Shown: positions 1 to 64,000 of the stretch, one piece after another
Layout of the letters: the number at the start of each line of letters is the position of its first letter
Numbering within the stretch: position 1 is the stretch's first letter
NCBI GenBank assembly: GCA_963788965.1
Contig: CAWBIK010000007.1
Location: forward strand, 4,147-68,146
Direction of reading: 5' to 3'
DNA: 64,000 nucleotides
DNA from: an uncultured Acidobacteriota bacterium
Lineage (GTDB): Bacteria; Acidobacteriota; Blastocatellia; Pyrinomonadales; Pyrinomonadaceae
Position numbers and translations under genes: made by a program
Notes under the pieces: generated by a model
What the model was told of the DNA's origin: nothing
The model's input: only the letters and a program-made list of their open reading frames with translations
Database searches by the model: none

Positions 1-1081
1 GTTCGTCCGTGCCGCGCGGCTGGTAACGCGGCGGCGTGGAGGGCGTTGCGGCAGCACTCGTCGTCAACCCTACGTCAGCCGTTTCGCGGTCGAAGCCGGT
101 GGCGATAACGGTGATCTTCATCTCGTCGCGCATGGACTCGTCAATGACCGCGCCGAAGATGATGTTGGCGTCTTCGTCCGCCGCCTCGCGGATGATGGTC
201 GAGGCTTCGTTAACTTCAAACAACGTCAGGTCAAGCCCGCCCGTGATGTTGATGAGCACGCCCTTCGCGCCCGTGATGCTCGCTTCTTCAAGCAAGGGCG
301 AAGAGATCGCCTGCTGCGTCGCGTTGACAGCGCGATTCTCTCCGCTCGCGCGCCCCGCGCCCATCAAGGCCATGCCCATGCCCTGCATGATCGCTTTCAC
401 GTCGGCGAAATCAAGATTGATCAGACCGGGCACTGTGATCAGATCGCTGATGCCCTGCACGGCTTGGCGCAACACGTCGTCGGCCAACTTGAACGAGTCC
501 TGCAAGGAGACGCTTCTGTCCACCGTGTGCAGCAAACGCTCGTTCGGGATCGTGATGACCGTATCAACGCACTCGCGCAGTTCGCGCAAGCCCTGCTCGG
601 ACTGCGTCATCCTGCGCCGCCCCTCGAAGTGGAACGGCTTGGTCACGACCGCGACCGTCAACGCGTTCAACTCGGTCGCCAAACTCGCAATGATCGGGGC
701 CGCGCCCGTGCCCGTGCCGCCGCCGAGGCCCGTCGTGACAAAGACCATATCCGCGCCTTCTAACGCTTCGATGATCTTCTCCGTGTCTTCGAGCGCGGCA
801 TTGCGGCCGACTTCCGGGTTCGCGCCCGCGCCGAGGCCCTTCGTCAACTTGCCGCCAAGCTGAATCTTGATGGGCGCGCGTGAACGTTTCAACGCCTGCA
901 AGTCTGTGTTGGCGACGAGAAACTCGATGCCCTCGATGCCGGCCTCGATCATGCGGTTGACAGCGTTACCGCCGCCGCCGCCGACCCCGATCACTTTGAT
1001 GCGCGCGCCGGTGATCGGCGGGTCGTCGTCGATGAAAATATTAATGCCGCTGCCCGGCTGACGGCCGTCAGGTGTCATCAT
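1..1081 (-). CDS. ftsZ: Cell division GTPase FtsZ (partial; 3' end beyond window start)
   Basis: Reverse translation from ATG at 1081 gives MMTPDGRQ...[17 protein letters not shown]...[16 protein letters not shown]...FDRETAD, the tubulin/FtsZ signature. Absent from the ORF track because no stop lies inside the window. Last gene of the dcw cluster. Confidence 0.95.
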
Positions 1082-1223
1082 GATCCTTCCTCTCTCAACT
1101 TCCTTCGCTTTTGTACGCCCCGAAAAGCGCCCATGCGGTTATTTTGGGCTGTGCGCGCCGGTGACACCCATATCTTGCGGACTATATCCTGTGCCGGCTG
1201 GCGCGGCAGCATACAACATCTTG

Positions 1224-2495
1224 TCAGAAAATACTACTGAAACGATCTCGAAATTTGGACACGAACGCGCCCAACGTGCCGGCCGCCTCACGTCGCCCGG
1301 CCGCGCGTCTTGCTTCAACCGTGTGTGCGCGCATAGCGACGAGCGCGAGGCCCGCGGCGGAAGTCCACGCGGGGCCTTGCACGTCCTCGACCAGCCCGCC
1401 AAACCGATCACGTTCGGGATAGCCGACACGCACCGGCGCGTCAAACACTTGCTCCGCCACTTCGCAAATGCCGCCCAACAACGCCCCGCCGCCCGTCAAC
1501 ACGACGCCGCTCGACAGTTGCCGTTCCCAACCCGATTCGCGTATCTCGTCGGCGACGTGCATCAAGACCTCTTCGGCGCGCGGTTGCAGGATGTCGCACA
1601 AGATTTGGCGCGACAGCAGACGCGGGCCGCGCCCGCCGACCGACGGCACTTCGATCTGCTCACCGCGTTCCATCTCGCTCAAGCTGCTGCTTGACGAATA
1701 ACCAAAGTTACGCTTGATCTTTTCGGCTTCGGGGATCGGCGTGCGCAGGCCGAACGCGATGTCGTTTGTAAAGTGCGCGCCGCCCAGAGCGAACACGGCC
1801 GTGTGTTGCACCGAACCGCGTTGATAGATGACAAGGCCGGTCGTCTCCGCGCCGATGTCCACGAGCGCCGAGCCGTGTTCTTTGTCGTCGTCCGCGAGCG
1901 CAGCTTCGGCCGCGGCCAGTTGATCCAGCACCATGTCGGAGACGATCAGGCCGGCGCGGTTCACCGCGTTGATCGCGTTCTGCCGCGCGGTCACGGGACT
2001 CGTAACGATGTGGACTTTGACGGCGAGGCGCGCGCCGATCATGCCGACCGGATCGTTGATGCCGTCTTGATCGTCCACGATGAACTCTTGCGGCAGACGA
2101 TCAACGATCTCGCGTCCCGCCGGGAGTTGAATGGCACACGCGGAATCAATCGCGCGGCGCACGTCGTCGTGCGTGATCTCGCGGTCGCGGCCTGAGACGG
2201 CGACGATAGCTTGCCCGTTGAAGCCCATGATGTGCGAGCCGGCCAGGTTGATCGTGACCTCTTCGGCGGGCAGACCGGACATGCGCTCGGCGGCTTCGAC
2301 GGCGTGACGAATCGCGTCCACGGCCGCCTCCGGGTTGACGATAACGCCTTTGCGCAGGCCGCGCGCCTCCGCCTCGCCGATGCCGACGATGTCGAGCGCG
2401 CCCGCCTCGTTCGGCTCGCCGATGATGCACGTCACGCGGCTCGTGCCGATGCTCAGGCCCGTGGTGTACGCCTCGCGTTTCGCCATGCGCTTCAT
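1224..2495 (-). CDS. ftsA: Cell division protein FtsA (actin-like ATPase)
   Basis: ORF 1224..2519. SIGTSRVTCIIGE...ALVDIGAETTGLVIY...VLTGGGALLGGI motifs typical of FtsA. Sits between ftsQ and ftsZ. Start taken at the internal MKRMAKRE. Confidence 0.9.
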   Translation of the reverse strand: MKRMAKREAYTTGLSIGTSRVTCIIGEPNEAGALDIVGIGEAEARGLRKGVIVNPEAAVDAIRHAVEAAERMSGLPAEEVTINLAGSHIMGFNGQAIVAVSGRDREITHDDVRRAIDSACAIQLPAGREIVDRLPQEFIVDDQDGINDPVGMIGARLAVKVHIVTSPVTARQNAINAVNRAGLIVSDMVLDQLAAAEAALADDDKEHGSALVDIGAETTGLVIYQRGSVQHTAVFALGGAHFTNDIAFGLRTPIPEAEKIKRNFGYSSSSSLSEMERGEQIEVPSVGGRGPRLLSRQILCDILQPRAEEVLMHVADEIRESGWERQLSSGVVLTGGGALLGGICEVAEQVFDAPVRVGYPERDRFGGLVEDVQGPAWTSAAGLALVAMRAHTVEARRAAGRREAAGTLGAFVSKFRDRFSSIF

Positions 2496-2551
2496 ATCCT
2501 CCTCGCAAGCTGGCGGCACAACTGTTCTGGCTGCATGTGCGCTGCTCCTTA

Positions 2552-3532
2552 CTAATCCGCCCGGCCCACGCGTTGCGGGCGCGCGTCCGCGCCGCGCGTC
2601 TGTTCGTCGGCCGCGCTGCCAGCCCCGCGCGCCGGTTCACGTTTGAAGCCGATGACGGCGCGCTTGCCTTGCGTCATGTCTATGTAACTGATGAGCGCGC
2701 CGCGCGGCGTCAACCGCTGCTCGTCGAGAGCTTGCAATGCTTGCGTCAGACGCTTCGTCAAATCGTCTTTGCCCAGACGCACTTCGACCTGCGAGTCCGC
2801 GCCTGCGAGTTGTGCGCGCACGTCGCGCAAGTCGTCTAGGTTCACTTCGCTGACGCGCTCGGCCAAACCCGCCGCCGTCCACTCACGCTGCAACTCTAAG
2901 AACTTGGCCACGCGCAGACGATTCTCCGCGCGCGCCGCCGTGCCTTCCGTCTCGTCGAAGCCGCGCAGGAAGAAAGCGGGCATCTGATCTGTTGATGCGA
3001 CTGCGCCGACGAAAACGCCGTCATCATCCACCCACGTCAAGCGCCCGACCGAAGGACGCACCAGCGCACGCGGCACGCGCTCTGTGATCCGCACGCGCAG
3101 GCCCGACGGCAGCACGCGCGTCACGGTCGCGGCACGCACCCACGGTTGCCGTTCTAGTTCCGCGCGGATCGCGTCGAGGTCTGCGCGCCACACGCCGTCT
3201 GCACCGGCCGCGCGTCGTGTGATCTTTTCGAGTTGATCAACTGACGCGCGCGTGCCGCCGCTCACGTCCACCGTGCGCAGAGCGAAGAAGGCGGACGCCG
3301 ACGCAGCGCGGTACAACTTGAACGCGAACAAACCGAGGCAGACCGCGAGCAGCACCTTGCCGATGGCCGGCATCCACGCGGCCGTTGTGCGCCACGCCGC
3401 GCCACGCGCGTTACTGCGCGCCGCGCCGCCGCGCCGGGCCGCGGGCCGCTGCACCGCGCCGCCCGCGCGTCCGCGCTTATCGCGCGTGCCCCCGCGCGTC
3501 GCGCGTGGAGTGATGACCTGCTCTCTTAGCAT
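2552..3532 (-). CDS. ftsQ: Cell division protein FtsQ/DivIB (single TM plus POTRA)
   Basis: 326-aa ORF with an Arg-rich N-terminus, a TM helix (LLAVCLGLFAFKLY) and a POTRA-like region (VDVSGGTRASVDQLEKI). Position immediately upstream of ftsA. Confidence 0.75.
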   Translation of the reverse strand: MLREQVITPRATRGGTRDKRGRAGGAVQRPAARRGGAARSNARGAAWRTTAAWMPAIGKVLLAVCLGLFAFKLYRAASASAFFALRTVDVSGGTRASVDQLEKITRRAAGADGVWRADLDAIRAELERQPWVRAATVTRVLPSGLRVRITERVPRALVRPSVGRLTWVDDDGVFVGAVASTDQMPAFFLRGFDETEGTAARAENRLRVAKFLELQREWTAAGLAERVSEVNLDDLRDVRAQLAGADSQVEVRLGKDDLTKRLTQALQALDEQRLTPRGALISYIDMTQGKRAVIGFKREPARGAGSAADEQTRGADARPQRVGRAD

Positions 3533-3582
3533 CTCGACTCTTTCTGATAACTTACGTGGAATGAAAACTCGTCAGTGGCTAA

Positions 3583-3780
3583 GGCAATTTGGGCAATGTG
3601 GACTGCCAACTGACGATTTTTCTTTAGCCACAGACCAATTTCCTTTATCAACAGACCAACTTGCGTTATCCACTGACGAATTTGCTTTAGCCACACGCCA
3701 ATTTCCTTTATCAATTCACGATCTTCCTTTATCAATTCGTGAATTTCCTTTATCAATTCGTCTGTTTCCTTTAGCCATAC
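3583..3780. repeat. Tandem array A: degenerate 21-bp repeat, about 8 clear units, AT-rich
   Basis: Units phased exactly 21 bp from 3604 to 3771: tgccaactgacgatttttctt / tagccacagaccaatttcctt / tatcaacagaccaacttgcgt / tatccactgacgaatttgctt / tagccacacgccaatttcctt / tatcaattcacgatcttcctt / tatcaattcgtgaatttcctt / tatcaattcgtctgtttcctt. Confidence 0.85.
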
Positions 3781-3835
3781 GCGTCAGGCTCAAGCAGACA
3801 GCATGACGCGGGCCGCGCACGGCGCGCGGTTTGGC

Positions 3836-4822
3836 TCAAGTTTGTTCTTGGGTTGACTCAGCCTGTTCTTCGTCCGCTTCTGCTGGCGTGGCGCTGCGCC
3901 AGATTTCGACTTCGTACTCCAACTCGACGCCGCGCTCGCGGCGTATGCGTTCGCGTATCTCTTCCGCGAGCGCGAGCGCGTCCGCCGCGCGTGCATCTTC
4001 GCCTTCGGTCACGATGAAGTTCGCATGCACGGGCGAGACGACCGCGCCGCCGCGCTTCGTGCCCTTCAGACCGAGATCGTCGATCATCTTGCCGGTGCTC
4101 AGATTCGTGCCCGGCGGATTCTTGAAGAAGCAACCGGCGGAACGCGCGCCGTGCGGTTGCGAGTCCATGCGTTTGCGCTTTGCCTCGGCCATGCGCGTGA
4201 TGATGTGCGCCGGCTCATCCGGCTTCAGGCGCAGCGTCGCACCTAACAACAACTCGCCGTCTTTAAATGACGTGTGGCGATAGTCCCATTGCACGTCGCG
4301 GCCCGGCACATCCACCACTTGCCCGCCGCGCGCCACGCGCACCGTCTCGACCATCGTGCCGATCTCGTGCCCGTATGCGCCCGCGTTCATCCACAGCGCG
4401 CCGCCGACCGTGCCCGGTATGCCGCCCAAGCCTTCAATCCCCGACAAGCCGCGCCGCGCCGCTTCAACACACAGGCGCGGCAGCGAATAACCGGCACTCA
4501 CCTTCACGCGCTCGCCGTCGAACTCAACTTCGCCCTTCACCTCGCGCATTGACAGGACGACGTAGTGATGCGGCGCATCATCAGCCAGCACGTTGCTGCC
4601 CGCGCCAAGCACGCGCCACGCAACGCCCGCGCGTTCAAGTTCCGCGACGGTCGCCGCCGCTTGTGCTTCCGACGTGGGCAACAACACCCAATCAATTGCG
4701 CCGCCCACCTTCAAGCTCGTCAACTCGGCAAAGCGTCGCCCACGTTCAGCGCGCACGCCTACGCGCGCCGCAATCTCTGCGACCGCCGCGTCCCGCGCCT
4801 CTATGTCGAACGTGCTTTGCAT
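3836..4822 (-). CDS. murB: UDP-N-acetylenolpyruvoylglucosamine reductase
   Basis: 328-aa ORF. FAD-binding PCMH-type N-terminus (LKVGGAIDWVLLP...VLGAGSNVL) and MurB C-terminal motifs (GCFFKNP). dcw context. Confidence 0.9.
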   Translation of the reverse strand: MQSTFDIEARDAAVAEIAARVGVRAERGRRFAELTSLKVGGAIDWVLLPTSEAQAAATVAELERAGVAWRVLGAGSNVLADDAPHHYVVLSMREVKGEVEFDGERVKVSAGYSLPRLCVEAARRGLSGIEGLGGIPGTVGGALWMNAGAYGHEIGTMVETVRVARGGQVVDVPGRDVQWDYRHTSFKDGELLLGATLRLKPDEPAHIITRMAEAKRKRMDSQPHGARSAGCFFKNPPGTNLSTGKMIDDLGLKGTKRGGAVVSPVHANFIVTEGEDARAADALALAEEIRERIRRERGVELEYEVEIWRSATPAEADEEQAESTQEQT

Positions 4823-4828
4823 CTGAGT

Positions 4829-4883
4829 TAAATGATGAACGCTGAATGACGAATGAAAAGATTTCTACTCATCATTCATTCTT
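4829..4883. repeat. Heptamer-tiled palindromic element, ATGAATG/CATTCAT family (degenerate)
   Basis: aatgatga (4831-4838) pairs with tcatcatt (4869-4876). Arms made of aatgatg/gaatgac/gaatgaa units. Lies between the murB start and the murC stop. Confidence 0.45.
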
Positions 4884-6276
4884 TCTTCTCGCCGTTCTTC
4901 TTCTTCAATAGTTCGAGCAACTGCTCGCCCGCTTGATAGATGTTGCCCGCGCCGAGTGTGACAACCATATCGCCGGGATGCGCTTCGCTGACCAGAGCTT
5001 TAACGGCCGTGTCGAGTGTGCCGACATAGAATGCGTTCTTGTGCCCGTAGCTCTTGATCGCTTCCGTTAGTGTCTCGCCGGTCACGCCCTCGATTGGGTC
5101 TTCGCTGGCCGCGTAGATGTCGGTCACAAGCAGCACGTCCGCGTTGTTGAACGAACGCGCAAACTCATCTAGCTGATCGCGCGTGCGCGTGTAACGATGC
5201 GGCTGAAACAGCACGACCATGCGCCGCCCGTGCGAGCCGACCTTCGCTGCCGCAAGCGTCGCGCGCACTTCAGTCGGGTGATGCCCGTAGTCGTCCACCA
5301 CGAGCACGCCGGCCGCTTCCCCCTTGAACTGGAATCGGCGATTGACGCCCGCATAAGTCGCTAGCGCCTGCGCCATCACGTCGAACGGCACGCCTAGCTC
5401 GAAGCCGATGGCGACGGCCGCGAGCGCGTTATAGATGTTATGCAACCCCGGCACGTTTAAATTGACCTCGCCGACAACATCGTGCCCTTGCCAGACCGTA
5501 AAGGTCGAACCGAACGGCCGCTCAAACTTCATCCCATGCGCCGAGATGTCGGCCTGCGCGCTCAAGCCATAGGTGATGCGGCGGCGCTTGATGCGCGGGA
5601 TGACCGCTTGCACGTGCGGATCGTCGAGACACAAAACAGCCGCGCCGTAGAACGGCACTTTGTTGACGAAGCTGACGAAGCAATCGCGCATGTCGTCCAT
5701 GTCCCGGTAATAATCCATGTGCTCGCGGTCGATGTTCGTCACGACCGCGAACGTCGGCGTCAACATCAAAAACGAGCGGTCACTTTCATCCGCTTCAACC
5801 ACCATCAACTCACTCTTACCAAGCCGCGCGTTCGAGCCGAACGCACCAACCACGCCACCAACCACCACAGTCGGGTCTAAGCCTGCACCACCAAGCACTG
5901 TGCCGATCATCGAAGTCGTCGTCGTCTTGCCGTGCGACCCGGCGACGGCCACTGTGTCTTGTTTCAAACGCATCAACTCCGCCAACATCTCGGCGCGCGG
6001 AATGACGGGAATCGACCTGACGCGCGCTTCGAGCAGTTCCGGGTTGTCGTCGCGCACGGCCGTCGAACGAACCACCACTTGCGCGTCGCCCACGTACTCC
6101 GCCCTGTGCCCTTCGTGAACCTCGATGCCCATGTCCGCCAAACGATCCGTCACGCTCGAACGTTTCGCATCCGACCCCGACACGCGAAACCCCAGATTGC
6201 ACAGGACCTCTGCGATGCCGGACATGCCTATGCCACCGATGCCGACCAGATGAACGTGGCGTATGCGATGAAACAT
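4876..6276 (-). CDS. murC: UDP-N-acetylmuramate--L-alanine ligase
   Basis: 466-aa [19 protein letters not shown]-terminus and Mur ligase P-loop [13 protein letters not shown]. Confidence 0.95.
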
Positions 6277-6282
6277 AAGCGA

Positions 6283-6367
6283 GCGACTAGCGATCAGCGT
6301 TCAGCAGTCTGCGATCAGCTTTCAGCTTTTGTCTTTGCTGATCGCTAAAGGCTGACCGCTGACCAGC
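6283..6367. repeat. Heptamer-tiled palindromic element, GATCAGC/GCTGATC family
   Basis: gcgatcagc (6311-6319) pairs perfectly with gctgatcgc (6337-6345). Outer arms are tiled gatcagc/gttcagc versus gctgacc/gctgacc. The right arm encodes the MurG C-terminal tail. Confidence 0.7.
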
Positions 6368-7431
6368 TTTTCAATCAAATCCACGGTAGCGGCGGCCGCG
6401 TCGGGGCGCGCGAGTTTGCGCGCGGCTTGCTCCATCGCTGTGATGCGTTCGGGGGCGGCGACGAGCGCGGCGATCTCTTGCGCCAGTCGTGCGCCCGTTA
6501 GTTCCGGTTGCAGGATCATGCGGGCCGCGCCCGCCGCTTGCATGACTTCGGCGTTGCGTTGCTGCTCCATTTGACCGGGCAGCGGGATCATGATCGCGGC
6601 GCGACCGGCGGCGGCTAACTCTGCACTGGTCGTTGCGCCCGCGCGCGCGATGATGAGATCGGCGCTGGCAAAAGCCGTCGTCATATCGTCGATGTACTCG
6701 CGCACGTCAGCGTTTGTGGTCCACCCTGCTTGCTCGTAAGCGACACGCACTTTGTCAAAGTCGAGCTTGCCCGTCTGGTGCGTGATGTGCAGCACCGTGC
6801 GGTGCGCGTCGAGTTGTGCGAGTGCGGCCGTCATCGCTTCGTTGATGGCGCGTGCGCCTTGCGAGCCGCCGAACAGCAGCAGCGAAACGTGCGCCGGGTC
6901 GCGCACCTTCGCGGGTATGTCAAAGAACTCGCGGCGGACGGGGTTGCCCGTGACCACGCCCTTGCGCCCGAAGTGCGGCAGCGTCGCTTCCCATGAAGCC
7001 GCGGCCGCGTTCACAAACTTGATCAGTCGCCGGTTCGTAAAACCGGGCACGGCGTTCGACTCCATGATCAAAGTCGGCACGCGGCTTAAAGCTGCGACCA
7101 ACAACACCGGGCCTGACACGTAACCGCCCGCGCCGATCACAACGTCGGGGCGAAACTCTTTAATGAGTCGCCGCGCCGCCAGCAGACTCGTCGGCAACAC
7201 GGAGAGGCCGCGCATGCGCGCGCGCCAACCCATGTTCACCAGCCCCGCCGATTCAATGAGCGTCAACTCGTAACCCGCTTGCGGCACGAGTCGTGTTTCA
7301 AGCCCGCGCGCCGTGCCGACGAAGCGTAGGACCGCAGCCGCGTCGCGCCGCTTGATCTCGTTCGCCACCGCGATGGCCGGGTAGATGTGCCCGCCCGTGC
7401 CGCCGGCTGCGATGAGCGCCCGCATTGTCAA
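6322..7431 (-). CDS. murG: UDP-GlcNAc:undecaprenyl-PP-MurNAc-pentapeptide GlcNAc transferase
   Basis: 369-aa ORF. AAGGTGGHIYPAIAVA N-terminal motif and GT28 C-terminal domain (ARAGATTSAELAAAG). Confidence 0.95.
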   Translation of the reverse strand: MTMRALIAAGGTGGHIYPAIAVANEIKRRDAAAVLRFVGTARGLETRLVPQAGYELTLIESAGLVNMGWRARMRGLSVLPTSLLAARRLIKEFRPDVVIGAGGYVSGPVLLVAALSRVPTLIMESNAVPGFTNRRLIKFVNAAAASWEATLPHFGRKGVVTGNPVRREFFDIPAKVRDPAHVSLLLFGGSQGARAINEAMTAALAQLDAHRTVLHITHQTGKLDFDKVRVAYEQAGWTTNADVREYIDDMTTAFASADLIIARAGATTSAELAAAGRAAIMIPLPGQMEQQRNAEVMQAAGAARMILQPELTGARLAQEIAALVAAPERITAMEQAARKLARPDAAAATVDLIEKLVSGQPLAISKDKS

Positions 7432-7432
7432 A

Positions 7433-8638
7433 TCAGCCGCGCCCCTCCGGCTGCCACGCCTGCGTCACGGGCGTGCGCCGCCCGCCGGCAGCGGCCGCCG
7501 CCCGCTGCTCGATGGCGTAACGCAGCATGGCCGGATCGTTCAAGGCGCTGCCTTGCTGCGAGATGTTCAGCAGCACGCCGACCGCGAACAGCGTGAACAC
7601 AGTGGACGTGCCGCCGTAAGAGATGAACGGCAGCGGGATGCCCTTCGTCGGCACGAGCGCCAGCACCACGCTCATATTAAAGAGCGCCTGCGCCACGATG
7701 CCGGTCACGATGCCGAGCGCGAGCAACATGCCGAACCTATCGGGCGCGCGGCGCGCCGCACGCACGCCGCGCCACAAAAAGAATGCGAACGCCGCGACCA
7801 GAATCAACGCGCCGATCAGACCCAACTCTTCGCCCACCACCGCGAAGATAAAATCGGAATGCGCGAACGGTAGAAAGAACAACTTCTGTTTGCCTTGCGC
7901 GAAGCCAAGCCCATGCACGCCGCCCGACCCGACCGCCATCAACGACTGCACCACTTGAAAGCCCGCCCCTTGCGCGTCGGCCCACGGATCGAGAAACGCC
8001 ATCAGCCGCTTGATGCGCCACGGCGCGAACGCGATCATGCCCACGATGCCGACGAGCGCAGGCGCAAGCATCAACCCGATGTGTCGCAAACGTGCGCCGG
8101 CCGCGTAAAGCAACGTCAACCCCGTCAGTCCAAGCATCATCGCCGTGCCCAGATCAGGCTCGGCCGCGACGAGCACGATCAGAACGCCCGTCACAGCCAC
8201 GCATGGCGCAAACGTTCGCCAGAAAACTTGCTCCTCGCCCGCGCGTCGTTCGAGCAGCCGCGCCAGAAAGATCATCAAGGTCAGCTTCGCCAACTCTGAC
8301 GGTTGGAACGACAACAGGCCGCCGAACCTGATCCAACGATGCGCGCCGTTGATGCGCGGAAACGCGAAGACCGATACAAGCAGCAACACGCTCAACCCAA
8401 GCAGCCCGTAAGCCAGCCAACTACGGCGCAGCAACGTGTAGTCCAGCCGCATCCCGACGAGCAACGCAACGAACCCACAGATCGTCCACAAGCTCTGCCG
8501 GATGACGTAGTGATACGGCGTGCCGTTCTGCTCGGCCGCCACGGGCGCGCTCGCGCTATAGACCATCACGAGGCCGCACAACGCCAACCCCACGGTCGTC
8601 GCAAACAACCACTCGTCTGCTTGTAGCTTTCGCGCCAT
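7433..8638 (-). CDS. ftsW: Peptidoglycan glycosyltransferase FtsW (SEDS family)
   Basis: ORF 7433..8827. The SEDS polytopic membrane protein starts plausibly at MARKLQADEWLF (ATG 8638). The longer N-terminal extension overlaps murD and the hairpin. Confidence 0.9.
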   Translation of the reverse strand: MARKLQADEWLFATTVGLALCGLVMVYSASAPVAAEQNGTPYHYVIRQSLWTICGFVALLVGMRLDYTLLRRSWLAYGLLGLSVLLLVSVFAFPRINGAHRWIRFGGLLSFQPSELAKLTLMIFLARLLERRAGEEQVFWRTFAPCVAVTGVLIVLVAAEPDLGTAMMLGLTGLTLLYAAGARLRHIGLMLAPALVGIVGMIAFAPWRIKRLMAFLDPWADAQGAGFQVVQSLMAVGSGGVHGLGFAQGKQKLFFLPFAHSDFIFAVVGEELGLIGALILVAAFAFFLWRGVRAARRAPDRFGMLLALGIVTGIVAQALFNMSVVLALVPTKGIPLPFISYGGTSTVFTLFAVGVLLNISQQGSALNDPAMLRYAIEQRAAAAAGGRRTPVTQAWQPEGRG

Positions 8639-8644
8639 CTCTCG

Positions 8645-8733
8645 ATTGCGGCCTGCGGATTTCGGATTGCGGATTTGATCAACAACTAGCGGTTGTCTTT
8701 TCAATCCGCATTCCGAAATCTGACATCCGCAAT
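8645..8733. repeat. Heptamer-tiled palindromic element, GCGGATT/AATCCGC family
   Basis: Left arm attgcgg cctgcgg atttcgg attgcgg. Right arm caatccg cattccg aaatctg acatccg. AT-rich centre gatcaacaactagcggttgtctttt. The right arm encodes the MurD C-terminal tail. Confidence 0.8.
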
Positions 8734-10082
8734 TCCTCCACTGCTTCTTTGAACACCTGTCCGCGATGCTCGAAGTTGTCGAACATATCCCAACTCGCGC
8801 ATGCGGGCGCGAGCAACACAATGTCACCTGCTTGTGCGTGCGCGGCCGCGCGCCGCACGGCGTCGTGCATATCGGTCGCGCGCTCGACCTGTGCGTAAGC
8901 GCGCAACTCCTGCTCGATCCGATCCGCGTCCTCGCCGATCAGCACAAGCACGCGCACCTGCGCCTCGATCATCGGTACGAGCGGCGCGTAAGGCGCATGC
9001 TTGCCGCGCCCGCCAAGTATGAGGACGATGCGACCGGGCGCGTCGGCGAACGCTTCGAGCGCCTTGACCGCCGCGTCCACGTTCGTCGCCTTCGAGTCGT
9101 TGTAGAACTCGACGCCGCCGACTTCCGCGACACGTTCCAGCCGATGCTCAACCGGCCGAAAGTTTTTAATCGTCGCACGCATCGCGTCGGGCGCTGCGCC
9201 GCACGCGAGGCCGGCCGCCAAAGCCGCCAACACGTTCTGCACGTTATGCAAGCCGCGCAGTTGCATCTCGTCGCGCCGCACAAGCACGCGCTCCGCCCCG
9301 TTGCTGCGCGAGATGATCTCTTGGCCGCGCAGAAACAAACCTTCTTCAAGTTCGCGCGCCGTGCTGAACATGACGACGTGTGCGTTCAAGCCCTTCGCCC
9401 ACGAAGCGACGATCTCGTCGTCGGCATTGAGCACGGCCACGTCGCCCGCCTGTTGATTGCGGAAGATGCGATGCTTGGCGGCGGCGTAGTCCAACAGATG
9501 CTCGTAACGATCCATGTGGTCGGGCATCAGGTTCAGCACGATAGCGACCGTGGGGTGGAACGTGTCTATCGTCTCAAGCTGATAACTTGAAACTTCAACC
9601 ACGGTCCAACCATCGTCGCGCGACGATTCAACCAGCGAGACGAGCGGCGTGCCGATGTTGCCGCCGACCTGCACGCTCAATCCCGCGTCTTGCAACAACT
9701 CGCCGATCAAAGTCGTCGTCGTCGTCTTGCCGTTCGTGCCCGTGATGGCGACGATGCGCCCGCGCAAATGGCGCGCGGCCAGTTCGACCTCGCCGATCAC
9801 CTCCGCGCCCGCGCGCTCCATGTAACGCGCCGGAATAGATTTCGTCGGCACGCCGGGACTTAAGACAACCAACTCGATCTGATCCATCAACCACATCGGC
9901 AACTCGCCCGGCACAAGCCCCACGCCGTCTGCTTTCAACGCGCGCGCTTCATCCGTCCACTCATCGAGCGGCTTACGATCATTCAACGCGACGATTGCGC
10001 CGCGTGCCGCGAGAAACCGCGCCGCCGCCACGCCGCTCCGCGCCGCGCCGATGACCAGAACTTTTTTGCCGTTCAGTTCCAA
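8679..10082 (-). CDS. murD: UDP-N-acetylmuramoylalanine--D-glutamate ligase
   Basis: 467-aa ORF. Rossmann N-terminus (KKVLVIGAARSGVAAARFL) and Mur ligase P-loop ITGTNGKTTTTTL. Confidence 0.95.
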   Translation of the reverse strand: MELNGKKVLVIGAARSGVAAARFLAARGAIVALNDRKPLDEWTDEARALKADGVGLVPGELPMWLMDQIELVVLSPGVPTKSIPARYMERAGAEVIGEVELAARHLRGRIVAITGTNGKTTTTTLIGELLQDAGLSVQVGGNIGTPLVSLVESSRDDGWTVVEVSSYQLETIDTFHPTVAIVLNLMPDHMDRYEHLLDYAAAKHRIFRNQQAGDVAVLNADDEIVASWAKGLNAHVVMFSTARELEEGLFLRGQEIISRSNGAERVLVRRDEMQLRGLHNVQNVLAALAAGLACGAAPDAMRATIKNFRPVEHRLERVAEVGGVEFYNDSKATNVDAAVKALEAFADAPGRIVLILGGRGKHAPYAPLVPMIEAQVRVLVLIGEDADRIEQELRAYAQVERATDMHDAVRRAAAHAQAGDIVLLAPACASWDMFDNFEHRGQVFKEAVEELRMSDFGMRIEKTTASC

Positions 10083-10092
10083 AACTTAAAAC

Positions 10093-10136
10093 TCACTACA
10101 AAGACGCTAAGATCAATTTTTGTGTCTTCGTGGTTA
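10093..10136. repeat. Heptamer-tiled palindromic element, CACGAAG/CTTCGTG family (degenerate)
   Basis: ctacaaagacgc ... gtgtcttcgtggttaat. The right arm matches the arms of the elements at 28271 and 30063. Confidence 0.4.
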
Positions 10137-10143
10137 ATCTGCT

Positions 10144-11286
10144 TCACCTTAATTTCAACGTTGACAGACTCAACAACGCGAACAAGATCGCAAGGATCAA
10201 AAATCGGAAGACGACTTTAGACTCCTTCCAGCCCTGCATCTCGAAGTGATGATGCAGGGGCGTCATCTTAAAGAGTCGTCGCCCCGTGCCCGTGTGCCGC
10301 TTCGTCAGTTTGAAGAATGAGACTTGCAGCATCACCGAGATCGCTTCTAACACGAACACGCCGCCAACGAAGACTAAGATCAACTCCTGTTTCGTCAGCA
10401 CACCAATCGTGCCGATGGCCCCGCCGATGGCGAGGCTGCCCACGTCGCCCATGAACACGTCGGCGGGCGGCGCGTTGTACCACAAGAAGCCGAGGCTCGC
10501 GCCGACCATCGCGCCGCAGAAGACAGTCAACTCGCCCACGTCCTTCTGAAACGTGATGAGCAGCAGCCGCGCCCAACGCTCGTCGCCGCTCACATAGGTG
10601 AAGGCGGTCAACGTCGTCATCGCTACGAAGGTGACGCTGATCGCCAGTCCGTCTAAGCCGTCCGTCAGGTTCACGGAGTTCGACACGCCGATCAGCACGA
10701 CGAGGATGAACGGCAGATACAGCCACGGCCCGATGAACGTCTTGCCGGTTGTCGCCGTCAACTTGAAGAACGGGATGCTCAAGTTCCACGAGTAGTCCGT
10801 GAAGAAATAGAGCGTCGCCCAGATGCCGAGCGCGATAGCAAACTGCGCCGCGAGTTTCTGCTTGCCCGTTAGCCCCAAGCTCTGTCGCTTGGCGACCTTC
10901 GCGTAGTCGTCTAAGAATCCGACGACGGCAAAGAGCGTCGTCGCGGCCATCGTGATCCAGACATAGACGCTTGAGAGTCTGGCCCACAAGAGCGTCGAGA
11001 TCAGCACCGAGCCGATGATGAGTATGCCGCCCATCGTCGGCGTGCCGCGCTTAACCATGTGCGCCTGCGGCCCTTCTTCACGAATCTGCTGCCCGACGTT
11101 CAACTCGCGCAACGCGCGGATCACACGCCCGCCGAAGAACAGCGAGATCAGCAGCGCCGTGATCGTCGCGTAGGCCGTGCGAAACGTGACGTACTGAAAG
11201 ACGTTGAGTGCCTTAACGAAGACGGACTCCGTCTGTTGCACCGACAGGCTTTTGTAAAGCCACTCGTAAAAGATGTAATAGAGCAT
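10144..11286 (-). CDS. mraY: Phospho-N-acetylmuramoyl-pentapeptide transferase
   Basis: 380-aa polytopic ORF with MraY motifs ([35 protein letters not shown]). Confidence 0.95.
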
Positions 11287-11318
11287 CCTGCTCCGCTCTA
11301 AACTTTACTCGCCGAGCC

Positions 11319-12824
11319 TCACGTCGCCGGCTCGTCGTCGCCCACCACGGGAAAACGTTCGCGCAAAGCCGTCACGATCTGGTCCGTCCGCACACCTCTT
11401 GAGCCTTTAACCAAGACGAGATCGCCCGGTCGCACTTCAGCCACTAACGCAACGGCCGCCGCTTCGGTCGTCGCAAAGAACCGCGCCGCACTCAAGCCCG
11501 CAGCCTGCGCGCCCGCCACCAATTCGGCCGCCAACCCGCGCACACCCCACAACACGTCTACCCCCAAGCCCGCGATCTCGCGCCCCGCCGCGCGATGCAA
11601 CTCCGCCCCGTCAGCACCCAACTCAAGCATCTCGCCCGCGACGACCACGGTACGATGCCCGCGCGCGCCTTCATCGTCTGCGCCGCCTGCGCGTCCTTCA
11701 ACCAATGCCCGCGTCATGCTCAACAACGACGCCGGGTTCGAGTTGTACGAGTCGTCGATCACGCTGAACTCCTGCGCGAAGTCGATCACCTCGCCGCGCA
11801 TCTCCGTCGCCCGCGCCGTGGCGAGCGCCTGCGCGATCTCTTCGGGCGCGATGCGGAAGCACGTTGCGACCGCCGCCGCCGCCAACGCGTTCGACAGATT
11901 GTGCCGGCCCGGCAGAGGCAACTCCGCAATCGCTTCGCCGAGCGGCGTACACAGGCGAAAGCGCGTGAGGCCGAAGCGCGTTGATTCAATATCCGCCGCC
12001 ATCACGTCCGCCATCTGCTCGACGCCGAACGTGAGCGTGCGCCCCGCGTGTTTGTCGCGCATCGCCGCGACACGTTCGTCGTCCGCGTTCAAGATGGCGA
12101 CGCCGCCGGGCTTCAAGTTTTCAATGAGCTGTGCTTTGCCTGCCGCGATCTGCTCGATGGAATCGAAGAACTCAAGATGCGCGGGCGCGACGATCAACTC
12201 GACGCCGATATGCGGCGGCGCGACGCGCGCCAACTGCGCGATCTCGCCAAACATCGACTGCCCGTATTCCAACACCGCCACGTCGAACTCTTCAGGACGC
12301 GCGCCCGCCGATACCATTTGCAGCACCGAGAGCGGCAGCCCCAACTCGTTGTTGAAATTCTTCTGCGTCTTCAACACACGCCGGCCTGATTCGGCCAGCA
12401 CATGCGCCGTCAGGTCCTTCGCCGTCGTCTTACCGGCGCTGCCCGTGATGCCGACCACCTGCCCGCCCCAATGTTCAAGCACGCCGCGCGCGAGCGCCTG
12501 CAATGCTTCGATCACGTCGTCAACGAGCAACAAGCGATCAGCAAAGGATGCCAACTCAGCATCACCTGCAACGCGTTCACGCCGCGCGACCGCCGCCGTT
12601 GCCCCGCGCGCGAACGCTTGCGCGAGATAACGATGCGCGTCGTCGAACTGCGTGGCGGTGAAGTAGTGCCGCTTGTAGTCTTCGGGCGCGAGCGCGAAGA
12701 ACAGTTCGCCCTCGGCGACCGTGCGCGAGTCGATAGCGAAGCCCGTCAACTCTTTGTCAAAGAACTCGACGGCCAGCGCGCCCGTCTCTGCACCAATCAG
12801 TTGCGCCGCCGTGCTAATCCTCAC
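11319..12824 (-). CDS. murF: UDP-MurNAc-tripeptide--D-alanyl-D-alanine ligase
   Basis: 501-aa ORF. GITGSAGKTTAKD P-loop followed by NFNNELGLPLS, which is characteristic of MurF rather than MurE. Confidence 0.9.
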   Translation of the reverse strand: MRISTAAQLIGAETGALAVEFFDKELTGFAIDSRTVAEGELFFALAPEDYKRHYFTATQFDDAHRYLAQAFARGATAAVARRERVAGDAELASFADRLLLVDDVIEALQALARGVLEHWGGQVVGITGSAGKTTAKDLTAHVLAESGRRVLKTQKNFNNELGLPLSVLQMVSAGARPEEFDVAVLEYGQSMFGEIAQLARVAPPHIGVELIVAPAHLEFFDSIEQIAAGKAQLIENLKPGGVAILNADDERVAAMRDKHAGRTLTFGVEQMADVMAADIESTRFGLTRFRLCTPLGEAIAELPLPGRHNLSNALAAAAVATCFRIAPEEIAQALATARATEMRGEVIDFAQEFSVIDDSYNSNPASLLSMTRALVEGRAGGADDEGARGHRTVVVAGEMLELGADGAELHRAAGREIAGLGVDVLWGVRGLAAELVAGAQAAGLSAARFFATTEAAAVALVAEVRPGDLVLVKGSRGVRTDQIVTALRERFPVVGDDEPAT

Positions 12825-13170
12825 GCTGTTGCTTCAGCCTCCGCGCGGAAGTTTGGTTGACGAGCAAACGTGCCCGCTGCAATCAACGACGCACGTCGCG
12901 CCGCGCGGGCTGTCTCGGCGCTTGCGCGGGCGCTTCGTCCGCCTCGTCGTCGGCCGTCGGCGCGTCGTTCGCCCTGCTCGCGTCCGCATCGCGCTCTGCT
13001 CCTTTGTGTCCTGTGCGTGTCCGGCGCAGACGCTCACGGCAATCTGCGATCCGGCGTTTCAACTCGTACTGCGGATGACCTTGCGGGGGCAGCGTCATGT
13101 GCCTCTCCATCTGTGTCCGTTGCTTTTCCCTCCGCGCGCCCGGACGCAACTGACAACTGCACGCGCGCTC

Positions 13171-15268
13171 TTAATCGCTACGACCGAAATCGATGCGTAC
13201 CACCTGCCCTGATTCGATTCTCGCGCCCGGCTGCGGGCTTTGCTGCCGCGCCCACCCTTCGCCGCGCGTCTCCAAGTCCAACCCCAACTGCGCACAGATG
13301 CGCGCCGCATCGCGCACACTCCGCCCGCGTAAATCAGGCATCAACAACGCGCGCTCGCCCGCGTGTGCGTACACAACTTCGCCGCCGTGTTGCGCCGCGA
13401 CTTCAGGCAACATGGCCTGTTGATCTCTGTCGGCCGCTTGTTCATTTTCATTAGCGGCCATGTGATGCAACTCCGGCGCGACCGAGGCCAACTGCTGACG
13501 CGGCGCGCTCTCTTCGACTTCCGCATCCGGCTCGACATTCAGATAAGGCAACACGTTCGTTGCGATCTCGTTGAAGACCGGCGCGGCCACTTCGCCGCCG
13601 TAGTACGCGCCGACAGGTTCGTCGATCACAACCGCGATCACGACCGCCTGCCGTTCGACCGGCGCGAAGCCCACGAACGACGCGACGAACTTCGAGTGCG
13701 AATAAGCGCGCGTTCGCTCGTCGACCTTCTGCGCCGTGCCCGTCTTGCCCGCGGCCGTGTAGCCTTCGAGTTGCGCGCGCCGCGCCGTGCCGCTCACAGT
13801 CACCTTCTCAAGCATCGGCTTCAACATGCGCGCCGTCTCCGCGCTGACAACCATGTGCGCTTCCGCTTGCGCGCGCTCAACTACGCTGCCGTCCGCTTCC
13901 TGCACCTCTTTGATCAAGTGCGGTTGAATGCGCAAGCCGTCGTTCGCAATCGCGCCGAAGGCCGCCGCCATCTGCACCGCTGTCACGCCGATCTCTTGCC
14001 CGATGGCGATTGAGCCAATCGAAGACGGCTCCCAATCCTGCACGCGCCGCAACAGCCCGCGCGTCTCGCTCGGCAACTCGACGCCGGTTTTCGCGCCGAA
14101 GCCAAAGCGGCGGATGTAGTCGTACATGCGCTCGTTGCGAACTTTCAAACCCAACTTGATCGCGGCCACGTTGCTCGACTTCGCCAGCGCATCCGTGATC
14201 GTCAACGTGCCGTGCGGGTGTGCGTCATGCACGACGCGACCGAACAGCGTGATCGATCCCATCTGACAATCAATCAGATCATCCGGCTTAACCAGCTTCT
14301 CTTCGAGCGCCGCCGCGAAAGCCACGATCTTAAAGGTCGAACCCGGCTCATAAATATTTTCGAGCGCCGGGTTGCGCTTTACGTCGCGCGGCTGCGGCTC
14401 GTTGGCTTTGGGCTGCACGCTGATTTTGCGCGCGTCGTTCGGATCGAAGTTGGGCGCGTTAGCGAGCGCGAGGATTTCGCCCGTGTGCGGATCAAGCACG
14501 ATGGCCGTGCCCGACTTGGCGTGCGCCTGCGCGACCGCCGCCGCCAACGCACGCTCCGCTTGATACTGCACGTTCTGATCAATCGTCAGCACAACGCGAG
14601 CGGCCTGAGCGTGCTGCCTGCTCACGGCTGTCGTAGGCACGTCGCAATCCGTCGCCGTCTAAACTAACTTCGCCGCCGTCACCTTTGAGCAACGCATCGC
14701 GCATGCGCTCGACGCCCGCTAAGCCCTTCTCGTCCGTGTTGACGAAGCCGAGCACGTGCGCCGCGAGCGCGCCGTTCGGGTAGTAACGCTTCGTCTCCTT
14801 GCGCGCATACACGCCCGCGACGTTGAGCGCATGCACCGCCGCCGCCTGTTCCGCATCGAGTTGGCGCGCAAGCCACATGAACTTGCTGCGCTTCACGTCG
14901 CGCGCATGGCGCAAACGCTTCTCCAACTCGGCCGCGTTCTGATCAAGCACCGGCGCGAGTTTGACCGCCGCTTCGTGCGTGTCCTTCAACTCCGACGGCA
15001 CGACGAAGAACGAATCCACTTCGAGACTGCGCGCGAGTTCGCGGCCCGAGCGGTCGAGGATCAAACGACGCGGGGCGTTAGTCTCAACCGTGTGCTGCTG
15101 CTGCCGGCGCGCGCGCGTGCTCAACAGTTCGTGCTGGCTGACCTGCAAATAGACCAGCCGCGCACCGATGACCAACAGCCAGAAGGCCAAAATGATGACG
15201 ACGATGGACGTGCGGGGCCGAGAGGGGTCGGGGTGGACTCGGACTGGCGCGGTCAGGCGTTCAGGCAT
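13171..15268 (-). CDS. ftsI: Penicillin-binding protein FtsI (PBP3-type transpeptidase); reading frame broken once as sequenced
   Basis: Two overlapping ORFs. 14579..15268 carries the N-terminal TM and dimerisation domain. 13171..14640 carries the transpeptidase with STFK, SSN and KTGTA motifs. The frame switch lies at about 14615-14640. Confidence 0.85.
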
Positions 15269-15423
15269 AGGCGGAAACCACTTGACGACAAACTCGTGCG
15301 CTTACGCAACACACTGCCGACGACGTGCGCGCTTAACCGAAGCGCGCCAAACAACTCGCGTGCGCGGGCGACGTTGGGCGCATCTGCGCCGCGCAACTTG
15401 GCCGCCCGCCTAGACATTAAACG

Positions 15424-15825
15424 TCAGCGCCGCCCCGCGCCAACTGTGGCTGTCCCCAGCAACGCAGTGGCAGACTGCACAGTCTGCGGCTCGGCCGCGC
15501 GCGGCGCGTTGCCCATCTGCGCCGCCCGCGTGGGCTGCATGCCTAGTTCGCGCGCGGCGTGTTCGAGCGTCGCGGGCGAGTTCGCTTGAGCCAAGGCCAA
15601 TTTCAACTGTTGCTGCTCGGCCAAAAGTTGCGCGCGCTCACGGCGCAACGCCTCGCTCTTGTAACCGTAGTCGATGGCCCGGAAGTGCTGCCCGACGGCG
15701 ACGACGAAGCCGCCCGCGAGCAGCAGTCCACCCGCGAGCAGGACGAGCAAGCGGCGGAATGCACGCTCGTCGCGCTCGCGGAGCACGTTGGCATTACGTT
15801 GTTGCTGGGGCAGTCTCTTCATCAC
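15424..15825 (-). CDS. ftsL: FtsL-like cell division protein (TM plus coiled coil)
   Basis: 133-aa ORF with one TM helix and the coiled segment EALRRERAQLLAEQQQLKLALAQ. Canonical position between rsmH and ftsI. Confidence 0.6.
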   Translation of the reverse strand: MMKRLPQQQRNANVLRERDERAFRRLLVLLAGGLLLAGGFVVAVGQHFRAIDYGYKSEALRRERAQLLAEQQQLKLALAQANSPATLEHAARELGMQPTRAAQMGNAPRAAEPQTVQSATALLGTATVGAGRR

Positions 15826-15829
15826 ACTC

Positions 15830-16804
15830 TTACTCGTTCAGATCAAGCTTGCGAGCGGCGCGCAGTTTGGCGCTGCGCGCGCGCGGGTTCGCTTCAATTT
15901 CACTCTCAACCGCTACGACGGGCCGGCGCGTCAGAATTTCGACGACGCGACGTGCGCCACAGGTGCAGCGCGGCGCACGCGGATCGCACGCGCACTGTCC
16001 GTGCAGACGGCGCAACGTGTGCTTCACGATCCGATCTTCCAACGAGTGGAAGCTGATCACGCACAGGCGGCCTTGCGGTTGTAAAAGATCGACGGCCGTT
16101 TCAAGAAATGCATCCAGACCCTCTAACTCTTCATTGACGGCGATGCGCAGGGCCTGAAATGTGCGCGTCGCCGGGTGAATCCGATCCGTGCGTTTGTATC
16201 CGACGGCACGCGCCACCAGTTCGGCCAACTCGTTGGTGGTCGTAACGGGCCGGCCCGCTTCACGGCGCTCGACGAGCCAGCGCGCGATGCGCCGCGAGCG
16301 TCGCTCCTCGCCGTATTCAAAGATGATGCGCGCGATCTCTTCTTCAGGCAGGCGCGCGAGCAAGTCGGCGGCCGTCTCTTCGTCGCCGCGCGCGTCCATC
16401 CGCATGTCAAGCGGCGCGTCGTGCCGAAAACTGAAGCCGCGCGTCGCCGTGTCGAACTGCAAAGACGAGACGCCCAGATCGGCCAGCACGCCGCTCACTG
16501 TCTGCTCGCCCGTCTCCGCGACGACGCGCGCAAGGTCGCGGAAGTTTGCATGCGCGAACTGCGCGCGTGCGCCGAAACGCGCCAGCCGGCGGCGGGCGTG
16601 TTCGAGCGCCTCTCGGTCGCGGTCGATGCCAAGCACGCGCGTCTCAGGCGCAGCCTCAAGGATCGCTTCGCTGTGCCCGCCAAGCCCCAACGTCGCATCC
16701 ACGAACAGCCCGCCGCGTTCCGGCGCTAAGTACTGCACCGTCTCATGCAGTAACACGGGGCGATGGGGCGCGTCCGGCCCCCCACCGGGCGCAGTCATCA
16801 CCAC
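15830..16804 (-). CDS. rsmH: 16S rRNA (cytosine1402-N4)-methyltransferase
   Basis: 324-aa [13 protein letters not shown]...[11 protein letters not shown]...[10 protein letters not shown]...[11 protein letters not shown] are hallmark RsmH/MraW motifs. Confidence 0.95.
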
Positions 16805-16900
16805 CGCCCCGTGATGTCAAAGAACTGTAACGCGTGCCGTGTGACGAGTGACGAGTTTGGCTTTAATATATAGCCGCGCATTGACCGCCCCTCGCTTTTG

Positions 16901-17341
16901 TTAAATGCCGAGCCGCGCGATGGCGGCTTCGTCTTCTGCTGTGTAGGGGTCTGAGAGCAGGCGTTGTTGGAAGCGTTCCAACTCCCAGACCTCAAGGTAA
17001 GTCAGATAACCAAGCACGGCCACATCGCCCATGACAGCGGCGCTCTTACGCAGGAGCGGGTGGACGAGTATGCGCCCCTGATTGTCCATCGCCGTCTGCT
17101 GCCCGTAGTAGTTAGTCCGGTCGAGGAACTTGCGGCGCGCCGGGTCCATCGACGGCAGCAGCGCCAAACGCTGCTCTATATTCTCCCATTCGTTGAGCGG
17201 GTAAATCCGCACGTTCTCGCCGGTCAGACTGGTCACGTAAACTTCCGGGCCGTGGCTGTCCTGAATAAAGCGGCGGAAGACGGTTGGTACTTTAAGTCGC
17301 CCCTTCGCATCAATGCGCGCCGTGTAATTCCCTCTTAACAT
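16901..17341 (-). CDS. mraZ: Transcriptional regulator MraZ
   Basis: 146-aa ORF. MLRGNYTARIDAKGRLKVPTVFR is the duplicated SpoVT-AbrB/MraZ fold signature. First gene of the dcw cluster. Confidence 0.95.
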   Translation of the reverse strand: MLRGNYTARIDAKGRLKVPTVFRRFIQDSHGPEVYVTSLTGENVRIYPLNEWENIEQRLALLPSMDPARRKFLDRTNYYGQQTAMDNQGRILVHPLLRKSAAVMGDVAVLGYLTYLEVWELERFQQRLLSDPYTAEDEAAIARLGI

Positions 17342-17426
17342 AGGGCTTCGGTGGCCGGCTGGGGAGCGGGGAATGCTTAAAACTTAAAGTAGAACTTAAA
17401 CGGTTTGCGCCAAGTGCTCTGAAGAG

Positions 17427-17451
17427 TCCACTTCGAGCCACTTTTTCCCAC
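17427..17451 (-). promoter_or_regulatory. Putative MraZ operator: three GTGGN boxes at 10-bp spacing
   Basis: Minus strand reads GTGGG-aaaaa-GTGGC-tcgaa-GTGGA (plus-strand cccac 17447-17451, gccac 17437-17441, tccac 17427-17431). Lies directly downstream of the putative -10 and upstream of mraZ. Confidence 0.5.
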
Positions 17452-17460
17452 CCGCCGCGA

Positions 17461-17490
17461 ATAGTACGCCCCTGCGCGGAGGGCTGTCAA
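17461..17490 (-). promoter_or_regulatory. Putative sigma70-type promoter of the dcw cluster (P_mraZ)
   Basis: Minus strand TTGACA (17490-17485), 18-nt spacer, TACTAT (17466-17461). About 120 nt upstream of the mraZ ATG. Confidence 0.45.
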
Positions 17491-17709
17491 GAATAAAAAC
17501 ATTGTCGAACACAGATTTTTAAGCACCATATCGTGCAGAAAACGCCTGCGGAAGCGCATATTTGTGCTTAAACCACCTCGCCCGGCGTCGTTCGGCGCAC
17601 CCGTTAAGCAGTCTGGATGACCTATCACTTTCCGGCCCGTATCCTGTTATAGTGCCCCCGAAGTTGATTCAAATCCACGTGAGCAATGGTCGAGTCTCCC
17701 TGATCCGGC

Positions 17710-18519
17710 ATGAGTAGTTTCGGCGGTCTGCTGTTGTTTGGTGGGCTGGTGGCGCTGGCGAATGTGCTGGGCGGACTGCTGCTGGCACGCCCGAACAAGG
17801 CGACGCAGGACGCGCACCTGCTGCGCTATCTGGTGGCGCTGGGTGCGGGCTTCATGCTGGCGGCGATCTTTATCGAGATCGTGCCGGAGGTCGTCCAACT
17901 CTGGCTTGAACGCTCGGCGGCGGCCGGCAACGGCGCAACGGTGCATGCCCGCGAGCCTGTGCTGGCGGCGATGACCTTGCTGCTTTTGGGCTACCTGCTC
18001 ATACACCTGTTCGAGCATACGCTCGCCCCACACTTCCACTTCGGCGCGGAGACACATACAGAGGCGATGCTGCGCCCGACCGCCGCTTATACGGCCGTCG
18101 GCGGGCTGTCGATCCACTCTTTCTTTGATGGCGTCTCGGTGGCCGCGGCCTTTCTGGTCAACTTCAAAGTGGGCCTGCTGGTCTTCATCGCAATCTTGCT
18201 GCACAAAGTACCTGAGGGGTTTACGGCCGCGTCGATCATGCTGGCGTCGGGCCGGACGGGGCGCAGCGCCCTGTTGGCGACGCTCGTGGTGGGCGCGGCG
18301 ACGCTGGGCGGCGTGCTGACGGTGGCGCTGTTGGAGTCGCGCGTGGCGACGGCCGTTGTGTACGCGCTGCCCTTCTCGGCGGGCGTGACTCTGTACGTGG
18401 CGGCGAGCGATCTGATCCCGGAGGTCAACCACATGGAGCGCAAGAACCCGCTCGTCTCGCTCGTCGTATTTGGGGGCGTGGCTTTCTTCTATGCGTTGCA
18501 CCGGCTGATTGAGGGATGA
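17710..18519 (+). CDS. ZIP-family divalent metal (zinc) transporter
   Basis: 269-aa polytopic ORF. IHSFFDGVSVAAAF and LLHKVPEGFTAAS are typical ZupT/ZIP motifs. Confidence 0.85.
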   Translation: MSSFGGLLLFGGLVALANVLGGLLLARPNKATQDAHLLRYLVALGAGFMLAAIFIEIVPEVVQLWLERSAAAGNGATVHAREPVLAAMTLLLLGYLLIHLFEHTLAPHFHFGAETHTEAMLRPTAAYTAVGGLSIHSFFDGVSVAAAFLVNFKVGLLVFIAILLHKVPEGFTAASIMLASGRTGRSALLATLVVGAATLGGVLTVALLESRVATAVVYALPFSAGVTLYVAASDLIPEVNHMERKNPLVSLVVFGGVAFFYALHRLIEG

Positions 18520-18649
18520 ACAGAGAATACGCGCAAGCAACATACGGGCGCAGGGCGAATGCGCGGGGCATGTGCTTGCGCTTTTACGCACGGGCCGCGC
18601 GTTTTAACTTTTGCCTTTCGCCCTTTGCCTGTATCATGCAACACATTCA

Positions 18650-19495
18650 ATGAATCGACGCGCATTCACTCGAACGCTTCTCGGCGCACTTCTCTGCCTG
18701 TGGTGTGCGCATGTGGCACGCGCGCAAACCGCGCAGTCGCCGTTGCCAGCGCCCACGGGCTTCGTCAACGACTACGCGAACGTGCTCGACGCGGCGACGA
18801 AGGCACGCCTTGAGGCGATCATGATCAATCTCAAGGAGCGAGCCAACATCGAGTTCGCCGTTGTGATCGTGCCGACCACGGGCGGGCAGGACATCTTTGA
18901 TTACACGTTGGCCGTCGCACGCGGTTGGGGCATCGGCACGAAGGATAGCGATCAAGCCGGGCTGTTATTGCTCGTCGCCATCAACGACCGTAAGTACTTC
19001 ACACAGGTCAGCCGTCATCTTGAAGGCGACTTGCCGGACGGACTGACAGGCCAGATTCAACGCGAACGGCTCGTGCCGCCTTTCAAGCAGGGCAACTACG
19101 CGAAGGGTATCGCGGACACGGTCGAGACTTACGTGGCCACGCTCGCAGCGAAGCGCGGCTTCAGCATCGAGGGCATCGATCAAGGTCGCGCTTATCGTCA
19201 ACCGCAACGCACGCGCCGCAGTGGCGGCACGAATCTCCCGACCCCGTGCTGCATCGGGCTGCTCATCTTGGGCATCATCGTCTTCATCCTGTCGAATCGC
19301 GGCGGGCGAGGAGGAGGCGGCTGCATGAATCTGCTGCTATTGAATACGCTCTTTAACGCGGCGAGCGGCAGCGGGCGCAGTTCGGGCGGTTGGGGCGGGG
19401 GCGGCTTTGGCGGTGGCGGCGGTGGTGGCGGTGGCTTTGGCGGCTTCGGCGGCGGTGGTGATTTTGGCGGCGGCGGCTCAGGCGGAAGCTGGTAA
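18650..19495 (+). CDS. TPM-domain protein (YgcG-like) with signal peptide, TM and Gly-rich tail
   Basis: FVNDYANVLDAATKARLE...IEFAVVIVPTTGG...GLLLLVAINDRKY matches the TPM phosphatase-like domain. C-terminal GGGFGGGGGGGGGFGG tract. Confidence 0.8.
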   Translation: MNRRAFTRTLLGALLCLWCAHVARAQTAQSPLPAPTGFVNDYANVLDAATKARLEAIMINLKERANIEFAVVIVPTTGGQDIFDYTLAVARGWGIGTKDSDQAGLLLLVAINDRKYFTQVSRHLEGDLPDGLTGQIQRERLVPPFKQGNYAKGIADTVETYVATLAAKRGFSIEGIDQGRAYRQPQRTRRSGGTNLPTPCCIGLLILGIIVFILSNRGGRGGGGCMNLLLLNTLFNAASGSGRSSGGWGGGGFGGGGGGGGGFGGFGGGGDFGGGGSGGSW

Positions 19496-19497
19496 AC

Positions 19498-19568
19498 GAA
19501 ATGATGTAAGGATGAATGATGAATAAAGATCAACTTGTCTTTCATTCATCATTGCGCATTGATCATTT
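19498..19568. repeat. Heptamer-tiled palindromic element, ATGAATG/CATTCAT family
   Basis: gaaatgatg taagg atgaatg atgaata - aagatcaacttgtcttt - cattcat cattgcg cattgat cattt. Confidence 0.75.
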
Positions 19569-19580
19569 GCTCGGAGGCTT

Positions 19581-20321
19581 ATGGCTAATCAGGTCGCACA
19601 TGAGGCGTTCAATCATCTGATCGGCGATCTGCAAGCGACGCACGGGGAGAACTTGGCGGCCGTGCTGTTGTACGGGTCGGCGGCGGCGGGCGACACGGGC
19701 GCGTCCGCGTCGGATTACAACTTGCTGATCGCGCTCCGGCGCATCACGCCGGAAGACCTGCGGCTGGCGCAAGCGCCGATGCGCGAGTGGCAACGGCTCG
19801 GTCATCCGCTGCCCGTCTATTTCACGCTCGCCGAATTGAGTGAAGCGGCGGACGTGTTCCCTATCGAGTTTCATCAGATGAGCCGCGCGCGTGTGGTGCT
19901 CTACGGCGACGATCCGTTTGCGACGCTTACACTTTCAGACGCGAACCTGCGCCACCAGACCGAGTACGAACTGCGCAGCAAGCTCATTCAACTACGTCGC
20001 CACTACATCCCCGCGTCGGTGTCTATCGACCGACTGTCCGATCTGATGAGCGACAGCCTGACGAGTTTCGCCACGCTATTCGCGCCCGCGCTGATGCTGG
20101 ACGGCGTCGAACCGCCTGTGCTCAAGCATGAGATCGTTCGCACGAGCGTTGCGCGTTTCGGTCTTGACGGCGCACCGTTCGAGCGCATCTTTGCGCTGCG
20201 TGAGACGGGCGCGCGCCCCGCAACCGAGACGGAGGCCAATGAACTGTTCGCCGCGTACATGACGCAGATCGAACGCGTCGTCGATGCGGTGGATCGGATG
20301 AAGGTCGCAGACGCGAAGTGA
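19581..20321 (+). CDS. Nucleotidyltransferase-fold protein (hypothetical)
   Basis: 246-aa ORF. LLYGSAAAGD...SDYNLLI resembles the GS-x(n)-D.D minimal NTase motif. The rest has no feature I recognise. Confidence 0.55.
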   Translation: MANQVAHEAFNHLIGDLQATHGENLAAVLLYGSAAAGDTGASASDYNLLIALRRITPEDLRLAQAPMREWQRLGHPLPVYFTLAELSEAADVFPIEFHQMSRARVVLYGDDPFATLTLSDANLRHQTEYELRSKLIQLRRHYIPASVSIDRLSDLMSDSLTSFATLFAPALMLDGVEPPVLKHEIVRTSVARFGLDGAPFERIFALRETGARPATETEANELFAAYMTQIERVVDAVDRMKVADAK

Positions 20322-20410
20322 GGTGCATCGGCATGTAAGTTTAATGTAAGCGAGCTTTGTCATTCATCCCCTACTGATCGGGTTGACGTGAACTGAAGGA
20401 GAGAGAGTCA

Positions 20411-21038
20411 ATGAACAAGAAACGGATTATGTTGCTGGCGGCGGTGGCCTTCGTGGCCCTGAGCGCGAGCGGCTGCGGTTACAATACACTGAATGCGAAG
20501 CACCAGGGCGTGCGGGCCAAGTGGGCGGGCGTTGAGACGCAGTTGCAGCGCCGCGCCGATCTGATCCCGAACCTGTTTGAAGCCGCGCAAGGCCGCGGGC
20601 ATACAGGAGCAAGAGGTCTTCGGCCAGATCGCCGAGGCGCGCTCGCGGCTCTTGAACGCAACGAGCGCCCCGCCGCAAGGTGAAGGCGGCGACAAGTCGC
20701 CCGAACAGAAGGCGCAAATCATCGCGGCGAACAACAGCTTCGGCGGCACTATCGGGCGCTTGCTCTCGCTATCGGAGAACTACCCGCAGCTTCGGTCCAA
20801 CGAAAGCTTCTTGAAATTTCAAGACGCGCTCGAAGGCACGGAGAATCGCATCAGCGTCGCACGCAACGATTACAATGCCAGCGTGCAAGACTACAACACG
20901 ACGCGCAGCAGTTTTCCGACCGTCCTCTTCGCCAAGATGTACGGCTTCAAAGAAGAACCCTACTTCGCCGCCGAAGACCGCGCGCGCACAGCCCCGACGA
21001 TCAACTCTGACACCCTGCGCCGCAACCAGAACCGCTAA
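20411..21038 (+). CDS. lemA: LemA family protein; one frameshift as sequenced
   Basis: ORFs 20411..20683 and 20577..21038 together give a lipoprotein-like N-terminus, WAGVETQLQRRADLIPNL, and then ENYPQLRSNESFLKFQDALEGTENRISVARNDYN, the LemA signature. The frame switch lies at about 20590-20600. Confidence 0.85.
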
Positions 21039-21053
21039 GCGCACGACGAAACG

Positions 21054-21093
21054 AAAAGAGGCCGCTGCTTGATCAAGCAGCGGCCTCTTTTTT
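21054..21093. terminator. Rho-independent, potentially bidirectional terminator
   Basis: aaaa-gaggccgctgctt-gatc-aagcagcggcctc-tttttt: a perfect 13-bp GC-rich stem flanked by an A-run and a T-run, immediately after lemA. Confidence 0.8.
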
Positions 21094-21129
21094 GTCTAAT
21101 CAATCCTTCTCTAACCAACTTCAGCCGCG

Positions 21130-21390
21130 ATTGAACTTGATTCAGCCGCGACCGAATCAACTTTTATCGCAACTGAACTTAGTTCGGTCGTGACTGAACT
21201 AACTTTTATCGCAACTAAACTAACTTCGGTTGCGACCGAACTAAGTTCAGTTGCGACTAAACTAACTTCAGTTGCGACTGAATTAACTTTCATTGCAACT
21301 GAATCAAGTTTGGTTACGACTGAATTAAGTTCAGTTACAACTGAATCAAGTTCAGTTACAACTAAACTTAGTTCAGTTAGGCTTGCATTA
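21130..21390. repeat. Tandem array B: degenerate 21-bp repeat, about 12 units
   Basis: Units phased at 21130+21k: ttcagccgcgattgaacttga / ttcagccgcgaccgaatcaac / ... / ttcagttgcgactaaactaac / ttcagttgcgactgaattaac / ... / ttcagttacaactaaacttag. Confidence 0.85.
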
Positions 21391-21401
21391 TGTTCGTTTG
21401 C

Positions 21402-21860
21402 TTAAAAACCTCGCGAACTGCACATGGCGCAGTGGTCGCAGGGTTTGCCGCCCGGTTCGACGGTGCAGACCTTCTCGCGCTCGAAGAAATCAACCAACTC
21501 GGAGACGGCCTCGTCGATGCCGAAGCGTTCCTGACTTGGATGTGGCACGACGGGAATGTAAGTGCTGCTGGTCCAATGTTGTTGCGGCGGCTGCGTTGTG
21601 CGCGCAGCATTTGTGGTCGTATGACTCGGCTGCGCTGACATGCCCACGGCGCTGTCTTCGTGCCCGCAGTCGTCTGTGTGCGCGACGTGCGATTCGATCT
21701 GGGCCAGACGTTGCTGCACTTCGCCGAGACTGTGCCGCAGGGCCGCCAGTTCGCGCCCGACATCCGGCGCGTGCTCGGCCGGCGCAGGCTCAGGCGTGCG
21801 TGCGAGGCGGGCGGCGATGCGCTCGGCGAGCGCGCGTGCTTGATCTTGCTCTGTGCTCAT
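21402..21860 (-). CDS. BMC-locus small protein: amphipathic N-terminal helix, Pro-rich linker, Cys-rich C-terminus
   Basis: 152-aa ORF. Its ATG overlaps the stop of the upstream BMC-P gene (ATGA). N-terminus ARALAERIAARLAR followed by TPEPAPAEHAP. C-terminus CTVEPGGKPCDHCAMC. Confidence 0.55.
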   Translation of the reverse strand: MSTEQDQARALAERIAARLARTPEPAPAEHAPDVGRELAALRHSLGEVQQRLAQIESHVAHTDDCGHEDSAVGMSAQPSHTTTNAARTTQPPQQHWTSSTYIPVVPHPSQERFGIDEAVSELVDFFEREKVCTVEPGGKPCDHCAMCSSRGF

Positions 21861-22159
21861 CGCGTCTCCACCTTGTTTATCTCGTCAGGCAGTAGATCGA
21901 TGCGGTCCACCACGCCGACAATCGCCGAGTCTATAGCTGCGCCCGGTTCGCCCGTCGCCGCCGTCGAAGCGCCCCAACCTTCTTGCACGATCAAGACCAC
22001 ATCGCCCGCGCCCGCGTCCACCGAATCGAGCGCGATTAAGGTCGCGCCTGTCTCCGCGCCGTCCAGCGTCATGGGCTGGCAGAGCATGACGCGTGCGCCC
22101 GCGTAACGCTCGTTCTTCTGCGTCGCCACGACGTTGCCTAAGACGCGCGCGAGAATCAC
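21857..22159 (-). CDS. BMC vertex pentamer protein (EutN/CcmL family), paralog 1
   Basis: Translation from GTG 22159 gives VILARVLGNVVATQKNERYAGARVMLCQPM...VDAGAGDVVLIVQEG...AIVGVVDRI. The GTG overlaps the TGA of the upstream paralog (GTGA). Confidence 0.85.
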   Translation of the reverse strand: MILARVLGNVVATQKNERYAGARVMLCQPMTLDGAETGATLIALDSVDAGAGDVVLIVQEGWGASTAATGEPGAAIDSAIVGVVDRIDLLPDEINKVETR

Positions 22160-22443
22160 TTGCGTCTGCCCCCGTTCGTGACGTGCGCGTCGGAATCGAC
22201 GATGCCGACGATGGTGCAGTCGGTCGGCGTGTCTTCGCGCTTGAACGGGAAGCTCGCCTCTTTGCCGCGACACCAGATAACCAACTCGCCCACGCCCGCG
22301 CCGATGGCATCGAGCGCAACCAGCGGCGACCCTTGCGGCCGCAACTGCGCGTCGAGCGATTGGATCACCAACAGCTTACGCCCTTCGAGTGAATCGTTCT
22401 TCACCGTCGCCACGACCGTCCCGATGACCCGCGCAAGTTGCAT
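22156..22443 (-). CDS. BMC vertex pentamer protein (EutN/CcmL family), paralog 2
   Basis: MQLARVIGTVVATVKNDSLEGRKLLVIQSL...LDAIGAGVGELVIW...TIVGIVDS is the EutN/CcmL fold signature. Confidence 0.9.
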   Translation of the reverse strand: MQLARVIGTVVATVKNDSLEGRKLLVIQSLDAQLRPQGSPLVALDAIGAGVGELVIWCRGKEASFPFKREDTPTDCTIVGIVDSDAHVTNGGRRK

Positions 22444-22463
22444 GAGAAGCTGACCGCTGATCG

Positions 22464-22733
22464 TTAATCGCTCAAATCCACCGTGTCGATCACGCCGACG
22501 ATGGCGGCATCGACGGGCGCATCCTTCATGCCTTCGGCGAGACGCGCCGACGAGCCGGCGACGACCAGCACGCGCTCGTGAAAGCCCGCGCCGACCGTGT
22601 CCACGGCGACGACATAACCGCTCGCGTCCGTGCCGTCCAAATTCATAGGCCGCACGATCAAGAGCTTCTTGCCCCTGAGCCGTTCGTCCTTCTGCGTCGA
22701 GACGACCGTGCCTAGTATGCGCGCAACAATCAT
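22464..22733 (-). CDS. BMC vertex pentamer protein (EutN/CcmL family), paralog 3
   Basis: MIVARILGTVVSTQKDERLRGKKLLIVRPM...VDTVGAGFHERVLVVAGSSAR...AIVGVIDTV closely resembles EutN. Confidence 0.9.
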   Translation of the reverse strand: MIVARILGTVVSTQKDERLRGKKLLIVRPMNLDGTDASGYVVAVDTVGAGFHERVLVVAGSSARLAEGMKDAPVDAAIVGVIDTVDLSD

Positions 22734-22740
22734 AACAAGC

Positions 22741-22818
22741 CGTAAAGCGTGAATCGTAAATCGTGAATAGATAGAACTGTTGTTATCTATTCACGATTTA
22801 CGATTCACGATTCACGAT
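22741..22818. repeat. Heptamer-tiled palindromic element, CGTGAAT/ATTCACG family
   Basis: gtgaatcgtaaatcgtgaatag pairs perfectly (22 nt) with ctattcacgatttacgattcac. The centre is atagaactgttgttat. Lies inside the BMC operon between the BMC-H and BMC-P genes. Confidence 0.9.
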
Positions 22819-22820
22819 CC

Positions 22821-23103
22821 CTAGTCGTTGCCGATGGGCAGGGCTTCGTCCACGCTGCCGTGCGGGCGCGGGATGACGTGAACGCTGACCAGTTCGCCGA
22901 CGCGGCGTGCGGCGGCTGCGCCCGCGTCCGTCGCGGCCTTAACGGCCGCCACGTCGCCGCGCACGATGGCGGTCACAAAGCCTGCGCCGATCTTCTCGTA
23001 GCCGATCGAGCGTCACGTTCGCGGCCTTGACCATCGCGTCCGCCGCTTCGATCATCGCTACCAGCCCCTTAGTCTCGACCATGCCGAGTGCTTCCTGTGG
23101 CAT
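22821..23103 (-). CDS. BMC shell hexamer protein (BMC-H, PduA/CcmK-like); 1-nt insertion frameshift as sequenced
   Basis: Reverse translation from ATG 23103 gives [32 protein letters not shown]. After removing one base near 23008 it continues [48 protein letters not shown]. The span is 283 nt, which is 282+1. Missed by the ORF track because both halves are under 60 aa. Confidence 0.85.
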
Positions 23104-23202
23104 TCGCTTAAGCTCCTGTCAATTCGTGAATCCGCAAAGCTTGTTGTGTGCCGTCATCATGCGTGAATCGCACGCGATCCGCAAGCGGCGCTCGCTGTTC
23201 TG

Positions 23203-24024
23203 TTAAGACTTCAATTGCGTCGCCTGCGCCAGTAGTTCGATCAACTCTTCGCGCGTCAGGCTGATCTTCGCCGCGCCGTTCGTCGCCGCGTTTGTTTGCG
23301 CCGACGCAACGCTTGCGCGCTCGCCGGTCGGGCACGTGATCCGCGTCTCGTGTAGATAACCGCAAGCCTGACAGCGCGCGCGCTCGTCCAAGTAGCCTGC
23401 GGCTTCGCGCACTTCGATCAGCTTCTCAATCGCGTCGGGCGGCAGATTGCGCGGCCCGCCGATGGCGCGCGCAAGGATCGCGATCTTCGCCGTGTGTTCC
23501 AACGTTTCGAGCCGGTCGAATGCTTGCCACACGTCTGCGCCGTAAGCGACCGCGCCGTGGTTCGCCATCAGCAGCGCGTTGTGATGCTTGACGAGCGGGC
23601 GCATTGCTGTGGTCAACTCGTCGGTCGAAGGCGTGCCGTAGTCAGCGAGCGGCACACAGCCCAACGTTAAAATAACTTCGGACAAGATCGGTTGGTCAAT
23701 CGCCAGCCCCGCGACGGCGAACGCCGAGCCATGCGGCGGGTGCGCGTGACAGACAGCTTTGATTTCGGGCCGCTCGCGGTAGATGAGCAAGTGCATCGCC
23801 AATTCGCTCGATGCACGACGATCATTCAACGCCTTACCGTCAAGGTCTGTGAGGGCGAGGCCGTCTTCGGTCATGCGCCCTTTGCACGTCTGCGTCGGCG
23901 TCGCCAGAATGCGCCCGTCGTCAAGCCGCACGCTCACGTTGCCGTCCGACGAGACGACGTAACTGCGCTCATACATCAACTGGCCGACGCGCACAATCTC
24001 GCGCCGCGCTGTTTGTTCATCCAT
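23203..24024 (-). CDS. Class II aldolase (fuculose/rhamnulose-phosphate aldolase-like) with about 58-aa C-terminal extension
   Basis: SSDGNVSVRL...SSELAMHLLIY...AVCHAHPPHG...MANHGAVAYG are class II aldolase/adducin motifs. The extra C-terminus is CQACGYLHETRITCP...LTREELIELLAQATQLKS. Confidence 0.9.
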   Translation of the reverse strand: MDEQTARREIVRVGQLMYERSYVVSSDGNVSVRLDDGRILATPTQTCKGRMTEDGLALTDLDGKALNDRRASSELAMHLLIYRERPEIKAVCHAHPPHGSAFAVAGLAIDQPILSEVILTLGCVPLADYGTPSTDELTTAMRPLVKHHNALLMANHGAVAYGADVWQAFDRLETLEHTAKIAILARAIGGPRNLPPDAIEKLIEVREAAGYLDERARCQACGYLHETRITCPTGERASVASAQTNAATNGAAKISLTREELIELLAQATQLKS

Positions 24025-24030
24025 CTGCTG

Positions 24031-24471
24031 TTAATCCTCGAAGCCCGCGAGGTCGTGTGCGCTGTCGAACTGAAACTCGACCAACTGCTCGGCGTCGGTG
24101 AACTGCCCGCCGACGATAGCCTGCCGAAACCTGATATGCCGCGCTGCTTTCATCGCTTGCTCGGTCAGCCCTGCGGGCAACGTTTTAACAGGCTTGATGT
24201 CAGATACCGTGCCATCCCAGTTGAGCGTCATGCTTAGCTCGACCGTGCCCGTCACGCCGTTACGGATCGCCTCGTCAGTGCGCGGCAAGCGCGGCTGGTA
24301 CACGATCAGCACCGGCGCATCGCGCATACCCCGCGCCGGGTGCGAGTCTGCCACGTACACACGCGGCCCGCGCGTGCCGTACCGCATCACGACCTTAACC
24401 AGTGCGGCGGCGCACGTGCTGACCATCAGCGTGAGCGTCAGCAACAGTATTTGTTTGAGCAACCATTTCAT
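24031..24471 (-). CDS. TonB C-terminal-domain-like protein with signal anchor
   Basis: 146-aa ORF. N-terminal hydrophobic helix. GVTGTVELSMTLNWDGTVSDIKPVKTLPAGLTEQAMKAARHIRFRQA resembles TonB_C. Ends 7 nt upstream of the aldolase ATG. Confidence 0.55.
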   Translation of the reverse strand: MKWLLKQILLLTLTLMVSTCAAALVKVVMRYGTRGPRVYVADSHPARGMRDAPVLIVYQPRLPRTDEAIRNGVTGTVELSMTLNWDGTVSDIKPVKTLPAGLTEQAMKAARHIRFRQAIVGGQFTDAEQLVEFQFDSAHDLAGFED

Positions 24472-24534
24472 AGCGTTGACCTCCGCCGTCGCAAGTGTCG
24501 CCGCGTATAAACGAACCGAGCAAAATGTGCGCGC

Positions 24535-25251
24535 TTACTTGCCGGACAGTTCACGCTCCTCGCGTTGCGCGATCTCTTCGTAGGGCAGCAGGCTGCGCGG
24601 GTTGGTGATGCACACGACCTGCGGGCGCGCGAGGAAGTAAGATAACGATTCAAGTGAGATCGTCAAATCCACCGTCTTCACCTTGACGCCGAGCCGCGCG
24701 TGCAAACGCACGGGCGCGAAATTCAAGACCGCACGCACGCCGGCCGACATCACTTGATTCAACACGCGTTGCGCCACGCGCGCCGGCACGGCCACGACCG
24801 CCACTTCGATCTGCTCGTCGCGCACCACGCGCGCGATCCGCCGCACGTCATGCACGGGAATCTCCGCGCGCCCCACCTTGCGCCCGATCTTCTCGCGGTC
24901 GTTATCAAAGAGTGCGACGACCGCGAAGCTCGACGCGCTGAAGCCGTTATAGTTGGCGAGCGCCGTGCCCAAGTTCCCTGCGCCGATGATGCCGACGCGG
25001 CGCGGCACGTCTAGCCCCAGAATCTCCGTGATGTGGCGGCGCAGTTCGTCCACCGAATAGCCGACGCCGCGCGTGCCGAACTCGCCGAAGTAGGCGAGGT
25101 CTTTTCTGATCTGCGCCGAGTTGAGATTGAACTGATCCGCCAGCGCGCGCGACGAGATCGTCTTGATGCCTGCGTCCGCCAGCAGGTTCAGGCAGCGCAG
25201 ATACACGCTTAGCCGGTTCGTCGTCAGTTCCGAAATCTTCTCCGCCTTCAT
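24535..25251 (-). CDS. rex: Redox-sensing transcriptional repressor Rex
   Basis: RLSVYLRCL...SSRALADQFNLNSAQIRKDLAYFGEFGTRGVGY...IIGAGNLGTALANY are canonical Rex wHTH and Rossmann motifs. Start taken at MKAEKISE. Confidence 0.9.
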   Translation of the reverse strand: MKAEKISELTTNRLSVYLRCLNLLADAGIKTISSRALADQFNLNSAQIRKDLAYFGEFGTRGVGYSVDELRRHITEILGLDVPRRVGIIGAGNLGTALANYNGFSASSFAVVALFDNDREKIGRKVGRAEIPVHDVRRIARVVRDEQIEVAVVAVPARVAQRVLNQVMSAGVRAVLNFAPVRLHARLGVKVKTVDLTISLESLSYFLARPQVVCITNPRSLLPYEEIAQREERELSGK

Positions 25252-25452
25252 CGCTTGCTTCTGTCCTAGCGTGGTCAGTATAGCGCGCGCGCCGCCCCGC
25301 GAAAAGACAAGGGCTGCGGCGCACACGGCTACAAGCTTTGAAGCCGCTACAACTCCCGCGCGTTGCCGACGAGTCGCGCATCAACTAAAATCCCTCGTGC
25401 ATAACCGAGACGCTCCCGAAATCTCTTCTCGTGCCATGAAACATAACGACCA

Positions 25453-26080
25453 ATGATCGCGCATCTGTCCGGCAAACTGCTCGCCAAGCATGCGACCAGT
25501 GTAGTGCTCGACGTGAACGGCGTCGGGTATGAAGTGACCATTCCGGTCACCACCTTTTATGATCTGGAAGAAGCGGGCGCGACAAGTCCAGCTTCGCATC
25601 TACACGCACGTTCGCGAGGACGCGCTGCAACTCTTCGGCTTCAACACGGCGCGCGAGCGCGAACTGTTCATCTTACTGATCTCCGTGAGCGGCATCGGGC
25701 CCAAATCCGCCATCGCCATGCTCTCCGGCATGAGCGCCGACGAGATCATCACGGCCATACGCACCAGCAACCTTGCGCGGCTCACGTCCGCGCCCGGCGT
25801 CGGCAAGAAGACGGCCGAGCGGCTCGTGATCGAACTACGCGACAAGATGGCGGCGCTCTCGTCGCCCGCGCTCGAAGAACAACTCGCGGCGCAACCCGGC
25901 GGCGCACACGTCGCGCCGACCGAGGATACGCTCTACGACGACACGCTCTCCGCGCTCGTCAACCTCGGCTATCAAAAGGCCGCCGCCGAAAAGGCCGTCG
26001 CACAGGCCATGCAAGGCGGCGACGATTTAACAGTCGAACTACTGCTGCGTCGCAGCCTGCGCAGTTTGTCGAAAGGATGA
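25453..26080 (+). CDS. ruvA: Holliday junction DNA helicase RuvA; one frameshift as sequenced
   Basis: MIAHLSGKLLAKHATSVVLDVNGVGYEVTIPVTTFYDL continues in another frame with VQLRIYTHVREDALQLFGF...VSGIGPKSAIAML...APGVGKKTAERLV. The switch lies at about 25580-25590. Confidence 0.9.
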
Positions 26081-26084
26081 GGGT

Positions 26085-26169
26085 GAAATGATGCAGGCGG
26101 AATGATGACTGATGAATAACGAATAGCTTGTCTGTCATGCATCAGTCATCATTCCGCCTGCATCATTTT
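26085..26169. repeat. Heptamer-tiled palindromic element, ATGATG-type arms
   Basis: aaatgatgcaggcggaatgatgactgatg (29 nt) has a perfect reverse complement on the right arm. The centre is aataacgaatagcttgtctgtcat. Lies between ruvA and ruvB. Confidence 0.85.
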
Positions 26170-26174
26170 CTATC

Positions 26175-27209
26175 ATGTCTGACGAACTCGATCCCGTGAA
26201 CATTCGGCCCGCCGCAGTGCTGGACGAGGAGCGGCAGTTCGAGTTGTCGCTGCGCCCGACGCGGCTGGCCGAGTACATCGGGCAGCGCAAGGCGACCGAC
26301 AACCTGCGCGTCTTCATACGCGCCGCGACGCAGCGGCACGAGGCGCTTGATCACGTCCTGCTGACCGGCCCGCCCGGTCTTGGCAAGACTACGCTCGCCA
26401 ACATCGTCGCCAACGAGATGAACGCAGAGTTGCGTTCAACCGCCGGCCCCGTCATCGAAAAGCCCGGCGATCTGGCCGCGCTATTGACCAACCTGCAAGA
26501 AGGCGATGTCCTCTTCATCGACGAGATTCACCGCCTCAACCCGGCCATCGAAGAAGTGCTCTACCCCGCGATGGAGGATTACCAACTCGACCTCATGATC
26601 GGGCAAGGCGCGGCCGCCCGCTCGATCAAGTTAGACCTGCCGAAGTTCACTTTAGTCGGTGCGACCACACGCGCCGGTTTGATCACCGCGCCGTTGCGCG
26701 GTCGCTTCGGCATCGTCTTCAATCTGGATTTCTACAAGCACGACGAGTTGGAGTTGATCGTGCGTCGCTCGGCGGAGATTCTTAAGCTTGAGATTGACGA
26801 AGGCGGCGCGAAAGAGATCGCGCGGCGCGCACGCGGCACACCGCGTATCGCTAATCGGCTGTTGCGGCGCGTGCGCGATTTCGCGGAGGTCGAATACGAA
26901 GGGCACGTCACGCAAGCAGTCGCCAACGACGCGCTCAACCGCATGGAAGTGGACACTTACGGCCTTGACGAGATGGATCGCAAGCTGCTGTTGACGATCA
27001 TCGAGAAGTTCGACGGCGGCCCCGTCGGCCTCGGCACGATCTCGGCCTCGCTGCAGGAGGAGAAGGATTCGATTGAAGAGATCATCGAGCCTTACTTGAT
27101 CCAGATCGGCTTTCTCAACCGCACGCCGCGCGGGCGCATGACGACGCGGCTCGCTTATCAACACTTCGGCGTCACGCCGCCGCCGTCGAGTCCGGGGCTG
27201 TTCAGTTAA
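26175..27209 (+). CDS. ruvB: Holliday junction ATP-dependent DNA helicase RuvB
   Basis: 344-aa [15 protein letters not shown], Walker [18 protein letters not shown] and [17 protein letters not shown] are diagnostic. Confidence 0.95.
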
Positions 27210-27342
27210 AATTGTCCGTCGGCCACAAGTCAGTGGTTCGTTGTGTATGCGGCACGCGCGCGGGTGGGTCATGAACTTGAAGGCTTGAAGGGGCGTATCA
27301 CACAACGGACGACAGACGCATGACTACGGACATTTTTGCGTT

Positions 27343-28272
27343 ATGAGACAGTGGCTCGCATCTTGGACGCGGCAACATTTCGGCGTGCGCAACCGCGCGC
27401 CGTGGACGTCGATCATCAGTCACACCGTCCACCAGTTTCACGAAAACGATCTGTTCACGCCCGCCGCCGCGATGAGCTACTTCGGGCTGTTGACACTTTT
27501 TCCCACCCTGCTCGTGCTGTTGGCCTTGAGCAACAACTTCGAGGTCGGCAAAGAGATGCTCAACCGCGCGGTGGACGTATATCCCGGCTCGCGCGAATTT
27601 TTGCGCTCGACCATTCGCTCGTTAGAGGATGTCGGCCCGACCGTCATCTTCACTTGCATCGGCGTCACGTTATGGGCCGGCTCGTGGGTCTTCAGCGTGG
27701 TCGAGCGCGCGATCAATCGCCTGTGGGGCACGAAGCCACGCACGTTCCTGCACGGGCGCGGGTTGACGTTGGCGATGATCGGCGGCATCGGCGTACTCTT
27801 GATCGCCTCCGTGCTGTTGACCTACATGCTCGTCGCCTTGCGCGAGATGACATCGCGTTTGACGCCGCGCCAGATCGAGCGCGTAGCGATGCTGTCGCTC
27901 GCGGGCAACGCGTTCTGGCAAGTCGTCTTCACGTTAGTCAGCATCACGGTCACGATCACTCTGTTCACTATCGTCTATCGGCTGATGCCGAACGGGCGCG
28001 TGACCTTGCGCGATTCGATTCCGGGCGCGGTCGTCGCCGGGCTGCTGTGGGAGATCGCCAAATACATCTTCGCGTCGAGCCTGCACTACTTTCATTACGA
28101 TCAGATTTACGGCTCGGTCGGCGCGGTCGTCGCCGTCCTCACATGGAGCTACGTCTCAAGCCTGATTCTACTGTTCGGCGCACAAATCTCGGTCGTCTTC
28201 CACCAAGAGACATCGGGCGCGCACGAAGCTGTTCATACGTCGCAAATGCCTGTCGCGCCGCAAGGCGATTAA
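27343..28272 (+). CDS. YihY/BrkB-family membrane protein
   Basis: 309-aa polytopic ORF. AAMSYFGLLTLFPTLLVL and YGSVGAVVAVLTWSYVSSLILLFGAQI are typical of the YihY (former RNase BN) family. Confidence 0.8.
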   Translation: MRQWLASWTRQHFGVRNRAPWTSIISHTVHQFHENDLFTPAAAMSYFGLLTLFPTLLVLLALSNNFEVGKEMLNRAVDVYPGSREFLRSTIRSLEDVGPTVIFTCIGVTLWAGSWVFSVVERAINRLWGTKPRTFLHGRGLTLAMIGGIGVLLIASVLLTYMLVALREMTSRLTPRQIERVAMLSLAGNAFWQVVFTLVSITVTITLFTIVYRLMPNGRVTLRDSIPGAVVAGLLWEIAKYIFASSLHYFHYDQIYGSVGAVVAVLTWSYVSSLILLFGAQISVVFHQETSGAHEAVHTSQMPVAPQGD

Positions 28273-28339
28273 CCATAAAGACACGAAGCCACGAAAGAAA
28301 CCTTTGCTGCTTCTTTTGTGTCTTCGTGTCTTTGTGGTT
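28271..28339. repeat. Heptamer-tiled palindromic element, CACGAAG/CTTCGTG family
   Basis: aaccataaagacacgaagccacgaaag ... ttgtgtcttcgtgtctttgtggtt. Starts inside the yihY stop codon. Confidence 0.85.
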
Positions 28340-28350
28340 TGATCTTGGTC

Positions 28351-29406
28351 GTGTTGCTTTCCGAATTTGATTACGAACTGCCCGAAGAGTTGATCGCGCA
28401 GCAACCGCTCGCGGCGCGCGACGCGGCCCGCATGCTCGTGTTGGAGCGTGCGCGCAGCACGTGGCGCGACCGCATCTTCGCGGAGTTGCCGGTGGAGTTG
28501 AACGCGAACGACGTGCTTGTCGTCAACAACACGCGCGTCTTTCCGGCACGGCTCGTCGGCTCGCGCGCGCCGACGGGCGGACGCGTCGAACTGTTCTTGA
28601 TCGAGGAACGCGCGCCGCTCGTGTGGGCGGCGCTGGCGCGACCCGCGCGGCGACTGCAAACGGGCGCGCGCGCCACGTTCGGCGACGGACGCTTACAAGC
28701 GGAAGTAGTTGAAGCGCACGCGGACGGCTTGCGTGTGGTGCGCTTTCATTGCGCGGGCGATTTCCACGCGCTCTTGGAAGAGACGGGCCAGACGCCGCTG
28801 CCCCCTTACATCAAGCGCGCGGACGAAGACGCAGACACGGCCGCGCGCCGCAGTGCCGACCGCGAACGCTACCAGACCGTCTATGCGCGGGCGCGTGGCG
28901 CGATTGCCGCGCCGACCGCAGGACTACACTTCACGCCGCGCGTCTTGGACGACTTGCGCGCACGCGGCGTCGCCGTCATCGAGATCACTTTGCACGTCGG
29001 CTACGGCACGTTCGCGCCCGTGCGCGTCGCGGACTTGAGCGCGCACACGGTCGCGCCGGAGCATTATGAGATCGACGTTATTGCGGCCCGCGCGCTCAAC
29101 GAAGCACGCGCGGCGGGGCGGCGCATCGTCGCCGTCGGCACGACGACTGTGCGCGCGCTTGAATCGTCGCTGGATGAAATGGGGCGTGTACGGACGGGCG
29201 CAGGGCTGGCGCAGTTGACGATCACACCGGGCTACACGTTCAAGGTAGTCGAGGCGCTCATCACAAATTTTCACTTGCCGCGTTCGTCCTTGCTTGTGCT
29301 CGTCGCCGCGTTCGCGGGGCGCGACCTCGCGCTTGCCGCCTACCGCCACGCCGTCGCCGCTCGCTATCGCTTCTATAGTTACGGCGACTGCATGTTGATC
29401 GTTTAG
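28351..29406 (+). CDS. queA: S-adenosylmethionine:tRNA ribosyltransferase-isomerase
   Basis: LLSEFDYELPEELIAQQP...PLPPYI...YQTVYA...AAPTAGLHFT...VGTTTVRALES...YRFYSYGDCMLI are QueA hallmarks. GTG start at 28351 inferred by analogy with known QueA N-termini. Confidence 0.9.
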   Translation: MLLSEFDYELPEELIAQQPLAARDAARMLVLERARSTWRDRIFAELPVELNANDVLVVNNTRVFPARLVGSRAPTGGRVELFLIEERAPLVWAALARPARRLQTGARATFGDGRLQAEVVEAHADGLRVVRFHCAGDFHALLEETGQTPLPPYIKRADEDADTAARRSADRERYQTVYARARGAIAAPTAGLHFTPRVLDDLRARGVAVIEITLHVGYGTFAPVRVADLSAHTVAPEHYEIDVIAARALNEARAAGRRIVAVGTTTVRALESSLDEMGRVRTGAGLAQLTITPGYTFKVVEALITNFHLPRSSLLVLVAAFAGRDLALAAYRHAVAARYRFYSYGDCMLIV

Positions 29407-29407
29407 T

Positions 29408-29472
29408 AGATCGCAAATAGCTCAAAAGCAGTGTTCATCTATTTACGATTTACGATTCACGATTTACTATTT
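29408..29472. repeat. Heptamer-tiled palindromic element, CGTGAAT/ATTCACG family (asymmetric)
   Basis: agatcgcaaatag ... ctatttacgatttacgattcacgatttactattt. The right arm has 4 tiled heptamers. The left arm is short. Confidence 0.55.
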
Positions 29473-29479
29473 ATCCGGC

Positions 29480-30040
29480 ATGGCTGTGCTGAAGAAAATT
29501 CGGTCGCGGCTCTTTGGGGCGCAAGACGCGGGGGCGAACGGTGCGTTGCAGCAGTCCGCGCCCGGCCCGACCGCGCACGCCGCACAGACGCGCTACGATA
29601 TACGCCCGCTCACTATCGCGCATCTCGACGAATGTTGGCGGCTCGATCAGCGTTGCTTCGTGGACGGCGAAGCCTACAGCCGCGAGACGTTCGAGTACCT
29701 GCTGACTTCGCCTGAGTCGGTTGCTTATCGCGCGGTCACGCCTGATGGCGTGATGGTCGGCTTCATCGTCGGACTGGTCGAGCCGGACAGGACCGGGCAC
29801 ATCACCACGCTCGGCGTCGCGCCGGAACATCGTCGCCGCCAGATCGCACGCCGCATGCTGGAACGGGTTGAAGATAGTTTCCACCGCCGGCACGTCCGCA
29901 CGTTGCGGCTCGAAGTCCGCGCCGTCAACGCGGGCGCGCAACAGCTTTATCTCGATCTCGGCTACAGCGTCACGCAACGCCTGCCCCGCTACTATTCAAA
30001 CGGCGGCGACGGGCTGCTCATGATCAAGGCGCTCCAATAG
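29480..30040 (+). CDS. GNAT N-acetyltransferase (RimI-like)
   Basis: 186-aa ORF. HITTLGVAPEHRRRQIARRMLERV...LEVRAVNAGAQQLYLDLGY is the acetyl-CoA-binding GNAT core, RimI-like. Confidence 0.75.
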   Translation: MAVLKKIRSRLFGAQDAGANGALQQSAPGPTAHAAQTRYDIRPLTIAHLDECWRLDQRCFVDGEAYSRETFEYLLTSPESVAYRAVTPDGVMVGFIVGLVEPDRTGHITTLGVAPEHRRRQIARRMLERVEDSFHRRHVRTLRLEVRAVNAGAQQLYLDLGYSVTQRLPRYYSNGGDGLLMIKALQ

Positions 30041-30062
30041 ACTCTAATACAAGCCCGAACAG

Positions 30063-30131
30063 TAACCACCAAGCCACGAAGGCACGAAAGATCAATCAGC
30101 TATCTTTCGTGCCTTCGTGGCTTGGTGGTTA
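30063..30131. repeat. Heptamer-tiled palindromic element, CACGAAG/CTTCGTG family (perfect 30-bp arms)
   Basis: taaccaccaagccacgaaggcacgaaagat - caatcagct - atctttcgtgccttcgtggcttggtggtta. The arms are exact reverse complements. The right arm encodes the last 14 codons and the stop of the 30092..31486 gene. Confidence 0.95.
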
Positions 30132-31486
30132 ATCCTGTTAGGGTCTTTAATGTTGACCGGCGCGCGCGGCCTGAATCGCTTGGATGATGTCCTGACAACT
30201 TGGCCGCCTTGGGCGTGCTCGTCGGCGGTGAGGCCGTCGTTTGATCTCAGATTCACGTCCGCGCCGCCTGCGATTAAGGCGTTGGCCGTGGCCGCCCCGA
30301 CGCAATCCATCGTGGTAAACCACAAAGGTGTGCCGCCGTATTGCGCGTCCTTGAGGTTGGGATTCGCGCCCGCCGCCAGCAACACTTTCACTGTGTCCGC
30401 GTGCCCGCGCCACGCCGCTTTGACGAGCGCCGTGTTGGGGCCGTCCAACCCGTTCACATCCGCCCCGGCGGCGAGCAACTTCTGCACCTCACTCGTGAAC
30501 CCGCGCCCGGCTGCTTGGACGAGATCGCTCGTCACCCGCGAGGCGGCCACTTGCTGCCGCGTCGGCACGGGCGCGAAACCTTTAGGCGACTCGGTGGACG
30601 ACTTGGTGCTGAACGAGACGACGCGCCATTGCGCGGCCGCCTCTTTGTCTTTGCGTAGCAGGGCCGAGGCCGACGTTTCATGCCCGCCGAACTTATCGTA
30701 AGACTTATCTTTCGTCAGGAGCGCGCGGCCGAGTTTCGTCGGCTCGTAGGTGAACGTGAAATCGACGACCGCTTCGTTCTCGCCGCGCATGTTGACGGCG
30801 CTGATCTTGGCGAGCGCCAACTGCGCGATAGGGATCGCGATCAACCCGCCGGCCTGAAAGTTATTATGATCGCCGTTGGCCACCTTCGTCGTTTCCAGAT
30901 TACTGGCCCGCATGCCGATGAGTGGGTTCACGCTGTCTTCGTAGGTGTCGAAGTCGGGCAGCGCGATGGCCAACCGCTGCAACTCCGGATCGGTCAGCGC
31001 AATGTCTATGTCGTGACTATAGACCGTGTAGTCCCGATAAGTTTTGCCGCAACCATCGCAATAGAAGCCGATCAACTCTTTTTTAGTAGTCGGGCGCACA
31101 TCATGCAGGACGTTGATCAAGCCCAACTCTTTTAACGAGTATGCGGCCTCGTCATATCCGAACTTGTCGTTCGATAGTTCCGAGGCATTGACCTTCGTGT
31201 AGAGCGGCACGAGATCAGGCCGCTTGAATAACTCGGATGCGCTGATGATCTCGGCCGCGGGGATGGTCTGCGCGCCCATGGTCGTCGTGCGCGTCACAAA
31301 CATATAGCCGCCAACGACGACCACCAGCACGGCGATAAGACCGGCGTAGAGTTTACGTCGATCTGTTGTGCTGTTATCTGATCTGGCCTGATGACCGGCC
31401 TCGGCCAGTGGGGTTTGACAACGCAGGCAGATGGGTTCGCTGTCCCAGTTTACCAGCCCACACCGGCCACATTTAATATGAGCCAT
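30092..31486 (-). CDS. Zn-ribbon / single-TM / ankyrin-repeat protein, third gene of the mglBA operon
   Basis: 464-aa ORF. N-terminal CGRCG...CLRC ribbon, TM helix LYAGLIAVLVVVVGGYMFV, C-terminal ANK repeats (LLAAGADVNGLD...ALVKAAWRGHADTVKVLLAAGANPNLKD...GADVNLRSNDGLTA). Lies 53 nt downstream of mglA on the same strand. Confidence 0.7.
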   Translation of the reverse strand: MAHIKCGRCGLVNWDSEPICLRCQTPLAEAGHQARSDNSTTDRRKLYAGLIAVLVVVVGGYMFVTRTTTMGAQTIPAAEIISASELFKRPDLVPLYTKVNASELSNDKFGYDEAAYSLKELGLINVLHDVRPTTKKELIGFYCDGCGKTYRDYTVYSHDIDIALTDPELQRLAIALPDFDTYEDSVNPLIGMRASNLETTKVANGDHNNFQAGGLIAIPIAQLALAKISAVNMRGENEAVVDFTFTYEPTKLGRALLTKDKSYDKFGGHETSASALLRKDKEAAAQWRVVSFSTKSSTESPKGFAPVPTRQQVAASRVTSDLVQAAGRGFTSEVQKLLAAGADVNGLDGPNTALVKAAWRGHADTVKVLLAAGANPNLKDAQYGGTPLWFTTMDCVGAATANALIAGGADVNLRSNDGLTADEHAQGGQVVRTSSKRFRPRAPVNIKDPNRINHQATKARKIAD

Positions 31487-31539
31487 GATGAATTAACCAT
31501 AGTGCGTAGTGCTGATCGCAGCGGGCGCGTAAGTTGCGG

Positions 31540-32124
<585 letters not shown>

Positions 32125-32198
32125 AGCTCAAAGGCAGTGACAAAAGTGACGAGCGCCGGGTGACAAGTCAGCACGAGTTGTTAACCTGTCGCGCGGCA

Positions 32199-32681
32199 CT
32201 AAGTAAAGAGACTATCGATGTCGTCGTCGGTGATGCCCGCCAGCAGGGGGTTGTCGCGGGCGCTTTGTTCGGACTCGCGCTCGATCTCTTCAAAGATGGT
32301 GGCCAATTCGCGCCCCGCCTGCTTAACGCGCAGTTTGACCAGTCCTAGGCTCGAACGGTCGTCGAAGACGACCACCAGCAGTGTCCGCCCGATCAGGCAG
32401 ATGTGGATCGACTCGCGCTCGCCCTCGTGCGACAGCGTCGGGAACTCTTTCTCGCCGATGAGCAGGGCCATGCCGCCCGTCGCCGCGACGTTGCCCGCCG
32501 CCAGAGACGCCAGACTCGTCGTGTCGAGGCCGCCGACCTCGCCCTGCACGGCGATCTCCTGCCCGTTCTTGTCCACGAGAAAGACGACGCGCGAGAACGA
32601 ATCGAGCCGTAACTTTGACAGTACGGAAATGATCCGCCCGTACTGCTGTTCGCGCATAATGATAGGTGTGTCCATCATCAA
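32199..32681 (-). CDS. mglB: MglB, Roadblock/LC7-fold GAP of MglA
   Basis: VVFLVDKNGQEIAVQGEVGGLDTTSLASLAAGNVAATGGMALLIGEKEFPTLSHEG...LVVVFDDRSSLGLVKLRVKQA...DDDIDSLF closely matches MglB. Confidence 0.9.
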   Translation of the reverse strand: MMMDTPIIMREQQYGRIISVLSKLRLDSFSRVVFLVDKNGQEIAVQGEVGGLDTTSLASLAAGNVAATGGMALLIGEKEFPTLSHEGERESIHICLIGRTLLVVVFDDRSSLGLVKLRVKQAGRELATIFEEIERESEQSARDNPLLAGITDDDIDSLFT

Positions 32682-33074
32682 TACAGGCGCTTTCGCTAGC
32701 GTGATGCCAATGAGGTGGGAACTTTACAAAGGGGGCGCTCGGTCAAGATGCTCCGCACCGAAATCTAAACCTAAGCCGAAAAAACGGTTGGCTGCTGCCG
32801 GAAATCGCCTTCGCCGCTGCCTGCTGAGGAAGTCAGCGGCAAGACCAACTCCTCTGGCACTCTAGCATAGCGGCTCAAATGACTTCAACTGTTTTTCCGT
32901 GTTGCCTATGTTTTTACTCTTTGCGCCACCGGGTTATGCCCGCGTCGCGCCTGCAAATCACACTGCTGCGTTGCTTTATGACCCGGCATATGTTAGTCTG
33001 TGCGCGTTTCTGAAGGCTTCAAAGCGCGTCATGTCCAGTTGGTTGGAAGCCATTTTGAAAAGCGAGTGCTTCGC

Positions 33075-33968
33075 ATGAGCGATCCTGTCATCAAGGGCGT
33101 CAAGCGACCTACCCCCCGCCCTACCACACGTAGCGCTTCCTCAGCGACAGCGGCTAAGAGTCGAAAGTTGCCTGCAAAAGCCGCGCGCCCGAAGCCTGTC
33201 GGCGCGGCGAAGCCCCCCGTGCGCAAGGCGACGAAGAAGGCTACCACTGCCGGCAAGGCGGCGCAGAAGCCGACGAAAGGCAAACAAGCGAAGCCTGCAA
33301 AAAAAGCGCCGCCCGCGAAAAGCAAAGTAATTAAAGCGGCCGTCAAACCTGCCAAACGCCCGGCAGCCAGACCAACCAAGCAAAAATCGGTGACTAGACC
33401 ACGGCCCGCGAAAGCGGCCACGGCCCCTGCGCGCGCGGCGCACACGCCGCCCCGCCCCGCCCCGCGGCCCAAGCCGTCGCAGGACGAGATGGCCGCGATC
33501 CGCGCCTTCGAGCGCGCGCACAAAGAGTTTACGCGCGGCCGGTTCGGCGAGGCGCGGCAACTGTTCCGCGCTTTGATCGAGCAGCACCCGCACGCCTCTG
33601 AAGTGACGGCGCGGGCGCGCATCTATCTGGCCATCGCCGAGTCGCGCCTGCGCACGGACACGGCGCTGCCGCGCGACCCGGATGCGCTCTACGACCGTGG
33701 CGTCATCGAACTCAACCGGGGCGACTACGTGGCGGCGCAGGAACTCTTCGAGCGCGCTCTGAAGCGCGAGCCTGAGGCGGCGCACATACATTACGGGCTG
33801 GCAGCGACGCGCTCGCGGCTCGGCTCCATCACCCCTGCGCTCGAAGCCCTTGAGCGCGCGCTCGACCTGCAACCCAACCTGCGTATCCGCGCACAACATG
33901 ATCAAGACTTGGCGGCCCTGCGTAACGAACCGGACTACGAACGGCTCATCTTCGGGTCGCGCGCCTGA
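33075..33968 (+). CDS. Lys/Ala/Pro-rich (histone H1-tail-like) N-terminus fused to TPR repeats
   Basis: ORF 33000..33968. From MSDPVIKG there are about 150 aa of KPAK/AKKA/PAKR low-complexity sequence, then TPR-like helices (ALYDRGVIELNRGDYVAAQELFERALKREPEAAHIHYGLA). Confidence 0.7.
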   Translation: MSDPVIKGVKRPTPRPTTRSASSATAAKSRKLPAKAARPKPVGAAKPPVRKATKKATTAGKAAQKPTKGKQAKPAKKAPPAKSKVIKAAVKPAKRPAARPTKQKSVTRPRPAKAATAPARAAHTPPRPAPRPKPSQDEMAAIRAFERAHKEFTRGRFGEARQLFRALIEQHPHASEVTARARIYLAIAESRLRTDTALPRDPDALYDRGVIELNRGDYVAAQELFERALKREPEAAHIHYGLAATRSRLGSITPALEALERALDLQPNLRIRAQHDQDLAALRNEPDYERLIFGSRA

Positions 33969-34065
33969 GGGCGTACTGCGTCGCTTTCCTCTACAATCAG
34001 TCCGAACAACCGGGCGCACGAATCATATCAGTTTCAAACTTGCAGTCTTTTCGGTATGATTCTGT

Positions 34066-35160
34066 TTGGGCGTGGTGCGCGCCCCCGGTCACGTCTGCCG
34101 TAAAGGGGAAGCTTTAAGTTTGCACACGAGTACAGAGCAGGGGTTGAAGTTGGTCGCCATCGGCGGCGGCACGGGTCTTTCGACCGTGCTTGCGGGGTTG
34201 AAAGAACTGGTCGGCGCTGACGCGGCGGGCGGCTTGTGGCTCGACGCGCTGGCGGCGATTGTCACCGTCTCGGACGACGGCGGCAGTTCGGGGCGGCTGC
34301 GCGACGAGTTGCAAATCCTGCCGCCCGGCGACATACGCAACTGCATGGTCGCGCTCTCGGAAGACTCGACGCTGCTGGCGCGACTCTTTCGTTATCGCTT
34401 CGGCGGCGACGGTCAACTAAGCGGCCACAGCTTCGGCAACCTCTTTCTCGCCGCCCTGACCGATGTAGTCGGCGACTTCACAGAGGCCGTGCGCCTGTCG
34501 TCCGAAGTCTTGGCGAGCAAGGGGCGCATCTATCCGGCGACGTTGAACGACGTGCGCCTCGTCGCCGAACTCGAAGACGGGCGCGTGGTGCGCGGCGAGA
34601 CGAACATCACGGCCGCGCACGCAACGATTCGTCGGCTGCGGCTTGAGCCGGAGCAATGTCTGCCGCTGCCGGAGGCGCTGACCGCGCTACGCAACGCCGA
34701 CATCATCACGGTCGGCCCCGGTTCGCTCTACACGAGCATCCTGCCCAACCTGCTCGTCGCGCGTGTCGCGCAGACGATCAACCAGTCGCACGCCGTAAAA
34801 ATTTTCATCTGCAACTTGATGACGCAACCGGGCGAGACAGACGGTTATACTGCGCGGCAACACCTTGAGACTGTCCGGCAGTACGCGCCGGAGTTACACT
34901 TCGACTGCGTCTTGGTCAACGACCGGCGCATCAGCGCCGAGCAGGCAGCGCGTTACGCGGCCGAGGGCGCACACCAGATCGGCTTGACCGATCATATGTT
35001 GGAGCGCGAGTTCAGCGGCGAGACGGAGATCGTGCGCGCCGATCTACTGGACGAGGGGGAGATGGTGCGGCACAGCCCGGCCAAGTTGGCGCGCGTCATC
35101 GCTGCTTGTTACGAGCAGGCGACGAGCGAGCGCGAACTGCTGGCCGACGTGCCGCGCTAA
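34066..35160 (+). CDS. YvcK/GlmR-family protein (CofD-like, UPF0052)
   Basis: KLVAIGGGTGLSTVLAGLK...VTVSDDGGSSGRLR...GPGSLYTSILPNLLV are YvcK family motifs. The exact start is uncertain. Confidence 0.85.
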   Translation: MGVVRAPGHVCRKGEALSLHTSTEQGLKLVAIGGGTGLSTVLAGLKELVGADAAGGLWLDALAAIVTVSDDGGSSGRLRDELQILPPGDIRNCMVALSEDSTLLARLFRYRFGGDGQLSGHSFGNLFLAALTDVVGDFTEAVRLSSEVLASKGRIYPATLNDVRLVAELEDGRVVRGETNITAAHATIRRLRLEPEQCLPLPEALTALRNADIITVGPGSLYTSILPNLLVARVAQTINQSHAVKIFICNLMTQPGETDGYTARQHLETVRQYAPELHFDCVLVNDRRISAEQAARYAAEGAHQIGLTDHMLEREFSGETEIVRADLLDEGEMVRHSPAKLARVIAACYEQATSERELLADVPR

Positions 35161-35166
35161 TAGTTT

Positions 35167-36651
35167 ATGGAGACACACGCACCAACGAACGCGCACGACG
35201 CGCAGCCGACGCAACCCGCCGCGCCGCTCGACGTGCTCATCCTCGCCGCCGGCCTCGGCACGCGCATGCGCTCGCGCACCGCCAAAGTCCTGCACCAACT
35301 CGGCGGTCGCCCGCTCATCGCACACGTCTGCCACACGGCCGCCGCGCTCGTCCGCGAAGGGCGCACCGTCTATGTCGTCGTCGGGCATCAAGCGGAAGAA
35401 GTGCAAGCGTCGGTTGAAGCGGAACTCGGCGCGCACGGTGCGGTCTTCATCACGCAGACCGAGCAACGCGGCACGGGCGACGCGGTGCTGGCCGCGCGCG
35501 CGGCGCTCGCCGACGCCAACTCTACCCTGCTTGTGCTATCGGGCGACGTGCCGCTCGTCCGCGCCGAAACGCTCGGCGCACTGGTCCAACAGCATCGCAC
35601 GCATCGCGGGCACGGTGCGGCGTGTACGTTGCTCAGCGTCCGGCTTGAAGACCCGACCGGCTACGGCCGCGTCGTGCGCGACTCCGAAGGGCGCTTCGAG
35701 CGCATCGTCGAGCAGAGGGATGCGACGCCCGAAGAACGACAACTCAACGAGATCAACGCGGGCATCTATTGCTTCGAGACGCGCGCACTCTTCTCCGCCC
35801 TTGATCGCGTGCAGCCCGCGAACGCGCAGGGCGAGTATTACTTAACAGACGTGCCCGGCATCTTGCGCGCGGACGGCGCGGACGTGTCCGTCTTCCTGCA
35901 CGCGGACGCACGCGAAGTCAGCGGCGTCAACACGCGTGTCGAGTTGGCCGACTTCGAGCGCCTGTTGCGCGCGCGCACGTTGCGCCGTCTGATGCTCGAC
36001 AGCGGCGTGACCGTGATCGATCCGGCGCATACATACGTCAGCGCCGAAGCGCAGATCGGGCGCGACACCATCTTGCACCCGGACGTACACATCGAAGGGC
36101 GCACAATCATCGGCGAAGGCTGCGAGATACGCTCCGGCACGCGCATCACCAACGCGCGCATCGGCAGCGGCGTTGTGATCAAGGACCATTGCGTCATCGC
36201 CGACTCGGAGATCGCGGATCACTGCACGCTGGGGCCGTTCGCGCACCTGCGCATGGGCGCACAGATGGAAGAAGCCGCCGCCGTGGGCAACTTCGTCGAG
36301 ATGAAGAAGTCGCGGCTTGGGCGCAAAGCAAAGTCGATGCACTTGACTTACTTGGGCGACGCGACCATCGGCGACAACACGAACATCGGCGCGGGCACGG
36401 TGACGTGCAACTACGACGGGCAACGCAAACACCCGACCGTCATTGAAGACAACGTGAAGATCGGTTCGGACACGATGCTGGTCGCGCCCGTGCGCGTCGG
36501 CGCGCGCGCCGTGACCGCCGCCGGTTCAGTCGTCACAAAAGATGTCCCGCCCGACACACTCGTCGCGGGCGTGCCCGCCGTCGTCAAAAAGCACCTGCGC
36601 AACGACGAGCAAGACGCTGAAGAAACAACAGCAGTGATGAAGGAACAGTAA
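35167..36651 (+). CDS. glmU: Bifunctional GlcNAc-1-P uridyltransferase / GlcN-1-P acetyltransferase
   Basis: 494-aa ORF. LILAAGLGTRMRS...QTEQRGTGDAV, plus a C-terminal left-handed beta-helix hexapeptide region. Confidence 0.95.
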   Translation: METHAPTNAHDAQPTQPAAPLDVLILAAGLGTRMRSRTAKVLHQLGGRPLIAHVCHTAAALVREGRTVYVVVGHQAEEVQASVEAELGAHGAVFITQTEQRGTGDAVLAARAALADANSTLLVLSGDVPLVRAETLGALVQQHRTHRGHGAACTLLSVRLEDPTGYGRVVRDSEGRFERIVEQRDATPEERQLNEINAGIYCFETRALFSALDRVQPANAQGEYYLTDVPGILRADGADVSVFLHADAREVSGVNTRVELADFERLLRARTLRRLMLDSGVTVIDPAHTYVSAEAQIGRDTILHPDVHIEGRTIIGEGCEIRSGTRITNARIGSGVVIKDHCVIADSEIADHCTLGPFAHLRMGAQMEEAAAVGNFVEMKKSRLGRKAKSMHLTYLGDATIGDNTNIGAGTVTCNYDGQRKHPTVIEDNVKIGSDTMLVAPVRVGARAVTAAGSVVTKDVPPDTLVAGVPAVVKKHLRNDEQDAEETTAVMKEQ

Positions 36652-36716
36652 CGAGTGACGAGTGACGAGTTAAGGCCAAGTCTTTAACTTGTCACTCGTC
36701 ACTCGTTACTCGTCAC
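36648..36716. repeat. Heptamer-tiled palindromic element, GTGACGA/TCGTCAC family
   Basis: gtaacgagtgacgagtgacgag - ttaaggccaagtctttaacttg - tcactcgtcactcgttactcgtcac. Overlaps the glmU stop codon. Confidence 0.9.
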
Positions 36717-36741
36717 TGCTTTCTCGAAAGGAAAGCAACAC

Positions 36742-38602
<1,861 letters not shown>

Positions 38603-38781
38603 GAGTTTGTCGCGCCGCCCGCGTCTGCTTGCATAAAGCGGCGGGTGGTTTTAAGCTCTGTCACACGTCCTACAGCTCCCCTTAAAGTTTGAGTCTTCCC
38701 CTTGGCAACGGCGCGGCGCAAGAGTCGCCGCCGTGTGTTCGTTTGAGCGGTTCGCTTGAGTTGCAGCAGCATGGAGGGGCG

Positions 38782-40155
38782 ATGAAGCAGCTAACACGTA
38801 TCATGTGCGCGGCGCTTGTGTGTGTTATGGCGTGGGGGCAGACGGTTGCGCCTGCGTGGGCGCAGAAGCGAAGTGCGCGCACAACAGCAGCACCCGCGCG
38901 CCCGACGCCCCAACGTACCACACAACGCACGCCGGCCAAGCGCACGCCGGTCAAACCAACCACACCGCCCGCCCCACGCGTTACGGCCGCCGACGCGCGG
39001 CTCACAGGCGTCTATCAACTCTTGCCGGCCCGCAGCGACGACCCGCAGGAGGCCGCCGCGCAAGCCACCGCCGCGCTGCCGCCGGACGAGCAACAGCGCA
39101 TCATCGACAGCCTCGTTGCGCGGCTCACGTCGCCGCCGCAACTGACACTGCAACGGCGCGGACGCGTGATCGACATCGCTTCGACCCGCGCCCCGCGCAT
39201 CACCTTCGAGGCCGACGGCATCACGCGCACCGAGCGCGCCGCCGACGGTCACACGGTCCAGACGCGCGCCGCGCTCGAAGGCGACAGTCTGAGCATCAGT
39301 TCACGCGGCGGCGCTGACGATCAGTTTGCCGTCGCCTTCGACCCACTCGATGCCGGTCAACGCCTGCGCGTCACGCGGCGCATCTACGACCCGCAACTGC
39401 GCGTGCCCGTGACCGTGCAGAGTCTCTATGAAAAGACAGCGAGCATCGCGCGCTTCGACATCTACGGCCGGCCCGAGCCAGCCACGACCAGCGCGCGCAA
39501 CCAGCGTCGCAGCGTGCCGACACCGCCGCCCGCTGTTGCGCGCACACGCCCGCCCACAACCCCGCCCGTCATGCGCCCGCGCCCGGCCGACACGCGCCCG
39601 CCCGTGCCCGTCAACACAGGCTTTGTCATCGGGCGCAACATGCAGTTCGTCGCCGTCCTCGATAACGATCTCACGACCGAGCGCACGCAGGTCGGCGAAC
39701 GCTTCACGATGACCGTGCGCGAACCGGCGCAGTTCGCCGGGGCGACGCTCGAAGGCACGGTCGCACGTGTCGAACGCGCCGGCCCCTTCGGCGGTCGCGC
39801 CGAGTTGCTCTTGAACTTCGAGCGCATACGTCTGACGGACGGGCGCGAGGCCGCATTCGCAGGCGTAGTCGAAGCGGCCCGCCCGCCCAACGGCGACGAC
39901 GCGCGCGTCGATCCGGAAGGCAGCGGCGAAGTGCAGGAACGCGACAGCCAGACCGACCGCACCGTCGAACGCGCCGCGATTGGCGCGGCCGTCGGCGCGA
40001 TCATCGGCGCGATTGCGAAGGGCGGCCGGGGTGCGGCCATCGGCGCAGCCATCGGCGCAGGCGCGGGCGCAGGCTCCGTCTACGTGCAAGGCCGCGACGA
40101 CCTAGACCTCCCACGCGGCACGGAAATCATCCTCCGCGCCAACCCCAACGGCTAA
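38782..40155 (+). CDS. Secreted hypothetical protein with C-terminal glycine-zipper
   Basis: Signal peptide MKQLTRIMCAALVCVMAWGQTVAPAWA preceded by GGAGG. C-terminus AAIGAAVGAIIGAIAKGGRGAAIGAAIGAGAGAGS. Confidence 0.6.
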   Translation: MKQLTRIMCAALVCVMAWGQTVAPAWAQKRSARTTAAPARPTPQRTTQRTPAKRTPVKPTTPPAPRVTAADARLTGVYQLLPARSDDPQEAAAQATAALPPDEQQRIIDSLVARLTSPPQLTLQRRGRVIDIASTRAPRITFEADGITRTERAADGHTVQTRAALEGDSLSISSRGGADDQFAVAFDPLDAGQRLRVTRRIYDPQLRVPVTVQSLYEKTASIARFDIYGRPEPATTSARNQRRSVPTPPPAVARTRPPTTPPVMRPRPADTRPPVPVNTGFVIGRNMQFVAVLDNDLTTERTQVGERFTMTVREPAQFAGATLEGTVARVERAGPFGGRAELLLNFERIRLTDGREAAFAGVVEAARPPNGDDARVDPEGSGEVQERDSQTDRTVERAAIGAAVGAIIGAIAKGGRGAAIGAAIGAGAGAGSVYVQGRDDLDLPRGTEIILRANPNG

Positions 40156-40254
40156 CCACGCGCCACACATCAACGCGCCGCGCCGGGCTAAGACTTTAGC
40201 TCTGCGCGGCCCGCTTTTTTGTGTAGAATGCGCGCACGGAGGTCTGAGCGAGTC

Positions 40255-40701
40255 ATGACCAATGACGAGATACAACGGATGATGGAGTTCATCATTCAAC
40301 AGCAAGCGCAGTTCACGGTCAACCAACAACAGGTGGACGAAAAACTGACGCACATGTCCAACGTCATGCTGGCAGTGGTCGATGCGCAAGCGCGCGCCAG
40401 TATCCAAATAGAATCACTGTTGCAGGCGCAGGCGCGGCTGTCCGACGCACAGATGCGAACTGAAGCCAGAGTTTCAGTTCTAGGTGAGAGGCTAGAGCAG
40501 CTAGTGGAAGCGCAGGCGCGGACGGACGCGCGGTTGGCCGAACTGCAAGCACGCACCGATGAGCGGTTTGCACTGTTGGCAGAGGCCGAGGCGCGGACGG
40601 ATGAGCGGTTTGCGGTGTTGGCGGATTCGTTGGCGCATACGGATCAGAAGTTGGATGCGCTGATCGACATCGTGCGCGAGGGGCGCAACGGTCGGGGTTG
40701 A
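40255..40701 (+). CDS. Coiled-coil hypothetical protein with AQARTDxRxA repeats
   Basis: ORF 40219..40701. EAQARTDARLAELQARTDERFALLAEAEARTDERFAVLADSLAHTDQKLDALIDIV. No catalytic motif. Confidence 0.5.
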   Translation: MTNDEIQRMMEFIIQQQAQFTVNQQQVDEKLTHMSNVMLAVVDAQARASIQIESLLQAQARLSDAQMRTEARVSVLGERLEQLVEAQARTDARLAELQARTDERFALLAEAEARTDERFAVLADSLAHTDQKLDALIDIVREGRNGRG

Positions 40702-40749
40702 GACGCAAGGGGCGGGTTGACTCGCACATCATCTCAGGCACGTTCTCGT

Positions 40750-41178
40750 TCATACCTCCCGGACAGTCCCGCATAAGCTGAACAACTTGATGACCGTTTC
40801 GAGTAAGGGCGCGACGACGCACGGCGGCGGGCGCGGATTGTCCTTGCTGTACAGGACTGTGCGCGGCCGGCCGCGCTCGTCCGGCTCGACTATGCCAAGT
40901 CCGTCGCCGCCCGCAATCGGGAACCACGTCGCATACAACTCACAGTAGCCGTAGCCGATGGTGTAATACTCAAGATCAAAGGGCGGGTGCTGATGGCCGC
41001 GCTGGCAGCAGGGGCAATAGAAGCGCCGCCCGCTCTTGTCGAGGCGCACTGTGATCGTGTGCGGCAGACACATCGGCGTCAAAGCCTCCAAGCCAGCGGG
41101 CGAATATTCAGGGTGACGTTTAGCACTGCGCTCTGTTATCTTTGCGCCCGCGTTCTTTCGACTACAGGCAACGGCCAC
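40750..41178 (-). CDS. Hypothetical Cys/His-containing protein, divergent from the XRE gene
   Basis: 142-aa ORF, with an alternative start at MCLPHTI (41073). Contains YCPCCQRGHQHPP. No family recognised. Confidence 0.4.
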   Translation of the reverse strand: MAVACSRKNAGAKITERSAKRHPEYSPAGLEALTPMCLPHTITVRLDKSGRRFYCPCCQRGHQHPPFDLEYYTIGYGYCELYATWFPIAGGDGLGIVEPDERGRPRTVLYSKDNPRPPPCVVAPLLETVIKLFSLCGTVREV

Positions 41179-41270
41179 ATGCGTAGCTCACCCTTCACAC
41201 TTGAGTGATGAGCATCGCCGTTGAGTGCAACAGGTGCAAACTCGCGGCGAACTTCAAACGCAGTCAGAGT

Positions 41271-41290
41271 TTATCCGCAATTGCGGATAA
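41271..41290. promoter_or_regulatory. Perfect 20-bp palindrome TTATCCGCAATTGCGGATAA (putative XRE operator)
   Basis: An exact inverted repeat 46 nt upstream of the XRE ATG, in the divergent intergenic region between 40750..41178 (-) and the XRE gene (+). Confidence 0.5.
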
Positions 41291-41335
41291 AAACAAGTCG
41301 AATCTTCAATGTGTTCCATCAGGAGGTCACTTCTG

Positions 41336-41658
41336 ATGGGCGGTAAAGCGCGACAAAAGCCGAAACGCTTGGCCGACAAACTGGCTACAGATTCGCAATG
41401 CGCTCGGTCTTTCGCAATCGGATATGCTTCACTGCGTTTAGGAGTTCAAGATAGTATCAAGTACACCAGAATTTCAGAGTACGAGTTAGGCAAAGGTGAA
41501 CCATCATTACGACGCTCTTGCAATATGCGCGCGTTGCGAACGTATACATGGAAGTGCTCATTGACGACGCGCTAGACTTGCCCGACAATTTGCCAAGCCC
41601 AATGAAACATGAAGGTATCCGGCGCAAATCTGCCCCGCGAAGCAAATCAAAGCGATAG
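41336..41658 (+). pseudogene. XRE-family HTH transcriptional regulator, three frame switches as sequenced
   Basis: AGGAGG-N9-ATG at 41336. Stitching the frames gives MGGKARQKPKRLADKL / RQIRNALGLSQSDMLHC / LGVQDSIKYTRISEYELGKGEPSL / PTLLQYARVANVYMEVLIDDALDLP..., a canonical Cro/C1-type HTH. Switches at about 41383, 41437 and 41509. Confidence 0.75.
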
Positions 41659-41776
41659 CGCGGCCAGACTGCGCTTGATCTGTGCGTAAGGATTAAGTTC
41701 CGCCCTCATGATTCGGGGAAGACGGCCGGCCGCCGCGTTCTGCTATGCTGATCTCACCTTATAGCGAGGCCACACG

Positions 41777-44755
41777 ATGAAAAGAGTTTACGTTTCCTCA
41801 ACCTTCCTTGATTTGCAAGAGTGCCGCGCAAAAGTTAACGGCGCGCTGCGCCGCATGGGGCTGGAAGATGTGGCGATGGAGCATTACGTCGCCGACCACA
41901 GGCCGGCGGTTGATAAGTGTCTGGCAGATGTGGCCGCTTGCGATCTCTACGTGGGCGTCTTCGCGTGGCGACACGGCTTCGTGCCGAAGAAGGACAACCG
42001 CAAGAAGATGTCCATTACTGAGATGGAATATCGCCACGCGGTCAAGACCGGCAAGCCGCGTTTGATCTTTTTGTTGGATGAAGAGGCATCGTGGCCCGTC
42101 AAGCTCATCGACGACGATAAGAAACGCATCAAGCAACTGCGCGCCGAGTTGGCGAGGGATAACACCGTCTCTTTTTTCAAGTCGGCTGCGGAATTGGGCG
42201 AAGTGTTCGCGCCCGCAGTTCACAACTGGCTACGGGAGCATGGCCACCTCACGCCGGTCGCACGCCCCGCCGAGTTGGACTTGACGAACTACTACGCCGC
42301 TTTGCTCAAACGTTACCAGCGCATCGATCTGAACGCGCTGACGCCGCCGGAGAAGGAAGAGTATCTACAGTTGCAACTGCGGCAGGTGTTCGTCGCGCAG
42401 AGCGTGCGCGAGAATCCGCCGCCGGTCGAACTGCCGAAAGAGTTGTGGGACAAGCTGCGGCGCGAGGGCGAGTTGCATCATGAAGACTTGCCTGCGGGTG
42501 TTGCGCCCGATGATGTGTTGCGCGCGCGCACAGGCTACTACGAGAAGACGCCGCAGCCCGTGCTGGACGTGCTGACAGACGCGCGCCACAAGTACAGCAT
42601 CATTCTGGGCGATCCGGGCGCGGGCAAGTCCACGCTGGCGCGCTACGTCCTGCTGTCGTTGATTAGCGAAGAGGGCGACGAACGATTGCGCCGCGCCTTT
42701 GCCGGCCATGTGCCGCTGTTAATCGAACTGCGGAGCTACGCCGGTCTGTACGCGGACGGCAAGTGCGAGAGCTTCACGGAATTTCTCGTCACGCTGGGCA
42801 AGAGTGAAGGTTGGGGCATCGAACGCGAGGCGCTTGAGCATTATCTTAAACAGGACGGGCGCGCACTCGTCATCTTCGACGGGCTGGACGAAATCTTCGA
42901 CCCCGATCAACGCGAACAGATCGCGCACCGCATCGTCGGCTTCACCAACGAGTACCCGCAGGCGCGTCTCTTCGTCACCAGCCGCGTCATCGGCTACCGG
43001 CGCAAGATACTTGCCGACGCAGGCTTCGCACACTTCACGCTGCAAGATTTAGACGAGCCGCAGGTCGCAGAGTTCGTTACACGCTGGTACGACCTTGCCT
43101 TGAGCGACCAACCCGAAGAGGCCGCCGCGCGCCGCGAACGCATCCTGCGCGCGTTCAAAGACTCCGCTTCCATTCGCCAACTCGCGGGCAATCCGATGCT
43201 CTTGACCATCATGGCCATCATCGGCAAGCACAGAGAACTCCCGCGCGAGCGTTGGAAACTCTACGAGCACGCCGCCAGCGTCCTTGTCGAGCATTGGGAC
43301 GTAGGCAAGCACCTGAAAGACCACAGCATCGACGCCCCTTTCATCGAAGAAGACGACAAGAAAGAACTGCTGCGCCGGCTCGCCTTCAAGATGCAGGCGG
43401 GCGCAGGCGGGTTAGCGGGCAACTACATCCACCGCGACGAATTGCAGACCGAGTTCGAGGGCTATCTAACAGAACGTTATGAACTGACACCGGCAGCGGC
43501 GAAGCCCGTCGCCCGCGCGATGCTCGAACAGTTCCGCGAGCGCAACTTCATCCTCTCGCTCTACGGCGCGAACATCTACGGCTTCGTCCACCGCGCCTTT
43601 CTCGAATACTTCTGCGCCACGGCGTTCACACACAAGTTCGAGAAGACGCGCGCGATAACGCCCGACGAATTGAAGCGCGACGTTTACGGCGCACACTGGC
43701 GCGAGCGTAGCTGGCACGAAGTCCTGCGCCTGATCTGCGGCATCCTTGACGAGAAGTTCGCTGGCGAGATCATTGACTTCCTTGTGACGGAAATTAAGCC
43801 GCCAACGGATGGCTGGACTGATGAACAGCCGCCGTGGAACATAGCTCTGGCCATACAGTGCCTCGGCGAAGTCCGAAACCTCGGCACGGTCGCAGACCCC
43901 GCGCGGCGACTGTTACAGGCTGTATGCACATTCCTTGAAACTGAGCTGAAGAGCGGCAACTTCAAGCTTTATGGCTTTCTACATGATCCAATCGTCACCT
44001 CAATCGAAACAATCGGCCCGAACTGGCCGCACAGAGCCGTGTTAGCAGAGTGGCTGAAAGGATTACCTTCCATAGATTTCTCTTATTATTATGCTGAACC
44101 ATTCGGGCGGATTGTCGGCTCAGTTGGTGCGGGGCTGAAGGAAATACATCAGAGCATCTTGTCTTTTGCAGCCCACGATGATGTGAGATACCGGACACTA
44201 GCACTATTCGCATTAGCCATAGGGTGGCATAACAACACCGCGACCCTGCCGCTGTTGCGCGCCCGCGCCGTCGAGGACGCACACCAATATGTTCGCAGCA
44301 CGGCGCTCAATGCGTTGGCACAGCACTACCGCGCGGACGCCGCGACCCTGCCGCTGTTGCGCGCCCGCGCCGTCGAGGACGCACACCAATATGTTCGCAG
44401 CACGGCGCTCGAAGCGTTGGCGCAGCACTACCGCGCGGACGCCGCGACCCTGCCGCTGTTGCAGGCGCGCGCCGTCGAAGATGCAGACCAATATGTTCGC
44501 AGCACGGCGCTCAATGCGTTGGCACAGCACTACCGCGCGGACGCCGCGACCCTGCCGCTGTTGCGCGCCCGCGCCGTCGAGGACGCACACCAATATGTTC
44601 GCAGCACGGCGCTCAATGCGTTGGCGCAGCACTACCGCGCGGACGCCGCGACCCTGCCGCTGTTGCGCGCCCGTGCGAAGGATGACGAATCAGAGTTGGT
44701 GAAAATGACAGCCCGAAGACGTGCGGAAGAGTTGAGTCGCGCCGTGGTGTCGTAG
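41777..44755 (+). CDS. STAND NTPase: DUF4062 (TIR-like) N-terminus, NACHT ATPase, C-terminal HEAT repeats
   Basis: Intact 992-aa ORF. N-terminus VYVSSTFLDLQECR...CDLYVGVFAWRHGF...SITEMEYRHAVKTGKPRLIFLL matches the DUF4062 pattern. Walker A ILGDPGAGKSTLA. Walker B ALVIFDGLDEI. C-terminus has PBS-lyase-type HEAT repeats (DAHQYVRSTALNALAQHY). Confidence 0.9.
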   Translation: MKRVYVSSTFLDLQECRAKVNGALRRMGLEDVAMEHYVADHRPAVDKCLADVAACDLYVGVFAWRHGFVPKKDNRKKMSITEMEYRHAVKTGKPRLIFLLDEEASWPVKLIDDDKKRIKQLRAELARDNTVSFFKSAAELGEVFAPAVHNWLREHGHLTPVARPAELDLTNYYAALLKRYQRIDLNALTPPEKEEYLQLQLRQVFVAQSVRENPPPVELPKELWDKLRREGELHHEDLPAGVAPDDVLRARTGYYEKTPQPVLDVLTDARHKYSIILGDPGAGKSTLARYVLLSLISEEGDERLRRAFAGHVPLLIELRSYAGLYADGKCESFTEFLVTLGKSEGWGIEREALEHYLKQDGRALVIFDGLDEIFDPDQREQIAHRIVGFTNEYPQARLFVTSRVIGYRRKILADAGFAHFTLQDLDEPQVAEFVTRWYDLALSDQPEEAAARRERILRAFKDSASIRQLAGNPMLLTIMAIIGKHRELPRERWKLYEHAASVLVEHWDVGKHLKDHSIDAPFIEEDDKKELLRRLAFKMQAGAGGLAGNYIHRDELQTEFEGYLTERYELTPAAAKPVARAMLEQFRERNFILSLYGANIYGFVHRAFLEYFCATAFTHKFEKTRAITPDELKRDVYGAHWRERSWHEVLRLICGILDEKFAGEIIDFLVTEIKPPTDGWTDEQPPWNIALAIQCLGEVRNLGTVADPARRLLQAVCTFLETELKSGNFKLYGFLHDPIVTSIETIGPNWPHRAVLAEWLKGLPSIDFSYYYAEPFGRIVGSVGAGLKEIHQSILSFAAHDDVRYRTLALFALAIGWHNNTATLPLLRARAVEDAHQYVRSTALNALAQHYRADAATLPLLRARAVEDAHQYVRSTALEALAQHYRADAATLPLLQARAVEDADQYVRSTALNALAQHYRADAATLPLLRARAVEDAHQYVRSTALNALAQHYRADAATLPLLRARAKDDESELVKMTARRRAEELSRAVVS
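44240..44680 (+). repeat. Near-identical 102-bp (34-aa) tandem repeats inside the NACHT gene, 4 full copies plus 1 partial
   Basis: gcgaccctgccgctgttgcgcgcccgcgccgtcgaggacgcacaccaatatgttcgcagcacggcgctcaatgcgttggcacagcactaccgcgcggacgcc recurs at 44240, 44342, 44444 and 44546 with only a few substitutions. Confidence 0.85.
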
Positions 44756-44779
44756 ATTCGGGCATGCGGGGCGCGGATA

Positions 44780-45250
44780 GGGCGGGGCGGGGTGGGAGAT
44801 GCGGCGGGCGGGGGGGTGAAGTGAGGCGGTGGGGGTGAAAATCGTCGTGCGGGCGTGAAAGTCGAGCAGTGCGGGTGTTGAGGCGAGGCGGGGCGCGTGT
44901 GAAGTCTGCCAGTGCGGGCGTGAGGCGGGTGGTGCGGGGTGTAAATCGAGCCAGTGCGGGCGTAAACCGTGCCGGTGCGGGGAAAAGTGAGCCAGTGCGG
45001 GCGTGAAATTTAGCCGGTGCGGGGTTGATCTGAGCCAGTGCGGCGAAAAATCGTGCGGTGCGGGAAAAAGTTGTGCGGTGCGGGCGTGGAGTCGTAGCGG
45101 GGCGAGCGAAAATCTCGGCCGGGCGGGTCGAAATCGTGCCGTGCGGGGTGTAAACGTGGCCGTGCGGGTTGAAAACGGGGCGGTGCGGGCCGCAATGGCG
45201 GCGGGGCGGCGTTGAGTGGCGATGTGCGGGCGTTGTGGGTCGGCGCGCAG
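44780..45250. repeat. Tandem array C: degenerate 20-22-bp repeat with GTGCGGG core, about 20 units
   Basis: GTGCGGG-like cores at 44847, 44869, 44912, 44932, 44954, 44975, 44995, 45017, 45038, 45058, 45078, 45141, 45162, 45183 and 45224. Degenerate units lie between them. Typical unit: gtgcgggcgtgaaatttagccg. Confidence 0.8.
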
Positions 45251-45256
45251 GGCGGC

Positions 45257-45335
45257 GGATTGTAGATTGCGGAATGCGGAATGCGGATTAAGCAGACAGT
45301 TGTTCTTATAACCCGAAATCCCCGCTCCGCAATCG
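45257..45335. repeat. Heptamer-tiled palindromic element, GCGGATT/AATCCGC family (right arm degenerate)
   Basis: gattgta gattgcg gaatgcg gaatgcg gatt - aagcagacagttgttcttata - acccgaaatccccgctccgcaatcg. Confidence 0.6.
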
Positions 45336-45457
45336 TCTTTGTTTGCGGTGGCGCGTTGTGTGTATAATGTGCGCTCTCGTAAGGGGCGTGTTGTGCGCCC
45401 TTTTCTCACAGGTAGCCTCGCAAGACCTCTAACCTACCACAAAAGGAGATAGCCTCA

Positions 45458-46139
45458 ATGAATGATCTGGAAACTCGCAGGCACGAGATGCTGGTGCGCG
45501 TGCGTGATTTTGGGACGACGCACGCGGGCGCGTTCCCGGCCGGTAGTCTGGGCAGCGAGCAGTTGAACGTCCTCGGCGCGCGCCGTGAAGGAGTTGGAAC
45601 AGCACGCGACGACGCAGACTTCCAGCGCGGGCGCGGCGCGACAGGGCAGCACATCAAGGGCCGTGGCGCATGCGGCCCTGCGCGAAGACCTGCTGGCCAT
45701 CACACGCACGGCGCGCGCGCTGGCGTTGGACGTGCCGGGCCTAGACGACAAGTTTCGCCTGCCGCGCAGCGGGAGCGACACGGCGCTGCTCAACTCAGCG
45801 CGCGCCTTCGCCGCCGATGCCGCGCCGCTCACAGCCGAGTTCATCAGACACGAACTGCCCGCAGACTTCCTCGACGACCTCAACGCCGACATCGCAGACT
45901 TCGAGCAAGCCGTCAACAGCCAGAACACAGGCATGGACGCGCGCGTCGCCGCCACCGCCGCCATCGACGGCGCGCTCGAACGCGGACTCAAAGCCGTGCA
46001 GCGCCTAGACGTGATCGTGCGGAACAAGTTCCACAACGACCTGTCCACGCTCGCCGCGTGGACGAGTGCAAGCCACGTCGAGCGTGCGCCGAAGCGGAAA
46101 CAGACGGTGGCGTCGCCGGATGCGCCGGCCAAAGCTTGA
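45458..46139 (+). CDS. Hypothetical protein; one frameshift as sequenced
   Basis: ORFs 45458.. and 45585..46139 join at about 45575-45590 (MNDLETRRHEMLVRVRDFG... / ...ELEQHATTQTSS...AAWTSASHVERAPKRK). No family recognised. Confidence 0.5.
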
Positions 46140-46230
46140 TTGCGGAATGCGGAGTGCCAATTTCGGAATGCGGATTGCGGATTGTAAAGACAAGTGTTCC
46201 TTAATCCGCAATCCGAAATCCGAAATTGGC
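46138..46230. repeat. Heptamer-tiled palindromic element, GCGGATT/AATCCGC family
   Basis: gattgcggaatgcggagtgccaatttcggaatgcggattgcggatt - gtaaagacaagtgttcctt - aatccgcaatccgaaatccgaaattggc. Confidence 0.8.
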
Positions 46231-46484
46231 TGAACGAAGGGCCGCCGGGGTTGGTGGGGGGCGAAGCAACCGGACGGGCGGCGGATACGTCTCATGCGCG
46301 TCGTTTCTTTCGTGCGCGGACGGAGAGCCTCACCTGAGTTAGCCTCGCGGTGAATGACCACTGACCAACCGGCGCGAAAGAGTCTCAAACCCCCAATCTG
46401 GTCGAAGCTGTGCGCCCGTGCCCGCGTTGTGTGCCGTCGTGCTGCTGAGACTTCCGCTGACCTCGCAATAAGGAGAAAGCTGTT

Positions 46485-47042
46485 ATGCATATGGAGCGAA
46501 GCGCGGCCCGCAAGCCCGTGAGCGCGCGCCTGTTGGCCCTCGTCTGCCTGCTGCTGTTGTCGGCCGGCGCGGCGTTTGGCCAAGAAGCGAGCGCGCAGGC
46601 GACGGCCGCCGAACAGGAGTTGAACGTGTCGGATGTATTGAAACTGCCGGGCAAGGTGATCGGGCGTGGCGTGAACACGACGACAACTAAGGGCGTGGCG
46701 AAGTTGCGCTCGTACCGCGTCGAAGAAGTGACGCTGCCGCAGATCACCGAGGTCGAGTTGAGCGGACAGCGCGTGCCCGTGACGAAAGCGTTCCGTCTGG
46801 TCTTGACGGGCGGGCCGTTCCCCGTGCGGGCGCTACCGGCGGTCGTCTGGTTGGACGACGTGGCCGTGGGCTACGGCATCGAGAACGAAGACCTGACCGA
46901 GATCAGTGTCGTCACTTATGACGAGGCGCTGTTGCGCGACGGCGCGACCATCGCGCTCTCGTATGGCGACAAAGAGAACAAGAAAGACCGCACGGCGCTG
47001 CCGGAGAAACTCAAGCTCGACACGAAAGGAGTCCAACCTTAA
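46485..47042 (+). CDS. Secreted hypothetical protein
   Basis: 185-aa ORF with a signal peptide (LLALVCLLLLSAGAAFGQ). Its stop overlaps the next ATG (TAATG). Confidence 0.5.
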   Translation: MHMERSAARKPVSARLLALVCLLLLSAGAAFGQEASAQATAAEQELNVSDVLKLPGKVIGRGVNTTTTKGVAKLRSYRVEEVTLPQITEVELSGQRVPVTKAFRLVLTGGPFPVRALPAVVWLDDVAVGYGIENEDLTEISVVTYDEALLRDGATIALSYGDKENKKDRTALPEKLKLDTKGVQP

Positions 47043-48781
47043 TGCATAGACACCTCACGCCCCTCGCACTCACATTACTTTTGACATTGGCGTGCGCGTT
47101 CGTCGCCACCGCCCAGACACCCGACCCCGGCACAACCGGCCCTTACGCCGTCACGCGCGAAGAGTACAACTACGGCAACAGCGTCTTTCGCCCGACCGGC
47201 TTCCCGATCTCCGTCGAACTGCGCGCCTCGGTCCATCACCCGACCGACATGACCGGCGGCCCCTTCCCTGTCGTCGTCTTCCTGCACGGGCGGCACGCCA
47301 CCTGTTATCGCAACTCGACGGCCACGCTGCGCTGGCCATGTCTCAGCAACGAGCAACCGATCCCAAGTTTTCAAGGCTACGACTACATCGCCCAGACATT
47401 AGCCAGCAACGGCTACTTCGTCATCTCGGTCAGCGCCAACGGCATCAACGCCTACGACAACAACGTGGCCGACCTCGGCATGCAGGCGCGCGCCGAACTC
47501 ATGCAGCGCCACCTCAGTCAGTGGCAGACCTTCAACACCACGGGCGCAGCGCCCTTCGGCACGAAGTTCGTCGGCAAAGTTGACCTAACGCGCGTCGGCA
47601 CGATGGGCCACTCGCGCGGCGGCGAAGGCGTCGTCAAACATTATGTCTATAACGCCAGCTTAGGCTCGCCCTACGGCATCAAGGCCGTCTTCCCGCTCGC
47701 GCCCGTTGACTTCAACCGGCCCGTCGCCAACAACGCCGCGCTCGGCGTCGTCCTGCCCTACTGCGACGGCGACGTGAGCGACAATCAAGGCGTCCACTTC
47801 TACGACGACGCGCGCTACAACGTCGCGGGCGACACCGGCGCGAAGCACACCATCCAAGTGATGGGCGGCAATCACAACTACTACAACACCATCTGGACAC
47901 CCGGCATGTTCCCCGCCGGCACGTCCGACGATTGGACGGCCTACGTCACCGGCGGCACGCTCGACGGGCAGTGCGGCACGGTCGCGGGCAACAAACGCCT
48001 GACCAGCGCGCAGCAGCGCGGCACTGGCCTCGCTTACCTGTCGGCCTTCATGCGCGTCTACGTCGGCGGCGAGACGCAGTTCACGCCCATCCTGACGGGC
48101 GCGGCCCCGCCGCCCGCGTCCGCGCAGACGACCGCCATCAACGTCTCCTATCACGCGCCCGACGCGGCCACGAAGCGCCGCGACGTGAACCGTCTGCTGA
48201 CCGCCACGAACCTGACCACCAACACGCTCGGCGGCGCAACCACGCAGACGGGCCTGACGCCGCACGACCTCTGCGGCGGCAACTCGCCCCAGCCGCAGCA
48301 CTGTCTCCCGCTACCCAATCCACCAGTCGTCAACCGCACACCACGCCGAGCGCACGCGCGACGACCTTGCGCGGCCTCAGCCAACTACGCACAGGCTGGA
48401 ACGGCGGCGGCGCGAGCTACACGAACACGCTCCCCGCCGGCACGAACAACGTGAGCGGCTTCCAAGCTGCTACAGTTCCGCGTCAGCGTCAACTTCGCCG
48501 ACCTGCGCAACCCGAACGCCGCGCAGAACTTCTCCGTCGTGTTGATCGACGGCACAGGCGCGCAAAGCACTGTGCGCGTCGGCGACGTGTCCGGCGCACT
48601 CTTCTATCCGCCGGGCACAACCGGCCCCGTGCCGAAAGTCCTCTTGAACATGGTGCGCGTCCCGCTCACCTCGTTCACGGGCGTCAACCTGTCCGACATA
48701 CGCACCGTCAAATTCCAGTTCGATCAAACCGCACAGGGCGCACTCCTGATCTCCGATCTCGCCTTCGCCTCTGCGCCCTAA
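47042..48781 (+). CDS. Secreted alpha/beta hydrolase (lipase/cutinase/PAF-acetylhydrolase-like) with C-terminal domain; two frameshifts as sequenced
   Basis: Signal peptide, then the nucleophile elbow VGTMGHSRGGEG. The C-terminal part is recovered in other frames (HTTPSARATTLRGLSQLRTGWNGGGASYTN..., then LLQFRVSVNFADLRN...ISDLAFASAP). Switches at about 48300-48340 and about 48465. Confidence 0.7.
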
Positions 48782-48808
48782 CCGACCGAACACTACAGCC
48801 ACTTTCCA

Positions 48809-48850
48809 GACGGACGCCGCCGCGCAAGCGACCCGGCGTCCGTCGCTTTT
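48809..48850 (+). terminator. Rho-independent terminator
   Basis: gacggacgcc (48809-48818) pairs with ggcgtccgtc (48835-48844), followed by gctttt. Confidence 0.7.
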
Positions 48851-48900
48851 AATGATATAGTTAGCGGCAACAAGGCTCGCGTCCGAGGCAGCCGCCGGCC

Positions 48901-49155
48901 ATGAAGAAACGAAAACTATTGCAGCAGGCGTTGACGAGGCCGAAGAATTTTCGTTTCAATGACATGGTTACTCTGGTCGAGGCTTTCGGGTTTCGCTTGT
49001 TGCGCACAAGCGGCAGTCATCATATCTTTGGACATCCACGGGTCGCAGAACAGTTGAACTTGCAAGCCGTGCGCGGCTTAGTCAAGCCATATCAGATCGG
49101 GCAATTCCTGCAACTGGTCGAGCGGTATAATTTGCAGCTAGAGGCAGATGGATGA
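48901..49155 (+). CDS. hicA: Type II toxin HicA (mRNA interferase)
   Basis: 84-aa ORF. FNDMVTLVEAFGFRLLRTSGSHHIFGHP is the HicA/YcfA dsRBD-like motif with the catalytic GSHH. Confidence 0.85.
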   Translation: MKKRKLLQQALTRPKNFRFNDMVTLVEAFGFRLLRTSGSHHIFGHPRVAEQLNLQAVRGLVKPYQIGQFLQLVERYNLQLEADG

Positions 49156-49373
49156 AGGATTATCACATCAACATCTTTTACAGCGAAGAGGATGAAGGCT
49201 ACATCGCGGACATTCCCGACCTAGCCATGTGCTCGGCGTTCGGACAGACACCGGCCGAGGCTTTGGCGGAAGTCGAGCAGGCCAAGCAACTCTGGCTGGC
49301 AGCGGCCCGCGCGGCCGGCAAACCTGTGCCTGAGCCGCGCTATCGTCCGGCCATTTACAAACTAGCTTCTTAA
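49152..49373 (+). CDS. hicB: Type II antitoxin HicB (UPF0150 fold)
   Basis: 73-aa ORF overlapping the hicA stop by 4 nt. YHINIFYSEEDEGYIADIPDLAMCSAFGQTPAEALAEVEQA is typical of HicB. Confidence 0.85.
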   Translation: MKDYHINIFYSEEDEGYIADIPDLAMCSAFGQTPAEALAEVEQAKQLWLAAARAAGKPVPEPRYRPAIYKLAS

Positions 49374-49387
49374 CAGCTTCAACGAAC

Positions 49388-51171
49388 ATGCTTGCGCCGG
49401 AGACAATCTTGCAGGAGCGTTATCGCGTCGTGCGCCAGTTGGGGCAAGGCGGGATGGGGGCGGTGTATGAGGCGATGGACGAGCGCCTGCATCGCACGGT
49501 GGCGTTGAAGGAGACGCTGGTTGAGCATGAGGAGTTGCGGCGCGCGTTCGCGCGTGAGGCGCGGCTGCTGGCGAACTTGAATCATCCGGCGCTGCCGAAG
49601 GTGATCGATCATTTCAGCGAGGGCACAGGCCAGTATCTCGTGATGGAGTTCATCGCGGGCGCTGATCTGGCGCAGCAACTCACGGAGCAGGGGCGGCCGT
49701 TTCCGGTCGAGCCGGTGCTGGCTTGGGCGGACGAGTTGTTGGACGCGCTCGAATATTTGCACGCGCTCGAACCGCCCGTCATCCACCGCGACATTAAACC
49801 GGCGAACCTGAAGCTCACGCCCAAAGGGCATGTGGTCCTGCTCGACTTCGGGTTGGCGAAGGGCACGGCCGGGCAGATGACGCGCGCGCACGCGAGCCAG
49901 AGCGTGCTCGGCTACACGCCCAACTACGCCGCGCTGGAACAGATACAAGGCGAGCGCACCAGCCCGCGCTCAGACCTCTACTCGCTCGCGGCCACGCTCT
50001 ACCACCTGCTGACAGGCCACGCGCCCATCGACGCATTGAAGCGCGCTACTGAAGCATTACACGACGAGATCGATCCGTTGCGCCCCGCGCATGAAGTCAA
50101 CCCGGAAGTGTCGGTCGCGTTGAGCAACGTGCTGCTGCGCGCGCTGGCGCTCCGGCCCACGCTCCGCCCCGCGAATGCCGCCGACCTGCGCGCCGCACTC
50201 GCACAGGCCCGCACGGGCGCACCCGTCACGCAAGCCGACGACGAGGCGACGCGCGTGCATCTGCCCGCGACGATCATAGGCGCACAGACAACGCAGGACC
50301 TGGAACGCGACACGATGCTCATGCCGCCGCGCGTTGACAGCCGACCCGCGCAGCCGACAACAACGCCGACGCACGCGGGCGCGACCGTCGCAGCCCGCGC
50401 ACCGCACACACGCACGGCGGCCGGCGCTGGTCGCTAATCGCCGCGCCCTTCCTCGTCCTCATGCTGCTTGCCATCGGCTTCTTCGCTTATCAAGCCTATC
50501 GCGCCGGGTTGAACACACAGCAGACCGCGCCCGCCACGGCGTCGCCTCAACCACAGACCAGTCAACCGTCGTCCGCGCAGACCGCGCCGACGACGCAGCC
50601 GGTCGCACAGACAGCGCAAACGCCCCCAAGCGCGAGCGCGCCCACGCCTGCCGCGACCCGCACGCCCGCGCCGGCCGCTACGCCCGACGACAAGCCACGC
50701 ACCGATCAGCAGCGCGCTGAACAGCAGCAACGCGCCGAACAGCAACGCGCACCGCAACAGCAACGCGCGGCCGAAGCGTTGGTGGATGCGCCCGACGCGC
50801 CGCAGGTTAATCTGCCACCCGGCGCAGCCATCTTGCGGTTGCCGTCGGCCCGTGTGCAAGCGGAACTGCAAAGCGCCCGCGCCGAGTTAAACCGGGCCCG
50901 CATCGGGCGCGAGGCCGCGCGGCGCGACTTCCAACGCGCGCGCCAACAGTTCAAGGCCGGCGAGATCGATCAAGCTCAATATCAGGCCGCCGAAGGGCGC
51001 GTGACCGCAGCCAACCAGACGCTCGACGCGGCCGCCATGCGCTACGAGGCGCTCAGGGCCGCGGCGCAGGCGCTCGCGCCCAACGGCGTACAAGTGCCCG
51101 CGCCCGGCATGGACACGCCGGCCCTACCGCGCCGGCCGCGCCGCATCGTCGTCCGACCGCGCACGCCTTGA
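49388..51171 (+). CDS. Membrane-anchored Ser/Thr protein kinase with Pro/Gln-rich and coiled-coil extracytoplasmic tail; one frameshift as sequenced
   Basis: LGQGGMGAVYEA...VALKE...HRDIKPANL...DFGLAK are Hanks kinase motifs in ORF 49388..50437. The TM helix RRWSLIAAPFLVLMLLAIGFFAY and the tail are in the frame of ORF 50461..51171, which is open upstream to about 50340. Confidence 0.8.
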
Positions 51172-51241
51172 ACGCGCGCGCCCGCAGCCGGCTCAAGCGA
51201 TCTTTTTGTGCAACCTTCGTTCGTCCTGCGTGTAAACAGTT

Positions 51242-52959
51242 ATGTTGCGATCAACTCATGTGTGCCGCCGCGCGCTCATAGACTTGCTACTCGTCGCCGC
51301 CTGCACGCTCGCGCTGGCGCACACCGCGCCGGCCCAAACGCCTGCGCCCGACAACGCGACCACGGCGGGCACGATTGCCGGCCGCGTCACGTCGGACGGG
51401 CACGGATTGGCCGGCGCACTCGTCGCGTTGCTGCCGACCGAGTTCACGCGCGAAGCGCGACCCGCAGCTAAGACTAAGACCGACGCGGACGGTCGTTATC
51501 GTCTGACCAACGTGCCGCCCGGCAGTTATTCTTTGAGCGTGACCGCGCCCGCTTACATCAGCGCGGACACGACCCCCAACACGGCGCGGCAGGGGCGCTT
51601 GCTCAACGTCGCGGCGGGCGACCGGCTCGAAGGCTTGGACTTCACGCTCACGCGCGGCGGCGTCATCACGGGCCGCATCGCCGACGCCGAAGGCAAGCCC
51701 ATCGTCGAAGCGTCGGTACGCCTCATGCCCGTGGACGAAGCTGACACACGCAACTCGCAGTTCAACGCGCGGCTTTCGCCTTACACGTTTCAGACCGACG
51801 ACCGTGGCATCTATCGCCTCTTCGGTCTGCCCGCCGGGCGCTACTACGTCTATGTCGGCGAGTCGCCGGGCGACAACTTGGTGCGTATGAACGGCGGCAG
51901 CACTTACTACCCGCGCACGTTCTACGGCGACACAAGCGAGATGACCGAAGCCAAGCCCGTCGAAATTTTGAGCGGCGCGGAAGCAAGCGGCGTTGACATC
52001 ACAGTCAGTAAACCCGAACGCACATACGATGTGACCGGGCGCATCGTGGACGAAGCGGGCCGCCCGTCTCCGGCGCGAGCCTCGTCTGTAGTCCGCTGAA
52101 CGCGCAGGGACGTTATCTGGGCGGCTACGTCGGCACGCCTGATCGCACGAACGAGCGCGGCGAATTTAAGTTGAAGAATCTGCGCCCCGGCCGCTACGCC
52201 GCTTACGCGGCCGAGGGGGCAGCGTTCACCGGGGAACAGGGCGCGTTTTATAGCGACACTGTCAACTTCGAGATCGCCGCGCAAGATGTCGGCGGGCTTG
52301 AGATCAAACTCATGCGCGGCGCAACCTTGAGCGGCACAGTGGTCATTGAAGGCCCGGCCACGCAGACCGCGCGGGTGCGACTCGCAGACCTGCGTGTGGC
52401 GGCAAACACGATCCGCACGACGGCCGAACTTGTGCCGCCACTCGCGCAGCAAGCACGCGTCAACGCGGACGGCAGCTTTCTGCTCACAGGCTTGCGGCCG
52501 GGTCAACTCGGTCTGTTCCTCGGCTATCCCGTCCCGAAAGGTCTGACGCTCATGCGCGTGGAGCGCGGCGGCGTCGTGCAACCGCGCGGGCTGCCGATTG
52601 CAGCCGGTGAACAAGTGACGGGCGTGCGCGTGCTCGTCGCTTACGGCGCGGGTGTGATTCGTGGGCAAGTGCAGTTCCCGAACGGCGCACCGCCCGCAGG
52701 TCAACGCGTCATGGTCCTCGCGCGGCGCACGGGCGACACCGCCGGCCCGTCCGGCATGTCTGCACAGGTGGATGAACTCGGCCGCTTCATCATGGACAAC
52801 TTGCCGGCGGGCGAATACGAGTTGACGATGTTCAATACCTTTACAGGCCCGCCCAAGCCGGGACAGCGGCGCACGCCCGCCGACCGCAGGCTCGTCAACG
52901 TGCCCGATAGCGGCGAAGTACAGGTCATGCTCGTCTTCAACCAAACCCAGCCGCAGTAG
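51242..52959 (+). CDS. Secreted CarboxypepD_reg-like domain protein; one frameshift as sequenced
   Basis: Signal peptide, then repeated GxIxGRVxDxxGxP modules (GTIAGRVTSDGHGLAGALV, GVITGRIADAEGKPIVEASV, TGRIVDEAGRP). The frames of 51242..52099 and 52171..52959 join at about 52060-52100. Confidence 0.7.
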
Positions 52960-52990
52960 CGCACGCGACCGCAGCCGCACAACAACCATC

Positions 52991-54752
52991 ATGCCGCGAT
53001 CTCAGTCACACATAACGCGCTTGCTTCGTTCTGCGCTTAGCACGTGCGCGCTCTTGCTGTGTGCCTTGTGCGCACAAGCACAGACGGGCGGCTCGATCAC
53101 CGGGCGCGTCATAGACGACGCGGGGCAGCCCATCGTTAACGCACAAGTTTTTATCTCGACCCCGCCACGCAGCGCGCGGACGATGAGCGATCCGGAAGGC
53201 AAGTTCAGCTTCGACAATCTGGCGCGCGGCGCTTATGCCGTCAGTGCGAACGCGCCCGGCTATTTCGACCCGACGACGCTTGAGTCCGAGCGCAACGAGC
53301 GCACTTACTACCGGCCCGGCGACAGCGTCACGATCAGACTGAGCAAAGGCGGCGTCATCGCCGGACGCGTGCGCGACGCGGGCGGCGAGCCAATTATCGC
53401 CGTGCGCGTCCAAGCCATCCGCGTGCGCGCGCTCGACAAACAACAGCCCAACAGCTACACGTCGCCGAACGGGCGCGTCTATGAACGCACGACCGATGAT
53501 CGCGGCGTCTATCGCTTCTACGGTCTGCTGCCCGGCGTCTATCTTGTCGCCGCAGGCGGCAACGGCCTCAACAGCTTCGGTCCGCGCCCGTCCCCTTATG
53601 ACGACGACGTGCAGACCTTCTATCCCGCGACCACACGCGACGGCGCAAGCGAACTGGTCCTACACGAAGGCCAAGAACTGCCCGACGTTGACATACGTTA
53701 TCGCGGCGAGCCGGGCCACGCCATCAGCGGCCGGGTCGAGAACGCGGGCAATACACCCGTCGCACTCACAATCATCCCGGCCGGTTTCAACTACGTGGCG
53801 AGCAATCGCTTTCTATCTGACCGCGCGAATAGCAACTTCTTCATCTTCGAGGGTCTGGCCGACGGCGAGTACGATCTCGTCGCCGAGCAATACACAACCG
53901 GCGCGACATCTGCGCGCACAGCGGCCGCGAGTCAACGCGTCAGCGTGCGCGGCGCGGACCTGACCGGCCTCAAGCTCACACTCGCGCCGCTCGCCGCCGT
54001 CACGGGGCGCGTCGTGCTTGAAGCCGCGCCACAGCCCGCGCCGTGGAAAGAGCAATGTCAAAGCAAGCTCGACGCCACGATGGGCGAGACGCTCATCAAC
54101 GCGCGCCGCGAACCTGAGGCGCGCACCACTAACCCGCACACCGGCGGCGTGCGTCTGACTTGGCGCTGCGCCCGACGACAAAGGCGAGTTTGCCTTGCGC
54201 GGTCTAACAAGCGGTCGCTTCCGTTTCAGCGTGCGCCCGCCCGGCCCCGACTGGTACGTGCGCGCCGCCATGCTTGCTCCCACGCCCGCACCCGGCAGCA
54301 GGCGTGCGCCCACCACGCCCACGCGCGCCGCCGACACGAACCCGCTCGTTGATGGACTGACGCTCGCCCCCGGCGCGCAGGTCAACGATCTGACTATCAC
54401 ACTCACACCGGGCGCGGCCGAACTAGGCGGCCACGTCACGACCGCGAGCGCAGGCGCAACGCTGCCCGCGCTGCAAGTCTTCCTCGTCCCCGTCGAGCGC
54501 GAGCGCGCCGACGAAGTACTGCGCTACGCCGTCACACGCGCCCGCATCGACGCCACGTTTGCTTTCACACAACTCGCGCCCGGCCGCTATCACCTACTGG
54601 CCGAGCGCACGCCCGACGGCGAGGCTGTGCCGCCAACCTTCGACGCGCCGATGCGTGCCCGCCTGCGCCGCGCCGCCGAGACGCAAAAGCACCTAGTCGA
54701 GTTGAAGCCCTGTCAACGCGTTGACGACTTCACATTCAACTTCATACCGTGA
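52991..54752 (+). CDS. Secreted CarboxypepD_reg-like domain protein; one frameshift as sequenced
   Basis: Signal peptide, then GSITGRVIDDAGQPIVNAQV and GVIAGRVRDAGGEPIIAVRV modules. The frames join at about 54150-54168 (APDDKGEFALRGLTSGRFRF). Confidence 0.7.
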
Positions 54753-54755
54753 ACG

Positions 54756-54828
54756 CAGAATGATGAATGATGAATGACAAACAAGCTATTTGCTATTCAT
54801 CATTCATCATTCTTCGTTCATCATTTGC
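54756..54828. repeat. Heptamer-tiled palindromic element, ATGAATG/CATTCAT family
   Basis: agaatgatgaatgatgaatgac - aaacaagctatttgct - attcatcattcatcattct (19-nt perfect match between arms). Lies between convergent genes. Confidence 0.85.
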
Positions 54829-54829
54829 T

Positions 54830-56056
54830 TTACGGATGTGGTGCGGGCGGCGCGGCGGTCATCGTCGCGTGATGCACGTCGGGCAGGAAGTAGAAGAGGA
54901 TCGCCAAGATCGCATAGACCGAGAGCAGTTGCACGCCCTCGATCCAGTTGCTTTCGCCGTCGCTGCTGATCTGTTCGACGATGAAGACCGAGGCGACGAC
55001 CGCGACGATCTCAGGGATGGTGAACTCAAGATTCATCGGCGCGCCGAACAGGTATGAGGCGAACACAAGCACCGGCGCGACGAACAGCGCGATCTGCAAG
55101 CTTGAGCCGAGCGCGATCCCCAAGCTCAAGTCCATCTTGTTGCGCAATGCCATCAAGATCGCCGACGAGTGTTCGGCCGCGTTGCCGATGATGGCGACCA
55201 CGATGACGCCGACGAAAACTTCCGTCAGCCCCAACGTCTCGCGCGCGCCCTCGACCGCGCCCACCAGAAACTCCGAGATGAGCGCCACGAACGCCGTCGC
55301 AATGGACAGGACGAGCGCCGACTTGCCCTTCGACCAGTGCGCCCCTTCTTCTTGGGCCGCCAGCGCCAACTCATGCCCCACTTCGCACGCCGCGCCCTGT
55401 TCCATCTTGCCGACGAACAACTCCTTGTGCGTTACCAGCGAGAAGACGAGCGTGGCGATGTAAGTGAGAAAGAGCACGACGGCGATGGCGAGCGATAGGC
55501 TTTGTTCCTTCGCGGGCGTCCAGCCGCCGGCGGCGACCGAGACGCGCGCCGCTGCTTGATGAAAGATCGTCGGGATGATGAGCGCGATGGCCGCGAGCGT
55601 CAACGCCGTCGCCGTGATCCCCGCCGCCATGCGGTTAAACTCCTGCTGTCGAAACTTCAAGCCGCCGGCCAAGAGCGACGCGCCCAGTACGAGCAGCACG
55701 TTGCCGATGATCGAGCCGGTGATCGAAGCTTTGACGACGCCCTCCAACCCTTTCGATAACGCGAACAGAGCGATGATCAACTCGGCGGCGTTGCCGAACG
55801 TGGCGTTCAACAATCCGCCGACGCCCTGCCCCATATGTTCGGCCAGATGTTCCGTTGCGCGTCCCATCCAACCCGCCAGCGGGATGATCGCCAGCCCCGA
55901 CACGATGAACAGCGCCGTCTGATTCTCAAGACTCGGCACGAAGCGCAACACAATGGCGATGGGCACGAAGACAAGCAGCCAGTTCAAGCTCGGCTTGAGC
56001 CACGAGCGGCGCGCGGGCCGCGGTGCAGGCGCAGCGTCAGTTGCAGATGTCGGCAT
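54830..56056 (-). CDS. Ca2+/H+ antiporter (CaCA/CAX family, ChaA-like)
   Basis: 408-aa polytopic ORF with two alpha-repeats ([12 protein letters not shown] and [13 protein letters not shown]). Confidence 0.9.
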
Positions 56057-56080
56057 AGCATCTATTTACCATGAAAAGGG

Positions 56081-56161
56081 CGCGAATCGTGAATCTTAAA
56101 TCGTAAATCGATAAGAACTGGTCTTGATCTATTCACGATTTAAGATTCACGGTTCACGATC
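56081..56161. repeat. Heptamer-tiled palindromic element, CGTGAAT/ATTCACG family
   Basis: cgcgaat cgtgaat cttaaat cgtaaat cg - ataagaactggtcttgatct - attcacg atttaag attcacg gttcacg atc. Confidence 0.85.
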
Positions 56162-56212
56162 TTTTCGTCCGCGCTTTCCGCCCCGCGCGACGTGTGCTTA
56201 AATGTTCCGTGG

Positions 56213-56806
56213 ATGCAACAGACCATGCGACATGAACACACGCTCGATGCAACGCGCGCCGCGCTCGTCGTCATCGACATGCAGGAAAGCTTTCGTCACC
56301 ACATCGCGGACTTCGCCGAGACGGCGGCGCGCATTGCGCTCGTCACCCACGCGGCGCAGTTATTGCACGTGCCCGTCGTCGTCACCGAGCAGTACCCGAA
56401 AGGCTTAGGGCCAACGGCCGCAGAGATACGCGCCGTGTTGCCCGCAAGCGTCGTGCCGATTGAGAAGACCGCCTTCAGTTCGTGCGGCGCGCAAGAGTTC
56501 TGCGCGCGGCTCGACGAGGCCGGCGCGCGGCAAGTGCTGGTGTGCGGCATCGAAGCGCACATCTGCGTCAACCAGACCACACACGATCTCCTCGCGCGCG
56601 GCTTCCAAGTGCATCTCTTAACCGACTGCATCACCTCCCGCACCGCGCACAACAGACAAACCGGCCTCGAAAAGATGCAGGCGAGCGGCGCGCTCCCCTC
56701 GTCAATCGAACTGGCCCTCTTTGAACTCCTGCGCGACGCGCGGCACGAACAGTTCAAGGCCGATACAGAAATTGATCAAGTAGGATCGTGCATCGTTCGA
56801 TCGTGA
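56213..56806 (+). CDS. Isochorismatase-family hydrolase
   Basis: AALVVIDMQESF...VVVTEQYPKGLG...LVCGIEAHICVNQT is a cysteine hydrolase/isochorismatase-like fold. The start (56213 or 56225) is uncertain. Confidence 0.85.
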   Translation: MQQTMRHEHTLDATRAALVVIDMQESFRHHIADFAETAARIALVTHAAQLLHVPVVVTEQYPKGLGPTAAEIRAVLPASVVPIEKTAFSSCGAQEFCARLDEAGARQVLVCGIEAHICVNQTTHDLLARGFQVHLLTDCITSRTAHNRQTGLEKMQASGALPSSIELALFELLRDARHEQFKADTEIDQVGSCIVRS

Positions 56807-56859
56807 ATAGTTAACACTGATTCCAGCTATCCGCGATTGACGATTGACGATTCACGAGC
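56784..56859. repeat. Heptamer-tiled palindromic element, CGTGAAT/ATTCACG-like family (imperfect)
   Basis: gatcgtg catcgtt cgatcgtgaatag - ttaacactgattccagctat - ccgcgat tgacgat tgacgat tcacgag. Confidence 0.6.
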
Positions 56860-56861
56860 TT

Positions 56862-59251
<2,390 letters not shown>

Positions 59252-59465
59252 ACCCACCCGCGCTTCGTTTGACAGCAACTCCGACGCGGGCCATGATGCA
59301 AGTGCCCGCCGCATACCTCGTCTCAATAGCCATGCTTTCTTTAACTGCCGACCGGCTATCGCTTACTGCCCGCTGCTTTTTCCTGTCATAATGTTTTGCG
59401 AACAGACGGAGCGCCGCGTGCGTTTCTGTCGTAGCGTTAACGTCTCGGATGAAGGAACCCCCGCT

Positions 59466-59872
59466 ATGAAGTTACCCGCAAGTTTATGGCGTGCGCTGGC
59501 GCTGATCGTCACGCTGGGTCGCCGCGCCAAGTTTTGCCCAGACGCCCGTGGTCGCGGTCACGCAGAGAAGTCCTGCGCCGCCCGCCGCACCCGCCGCACC
59601 GCTGAAGCAGAGTCCGAGTGCCACGCCTGTCGCCTTCGATACGCTGCTCGCGAGCCACTCCCTATGCGATCTATGGTGAGGTGCGCGGGGTGGGGCGTTA
59701 TGTCAACTCGAAAGAGATTACCGATTCGATCGCGCCGTTGGGGCCGCCCGCGAGTGGTGCGCCGCCGGAGTTGCTCGACCTGTTCAGTTTCCTGCGCGCA
59801 CACGCCGAGGCGTTGACCACGGCGCGCGTCATGGTCGCGGGCATGCCCGTGCGCCCGAAGTTACCGGATCGC
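59466..59872 (+). pseudogene. 5' fragment of a secreted protein gene, frameshifted and cut off at the 59.87-kb breakpoint
   Basis: MKLPASLWRALALIVTLG, then (other frames) APSFAQTPVVAVTQ... and AIYGEVRGVGRYVNSKEITDSIAPLG...VAGMPVRPKLPD. Recognisable sequence ends where the repeat copy at 59872 starts. Confidence 0.4.
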
Positions 59873-60045
59873 GCCGAACGTCACATCCGGATCGCCCGGC
59901 CATGCCCGCACCGGCCCTGCCAGCGCGGCGAGGACGAGAAGGATGTATCTTATAAGAGAGGGGACGCACTCGTCAGGACATCAGCCGGAGACCGCACGGA
60001 GCGATCGCGCCGCATCCTGCCAAAAATCGCGGTCGGACGTCAATG
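59872..60045 (-). repeat. Copy 1 of an approximately 175-bp dispersed repeat (5' end plus upstream region of a delta-60-type gene), lacking the gene body
   Basis: Aligns with 62508..62690: gaacgt[c/g]acatccggatcgcccggccatgcc[c/t]gcaccgg ... ttataag[a/t]gaggggac[g/a]cac ... gccgcatcctgccaaaaatc. Encodes ECVPSLIRYILLVLAALAGPVRAWPGDPDVTFG, but the ATG is absent. Confidence 0.7.
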
Positions 60046-60185
60046 GCGTGGGTGAAGGGGCTGGCTGGCCTACTCCTCACGGTCCTCCCAACGCGGGAGG
60101 CCCGAGCGTCCCCGCGAGGCCTCGCCTCCGTCCAGCCTCCTCACAGGAGGACCGTAGCAGGCGAGGTCGCAGTCCGCGCCCCCCC

Positions 60186-62609
60186 TCACCTTTTGCTCAC
60201 GCGCAGCCTGACAAAAAACCGCGGGGTGTCAGGGATGGGGATGGATAACCTAACTGTAGTCGCGTGCCGTCGCCGCTAAGGATGACCTGAGTGATTTCCT
60301 CCAGACCCCAGCCTTCGTTCGGAGCAATGCTCGATTCCACCGAATAGGTGAGGAATTCGGTCGCGTCGGAGGGGCGGTTGAAGGTGTATTCGAGGTTGTC
60401 GCCGTTTTTCACCAGTTCCGCAGGTGTGAACCGCCGGGCGCGTTGGGATTTGTCAGGAAGGCATACTCCAGCAGATTGGGGACTGCCGTCGCCGTCCGGG
60501 TCGCTGAGGTCGGCGGCGGGGCCTTCATTGAAGATCGTGCCGAAATGGGTCAGGCGCCATGCGTCGGGGCCCTGCGGAAGCGTGCCGCTCAGGTGCATGA
60601 AAAAGGGAGGGTTGAACGTGTCCGTGCTGGCGATGCGCAGCATGGCGGTGCGCTCGCCCGGGCCGGACGCGGCGAACGTGACGGGCAGCGTGGTGGATCC
60701 GCCGGGCGGCAGCAGGTCCGTCTCCGGAGTGCCCGCGGTGAAATCGTTAGGGTTGCCTTCCACTCCGAGCGAAACTCCCTGCAGCATGCAGGTCGATGGT
60801 GCCCGTGTTTTTCAGAGTGAAAGTGCGCGTGACGGGAAACTGCGGGGGTCCTGCATGCCGAGGTACACCGTCGCGCCGGAATCGACGGGCGCCGTCCCGT
60901 CAAGGACCGTCAGCGTGGCCACGGGGTCCAGCGTTTTGGCGCGCAGCGCGAGCACCACGCTGTCCGGCGGAGGACCTCCGGAAGTGATGGAAAGCCACGC
61001 GTTGGAATTGAAGTTAGGCTCCGTCGAAGGAGAGTACCGGACGGTGAGCGGGATCGAAGCGTGGCCATCGATCACCGCCGGCAGCGCGTCGAGCTGAAGT
61101 TCGCGCCGCACTCCTGGCCGGCGAACACCGCGCTGAGCCCGGTGCAGGCGCCGCGCCTTTGTTCCGCAGTGTCAGCGTTCGTCTCCAGCGGCGGCGGTGC
61201 CCCTCACCGCCTCTCCCAGATCCAGCCGGCTCGCGGCCGTGACGGGCGTGCCGTCCGGCAATTCCAGCGCGAGCCCCTGCGCCGGCTCGCCACCCTGAGT
61301 GCGTGTACAGGGAATGCGGGCGATACTGGACGGGAATGGCTCGGTCACGCAGCCGGTCAGGATCTTTCCATCCGGCAGCAAAGCGATGCCCCGGGACCGC
61401 CATACTGGTCGCTGACGGCCATGCCTCCGACGCCAAAGCCGGAATCCAGTGTCCCGTCCGTGAGATAACGGGCGATCATCCCACGGTAGTCCCCCAACCG
61501 TAGCGTTGCGGTCATGCCGGCCACCACCAGTTTGCCATCCGGCTGCAAGGCGAGCGATCTGACAAGGCGCAGGGTCTCACCCGCGCGTCGCGCGGGAAAA
61601 TCTGTCAGGACCCGGCCGTGCCGTTGAAGGAAAGGTCCGGACTTCCGTCGGGGAGGTATCGCTGAAGCAGGATCGAAGCATCAGAATAGCCGGCCGGCCA
61701 GGCTTCGCCCGCCAGCAGAATCTTTCCGTCGCTTTGCACCGCCATCTCTCTGAACTGCTGCTTCAGCCCGGGCAGGGCACTGGAGAACAGTTCGCCACCC
61801 GCACCGAAGGACACATCCAGCAATCCGTCAGGCTCGCAGCGGCGCAGGTGAAACCGGCCCGGCGTCAATGTGCGTCTCCTCGTGCCGCCGAGCAGAATTT
61901 TTCCATCCGCCTGCACCGCCATGCGCTGGGCCATAGGACCGGAGAGTTCCACCCGCCCTCCAGTGCCAAAGCCCGGATCAGGATTTCCGTCCGGGAGAAA
62001 ACCGAAAGAGCACAGGGTTGAGGAACTCCCTGGGCGAAATGAAACGCCGTGCCCGGCCCAGCACGAGAATCCTTCCGTCGTCGAGCAGTTCGAGGTCCAG
62101 GGCGATCGTCGACGCACGGCAATGAATGCCATCACCCTTCCCCCGCTCCCAAATGACGGATCGAGCGTGCCGTCCGGCAGGTGACGCATGATCGCAATGT
62201 CCTGCGGCGACCGACACTGGCGGCACCATGGCCCGCTACGAGGATTTTCCCGTCCGGCTGCACCACCAGTGCCGCGACTCCGACAGGGGCCATTGAAGTA
62301 CACCTTGCGACTTCACCCTGCCGCCATCGCCGAAGTCGCTGTCCCGCTCTCCATTCTCAAGGAAGCGGGTCAGCAGAAACGCCGCGTCGGACTCGCCCGC
62401 GGTCACAATCTTCCCGTCGCCCAGCACCGCAATCCCCACCGGATCCACGGCCAGTCCCCATTCGACCGCAGCATCGCCACCCCCGGAGGCTCGCCGCGGC
62501 TTGCATCACCGAACGTGACATCCGGATCGCCCGGCCATGCCTGCACCGGCACCGACAAAGCCGCGAGGAGGAGGACCAGGTATATTATAAGTGAGGGGAC
62601 ACACTTCAT
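60186..62609 (-). pseudogene. Delta-60 repeat (beta-propeller) / choice-of-anchor-D-like secreted protein, many frame switches
   Basis: Start MKCVPSLIIYLVLLLAALSVPVQAWPGDPDVTFG (ATG 62609). Repeats of LPDGxLDPSFGxGG (LPDGTLDPSFGSGGRV, LPDGNPDPGFGTGGRV, EPDGLLDVSFGAGGEL). C-terminal part TLPVTFAASGPGERTAMLRIAS and DPDGDG. The likely true end is RLRVSKR* at 60186 after one more shift. Confidence 0.7.
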
Positions 62610-62690
62610 GTTAGGACATCGGTCGGCGACCGCCGGAGCGATCATCGCCGCATCCTGCCAAAAATCCCCGCCAGCGTCAACCCTGGCGAT
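62508..62690 (-). repeat. Copy 2 of the approximately 175-bp dispersed repeat (intact 5' end of the delta-60 gene plus upstream region)
   Basis: See copy 1 at 59872..60045. Confidence 0.7.
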
Positions 62691-62699
62691 GTTCCTCCT

Positions 62700-63562
62700 C
62701 CTCGCCTCCGTTGGCGGCGGTGCTTTGGCGGCGGCTTTTCTCACGCCCTCGTAGAACCATGAGCCGGAGCCGAAGAACAAGAGGATCAAGAGAGCGACGG
62801 GCACCAGCGCATTCCATTCGAACAGCGGCGCGCCGAGTATCAGAAGCATCATCATGGTAAACACCGACACCTCCATGTCCTCCAGCGCGGGCAGCAGCAC
62901 GGGAGCACCCGGTGAGACAGAACTCAGACGCGGCGCGGCGGCACCCGCCATCCACACGGCGAGGAGGCACGCCAGCGCATGCCACCATGGATCTTCCAGC
63001 GGTGCGGACGGTCCATGGGCAATTGCGCGCGGAGCCATGCCGTGTGCAGCGCCCACAGGGCGAACCCTGACAAAACGACACCCGCAAAGAAAAAAGTGCG
63101 CCGCACGTCCTGTTGCGCCGCACCGCGCAGGCGGAAACGAAAAGCGGCACAAAACGACGCCGCCGCCGCGTACGAGAGCGCCCATGCGCCGAGCGCGGCA
63201 CTTTCCAGATGCGTGATCCACGGCAGCGCATTGTCCGGCAGTTTTGTCAGGTCCCTCCATGTGGTGAACCGCTGAAACGCATACCACAGCACCGCCACCA
63301 TGACCATGCCGCACGCCACGTGCACCAGGCAGCGGCGACCGGTCTCGGCATCGCGATGCTCTTTCCGGGCCGTCGCCGGCAGCGGATCGATGAGGCGCGC
63401 GCGACTCCTCCACGGATACACCAGCGCCGCCGACAGCAGCCATGCCGCCGCCGTCGGCGCCGCGCGGGAGAATTGCGGAGATCCGGAGAAAGACTTCGCC
63501 GCCTCCACCAGCCGGCAGAGGCCCGCCGTCAGAAACACGCCGCTCACGAACACGAGGCCCAT
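62700..63562 (-). pseudogene. Polytopic membrane protein (hypothetical), at least one frame switch
   Basis: ORF 62924..63562 (MGLVFVSGVFLTAGL..., several TM helices) continues in the frame of ORF 62403..63443 (WHALACLLAVWMAGAAAP...MMMLLILGAPLFEWNALVPVALLILLFFGSGSWF). The 3' end is not determinable. Confidence 0.35.
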
Positions 63563-63941
63563 CGCAATACCATCAACACCGCGCCTCCCCCCGTGCGGCC
63601 AGGGGACGTGTCATCAGGCGGGGGAATTTCTTCCATTTTTGGGAAGCATTCTATCAACTCCGTCCGCGGGTTCCATTAAGAATGACGCTAACCGGAGCGG
63701 GCGGCTTGGGCGATAACCGCTTCCCCCTGCTGGCGGCGGAGCATGGTCTGAACGATCTCCTGTGCGGGGCTGCGGCGGGATGAAGGCCGTCGTTGGTGCG
63801 GGTGGGGGTGGAGTTTGAGGGCTCAGCTCCGCGCGATTACCACGGCGTTCGATATCGCGCTCTGAAACCCGGCGGAGTCTGCGAAGGACAGACAGGCCAA
63901 GAACTTCTGTCCCCACCCGCAACTTGTGCTACCATCGCGGC

Positions 63942-64000
63942 ATGACGGCTACATTTGAGCAAATCCGGGAAGCGGCGCTGCACCTGCCAAAGGGAGAGCA
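63942..64000 (+). CDS. Start of a putative addiction-module component (TIGR02574-like), partial
   Basis: MTATFEQIREAALHLPKGE resembles the N-terminus of small antitoxin-like proteins common in Verrucomicrobia and Planctomycetes. Only 19 codons lie inside the window. Confidence 0.35.
   Translation, partial: MTATFEQIREAALHLPKGE

Follow-up and report, generated by a model that had tools for sequence, protein, structure and literature searches.

Heptamer-tiled palindromes at gene boundaries of Pyrinomonadaceae: a candidate REP-like superfamily that may evolve in concert by DNA-level templating

The 64-kb stretch of DNA analysed here (hereafter the window), whose host is a soil acidobacterium related to the Pyrinomonadaceae (Acidobacteriota), carries at many of its gene boundaries palindromes with arms tiled from short tandem units, which raises the question of what these elements are and how their two arms stay complementary while the arm sequence changes from copy to copy. 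An earlier note on the sequence had listed 16 palindromes and one half-site. Tandem arrays of the heptamer type were present at every listed coordinate, giving 16 copies of ~6 families in 64 kb, and an AT-rich hairpin fold was recovered at 14 of the 16 sites, whereas at 4829 and 29408 the copy has decayed and most of one arm is gone. Ten hairpins were strong (6283, 8645, 22741, 26085, 28271, 30063, 36648, 46138, 54756 and 56081), with RNA dG between -37 and -62 kcal/mol and z between -4 and -15.5 against dinucleotide shuffles, and four (10093, 19498, 45257 and 56784) folded more weakly (z -2.7 to -3.2). The features are as follows, no strand being assigned to the elements themselves and dG being in kcal/mol.

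4829..4885: decayed copy with ATGAATG-type units at the murC-murB junction (Pfam), containing the murC stop codon (4876-4878); dG -9.5, z -0.3
6283..6365: hairpin of GATCAGC/GGTCAGC units at murG-murC; dG -37.3, z -4.0
8645..8733: hairpin of GCGGATT units at murD-ftsW, covering the final ~18 codons of murD (stop 8679-8681); dG -45.9, z -6.8
10088..10140 (listed as 10093): weak copy of an 8-nt family (TTAACCACGAAGACAC...) at mraY-murD; dG -14.5, z -3.1
16841..16855: half-site, GTGACGA x2, at the mraZ-mraW junction
19498..19568: moderate hairpin of GATGAAT units between a TPM-domain gene and the following + strand gene; dG -20.6, z -2.7
22741..22816: hairpin of CGTRAAT units with the family inner stem AATAGA/TCTATT, between the - strand genes for BMC-H and BMC-P (EutN); dG -42.9, z -11.7
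26085..26169: hairpin of AATGATG-type units at ruvA-ruvB, also with irregular segments mirrored from arm to arm; dG -54.2, z -10.1
28271..28339: hairpin of an 8-nt family (CCAYAAAG/ACACGAAG/CCACGAAA) between a BrkB-like gene and queA; best lag 8; dG -38.6, z -10.8
29404..29473 (listed as 29408): decayed copy between queA and a GNAT acetyltransferase gene, with a 3' array of ATTTACG x4.7 (29441-29473) and most of the 5' arm gone; dG -11.9, z -1.2
30063..30131: hairpin of an 8-nt family with perfect 30-bp arms (100% complementary), between convergent genes for GNAT (+) and an ankyrin-repeat protein (-); dG -55.5, z -15.5
36630..36724 (listed as 36648): hairpin of AGTGACG units at glmU-glmS, with the family inner stem AGTTAA/TTAACT and unequal arms (3.4 vs 4.4 units); dG -62.2, z -13.3
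45257..45336: weak hairpin of GCGGAWT units; dG -25.1, z -2.7
46138..46232: hairpin of GCGGAWT units, 5' array of 6.7 units and 3' array of 3.4; dG -48.0, z -9.1
54750..54826 (listed as 54756): hairpin of GAATGAT units directly 3' of a Na+/Ca2+ exchanger gene (- strand; ORF end 54830); dG -37.4, z -9.0
56073..56166 (listed as 56081): hairpin of CGTRAAT units between divergent genes for the exchanger (start 56056, -) and an isochorismatase (start 56192, +); dG -44.0, z -9.2
56784..56860: moderate hairpin of CGTGAAT/CGATTGA units overlapping the isochorismatase 3' end (ORF end 56806); dG -27.0, z -3.2

The gene contexts given in the earlier note (murB-murC, murC-murG, ftsW-murD, murD-mraY, ruvA-ruvB and BMC-H-BMC-P) agreed with Pfam, and the perfect 30-bp arms described at 30063 and the half-site at 16841 were both confirmed. 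The CACGAAG heptamer that it had assigned to 28271, 30063 and 10093 had to be replaced by an 8-nt period with units like CCACGAAG (at 10093 by sequence). The elements have a GC content of 0.32-0.53 against 0.63 for the whole window, and Rfam 15 returned zero matches at gathering score across the entire window. A G-rich array of 21-nt period adjoins the weak hairpin at 45257..45336.

The arms of the window copies had a period of 7 by TRF. Among 115 strong hairpins from the window and 65 related dcw loci (L001-L065), the best self-match lag was 7 in 81, compared with 0.3 expected from shuffled arms, and 8 in 8 more; the proposed family of intergenic heptamer palindromes is real and far above chance. 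With a looser detector, 1.35 Mb of Pyrinomonadaceae DNA (the window, L001-L065 and L081-L105) gave 137 periodic hairpins, whereas 70 outgroup loci held almost none, with zero periodic hairpins in 15 outgroup dcw loci and just two marginal ones in 55 more distant RuvB loci. The elements have a median total length of 74 nt (10th-90th percentile 54-88) and arms of 23-31 nt (median 27 nt, ~4 units), and an inner palindrome with an A-rich 5' side and a T-rich 3' side is a general feature of the copies. The AAGACAA/TTGTCTT-like core that had been placed in the loop occurs in 35 of the 137 lineage copies (6.8 expected) and in 7/16 window copies, and is a recurrent but not a universal motif. Architecture is retained across the lineage while arm sequence differs: the 137 copies comprise 78 consensus units, with many unit types occurring only once. 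Runs of GGG are found in some families (e.g. AGGGATG) and in none of the window units (ATGAATG, CGTGAAT, GCGGATT, GTGACGA, CCACGAAG and GATCAGC); as G-tracts are missing from most units, the G-quadruplex is not their common denominator.

The hairpins fill the spacer between genes: the median start lies 4 nt before the preceding stop codon ends, and they finish ~13 nt short of the next start. The majority lie between cistrons or at 3' ends of genes rather than at promoters, only 3/137 lie within a called ORF, and five copies in the survey, besides 56073-56166 in the window, lie between divergent genes. A stem-loop right after a stop codon resembles an intrinsic terminator, but a T-tract (>=6 T in the 10 nt 3' of the stem) follows just 8% of copies, the stems run to 23-31 bp and are rich in A and T, some copies separate divergent genes, and in the window copies occupy four consecutive dcw junctions, in an essential gene cluster, with the half-site at a fifth. 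Ordinary intrinsic terminators were therefore rejected, in line with the initial view that most copies lack a U-tract and are unlikely to be simple strong terminators. As a scan of one 20-kb stretch gave no more canonical terminator-like sites than chance would (23 against 21.9 expected), the hairpins could be the 3'-end structures of this lineage.

The changes that distinguish related copies affect whole units. Mismatches lying exactly one period apart numbered 59 against 19.5 expected, and 59 of 65 distinct units were one substitution away from another unit, compared with 34 for random units. In the orthologous murF-mraY element, AGTGACR was replaced by AGTGATG in all units of both arms, 8/37 pairs being changed on both sides, and by TRF the copy number can differ from arm to arm within a copy. 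What had been read as co-variation of the arms consists of whole units changing in concert on both sides, not of independent compensatory mutation. The pairing itself carries a DNA-level signature, as no excess of G:U over A:C mismatches was found on the sense strand in either the 85 co-directional copies (57 vs 64, p = 0.59) or the dcw set (59 vs 74), and selection on RNA structure was not detectable by this test. The 5' arm has a positive GC skew in 113 of the 132 copies with non-zero skew, which holds on both strands (pair counts G:C 725, C:G 287), and the loop is without orientation, its purine fraction on the sense strand being 0.52. The elements are strand-symmetric, and the idea of a structure-selected RNA element is not borne out by these counts.

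Besides changing in place, the families are dispersed. Family-specific inner stems recur at non-orthologous loci in different genomes, such as AATAGA/TCTATT with CGTRAAT units and AGTTAAAA with AGTGACR units, and 7 of 136 copies are nested in the centre of a copy with a different unit (0 in the shuffled control), with one family nested within another at two non-orthologous loci. Mu-like phage contigs carry 4-5 copies per ~6 kb. The syntenic comparison proposed earlier showed that the same junction may be empty or differently filled among relatives. Locus L032 has zero elements at mraY-murD, murC-murB and murD-ftsW (its murC and murB genes probably overlap as ATGA), whereas at mraY-murD and murC-murB an element is present in L001, L002 and the window and its family differs among the three. 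At murD-ftsW, GCGGATT is common to the window, L001, L014, L058 and L060, and L002 differs. The 6283 units resemble the GAGGTCA elements of relatives at the same murG-murC junction, and alignment of the mraZ-mraW junction with L001, L002 and L003 shows that the half-site at 16841 is the remnant of an AGTGACR element that is complete there in relatives. In many genera, murD-ftsW, murG-murC and murF-mraY are filled by different families, and some unit sequences, such as GAGGTYA and AGGGATG, are each retained at a given junction from genus to genus, which hints at sequence constraint and hence function. The ~20 kb available per genome yielded neither a transposase nor any other mobilising enzyme, and tblastn with an approximate IS200 TnpA query gave no match. 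As the nearest relatives share ~81-83% nucleotide identity, the flanks of filled and empty sites are not alignable and a target-site duplication is not definable; the many unit types that occur once could also mean origin in place rather than dispersal.

Taken as a whole, we favour at a probability of about 0.55 the reading that the copies are REP-like dispersed palindromic repeats, a superfamily specific to the Pyrinomonadaceae that evolves in concert by DNA-level templating. In each element, tandem units of 7 nt (8 nt in some families), about four to an array, form two convergent arrays, and on either strand the 5' arm is the one rich in G and A. The arrays enclose a family-specific inner palindrome (A-rich 5', T-rich 3') and a variable loop. 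New copies would arise from some copying or insertion process, replication slippage would then expand, contract and homogenise each arm, and inter-arm DNA templating through hairpin or template-switch correction, rather than RNA selection, would keep the arms complementary.

It is doubtful that the palindromes are instead selected RNA elements, that is, intercistronic hairpins setting relative mRNA stability or processing inside operons as exonuclease barriers or RNase III sites, or leaky terminators lacking a U-tract, in which families are replaced and structure is kept. The span from stop codon to next start, the very stable folds, the filling of three dcw junctions by different families in many genera and the chance-level count of terminator-like sites would all suit such elements, and stems of 23-31 bp are long enough to serve as RNase III substrates. 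However, this is at odds with the absence of a sense-strand G:U excess, with loops and arms that have no visible orientation to transcription, with the copies between divergent genes and with dcw junctions that tolerate decayed and half copies; moreover, unit changes sweep all units, a pattern that speaks for conversion and not for selection on pairs. We regard as quite unlikely a purely local mutational by-product, in which any intergenic seed is open to heptanucleotide slippage and quasi-palindrome correction, with neither copying between loci nor function. Among the long simple repeats of prokaryotes, heptanucleotides are the most frequent, and slippage of the polymerase has been put forward as the cause (Mrazek 2007, cited in PMC4679880 and PMC4692102). 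The long tail of single-occurrence units, their networking by single substitutions, the unequal copy number between arms and the copies in phage DNA, which fit a host-supplied process, agree with such an origin, but it leaves unexplained why unrelated loci in different genomes have family-specific inner stems and centres in common, why one family is nested in another at two non-orthologous loci and why one junction holds different complete families among close relatives.

It is very unlikely that the palindromes are DNA binding sites for proteins that recognise contiguous 7-bp heptads or bind cruciforms, with a role in nucleoid organisation or regulation. A precedent exists in parS of plasmid pSM19035, which consists of contiguous 7-bp heptads bound by the omega protein, and the strand-symmetric DNA-level signals, the constant convergent geometry of the arrays and the cross-genus conservation of some unit sequences are compatible with such sites. 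Yet at least 65 distinct units would call for many specificities or for a purely structural reader, the majority of copies lie between cistrons or at 3' ends and not at promoters, and no candidate protein was identified.

The copies share with REP, BIME and REPIN sequences the dense dispersed families of intergenic hairpin-forming elements, with many copies per family recurring at non-orthologous loci, the location in operons and at 3' ends, the clustering and nesting, and the conservation among related species. REPs, however, are 20-40 nt long, linked to RAYT, devoid of internal tandem periodicity and tagged with GTAG or CGTC at one end, whereas the median copy here is 74 nt long, GTAG/CTAC stands at an end in 4/137 copies and CGTC/GACG in 0/137, and within the units GTAG is rarer than expected (1 against 7.6). 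Formal REP membership was rejected on these testable tags. MITEs such as Correia/NEMIS insert at gene boundaries as short non-coding DNA whose transcripts fold and can be cut by RNase III, and the present copies are likewise short, non-coding and at gene boundaries; unlike MITEs, they lack an internal segment set off by separate terminal inverted repeats, the whole element being one palindrome of tandem units, and no target-site duplication is detectable at 81-83% relative identity and no related IS was identified. The REP- or MITE-like character suggested at the outset therefore stands as far as dispersed families, nesting and filled or empty junctions are concerned, and formal membership fails on the REP length and end tags.

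Tandem heptamers themselves are known from other phyla, such as the STRR heptanucleotide repeats of cyanobacteria, reportedly described by Mazel in 1990. Like the STRR/TAACTGA repeats (MacGregor 2015, PMC4679880), the arrays are intergenic, patchy in phylogeny and often inside operons, and in L045 and L046 the arms of the hairpins consist of TAACTGA/TCAGTTA arrays; however, STRR/TAACTGA repeats are mainly direct arrays, with one inverted case only in the BOGUAY genome (PMC4679880), and usually lie just upstream of start codons, whereas the Pyrinomonadaceae arrays are convergent pairs that begin at stop codons. The earlier note could not say whether such an element had been described, and a close analogue does exist: of the known systems, the convergent heptamer arrays of Xanthomonas, with the unit GGGAATC, come closest, and Rehm et al. 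(2015, PMC4692102) report them as repeat pairs along with the GGGGAYT repeats of Nostoc/Anabaena. In that study the heptamers typically form about four tandem 7-nt units of unknown function, are 89-93% intergenic and near the end of the upstream ORF, lie mainly between co-oriented genes with under-representation between divergent ones, and differ in length and sequence at the same junctions among close relatives, while Xanthomonas has 70-75 facing pairs of opposite-strand arrays per genome with stem-loop or cruciform potential (PMC4692102). Common to the GGGAATC type and the Pyrinomonadaceae copies are the tandem 7-nt units (at least ~3 per array), the convergent opposite-strand arrays with the G-rich strand toward the centre, the intergenic location near the upstream ORF end, the preference for co-oriented over divergent neighbours and the variation at one junction among close relatives. 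The two differ in that the GGGAATC type has a G-tract unit able to form a G-quadruplex, whereas GGG runs occur in only some of the families here, and that the present elements belong to the phylum Acidobacteriota, comprise dozens of unit families instead of one and have an inner palindrome particular to each family. In the available text of PMC4692102 the inverted form is a minority in Xanthomonas, whereas it is the rule in Pyrinomonadaceae, and nesting, both-arm sweeps and presence on phage contigs, all seen here, are not reported there.

Within operons, the transcripts of such REP-like repeats would form hairpins with a dG between -37 and -62 kcal/mol and without a U-tract, which would be more likely to act in mRNA as 3' exonuclease barriers, RNase III targets or cistron insulators than as terminators. 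An unlikely but broader possibility is that a process working in a 7-nt register in Pyrinomonadaceae and their phages, for which slippage by a polymerase or during repair, linked to inter-arm hairpin templating, would be a candidate, actively builds, lengthens and homogenises the boundary hairpins, which would later have been co-opted as a general device between cistrons for mRNA segmentation or the coupling of termination and re-initiation. If this were true, the lineage would be a tractable system for the long-noted puzzle of the dominance of heptanucleotides among the long simple repeats of prokaryotes, and would bear on the roles of the STRR, GGGAATC and TAACTGA repeats.

The window has a G+C content of 63%, and its MurG shares 82-87% identity with MurG of metagenome-assembled Pyrinomonadaceae genomes (Acidobacteriota, Blastocatellia); a RuvB search of metagenomes returned best relatives at no more than 85% protein identity. 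The gene names read from the sequence in the earlier note were borne out by Pfam:

dcw cluster, minus strand: mraZ, mraW, ftsI, a Mur ligase, mraY, murD, ftsW, murG, murC and murB
other genes of the window: ruvA/ruvB, queA, glmU/glmS, EutN-type shell proteins, a Na+/Ca2+ exchanger and an isochorismatase

The gene for a BMC-H shell protein (22821-23103, minus strand) is split over two reading frames, with ORFs at 22939-23103 and 22821-22976, the cause being a frameshift or else an error in sequencing. Within a DUF4062-NACHT-HEAT ORF (41777-44755), a 102-nt unit is repeated 4.3 times at 94% identity (44238-44673).

Sixteen intergenic palindromes with arms tiled from tandem 7-nt units had been claimed for the window, and inverted, AT-rich arrays (GC 0.32-0.53) of short tandem units were indeed present at every one of these sites. 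When RNA folding was scored as z against dinucleotide shuffles, ten copies gave dG of -37 to -62 kcal/mol with z of -4 to -15.5 and four were moderate (z about -3); at 4829 and 29408 one arm is mostly gone and the copy is a hairpin no more, and 16841 is a half-site. Hairpins of 50-95 nt stand at about one in 3-4 gene boundaries of the window and, in the essential operon for cell wall and division, occupy four junctions in a row. The family described as a CACGAAG heptamer has a period of 8 nt instead, and the AAGAC/GTCTT centre thought to be shared is present in seven of the 16 copies and missing from the remainder. An Rfam search of the whole window at gathering scores gave no match. Arrays of 21-nt units were also observed: eight tandem units (like CCACTGACGAATTTCCTTTAT) at 3607-3775 in the spacer on the downstream side of murB, where 21 equals 3 x 7, or roughly two turns of the DNA helix; about twelve (like GTTGCGACTGAACTAAGTTCA) at 21124-21378, each with a 7-nt inverted repeat ACTGAAC/GTTCAGT, the entire array being self-complementary too; and about twenty G-rich units (GTGCGGG...GAAA...) at 44785-45250, adjoining the 45257 hairpin on its upstream side.

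A gap-free hairpin detector written for the purpose was run on the window and 65 Pyrinomonadaceae dcw loci. The best self-match offset within the arm was 7 nt in 81 of 115 strong hairpins and 8 nt in eight, whereas arm shuffling with complementarity kept gives an expected 0.3 at 7 nt, so that the proposed heptamer periodicity survives comparison with shuffled hairpins. With a looser detector and a dataset enlarged by closer RuvB loci (L081-L105), 137 periodic hairpins were obtained in 1.35 Mb, with a median arm of 27 nt (about four units) and a median whole element of 74 nt; the expected recurrence in relatives was thereby found across both dcw and closer RuvB loci. No periodic hairpin was found in 15 outgroup dcw loci (Bacteroidota, Clostridia, Bryobacterales and others), and among 80 metagenome RuvB loci they occurred only where RuvB was at least 70% identical to that of the window, being essentially absent from the 55 more distant ones. 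The periodicity is not a product of chance, and it marks the lineage. The units share a grammar: TA, CT, GC, TGG and GTAG are depleted, TCA, AGT, TGA, CAG, GTGA and TCAG are enriched, and 59 of 65 distinct units can be rotated to within one substitution of another unit, against 34 for random composition-matched units.

The families are dispersed and nested. The inner stem of the CGTRAAT family ends in AATAGA/TCTATT and that of AGTGACR in AGTTAAAA, TTAACCAC stands at the start of the 8-nt family, and these stems and starts recur at non-orthologous loci, across genomes and metagenomes. Seven of 136 copies are centred within a copy of another family (shuffled control, 0), and at two unrelated loci a CGTRAAT copy is nested in an AGTGAYG/AGTGACR copy:

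L050, 6000-6130, at the murF-mraY junction
L006, 19980-20110, at another junction
L021, 19540-19680, at the same junction as in L006
L064, 19620-19750, at the same junction as in L006

In Nostoc, heptamer arrays are reported to harbour nested small repeats (Elhai 2008). The nearest relatives compared at junctions share about 81-83% nucleotide identity with the window. Among them, the related dcw locus L032 has short junctions without an element at mraY-murD, murC-murB (where the genes probably overlap as ATGA) and murD-ftsW, and the check by presence or absence at syntenic junctions suggested earlier thus finds three empty where others are filled. At mraY-murD and murC-murB, the window and the related loci L001 and L002 each carry a different family, and at murD-ftsW a GCGGATT unit is common to the window and L001, L002 being different. 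Elsewhere the same family is kept across genera, as GAGGTYA at murG-murC and AGGGATG at murD-ftsW. When viral contigs were scanned for a single unit, 63 matched, several of them dense in hairpins with diverse units:

L197 (IMG/VR): 5 hairpins in 5.9 kb, Mu-type portal protein by Pfam
L196 (IMG/VR): 4 hairpins in 6.6 kb, virion morphogenesis protein (Phage_tail_S), Mu-like by Pfam
L187 and L212 (IMG/VR): closely set hairpins of period 7/8 with many types of unit

An approximate query sequence for Y1 transposase gave no match in the about 20 kb searched per genome.

Called ORFs enclose only three of the 137 copies, and 22 further copies overlap an ORF 3' end; by gap type 74 are co-directional, 9 convergent and 5 divergent (background gaps 665, 78 and 91). 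In gaps between co-directional genes, the median hairpin start lies 4 nt short of the point where the upstream stop codon ends, and the median hairpin end 13 nt ahead of the next start codon; a copy therefore fills nearly the whole spacer, often supplying the stop codon. Elements overlap stop codons and lengthen or shorten the ORF ends of murD, ftsW and queA, whose boundaries gene callers will mis-set. In L008 (1006-1093), L011 (2935-3022), L015 (8691-8778) and L021 (8696-8781), the murD frame traverses the entire AGGGATG hairpin, which adds about 28 codons, and stops 2-4 nt beyond. The gap from hairpin to ftsW start is 6-13 nt and holds no Shine-Dalgarno-like purine run in the window (about 8640), L002, L006, L010, L014, L020, L029 and L040; the ftsW start of L032, with no hairpin, has no such run either.

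A T-tract follows the stem in only 8% of copies, in agreement with the earlier remark that most lack a U-tract. A consensus scan of 17001-37000 for canonical terminators found 23 sites against 21.9 expected; ordinary terminators do not explain the hairpins of that interval, nor do they accompany them. A perfect 19+19 palindrome at 21054-21091, one side carrying an A-run and the other a T-run (AAAAGAGGCCGCTGCTTGA and TCAAGCAGCGGCCTCTTTT), looks like a classical bidirectional terminator, which would place such structures in this genome alongside the heptamer hairpins. Arrays acting as translation stops in all frames were considered because 7 is no multiple of 3, and were rejected, as only 34 of 137 5' arms carry stops in three frames and 41 carry none. 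Candidates such as attC sites and CRISPR arrays were dropped on inspection, the units being contiguous without spacers and the copies lying in housekeeping operons, not cassette arrays.

Mismatches between the two arms are repeated at a distance of exactly one period in 59 cases, where 19.5 would be expected; homogenisation therefore acts on each arm as a tandem array. Arms are often unequal in copy number as counted by TRF (3.4 and 4.4 units at 36648; 6.7 and 3.4 at 46138). Complementarity between arms (0.92) exceeds identity between neighbouring units (0.79), and irregular segments are mirrored between arms, as at 26085. In the orthologous element at murF-mraY in five genomes, AGTGACR has become AGTGATG in every unit of both arms, with both sides changed in 8 of 37 pairs. 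Slippage together with templating between arms would spread one substitution into about eight positions, and appears far simpler than independent compensatory mutations. The reported co-variation of the arms thus stands as complementarity but not as independent compensatory change, since whole units change in both arms.

We favour, at slightly better than even odds (about 0.55), the reading that these are dispersed palindromic repeats of a REP-like kind, which processes at the DNA level maintain and diversify, with putative effects on mRNA being secondary. The main rival is an intercistronic hairpin selected as RNA, which draws support from how tightly the copies fit between stop codon and start codon and from the repeated occupation of certain junctions. 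Selection on pairing in the sense transcript should make G:U mismatches exceed A:C; the sense-strand counts were 59 vs 74 in dcw clusters and 57 vs 64 in 85 co-directional copies (p = 0.59), and a wobble signature is absent. The loop has no orientation to transcription (sense-strand purine fraction 0.52), and an orientation signal from asymmetric 5-mers was discarded, these being few and probably orthologous copies counted repeatedly. GC skew of the 5' arm, where it differs from zero (132 copies), is positive in 113, and G:C pairs number 725 against 287 C:G pairs; whichever arm is 5' is G-rich on either strand, with identical asymmetry on both, and the units therefore point to the centre from both sides. 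This strand symmetry, copies between divergent genes (e.g. 56073-56166) and the tolerance of decayed copies within dcw also speak against the rival, and the selection on RNA structure suggested earlier was not borne out.

A purely local origin by slippage explains part of the data, accounting for many once-seen unit types, but leaves the shared inner stems and the nesting unexplained. A DNA-binding protein that reads heptads is possible. The parS site of plasmid pSM19035, where the omega protein binds contiguous heptads, may offer a precedent by analogy, but a protein of this kind would here face dozens of different units. As for REP-like repeats, the dispersed families and nesting agree with the label given earlier, whereas the elements depart from REPs in size (median 74 nt) and the REP end tags GTAG and CGTC are absent as a defining feature.

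The closest description is that of the GGGAATC heptamer arrays of Xanthomonas, which are 89-93% intergenic, lie near the upstream ORF end and face convergently in 70-75 cases per genome, with function unknown (Rehm et al. 2015, PMC4692102). Cyanobacterial heptamer repeats and TAACTGA repeats are mostly direct arrays, the latter being direct repeats in Beggiatoaceae, cyanobacteria and Bacteroidetes (PMC4679880). Hairpin arms at L045 11060-11118 and L046 1473-1546 are TCAGTTA/TAACTGA arrays and thus consist of the same heptamer as the latter. Unlike the known repeats, the present elements belong to a different phylum, comprise dozens of unit families each with its own inner palindrome, take the inverted form as a rule, and show sweeping change in two arms, nesting and occurrence in phage contigs. 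We found no description of them in Acidobacteria in the literature.

To our knowledge, heptamer repeats have stayed unexplained ever since their description in cyanobacteria and Xanthomonas. The many unit families, orthologous sets across genera, nested copies and phage DNA form a natural series in which the joint evolution of tandem 7-nt repeats and palindromes can be studied. Any transcript crossing the hairpins, including that of the dcw operon, would putatively be shaped by them, and the hairpins may help to spot Pyrinomonadaceae DNA, possibly their phages too, in metagenomes.

Follow-up and report, generated by a model that had tools for sequence, protein, structure and literature searches.

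The closest described system is the ACI type of bacterial microcompartment (BMC), catalogued in soil Acidobacteria by Sutter et al. 2021 (Nat Commun 12:3809; PMC8217296) and found exclusively in Acidobacteria, mainly in subdivisions 4 and 6. As listed there, the ACI main locus comprises an aldolase with a C-terminal encapsulation peptide (EP), three neighbouring BMC-P genes from three distinct clades, at least one basal BMC-H with the usual interface motifs and a small Cys-rich protein with an N-terminal EP, together with a hydroxyacid dehydrogenase (PF00389/PF02826) and a protein that has three conserved histidines and an unknown fold (PMC8217296). The EP-bearing aldehyde dehydrogenase (AldDh) of this type is located on a satellite locus, "consistently" in the main text of the catalogue and in "most" genomes elsewhere in it (PMC8217296). 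The same source finds the ACI aldolase closer to those of HO/MIC3, describes Acidobacteria as abundant in soil and labels one Blastocatellia MAG as ACI (main) (PMC8217296).

The window (the whole stretch of DNA analyzed, 64,000 nt) derives from a Pyrinomonadaceae genome (Acidobacteriota, subdivision 4). Pfam domain calls confirmed the arrangement that an earlier note had read from the letters, i.e. a microcompartment locus that combines an aldolase and a single BMC-H with three BMC-P genes and an EP-bearing Cys-rich protein, with all genes on the minus strand in the order rex, TonB_C-like gene, class II aldolase, BMC-H, BMC-P1, P2, P3 and a 152-aa Cys-rich protein. The junctions are short or overlapping, as had been described, with the aldolase ATG following 6 nt after the TonB_C-like stop codon and 4-nt overlaps at P2/P3 and again at P3/152-aa gene (P2 stop on the GTG start of P3, GTGA; P3 stop on the ATG of the 152-aa gene, ATGA). 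The pentamer calls also stood, all three genes matching PF03319 (EutN_CcmL): paralog 1 (22464..22733, minus strand, 89 aa, E 2.8e-30), paralog 2 (22156..22443, minus strand, 95 aa, E 8.3e-31) and paralog 3 (21857..22159, minus strand, 100 aa, E 5e-21), the last with a GTG start placed by ortholog alignment. They are about 38–41% identical to each other and 72–94% to their own orthologs; for P1 the values are about 40% to P2 and P3 versus 80–94% to its orthologs.

The operon lies between ruvAB/queA and lemA/mraZ, and both operon and synteny are identical in loci L001, L002 and L096 and in 80 GTDB loci. The best 80 GTDB loci all come from Pyrinomonadaceae/Acidobacteriota/Blastocatellia, and the homologs of the aldolase and the Cys-rich protein are likewise named Pyrinomonadaceae, Acidobacteriota or Blastocatellia. 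With the same operon at the same site in more than 80 related Pyrinomonadaceae loci, the series rex-(TonB_C-like)-aldolase-BMC-H-P1-P2-P3-Cys-protein is vertically conserved at one chromosomal position. It is the standard arrangement of the whole family, and the suggestion of an unusually reduced compartment can be dropped: its minimal look comes from partner enzymes that are outside the window and have been reported at other loci, and it is therefore ordinary for its lineage.

Judged from the features that the catalogue describes (its HMM table lists HMMaldol_5_aci2 and P_*_aci), this is most probably the main locus of an ACI-type microcompartment. It shares with ACI the restriction to Acidobacteria, a PF00596 aldolase with a putative C-terminal EP, the side-by-side BMC-P triplet, a small protein whose N-terminal EP is combined with a Cys-rich domain at the C-terminus, and the lack of an AldDh in the main locus. 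A basal BMC-H with the KAAN/PRPH motifs would be a further common feature if the break in the deposited gene is repaired (see below). Unlike the catalogued ACI loci, it has no hydroxyacid dehydrogenase (PF00389/PF02826), and no 3-His protein was recognised; that neither was seen here or in 82 related loci counts against the ACI reading. The only other protein of the operon, the TonB_C-like one, has no three conserved His in its alignment. Differences also exist in the Cys-rich protein, 152 aa with four invariant Cys versus about 80 aa in the catalogue because of a long linker, and in the rex and TonB_C-like genes heading the operon, neither of which appears in the ACI catalogue text or HMM table.

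The Pfam scan covered 59 ORFs spanning about 1–59 kb of the window (not among them are the small ORFs past about 59.3 kb and some few more), and none of the 59 was an AldDh, PTAC, acetate kinase, alcohol dehydrogenase or 2-hydroxyacid dehydrogenase. Similarly, no AldDh, PTAC, kinase or hydroxyacid dehydrogenase was found within ±10 kb of the 82 related loci, where ORFs of at least 220 aa were clustered and scanned. Over this range the claim that no AldDh lies nearby is borne out, and its absence from the scanned window ORFs is consistent with a satellite location. The earlier note had assigned the locus to the PVM and PVM-like fucose-rhamnose metabolosomes, with which it does have in common the BMC-P triplet and a signature enzyme of the class II aldolase kind. 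In PVM loci, which come from other phyla (Planctomycetes, Verrucomicrobia, gut bacteria), the locus itself encodes AldDh, PTAC, acetate kinase and a lactaldehyde reductase; as these are missing from the scanned window ORFs and the related loci, we rejected a PVM/PVM-like BMC, and the ACI type fits instead (PMC8217296). Nor was a satellite shell locus of a BMC encoded elsewhere quite the right description, given that the main shell genes and the signature enzyme are encoded here and it is the partner enzymes that are reported elsewhere.

A self-sufficient minimal compartment without any AldDh might also be imagined, its cargo being only the aldolase-family enzyme and the 4-Cys protein, i.e. a Rex-controlled redox or carbon-overflow device of Pyrinomonadaceae and not a classical metabolosome. 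The operon is compact and translationally coupled, there is no AldDh, PTAC, kinase or dehydrogenase within 10 kb in the 82 loci or among the scanned window ORFs, and a satellite AldDh is present in "most", not all, ACI genomes (PMC8217296). However, the main text of the catalogue has it consistently on a satellite locus (PMC8217296), an enzyme that releases an aldehyde with nothing to consume it would undo what a shell is normally for, and 20 kb without AldDh say nothing about a genome of several Mb. We regard such an AldDh-free device as quite unlikely and retain the ACI main locus with a putative AldDh on a satellite.

The BMC-H gene (22821..23103, minus strand) matched PF00936 in agreement with the hexamer call, but it is not intact, a frameshift having been overlooked: the match is split over two frames, with positions 1–30 in the ORF at 22939–23103 and positions 39–75 in a different frame in the ORF at 22821–22976. 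In the alignment with the orthologous loci L001 and L002, the frame is broken by one extra base at 23006. Once repaired, the product has 93 aa, contains the KAAN and PRPH motifs, scores 144 bits versus the EutM model and is 95–100% identical to its orthologs. A truncated 54-aa product is found on the public record for the same 68,232-nt contig. In the related loci the gene is a single frame (76/76), so the break is unique to this assembly. If the frameshift were genuine, the locus would be an inactive, decaying copy in an organism that no longer builds the shell; the insertion is present in the deposited assembly and falls outside any homopolymer. Against this, each BMC-H half keeps 93–97% identity, the remaining operon genes are intact and 74–90% identical to their nearest orthologs in L001, and ftsI, ruvA, lemA and uvrD are likewise frameshifted within the same 64 kb, which points to assembly indels and not biology. 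Decay is thus very improbable, and the 1-nt insertion is probably an error of an assembly that carries indels breaking real genes.

The signature enzyme (23203..24024, minus strand, 273 aa) belongs to the class II aldolase family (PF00596, Aldolase_II, E 4e-46, residues 8–182) and is 80–91% identical across Pyrinomonadaceae MAGs. Its C-terminal part consists of a CxxC..H..C knuckle, a variable linker and an EP-like helix (KISLTREELIELLAQATQL; 23212..23268, minus strand). The pattern GKIsLTReELiELL is conserved in 83 orthologs after a linker that varies in length and composition, from which we infer that the helix may act as an encapsulation peptide. The Cys-rich protein has its helix before the variable linker, and the aldolase after it.

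The fucose/rhamnose assignment made earlier for this enzyme is unproven. The best NCBIfam model is OtnC (3-oxo-tetronate 4-phosphate decarboxylase), with 147 bits versus 105 for FucA, both below cut-off, and with every FucA and RhaD equivalog model the score stays far below the respective cut-off; in the PDB, the top matches are 6voq and 6vop, not FucA. By these comparisons, which go beyond the catalogue text, the enzyme appears to resemble an acid-sugar-phosphate decarboxylase more than FucA. One could go further and take it as a decarboxylase or lyase of the OtnC kind, with a phosphorylated acid sugar of four carbons as substrate, instead of a fuculose/rhamnulose-phosphate aldolase, the compartment serving acid-sugar and not deoxy-hexose catabolism. 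Besides the model scores and the structural relatives, this would agree with the 2-hydroxyacid dehydrogenases, a class of enzymes acting on acid sugars. One of these is present in other ACI loci, whose aldolase the catalogue calls "quite distinct" (PMC8217296). Yet the score is far under the equivalog cut-off of 250 bits, a decarboxylase giving DHAP and CO2 makes no aldehyde for the reported AldDh, and no kinase, isomerase or dehydrogenase of that pathway is nearby (82 related loci, ±10 kb), all of which makes a true acid-sugar compartment unlikely. We keep to an aldolase-family enzyme of the ACI type.

Between the BMC-H stop and the BMC-P1 start, a hairpin (22741..22816) has 33-nt arms built of the heptad repeats ATCGTGA/ATCGTAA, 94% complementary, with an MFE of -46.8 kcal/mol (z = -10.9). 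In 48 related loci this spacer likewise contains a hairpin (z < -3 in 46/48), with heptad sequences that differ between lineages; L001 and L002 have none. Such a heptad-repeat hairpin after BMC-H in most loci goes beyond the catalogue text. Together with the missing Shine-Dalgarno before P1, it would keep pentamer output far below hexamer output, and it probably sets the hexamer-to-pentamer ratio.

The 152-aa protein (21402..21860, minus strand) gave no significant Pfam match. An EP-like helix at its N-terminus is followed by another, long helix, a disordered linker and a C-terminal domain of about 55 aa; an AlphaFold2 model has helices at 2–20 and 34–62 and leaves residues 63–114 unstructured with low confidence. 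C132, C141, C144 and C147, as well as D142, are invariant in the family alignments, and forms of 77–110 aa have the same layout. Among 161 representative clusters, the Cys domain is confined to the C-terminus of small proteins, save for one weak partial match to a repeat protein (E 5.9e-5). The gene always comes after the BMC-P genes and always travels with two particular BMC-P paralogs, the P2-P3-4-Cys-protein module also standing alone in other lineages (21 metagenomic loci). A probable role for the 4-Cys protein is that of a metal or Fe-S binder.

The TonB_C-like gene (24031..24471, minus strand; PF03544, E 7.6e-9) encodes a small protein that carries a membrane anchor at its N-terminus. 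The gene evolves fast, and some lineages have a different one or none; in most loci a homolog with the conserved LLKRxLPFxLTL anchor lies ahead of the aldolase, and it is missing where rex abuts the aldolase. The first gene of the cluster is rex (24535..25251, minus strand), for an NADH/NAD+-sensing transcriptional repressor with a winged-helix N-domain and an NAD(H)-binding Rossmann domain (PF06971, Put_DNA-bind_N, and PF02629, CoA_binding); it scores above the NCBIfam cut-offs for both the Rex subfamily (255.7 bits, cut-off 126) and the equivalog NF003993 (242.7, cut-off 217). The adjacency of rex noted earlier is real and conserved: in all 75 related loci with enough upstream sequence it is upstream on the same strand, in some just 12–42 nt from the aldolase. 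In the literature searched, no microcompartment type was described as Rex-linked, and this linkage goes beyond the catalogue text on ACI. The Rex boxes that the note had suggested (TTGTGAA-N6-TTCACAA) are absent from the window, no match to TTGTGAA-N4-6-TTCACAA with up to 3 mismatches exists near the operon, and upstream of rex in 73 loci they are not enriched, the best-match distribution equaling that of the control. The only strongly conserved blocks there, in 22 aligned loci, are TATACT (25277..25282, minus strand), which would be a -10-like hexamer about 25 nt upstream of the rex ATG, and GTCTTTyCGCGG further upstream. Because no operator was found, Rex control is argued from gene adjacency alone; the invariable linkage in Pyrinomonadaceae suggests induction under NADH excess or low oxygen.

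In the mechanism we propose for the ACI-type locus, Rex, as product of the first gene, would hold the operon off until NADH/NAD+ rises. BMC-H would then tile the facets and the three BMC-P paralogs cap the vertices, while encapsulation peptides would pull the aldolase-family enzyme and the 4-Cys protein into the lumen. From a phosphorylated sugar or acid-sugar, the enzyme would set free DHAP and a reactive aldehyde, and the latter would be oxidized by an EP-bearing AldDh from a satellite locus, as the catalogue reports for ACI. A bolder and decidedly improbable version has the Blastocatellia ACI organelle as a Rex-governed, AldDh-independent compartment in which the coupled P2-P3-4-Cys module builds a metal- or Fe-S-bearing vertex complex; if true, the extra BMC-P paralogs would have a redox or electron-transfer role and not a purely capping one.

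In Firmicutes, rex is found beside fermentative operons, e.g. upstream of crt-bcd-etf-hbd in Clostridium acetobutylicum. Those operons have recognizable TTGTGAA-N6-TTCACAA operators whereas none is detectable at the ACI-type locus; what the two share is a rex gene that directly precedes, in the same orientation, a metabolic operon for which the cell presumably has a need as NADH builds up. The locus adds no new kind of system, being of the known, functionally uncharacterised ACI type, and the comparison yields four testable leads for that type: the rex linkage, the decarboxylase-like enzyme, the association of the Cys-protein with BMC-P, and the hairpin.

The ORF listing, the reverse-strand sequence and Pfam searches confirmed a co-directional cluster on the minus strand, with the gene order and the short or overlapping junctions claimed in an earlier note on this DNA. 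Identified both by ORF listing and by Pfam are rex (24535–25251), a TonB_C-like gene (24031–24471), a class II aldolase gene (23203–24024), a bacterial microcompartment (BMC) hexamer gene, BMC-H (22821–23103, its domain in two frames), and three EutN/CcmL pentamer (BMC-P) paralogues, P1 (22464–22733), P2 (22156–22443) and P3 (21857–22159, with a GTG start). The last gene is a 152-aa ORF (21402–21860, from the ORF listing), henceforth referred to as the Cys-protein. Gene junctions are short, with 4-nt overlaps at P2/P3 and at P3/Cys-protein.

The BMC domain reported earlier is indeed present, but the gene is not in one frame, a split that had been overlooked: profile positions 1–30 and 39–75 lie in two reading frames, and alignment with two orthologous loci places one extra base at 23006. 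Once repaired, BMC-H has 93 aa and the motifs KAAN and PRPH, with 95–100% identity to its orthologues. Comparison with close orthologues located further frameshifts in ftsI (~14596), lemA (~20595), ruvA (~25570) and uvrD (~58565), the last with its UvrD_C domain split across two overlapping ORFs. Given that several of the frameshifted genes are housekeeping or essential, and that BMC-H is single-frame in all 76 related loci containing it, the simplest reading of these alignments is an indel-prone assembly. A 54-aa truncated BMC-H fragment from the same 68,232-nt contig is found in a public protein collection, so that the error is one of the deposited record, and gene-level inference from CAWBIK010000007.1 should allow for indel errors. 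The glmS gene (36742–38031; 429 aa, one SIS domain) also appears truncated.

Homologues of the aldolase run into the thousands at 82–90% identity, those with names being Pyrinomonadaceae or Acidobacteriota MAGs, and the Cys-protein has 2,918 homologues. A GTDB scan with one genome per species yielded no fewer than 499 relatives, and the 80 best were all Pyrinomonadaceae, Blastocatellia or Acidobacteriota MAGs. In every sufficiently long locus the order was rex, an optional and variable small gene, aldolase, BMC-H, P1, P2, P3 and Cys-protein, and wherever flanks were examined the operon occupied a single chromosomal site, with ruvAB/queA on one side and lemA/TPM/zip/mraZ on the other. Such a shared order and site suggest a core trait passed down vertically within the family and not a peculiarity of one genome. 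Two loci of a sister Blastocatellia lineage (L086 and L088) have an otherwise identical operon with a 337–340-aa CarboxypepD_reg and TPR protein between BMC-P1 and BMC-P2 (8296–9309 and 7902–8924, respectively), L088 also having an inserted DoxX protein. Elsewhere in the window, adjacent genes for an Arf/Ras-like small GTPase and a Roadblock/LC7 protein (31540–32681) form an MglA/MglB-like pair whose synteny is kept in L001, one of the related loci. A 992-aa STAND-type protein with DUF4062, NACHT and HEAT repeats is encoded at 41777–44755, its gene containing a 102-nt repeat in 4.3 copies (94% identity) at 44238–44673.

The acylating aldehyde dehydrogenase, PduL and acetate kinase, said earlier to be missing nearby, were indeed absent: a Pfam scan of 59 ORFs over ~1–59 kb of the window (the few ORFs outside it being small and mostly past 59.3 kb) revealed no aldehyde dehydrogenase (AldDh), alcohol dehydrogenase, 2-hydroxyacid dehydrogenase, acetate kinase or PduL-type phosphotransacylase. 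The same five enzyme classes were not found in 82 related loci (±10 kb), for which ORFs of 220 aa or more that passed a codon-bias filter were clustered and the 20 candidate clusters of dehydrogenase-like size scanned. Extra DNA separates aldolase and BMC-H in 24 loci. As the place of a hydroxyacid dehydrogenase it was rejected, the ORFs there being lipoprotein-like or unknown; a 416-aa opposite-strand ORF, the one scanned, had no Pfam match.

The aldolase has the SSE, HxH and NHG motifs, which we take to be those of class II aldolases, with the metal and catalytic residues of FucA, and which are kept in the alignment with 6voq. At its C-terminus a conserved ARCQxCGYLHETxxxC knuckle is followed by a variable-length linker and then by a GKIsLTReELiELL helix, also conserved. 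The top curated model was 3-oxo-tetronate 4-phosphate decarboxylase (147 bits, against a cut-off of 250), ahead of the FucA models (~105 bits), and the closest solved structures were 6voq and 6vop; the fucose/rhamnose role assigned earlier is thus unproven. The catalogue of BMC types also terms the aldolase of its ACI type "quite distinct" (Sutter et al. 2021, PMC8217296).

The Cys-protein family shows a conserved N-terminal helix (2–20), a second helix (34–62), a disordered variable linker and a C-terminal domain of ~55 aa, which ends in CxVEPGGKPCDHCxMCSSRGF and has four invariant Cys. In an AlphaFold2 model (mean pLDDT 66.5) this Cys domain was of low confidence. Among 1.84 billion representative proteins searched, only 161 clusters had the domain, none of them with a fusion to AldDh, and it lay at the C-terminus of small proteins barring one weak partial match to a repeat protein. 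That repeat protein was the exception among the 150 matches listed, the others all having 31–257 aa, which rules out that the C-terminal "~50-aa domain" of the ACI AldDh is this Cys domain. In every context recovered the Cys domain directly followed BMC-P genes, and among 22 metagenomic loci spanning 5 kb or more, 21 had a P2-like, P3-like and Cys-protein module by itself, with neither aldolase nor BMC-H in the contig sequence fetched (reaching ~9 kb away where the contig allows). From these contexts, the Cys-protein seems tied to the P2 and P3 paralogues. In those loci that were scanned, genes for GAF-SpoIIE and peroxiredoxin proteins adjoin the stand-alone module. We looked for AldDh near metagenomic Cys-protein homologues and did not find it; the neighbours were GAF-SpoIIE phosphatase, peroxiredoxin, restriction-modification and lysine-biosynthesis genes only. 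Metagenome contigs of another lineage (L101–L138, GC ~57%) carry only two BMC-P genes and a Cys-domain protein as a stand-alone module (e.g. L104 7073–10171, L110 7003–10171, L130 5986–10186), again with no aldolase or BMC-H in the sequence fetched; in the loci scanned, a peroxiredoxin gene and one for a GAF-GAF-SpoIIE phosphatase lie upstream of it.

The 87-nt BMC-H/P1 spacer holds a hairpin whose 33-bp arms consist of heptad repeats (z = −10.9, −46.8 kcal/mol); 4 nt separate it from the P1 start, and no Shine-Dalgarno is visible. This spacer has a hairpin in 48 related loci (z < −3 in 46), and as the heptads differ between lineages the structure is conserved while the sequence is not. Similar heptad hairpins follow many genes of the window and are probably terminator- or REP-like elements of the lineage; the one in the spacer could plausibly lower pentamer relative to hexamer expression. 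Near-perfect intergenic hairpins lie at 8645–8733, 22741–22816, 26086–26168, 28271–28339, 30063–30131, 36630–36724, 45265–45334, 46156–46230, 54750–54820 and 56073–56166, each arm consisting of 3–5 tandem heptamers that differ by site (GCGGATT, CACGAAG, AGTGACG, GAATGAT, ATCGTGA and others); related genomes have the same architecture, built of still other heptamers. The hairpins recall the heptameric STRR repeats of cyanobacteria and might serve as terminators or as REP-like elements. Intergenic tandem arrays of 21-nt units occur at 3607–3773, 21132–21378 and 44931–45189. The second (unit ACTGAACTAACTTCAGTTGCG, ~10 copies, with an internal palindrome) fills the gap between the operon end and the convergent lemA, a position held in L001 by a FecR/DUF6600 gene.

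Curated models identify the rex product as a bona fide Rex, and the adjacency of the gene to the operon is real: rex lies upstream in all 75 informative loci, in some 12–42 nt from the aldolase start, and one more distant lineage is without it. As for the proposed redox control, TTGTGAA-N6/N4-TTCACAA with up to 3 mismatches was not found near the operon, and Rex operators were not enriched upstream of rex in 73 loci. In k-mer enrichment and alignment of the region upstream of rex, only a −10-like TATACT and a GTCTTTyCGCGG block proved conserved. Redox control is thus inferred from adjacency. TCGTGAA heptads, one base off TTGTGAA, were considered as Rex half-sites and rejected: direct repeats, or a spacing of 22 nt, make up most arrays, the heptad itself changes from lineage to lineage, and hairpins of this kind also stand behind many unrelated genes. 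No link between a BMC and Rex was found in the literature searched, and Rex is not mentioned in the text, supplements or HMM table of the catalogue (PMC8217296).

The ACI type was defined from 125 loci confined to Acidobacteria, mainly subdivisions 4 and 6, and features a PF00596 aldolase with a C-terminal encapsulation peptide (EP), a hydroxyacid dehydrogenase, a basal BMC-H and an adjacent BMC-P triplet (PMC8217296). The Blastocatellia MAG AA13 carries the ACI (main) label in the catalogue's BMC-P tree (PMC8217296), and its sister MAGs (gp4 AA16, AA19 and AA20), among the loci compared here, have the same operon. We found no functional study of ACI in the literature searched. The locus of the window differs from ACI in having neither a hydroxyacid dehydrogenase nor a recognisable 3-His protein, and resembles it in taxon, aldolase with a putative EP, BMC-P triplet, Cys-protein and, once repaired, BMC-H. 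These likenesses fit ACI. The locus is not of the fucose/rhamnose metabolosome (PVM) or PVM-like type with which the earlier note had linked it, and that note's reading of the locus as novel was overstated, since the catalogue already describes the "missing core" for ACI loci. The locus is probably a member of this known, functionally uncharacterised type, in a compact form typical of Pyrinomonadaceae.

Follow-up and report, generated by a model that had tools for sequence, protein, structure and literature searches.

DUF4062, also called NIR, is a TIR-like NADase effector domain that has been assayed in PsAvs2 (NIR-STAND-TPR) and in Vulcan (NIR-HEAT), and so far all bacterial NIR proteins put to the test have proved to be anti-phage NADases (preprints 10.64898/2026.05.01.722283, 10.64898/2026.09.04.749371, 10.64898/2026.06.25.731849). 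NIR proteins are also enriched near defence genes (20% vs 3.9%; 10.64898/2026.09.04.749371). The protein described here is encoded in the window, i.e. the whole 64,000-nt stretch of DNA analysed, which comes from an uncultured Acidobacteriota bacterium. Its domain order is NIR-NACHT-HEAT. The initial annotation, made from the sequence alone, knew of no experimental characterisation of this effector-plus-sensor combination under a dedicated XRE repressor. For the effector this has been overtaken by the NADase activity of DUF4062 shown in 2026 for PsAvs2 and Vulcan; the experiments so far appear to have covered combinations other than the exact NIR-NACHT-HEAT one. The features of the locus are collected in Table 1.

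Table 1. Features of the NLR-like gene and of the XRE cassette upstream of it (positions in the window).
Feature	Position	Strand	Basis or remark
Small Cys/His protein gene, 107 aa	40750..41073	-	homolog extent; identical product P0268
Cassette promoter (inferred)	41112..41142	+	both boxes position-conserved across cassette loci
-35-like box GGTGACG	41112-41118	+	cassette promoter
Extended -10-like box TGTTATCTT	41134-41142	+	cassette promoter
Leader block GGCAACGGCC..ATGCGTAGCTCA	41167..41190	+	columns nearly invariant in 64-sequence alignment A5
Upstream ORF, 42 aa, MSIAVEC...SGGHF	41208..41336	+	TGA overlaps XRE ATG (TGATG)
Leader hairpin 1, ATCGCCG-TTGAGTGCA ... TGCAAACTC-GCGGCGA	41214..41250	+	RNAalifold
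Perfect 22-bp palindrome TTTATCCGCAATTGCGGATAAA, inferred XRE operator	41270-41291	.	fixed offset, covariation
Hairpin CCAUCAGGAG-GUCA-CUUCUGAUGG	41316..41339	+	helix 3 of A5
XRE-family HTH gene	41336..41658	+	ATG 41336, RBS AGGAGG, stop 41656-41658
-10-like box TGCTATGCT, putative NLR promoter	41741..41749	+	28 nt upstream of NLR start codon
NLR-like gene, 992-aa ORF	41777-44755	+	intact
NIR/DUF4062 TIR-like effector domain	41777..42241	+	Pfam PF13271, phmmer, AF2
Predicted catalytic Glu E84	42026-42028	+	alignment to KpSwz; invariance in A1
NACHT NTPase domain	42593..43090	+	Pfam PF05729
Walker A GDPGAGKST	42608-42634	+	intact; motif residues invariant in A1
Walker B VIFDGLDEI	42869-42892	+	intact; motif residues invariant in A1
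C-terminal HEAT-repeat array	44174..44731	+	HEAT_2 match
Tandem units in HEAT array, 4.3 near-identical, 102 bp (34 aa)	44238-44673	+	TRF
Array of about 20 degenerate 21-nt units on GTGCGGG, then (A/G)ATGCGG heptads	44765-45295	+	

The domain make-up read from the open reading frame was recovered in full by Pfam profile searches, which place DUF4062 (PF13271) at residues 3-88 (72.7 bits vs a cut-off of 24.7, E=2.9e-20), NACHT (PF05729) at residues 273-438 (47.3 bits vs 26.7) and HEAT_2 at the C-terminus (73.3 bits, E=2e-20). The TIR-like character proposed for the N-terminus is likewise borne out: phmmer matches it to the DUF4062 domain of KpSwz (PDB 10wc, E97A chain) with TEKAF aligned to TEMEY, so positioned that E84 is the counterpart of KpSwz E97, and this residue is invariant in the homolog alignment A1; in the AF2 model this domain has five strands in a beta/alpha topology. 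In the model of the whole protein (pLDDT 83.4) the HEAT region forms a helical solenoid with pLDDT above 90, its coding sequence is a tandem repeat of period 102 with 94% matches, and the top Foldseek matches of the model are NOD2, NLRC4, NLRP3 and NAIP5 (E down to 9e-9). These data support the view that the protein is an NLR-like STAND NTPase in which a TIR-like DUF4062 effector is joined to a HEAT sensor array. It is a member of an abundant and recently explained kind, and is not novel in kind: the family comprises 1,326 matches at E<=1e-10, with 348 relatives in species-representative genomes, and is enriched in actinomycetes, cyanobacteria, myxobacteria and Acidobacteriota. The homologs range from 814 to 1718 aa because the number of repeats varies, and many can be aligned only from about residue 166 onward, which means that the N-terminal effector is swappable.

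By homology, an anti-phage role is the best interpretation of the NLR gene. Judging from PsAvs2, Vulcan, Swarozyc and bNACHT/Avs, the HEAT solenoid would bind a trigger protein, probably phage-derived; in line with the characterised relatives, binding would free the NACHT module for ATP binding and subsequent oligomerisation, and the infected cell would be arrested, i.e. abortive infection. Since the genes around its homologs are mostly housekeeping, the argument for an antiviral role comes from the domains only. These neighbourhoods, and the PADLOC models, which gave no match to the protein, would also suit a resident signalling or cell-fate STAND protein of complex soil bacteria, with a part for instance in programmed cell death linked to stress or kin, or in NAD-linked regulation. 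The eukaryotic DUF4062-NACHT proteins TEP1, NWD1 and NPHP3, which are not classical antiviral receptors, may be compared with such a protein. The recurrence of queuosine synthase beside the homologs points to stable chromosomal residence; an orthologue with 72% identity lies in a partly syntenic neighbourhood and has diverged as much as the flanking genes, a PADLOC-type defence gene is found no more than two genes away on either side at only about 3 of 33 homolog loci, and the taxa in which the family is enriched fit as well. We nevertheless regard a resident, non-antiviral protein as unlikely, given the uniformly anti-phage activity of the bacterial NIR proteins tested and their enrichment near defence genes; moreover, N-terminal effectors that can be swapped and sensor repeats that are near-identical and can expand are characteristic of immune NLRs. 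The same neighbourhood data bear on the earlier suggestion of an accessory island. Two of the observations behind it are correct, as the GC content falls to 0.49-0.51 at 41.2-41.8 kb vs about 0.62 elsewhere and the NLR gene is followed by a repeat array, but the island reading is weak in view of the syntenic orthologue, the housekeeping neighbours and a GC3 of the NLR gene that is only slightly below that of its neighbours.

Upstream of the NLR gene, positions 40750-41658 are one copy of a regulatory cassette that is self-contained and conserved among Pyrinomonadaceae-like soil bacteria. The cassette runs as putative promoter, structured leader, 42-aa upstream ORF and XRE gene, with a locus-specific palindrome, the probable operator, placed inside the upstream ORF. 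The promoter boxes are conserved in position at cassette loci such as L092, L102, L106, L131 and L172, and the leader matches no Rfam family. In the window and in 61 of 64 non-identical leaders, no stop interrupts the upstream ORF between a conserved ATG and the TGATG overlap; it has 39-44 codons and a divergent sequence, and a 42-aa gene was called at this place by JGI in L172 and L173. In the leader alignment, hairpin 1 is paired in 82% of cases with compensatory GC->AU changes in 9 sequences and also UA->AU changes, while the hairpin that buries the Shine-Dalgarno sequence and AUG of XRE together with the stop of the upstream ORF is paired in 93.6% of cases, and most of its variation is G.U wobble (17-24 sequences per pair), which is a signature at the RNA level. 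Overall, 87.9% of the cells are paired vs 37-43% when the partners are slid, and two-sided changes amount to 212 cells vs 67 in shuffles (0/500 shuffles reach 212). With its start site buried in this way, synthesis of XRE should require ribosomes that translate the upstream ORF, i.e. XRE would be translationally coupled to it.

The palindrome noticed upstream of XRE is real and measures 22 bp instead of 20 bp; the whole 64 kb has just one other perfect palindrome of >=18 bp. It occurs once in the window, 5' of XRE, so that the NLR promoter carries no copy of it, and no match with up to 3 mismatches was found in any of 100 shuffles. In 45 of 64 cassettes (vs 1% of shuffles) a palindrome lies at an offset of -66 to -72 relative to the start codon of XRE, all 8 pairs covary and G.U is almost absent. 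Every cassette copy has a palindrome of its own that co-varies with the recognition region of its XRE protein; half-sites and recognition-helix region are correlated (partial Mantel r=0.32, p=0.0005), a relation that is confounded by phylogeny, as the rest of the protein correlates too (r=0.27). The locus with the closest XRE protein, L091, has the same half-site as the window. From these sequence patterns it is very likely that the palindrome is the operator of the XRE protein, which would then regulate its own synthesis.

The divergent Cys/His ORF is a real gene as well, although its length needs correction from 142 aa to 107 aa. The 142-aa reading is too long, since the alignments with all 27 homologs fall within its residues 36-116, and the 107-aa product is identical to a protein on record; the extent of the homologs and this record define the gene. 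The protein has the conserved motif F-x-CPxC-x-R-x-H-x-HPP ... FPIxGGDGLGIV and no match in Pfam or PADLOC, and its AF2 model is unusable (pLDDT 47.6). The gene is found as a partner in 5 loci, divergent to XRE cassettes in L131, L108, L172 and L173, which supports a genuine, recurrent divergent partner of the cassette in a subset of loci.

How the cassette relates to the NLR gene is a separate matter. We lean towards two separable units that lie side by side, with the NLR gene most likely driven by a promoter of its own, the candidate -10-like box TGCTATGCT at 41741. The pattern of this box occurs only 3 times in the window, and NLR orthologues without any XRE have TATAAT-like boxes 35-60 nt upstream. 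None of 82 NLR-homolog loci contains a homolog of this XRE or of the Cys/His gene. Conversely, tblastn of the NLR protein against about 90 other loci (L084-L173, collected as loci of the cassette, of its partners or of XRE relatives) gave one distant NACHT match only (L168, 28% identity).

The initial annotation had instead proposed one operon-like module in which XRE is the dedicated repressor of the NTPase, which would be derepressed if the frameshifts in the regulator are real. Both genes lie on one strand, 118 nt apart, and no intrinsic terminator was detected between XRE and the -10-like box, so the genes may be co-transcribed; a regulatory link also stays plausible because elsewhere genes for NACHT (L104), Roc-COR-TIR (L111), Roc-COR (L163) and SIR2 (L157) and cas genes (L088) come directly after a cassette on its own strand. 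Against this stand the NLR loci devoid of XRE, the promoter-like boxes of the orthologues and the single operator upstream of XRE. Many cassette neighbours are, furthermore, convergent and not operonic, and in L172 an array of the GTGCGGG kind (20-22-nt phasing) comes straight after this cassette, with no NLR gene between. A dedicated repressor is thus improbable, and if the cassette affects the NLR gene at all, it would do so by read-through from the cassette promoter and not through an operator at the NLR promoter.

The frameshifts themselves are a surplus G at 41383/4, a surplus TG at 41433-4 (alternatively a 1-nt loss within an extra codon) and one base missing after 41510. The repaired product of 106-107 aa matches HTH_3 (28.5 bits vs a cut-off of 23); there are 935 homologs, with end-to-end alignment at 60-73% identity, and hundreds of intact homologs of 104-107 aa align with it end to end. 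Three lesions in 322 bp are far more than expected from the lesion density nearby (P about 5e-5 to 2e-4), as the derepression idea would have it. XRE is literally the only frameshifted gene of the module, but this is misleading: within 14 kb there are at least 5 other frame lesions, which disrupt glmS, the gene at 45458, a PETase-like gene and a Ser/Thr kinase, and an independent contig of the same strain (L083) resembles an error-rich long-read assembly. The assembly is demonstrably indel-prone, including a lesion in the essential glmS, and the XRE indels may be either genuine mutations or errors of the assembly.

That the cassette and the Cys/His gene are just left over from the immunity region of a prophage or mobile element, unrelated to host immune genes, is very doubtful: the layout of divergent small gene, palindromic operator and XRE is like that of cI/cro-type switches, the GC content is low and a relaxase (L088), a TraG-like coupling protein (L137), a transposase (L112) or a BrnT/BrnA pair (L084) lies near some cassettes, but only 1 relative was found among 2.9 million viral contigs, no phage structural or integrase genes are adjacent at the loci examined, L173 keeps the cassette in the same glmS neighbourhood as the window, and genomes carry several paralogous copies, with tandem arrays among them. 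A STAND, TIR, SIR2, Cas or CHAT gene is the first or second neighbour at >=13 of about 47 cassette loci, i.e. such cassettes recur beside many different conflict- and immune-type genes in related soil bacteria.

An XRE-type gene does lie immediately upstream of the NLR gene, whose product combines NIR (DUF4062), NACHT and HEAT domains. Its reading frame carries three frame changes, which were placed by alignment to intact homologs. Once the three indels are mended the product matches HTH_3 (28.5 bits, cut-off 23) and aligns over its full length with intact homologs of 104-107 aa at 60-73% identity. The perfect palindrome upstream of this gene, which the initial annotation had given as 20 bp, is real, although it is two base pairs longer. 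The Cys/His ORF on the other side of the palindrome is likewise a real gene, and a 107-aa product identical to its protein is on record, but its start has to be moved to M36, as the homologs all align to residues 36-116. The AF2 model of this protein has a pLDDT of 47.6. The dip in GC content described at 41.2-41.8 kb was confirmed.

Coordinates of the features discussed in the text (locus handles denote homolog loci from other genomes or contigs)
Feature	Locus	Position	Remark
Perfect palindrome GAGGCCGCTGCTTGATCAAGCAGCGGCCTC	window	21058-21087	just past ORF 20577-21038
glmS	window	36742-38602	two overlapping ORFs
glmS indel, in GTTCTTGACG	window	37900-37925	single base, first SIS domain
Cys/His gene, start	window	41073	ATG, M36
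Palindrome TTTATCCGCAATTGCGGATAAA	window	41270-41291	perfect 22-mer, unique in window
XRE-type gene	window	41336-41658	ATG behind AGGAGG
XRE frame change 1	window	41383/4	extra G
XRE frame change 2	window	41433-4	two extra bases
XRE frame change 3	window	after 41510	one base missing
NLR gene	window	41777-44755 (+)	992 aa
HEAT array	window	44238-44673	part with 4.3 tandem 102-bp units
ORF through GTGCGGG array	window	44690-45409	minus strand
GTGCGGG array	window	44765-45295	~20 units, 21-nt phase
(A/G)ATGCGG heptad runs	window	45255-45335; 46139-46213	
Gene with RBS AAGGAGA	window	45458-46139	ATG 45458; shift near 45580 to frame of ORF 45585-46139
9-mer ATTGCGGAT	window	46174	
9-mer ATCCGCAAT	window	46204	
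PETase-like gene	window	47042-48781	in-frame TGA 48452-48454
Hanks-type Ser/Thr kinase	window	49388-51171	split near 50420-50460
Start of same-strain contig L083	window	41604	
Remnant of gene 45458	L001	11028-11144	
Inverted repeat GCGCGCGGCATCTGCTATCATGCCGCGCGC	L086	2875-2905	around -10-like box
Tandem XRE paralogues	L103	2326-3330	
Tandem XRE paralogues	L110	7001-7960	
Relaxase	L088	1-929	
Mutator transposase	L112	1298-2590	
TraG/T4SS coupling protein	L137	7993-10044	
GTGCGGG-type array	L172	~110-450 (-)	begins ~190 nt past XRE stop

Homologs of the XRE protein are numerous (935 at E<=1e-3) and are encoded ahead of or next to widely differing genes, and about 200 nt upstream of them are conserved as DNA across unrelated loci. 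A metagenome scan yielded 64 non-identical leaders, and these keep a -35/-10-like pair as well as the invariant blocks GTCTTTGAAAA and GGCAACGGCC..ATGCGTAGCTCA. In 61 of the 64 leaders a short upstream ORF (uORF) that starts with MSIAVEH remains open as far as TGATG, where it overlaps the ATG of the XRE gene; it is 39-44 codons long and divergent in the middle, and the JGI gene caller had annotated it as a 42-aa gene. We use the term cassette for the promoter, leader, uORF, palindrome and XRE gene, with or without the divergent Cys/His gene. In some of the loci the -10-like box lies inside a GC-rich inverted repeat (e.g. GCGCGCGGCATCTGCTATCATGCCGCGCGC in L086; also L093, L107, L111 and L124). 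This repeat could represent another operator, perhaps that of the divergent response regulator. In further loci two or three XRE paralogues stand in tandem (L103, L110, L095, L106, L112, L118, L148, L151), and here the leader and the operator are found on the first copy only.

The leader is structured, and its paired elements vary in different ways. Overall, the share of paired cells is 87.9%, versus 37-43% when the partners are slid, and 212 two-sided changes were counted versus 67±11 in shuffles, none of the 500 shuffles reaching 212. The first hairpin shows compensatory changes. The palindrome is present at a fixed offset in 45 of the 64 leaders (1% of shuffles) and its sequence differs in almost every subfamily; all eight of its pairs covary and there are nearly no G.U pairs. 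A third element, the start-site hairpin CCCAUCAGGAG/CUCCUGAUGGG, encloses the Shine-Dalgarno (SD) sequence and the AUG, and varies by G.U wobble. An RNA stem is thus a disfavoured reading of the palindrome, which nearly lacks the G.U pairs of the start-site hairpin and whose half-sites track the recognition helix. Half-sites and recognition regions are paired, for instance, as TAGTCAC with YRHY(V/I)S, TATCTAT with PYTRISKYE, and TATCCGC with YTRIS(D/E)YE, and the partial Mantel correlation between the two is 0.32 (p=0.0005), even though the rest of the protein correlates too. Since the half-sites track the recognition region, we infer that the palindrome is the operator of the XRE protein. The overlap of the two frames and the hairpin around the SD and AUG suggest that synthesis of the XRE protein would be translationally coupled to the uORF. 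A riboswitch-like pairing of CAACGGC with GCCGTTG is 90% complementary, with both sides near-invariant and a covariation that is not above that of shuffles (26/500), and a search of 40.6-41.8 kb against Rfam gave chance-level matches only.

It is instructive to compare the cassette to known regulators. The controller (C) proteins of restriction-modification systems, and autoregulated XRE repressors more generally, are small HTH proteins of the XRE family whose binding site is a palindromic box directly ahead of their own gene. As a portable module they precede different toxic effector genes, and the sequence of the box varies between subfamilies. As judged from its sequence, the cassette resembles them in that a small HTH_3 protein (after repair) is preceded by a palindrome upstream of its own gene. 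There are two differences. Firstly, the putative operator of the cassette sits inside a conserved 42-aa uORF, within a structured leader of ~190 nt, and the SD/AUG hairpin appears to couple XRE translation to that uORF. Secondly, the partners are not restriction enzymes but STAND, TIR, SIR2 and Cas genes, which are often convergent. A second likeness is to BrxR/CapW (WYL) and CapH-CapP, transcription-factor modules that stand beside many different defence systems (PMC9122601; 10.1101/2022.04.27.489752), as the cassette may do. However, the divergent partner of the cassette is a response regulator or a small Cys/His protein, unlike in CapH-CapP and BrxR-CapW, and Pfam searches of the XRE protein, the Cys/His protein and the upstream neighbours found neither a WYL domain nor a CapP-type metallopeptidase.

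The Cys/His gene is found divergent beside cassettes in four other loci (L131, L108, L172, L173), and in one of these, L173, the order glmS, Gly-zipper protein, Cys/His, uORF-XRE is syntenic with that of the window and the XRE gene is intact. In other cassette loci the divergent gene encodes a response regulator. The first or second neighbours of the cassettes include a NACHT protein of 1,490 aa (L104), another NACHT protein (L168) and a NACHT-HEAT protein (L159), TIR-NB-ARC-TPR proteins (L108, L099), LRR-Roc-COR-TIR (L111) and LRR-Roc-COR (L163), SIR2 (L157), TIR_2 with TPR (L086), a Pycsar-type TIR (L147), TPR-CHAT (L172) and a type I cas operon (L088-90). The remaining neighbours are DNA methylases, ECF sigma factors, a transposase, a ligase, TraG and housekeeping genes. 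An immune-type gene is thus the first or second neighbour in at least 13 of ~47 cassette loci, which is at most suggestive of an enrichment of cassettes beside immune-type genes. For comparison, ~3 of 33 NLR-homolog loci have a PADLOC-type defence gene no more than two genes away on either side. Prophage origin of the cassette was discarded, as only one relative of the XRE protein was found in 2.9 million viral contigs. Mobile-element genes were seen near some cassettes, i.e. a relaxase, a TraG/T4SS coupling protein and a Mutator transposase, which indicates that at least part of the cassette family rides on mobile elements.

Taken together, we tentatively propose, as a possible rather than a probable reading, that the XRE gene, palindrome, uORF and SD/AUG hairpin, joined in a subset by the Cys/His gene, form an undescribed portable controller cassette of Pyrinomonadaceae-like bacteria with diversifying operators, which is placed preferentially beside toxic immune effectors and gates or times their genes. 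Operator specificity would diversify fast, dozens of distinct palindromes co-varying with the recognition helix, and the preferred partners would be NACHT and NB-ARC STANDs, Roc-COR-TIR, SIR2, Pycsar-type TIR and CHAT proteins and type I cas operons. The window would then hold one such pairing, with the NIR-NACHT-HEAT NLR.

A narrower reading, in which the XRE protein is a dedicated repressor of the NLR gene, had been proposed in the initial annotation, and the wider family speaks against it. Neither the repaired XRE protein nor the Cys/His protein is matched (tblastn) in 82 NLR-homolog loci, and no regulator lies upstream of the NLR orthologue in the two closest contexts, L001 (72% identity) and L002. 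The orthologues have a TATAAT-like box of their own 35-60 nt upstream, which in the window is TGCTATGCT, 28 nt upstream of the ATG. The operator upstream of the XRE gene is single, and no second one was found in the window, the NLR promoter included. A recurrent link between the NLR family and the cassette was rejected as well, since the STAND neighbours of the cassettes are not relatives of the window NLR and the sole NACHT match, in L168, is distant (28%). No terminator was detected between the XRE and the NLR genes, so that read-through could still connect them. The evidence says that the XRE gene, the palindrome and the Cys/His gene are real and linked together, and that they make up a cassette of their own, not a regulator dedicated to the NLR gene.

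The initial annotation had also reasoned that the frameshifts in the regulator would derepress the NTPase, and the state of the contig makes inferences of this kind, derepression included, unsafe. At least five frame lesions besides those of the XRE gene are present within 14 kb. The split of the essential glmS gene over two frames by an indel points to errors in the assembly. The gene that starts at 45458, which has no Pfam or PADLOC match, changes frame shortly after its start; in L001 a remnant of this gene is found behind the NLR orthologue. In the PETase-like gene an Arg/Pro/Thr-rich stretch looks out of frame and is followed by an in-frame TGA, past which the 579-aa L001 orthologue aligns straight on; two compensating indels are probably present. 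The Hanks-type kinase is split over two frames, while in L001 it is one 596-aa protein with a TM segment; its match to the PADLOC PD-T4-6 models (E=3e-75) may be generic Hanks-kinase similarity. In L083, which is a separate contig from the same strain, one end is riddled with indels and the non-coding array differs by small indels, a pattern that suggests long-read assembly, and the first 1.1 kb of this contig are so error-ridden that they are uninformative on the XRE indels. Given the other lesions and the error-prone L083, assembly error is the parsimonious explanation for the scattered lesions. For the XRE gene, three lesions in 322 bp mean a strong excess at this place (P about 5e-5 to 2e-4, Poisson), whereas zero lesions in the 2,979-bp NLR gene are unremarkable (P about 0.35-0.5). 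The XRE gene may be a true pseudogene or may lie in a locally bad patch of the assembly.

The NLR ORF itself is intact. As had been anticipated, its N-terminus matches DUF4062 (PF13271, residues 3-88) well above the Pfam gathering score (72.7 bits vs 24.7, E=2.9e-20, full model covered). It is followed by NACHT (PF05729, residues 273-438; 47.3 bits vs 26.7, E=2.6e-12) and by HEAT_2 over the C-terminus (E=2e-20), i.e. the Pfam domain order is the tripartite effector-NTPase-repeat one. The residues of Walker A (GDPGAGKST, 278-286) and Walker B (VIFDGLDEI, 365-373) are invariant across 26 aligned relatives, as is E84 of the SITEMEY motif. In phmmer alignments E84 stands opposite the mutated position of the KpSwz E97A chain (PDB 10wc). 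TEKAF of KpSwz aligns with TEMEY of the window protein, and we therefore regard E84 as the equivalent of the catalytic Glu conserved in the NIR family (KpSwz E97, PsAvs2 E108, Vulcan E98, TEP1 E1008). The AF2 model, built on 26 sequences (pLDDT 83.4), shows a beta/alpha domain of five strands at the N-terminus, then a NOD module and, at the C-terminus, a solenoid. The order of the N-terminal elements (E3-7, H11-26, E30-33, H44-54, E57-62, H80-90, E95-100, H115-129, E130-134, H137-154) is consistent with the NIR fold; in the search with the full-length model, NACHT and HEAT matches predominate. The top Foldseek matches are NOD2 (5irm, E=9e-9), NLRC4 (4kxf), NLRP3 and NAIP5, and then karyopherin-like HEAT proteins. 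The catalytic residues and the modelled structure are consistent with a functional NLR protein. The tandem units of the HEAT array are 94% identical, and the 34-aa copies differ at three positions only (R/Q, H/D, N/E), which suggests a recently amplified or homogenised sensor array; together with the lengths of family members (814-1718 aa), the near-identical copies would fit expansion and contraction of this array.

The family is large, with 1,326 matches at E<=1e-10, nearly all of them DUF4062 + NACHT + HEAT, and 348 relatives among species-representative genomes. Relatives were found in Pyrinomonadaceae/Blastocatellia, Anaerolineae, actinomycetes, cyanobacteria, Polyangia and Methanosarcina. 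Many match from ~residue 166 only, so the N-terminal effector is exchangeable. PADLOC models (PADLOC-DB v2.0.0 of 2023, older than the NIR work) gave P-loop-length matches only to the NLR protein (E>=0.0036, no Avs model) and nothing specific for the NLR, the Cys/His protein, the XRE fragments and the neighbours. Two genes on each side of the NLR homologs (33 loci, 129 ORFs) contain the few credible defence matches counted in the comparison with the cassettes, namely a type IIG R-M enzyme, PtuB and a PD-T4-6-like kinase; the remaining neighbours are housekeeping genes.

The statement that the effector is uncharacterised is outdated by three preprints of 2026. DUF4062 is a NADase of TIR-like type whose products are ADP-ribose and nicotinamide; that of Swarozyc is activated by the phage portal, and NADase activity is also present in human TEP1 (10.64898/2026.05.01.722283). 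Under its new name, NIR, it serves as effector in PsAvs2 (NIR-STAND-TPR), in Vulcan, where it is fused directly to HEAT, and in Vesta (10.64898/2026.09.04.749371), and Evangelion is another DUF4062 family (10.64898/2026.06.25.731849). The main text of a 2026 STAND survey does not mention DUF4062 (PMC13581612), and among the tested bNACHT proteins in the literature consulted we found none with a NIR effector and HEAT repeats. PsAvs2 of Pseudomonas chlororaphis, a single-gene system with demonstrated abortive infection via NAD+ depletion (10.64898/2026.09.04.749371), has the same layout of N-terminal NIR with catalytic Glu, central STAND NTPase and C-terminal helical repeats. Its NTPase is, however, of the Avs2 clade and its TPR sensor recognises terminase, whereas the window protein has a NACHT-clade NTPase (NOD2/NLRP3-like fold) and a HEAT array. 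Vulcan of Enterobacter roggenkampii, where defence depends on the NADase (E98; 10.64898/2026.09.04.749371), shares the NIR effector and the HEAT-repeat sensor but has no NTPase. The window protein has a ~650-aa NACHT/helical module between the two (NACHT and helical domains at residues ~270 to ~700 by Pfam and AF2); we therefore rejected membership in Vulcan, and the activation logic, i.e. nucleotide-dependent oligomerisation, should differ as well. With bNACHT proteins, TEP1, NWD1/2 and NPHP3 the protein shares a NACHT with Walker A/B and the tripartite layout. DUF4062 adjoins NACHT in TEP1, NWD1 and NPHP3, and the Pfam NPHP3_N model also matches the window protein, but the eukaryotic proteins carry WD40 or TPR repeats instead of HEAT and act in other contexts, e.g. 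the vault RNP. By analogy, the protein is most likely an NLR-like NIR-NACHT-HEAT immune sensor with a NADase effector, and its architecture recombines demonstrated modules within a kind of protein that is already known.

The surroundings of the NLR gene do not support an accessory island, as had been suggested. In L001 the orthologue lies beside the same neighbours (a 185-aa protein, the PETase-like gene, the kinase and an orf184 remnant), albeit in a different order. Identity to L001 is 72% for the NLR and 74-79% for the neighbours, and GC3 is 0.74 versus 0.79-0.85, i.e. only slightly below. Being about as diverged as its neighbours, the NLR gene is taken to be a long-term resident rather than a recent island. 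The repeat array said to follow it is indeed present, and the minus-strand ORF through it was judged a by-product of the stop-free repeat unit. In L172 an array of the same kind comes directly after the XRE gene with no NLR between, so the NLR gene was either inserted between cassette and array in the window lineage or lost in L172; no insertion scars were found around it, the flanks sharing an 8-mer only. We speculate that the array, which follows the cassette in two loci, might be part of the controller cassette unit. GTGCGGG arrays are strongly G-rich on one strand, and might act as an ncRNA, as phased sites for protein binding or, on the opposite strand, as a C-rich rut-like site. Runs of a further heptad, (A/G)ATGCGG, flank the gene that starts at 45458, and the 9-mers ATTGCGGAT and ATCCGCAAT, which equal the half-site cores of the operator, face outward as an inverted repeat at a distance of 21 nt. 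Besides the operator palindrome, the window has one more long perfect palindrome, the 30-bp GAGGCCGCTGCTTGATCAAGCAGCGGCCTC, which has a terminator-like look.

The NLR gene in itself adds little that is new, since the NADase activity of the NIR effector has been demonstrated and NLR-like proteins that carry NIR with various repeats are already on record. It would nevertheless be a reasonable candidate for extending the tested NIR systems to a NACHT/HEAT architecture, in a family that has very many members in Acidobacteriota, actinomycetes, cyanobacteria and Methanosarcina and that mirrors the human DUF4062-NACHT proteins. The most novel element at the locus is the cassette, and what it offers on regulation is the more useful outcome. 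How self-toxic immune effectors are restrained is poorly understood beyond a few regulators (BrxR/CapW, CapH-CapP), and the cassette offers a compact and testable model, with a structured leader, putative translational coupling, hypervariable operators and recurrence beside STAND, TIR, SIR2 and Cas genes. As a genomic marker, the cassette might also help to find immune genes in under-studied soil phyla.
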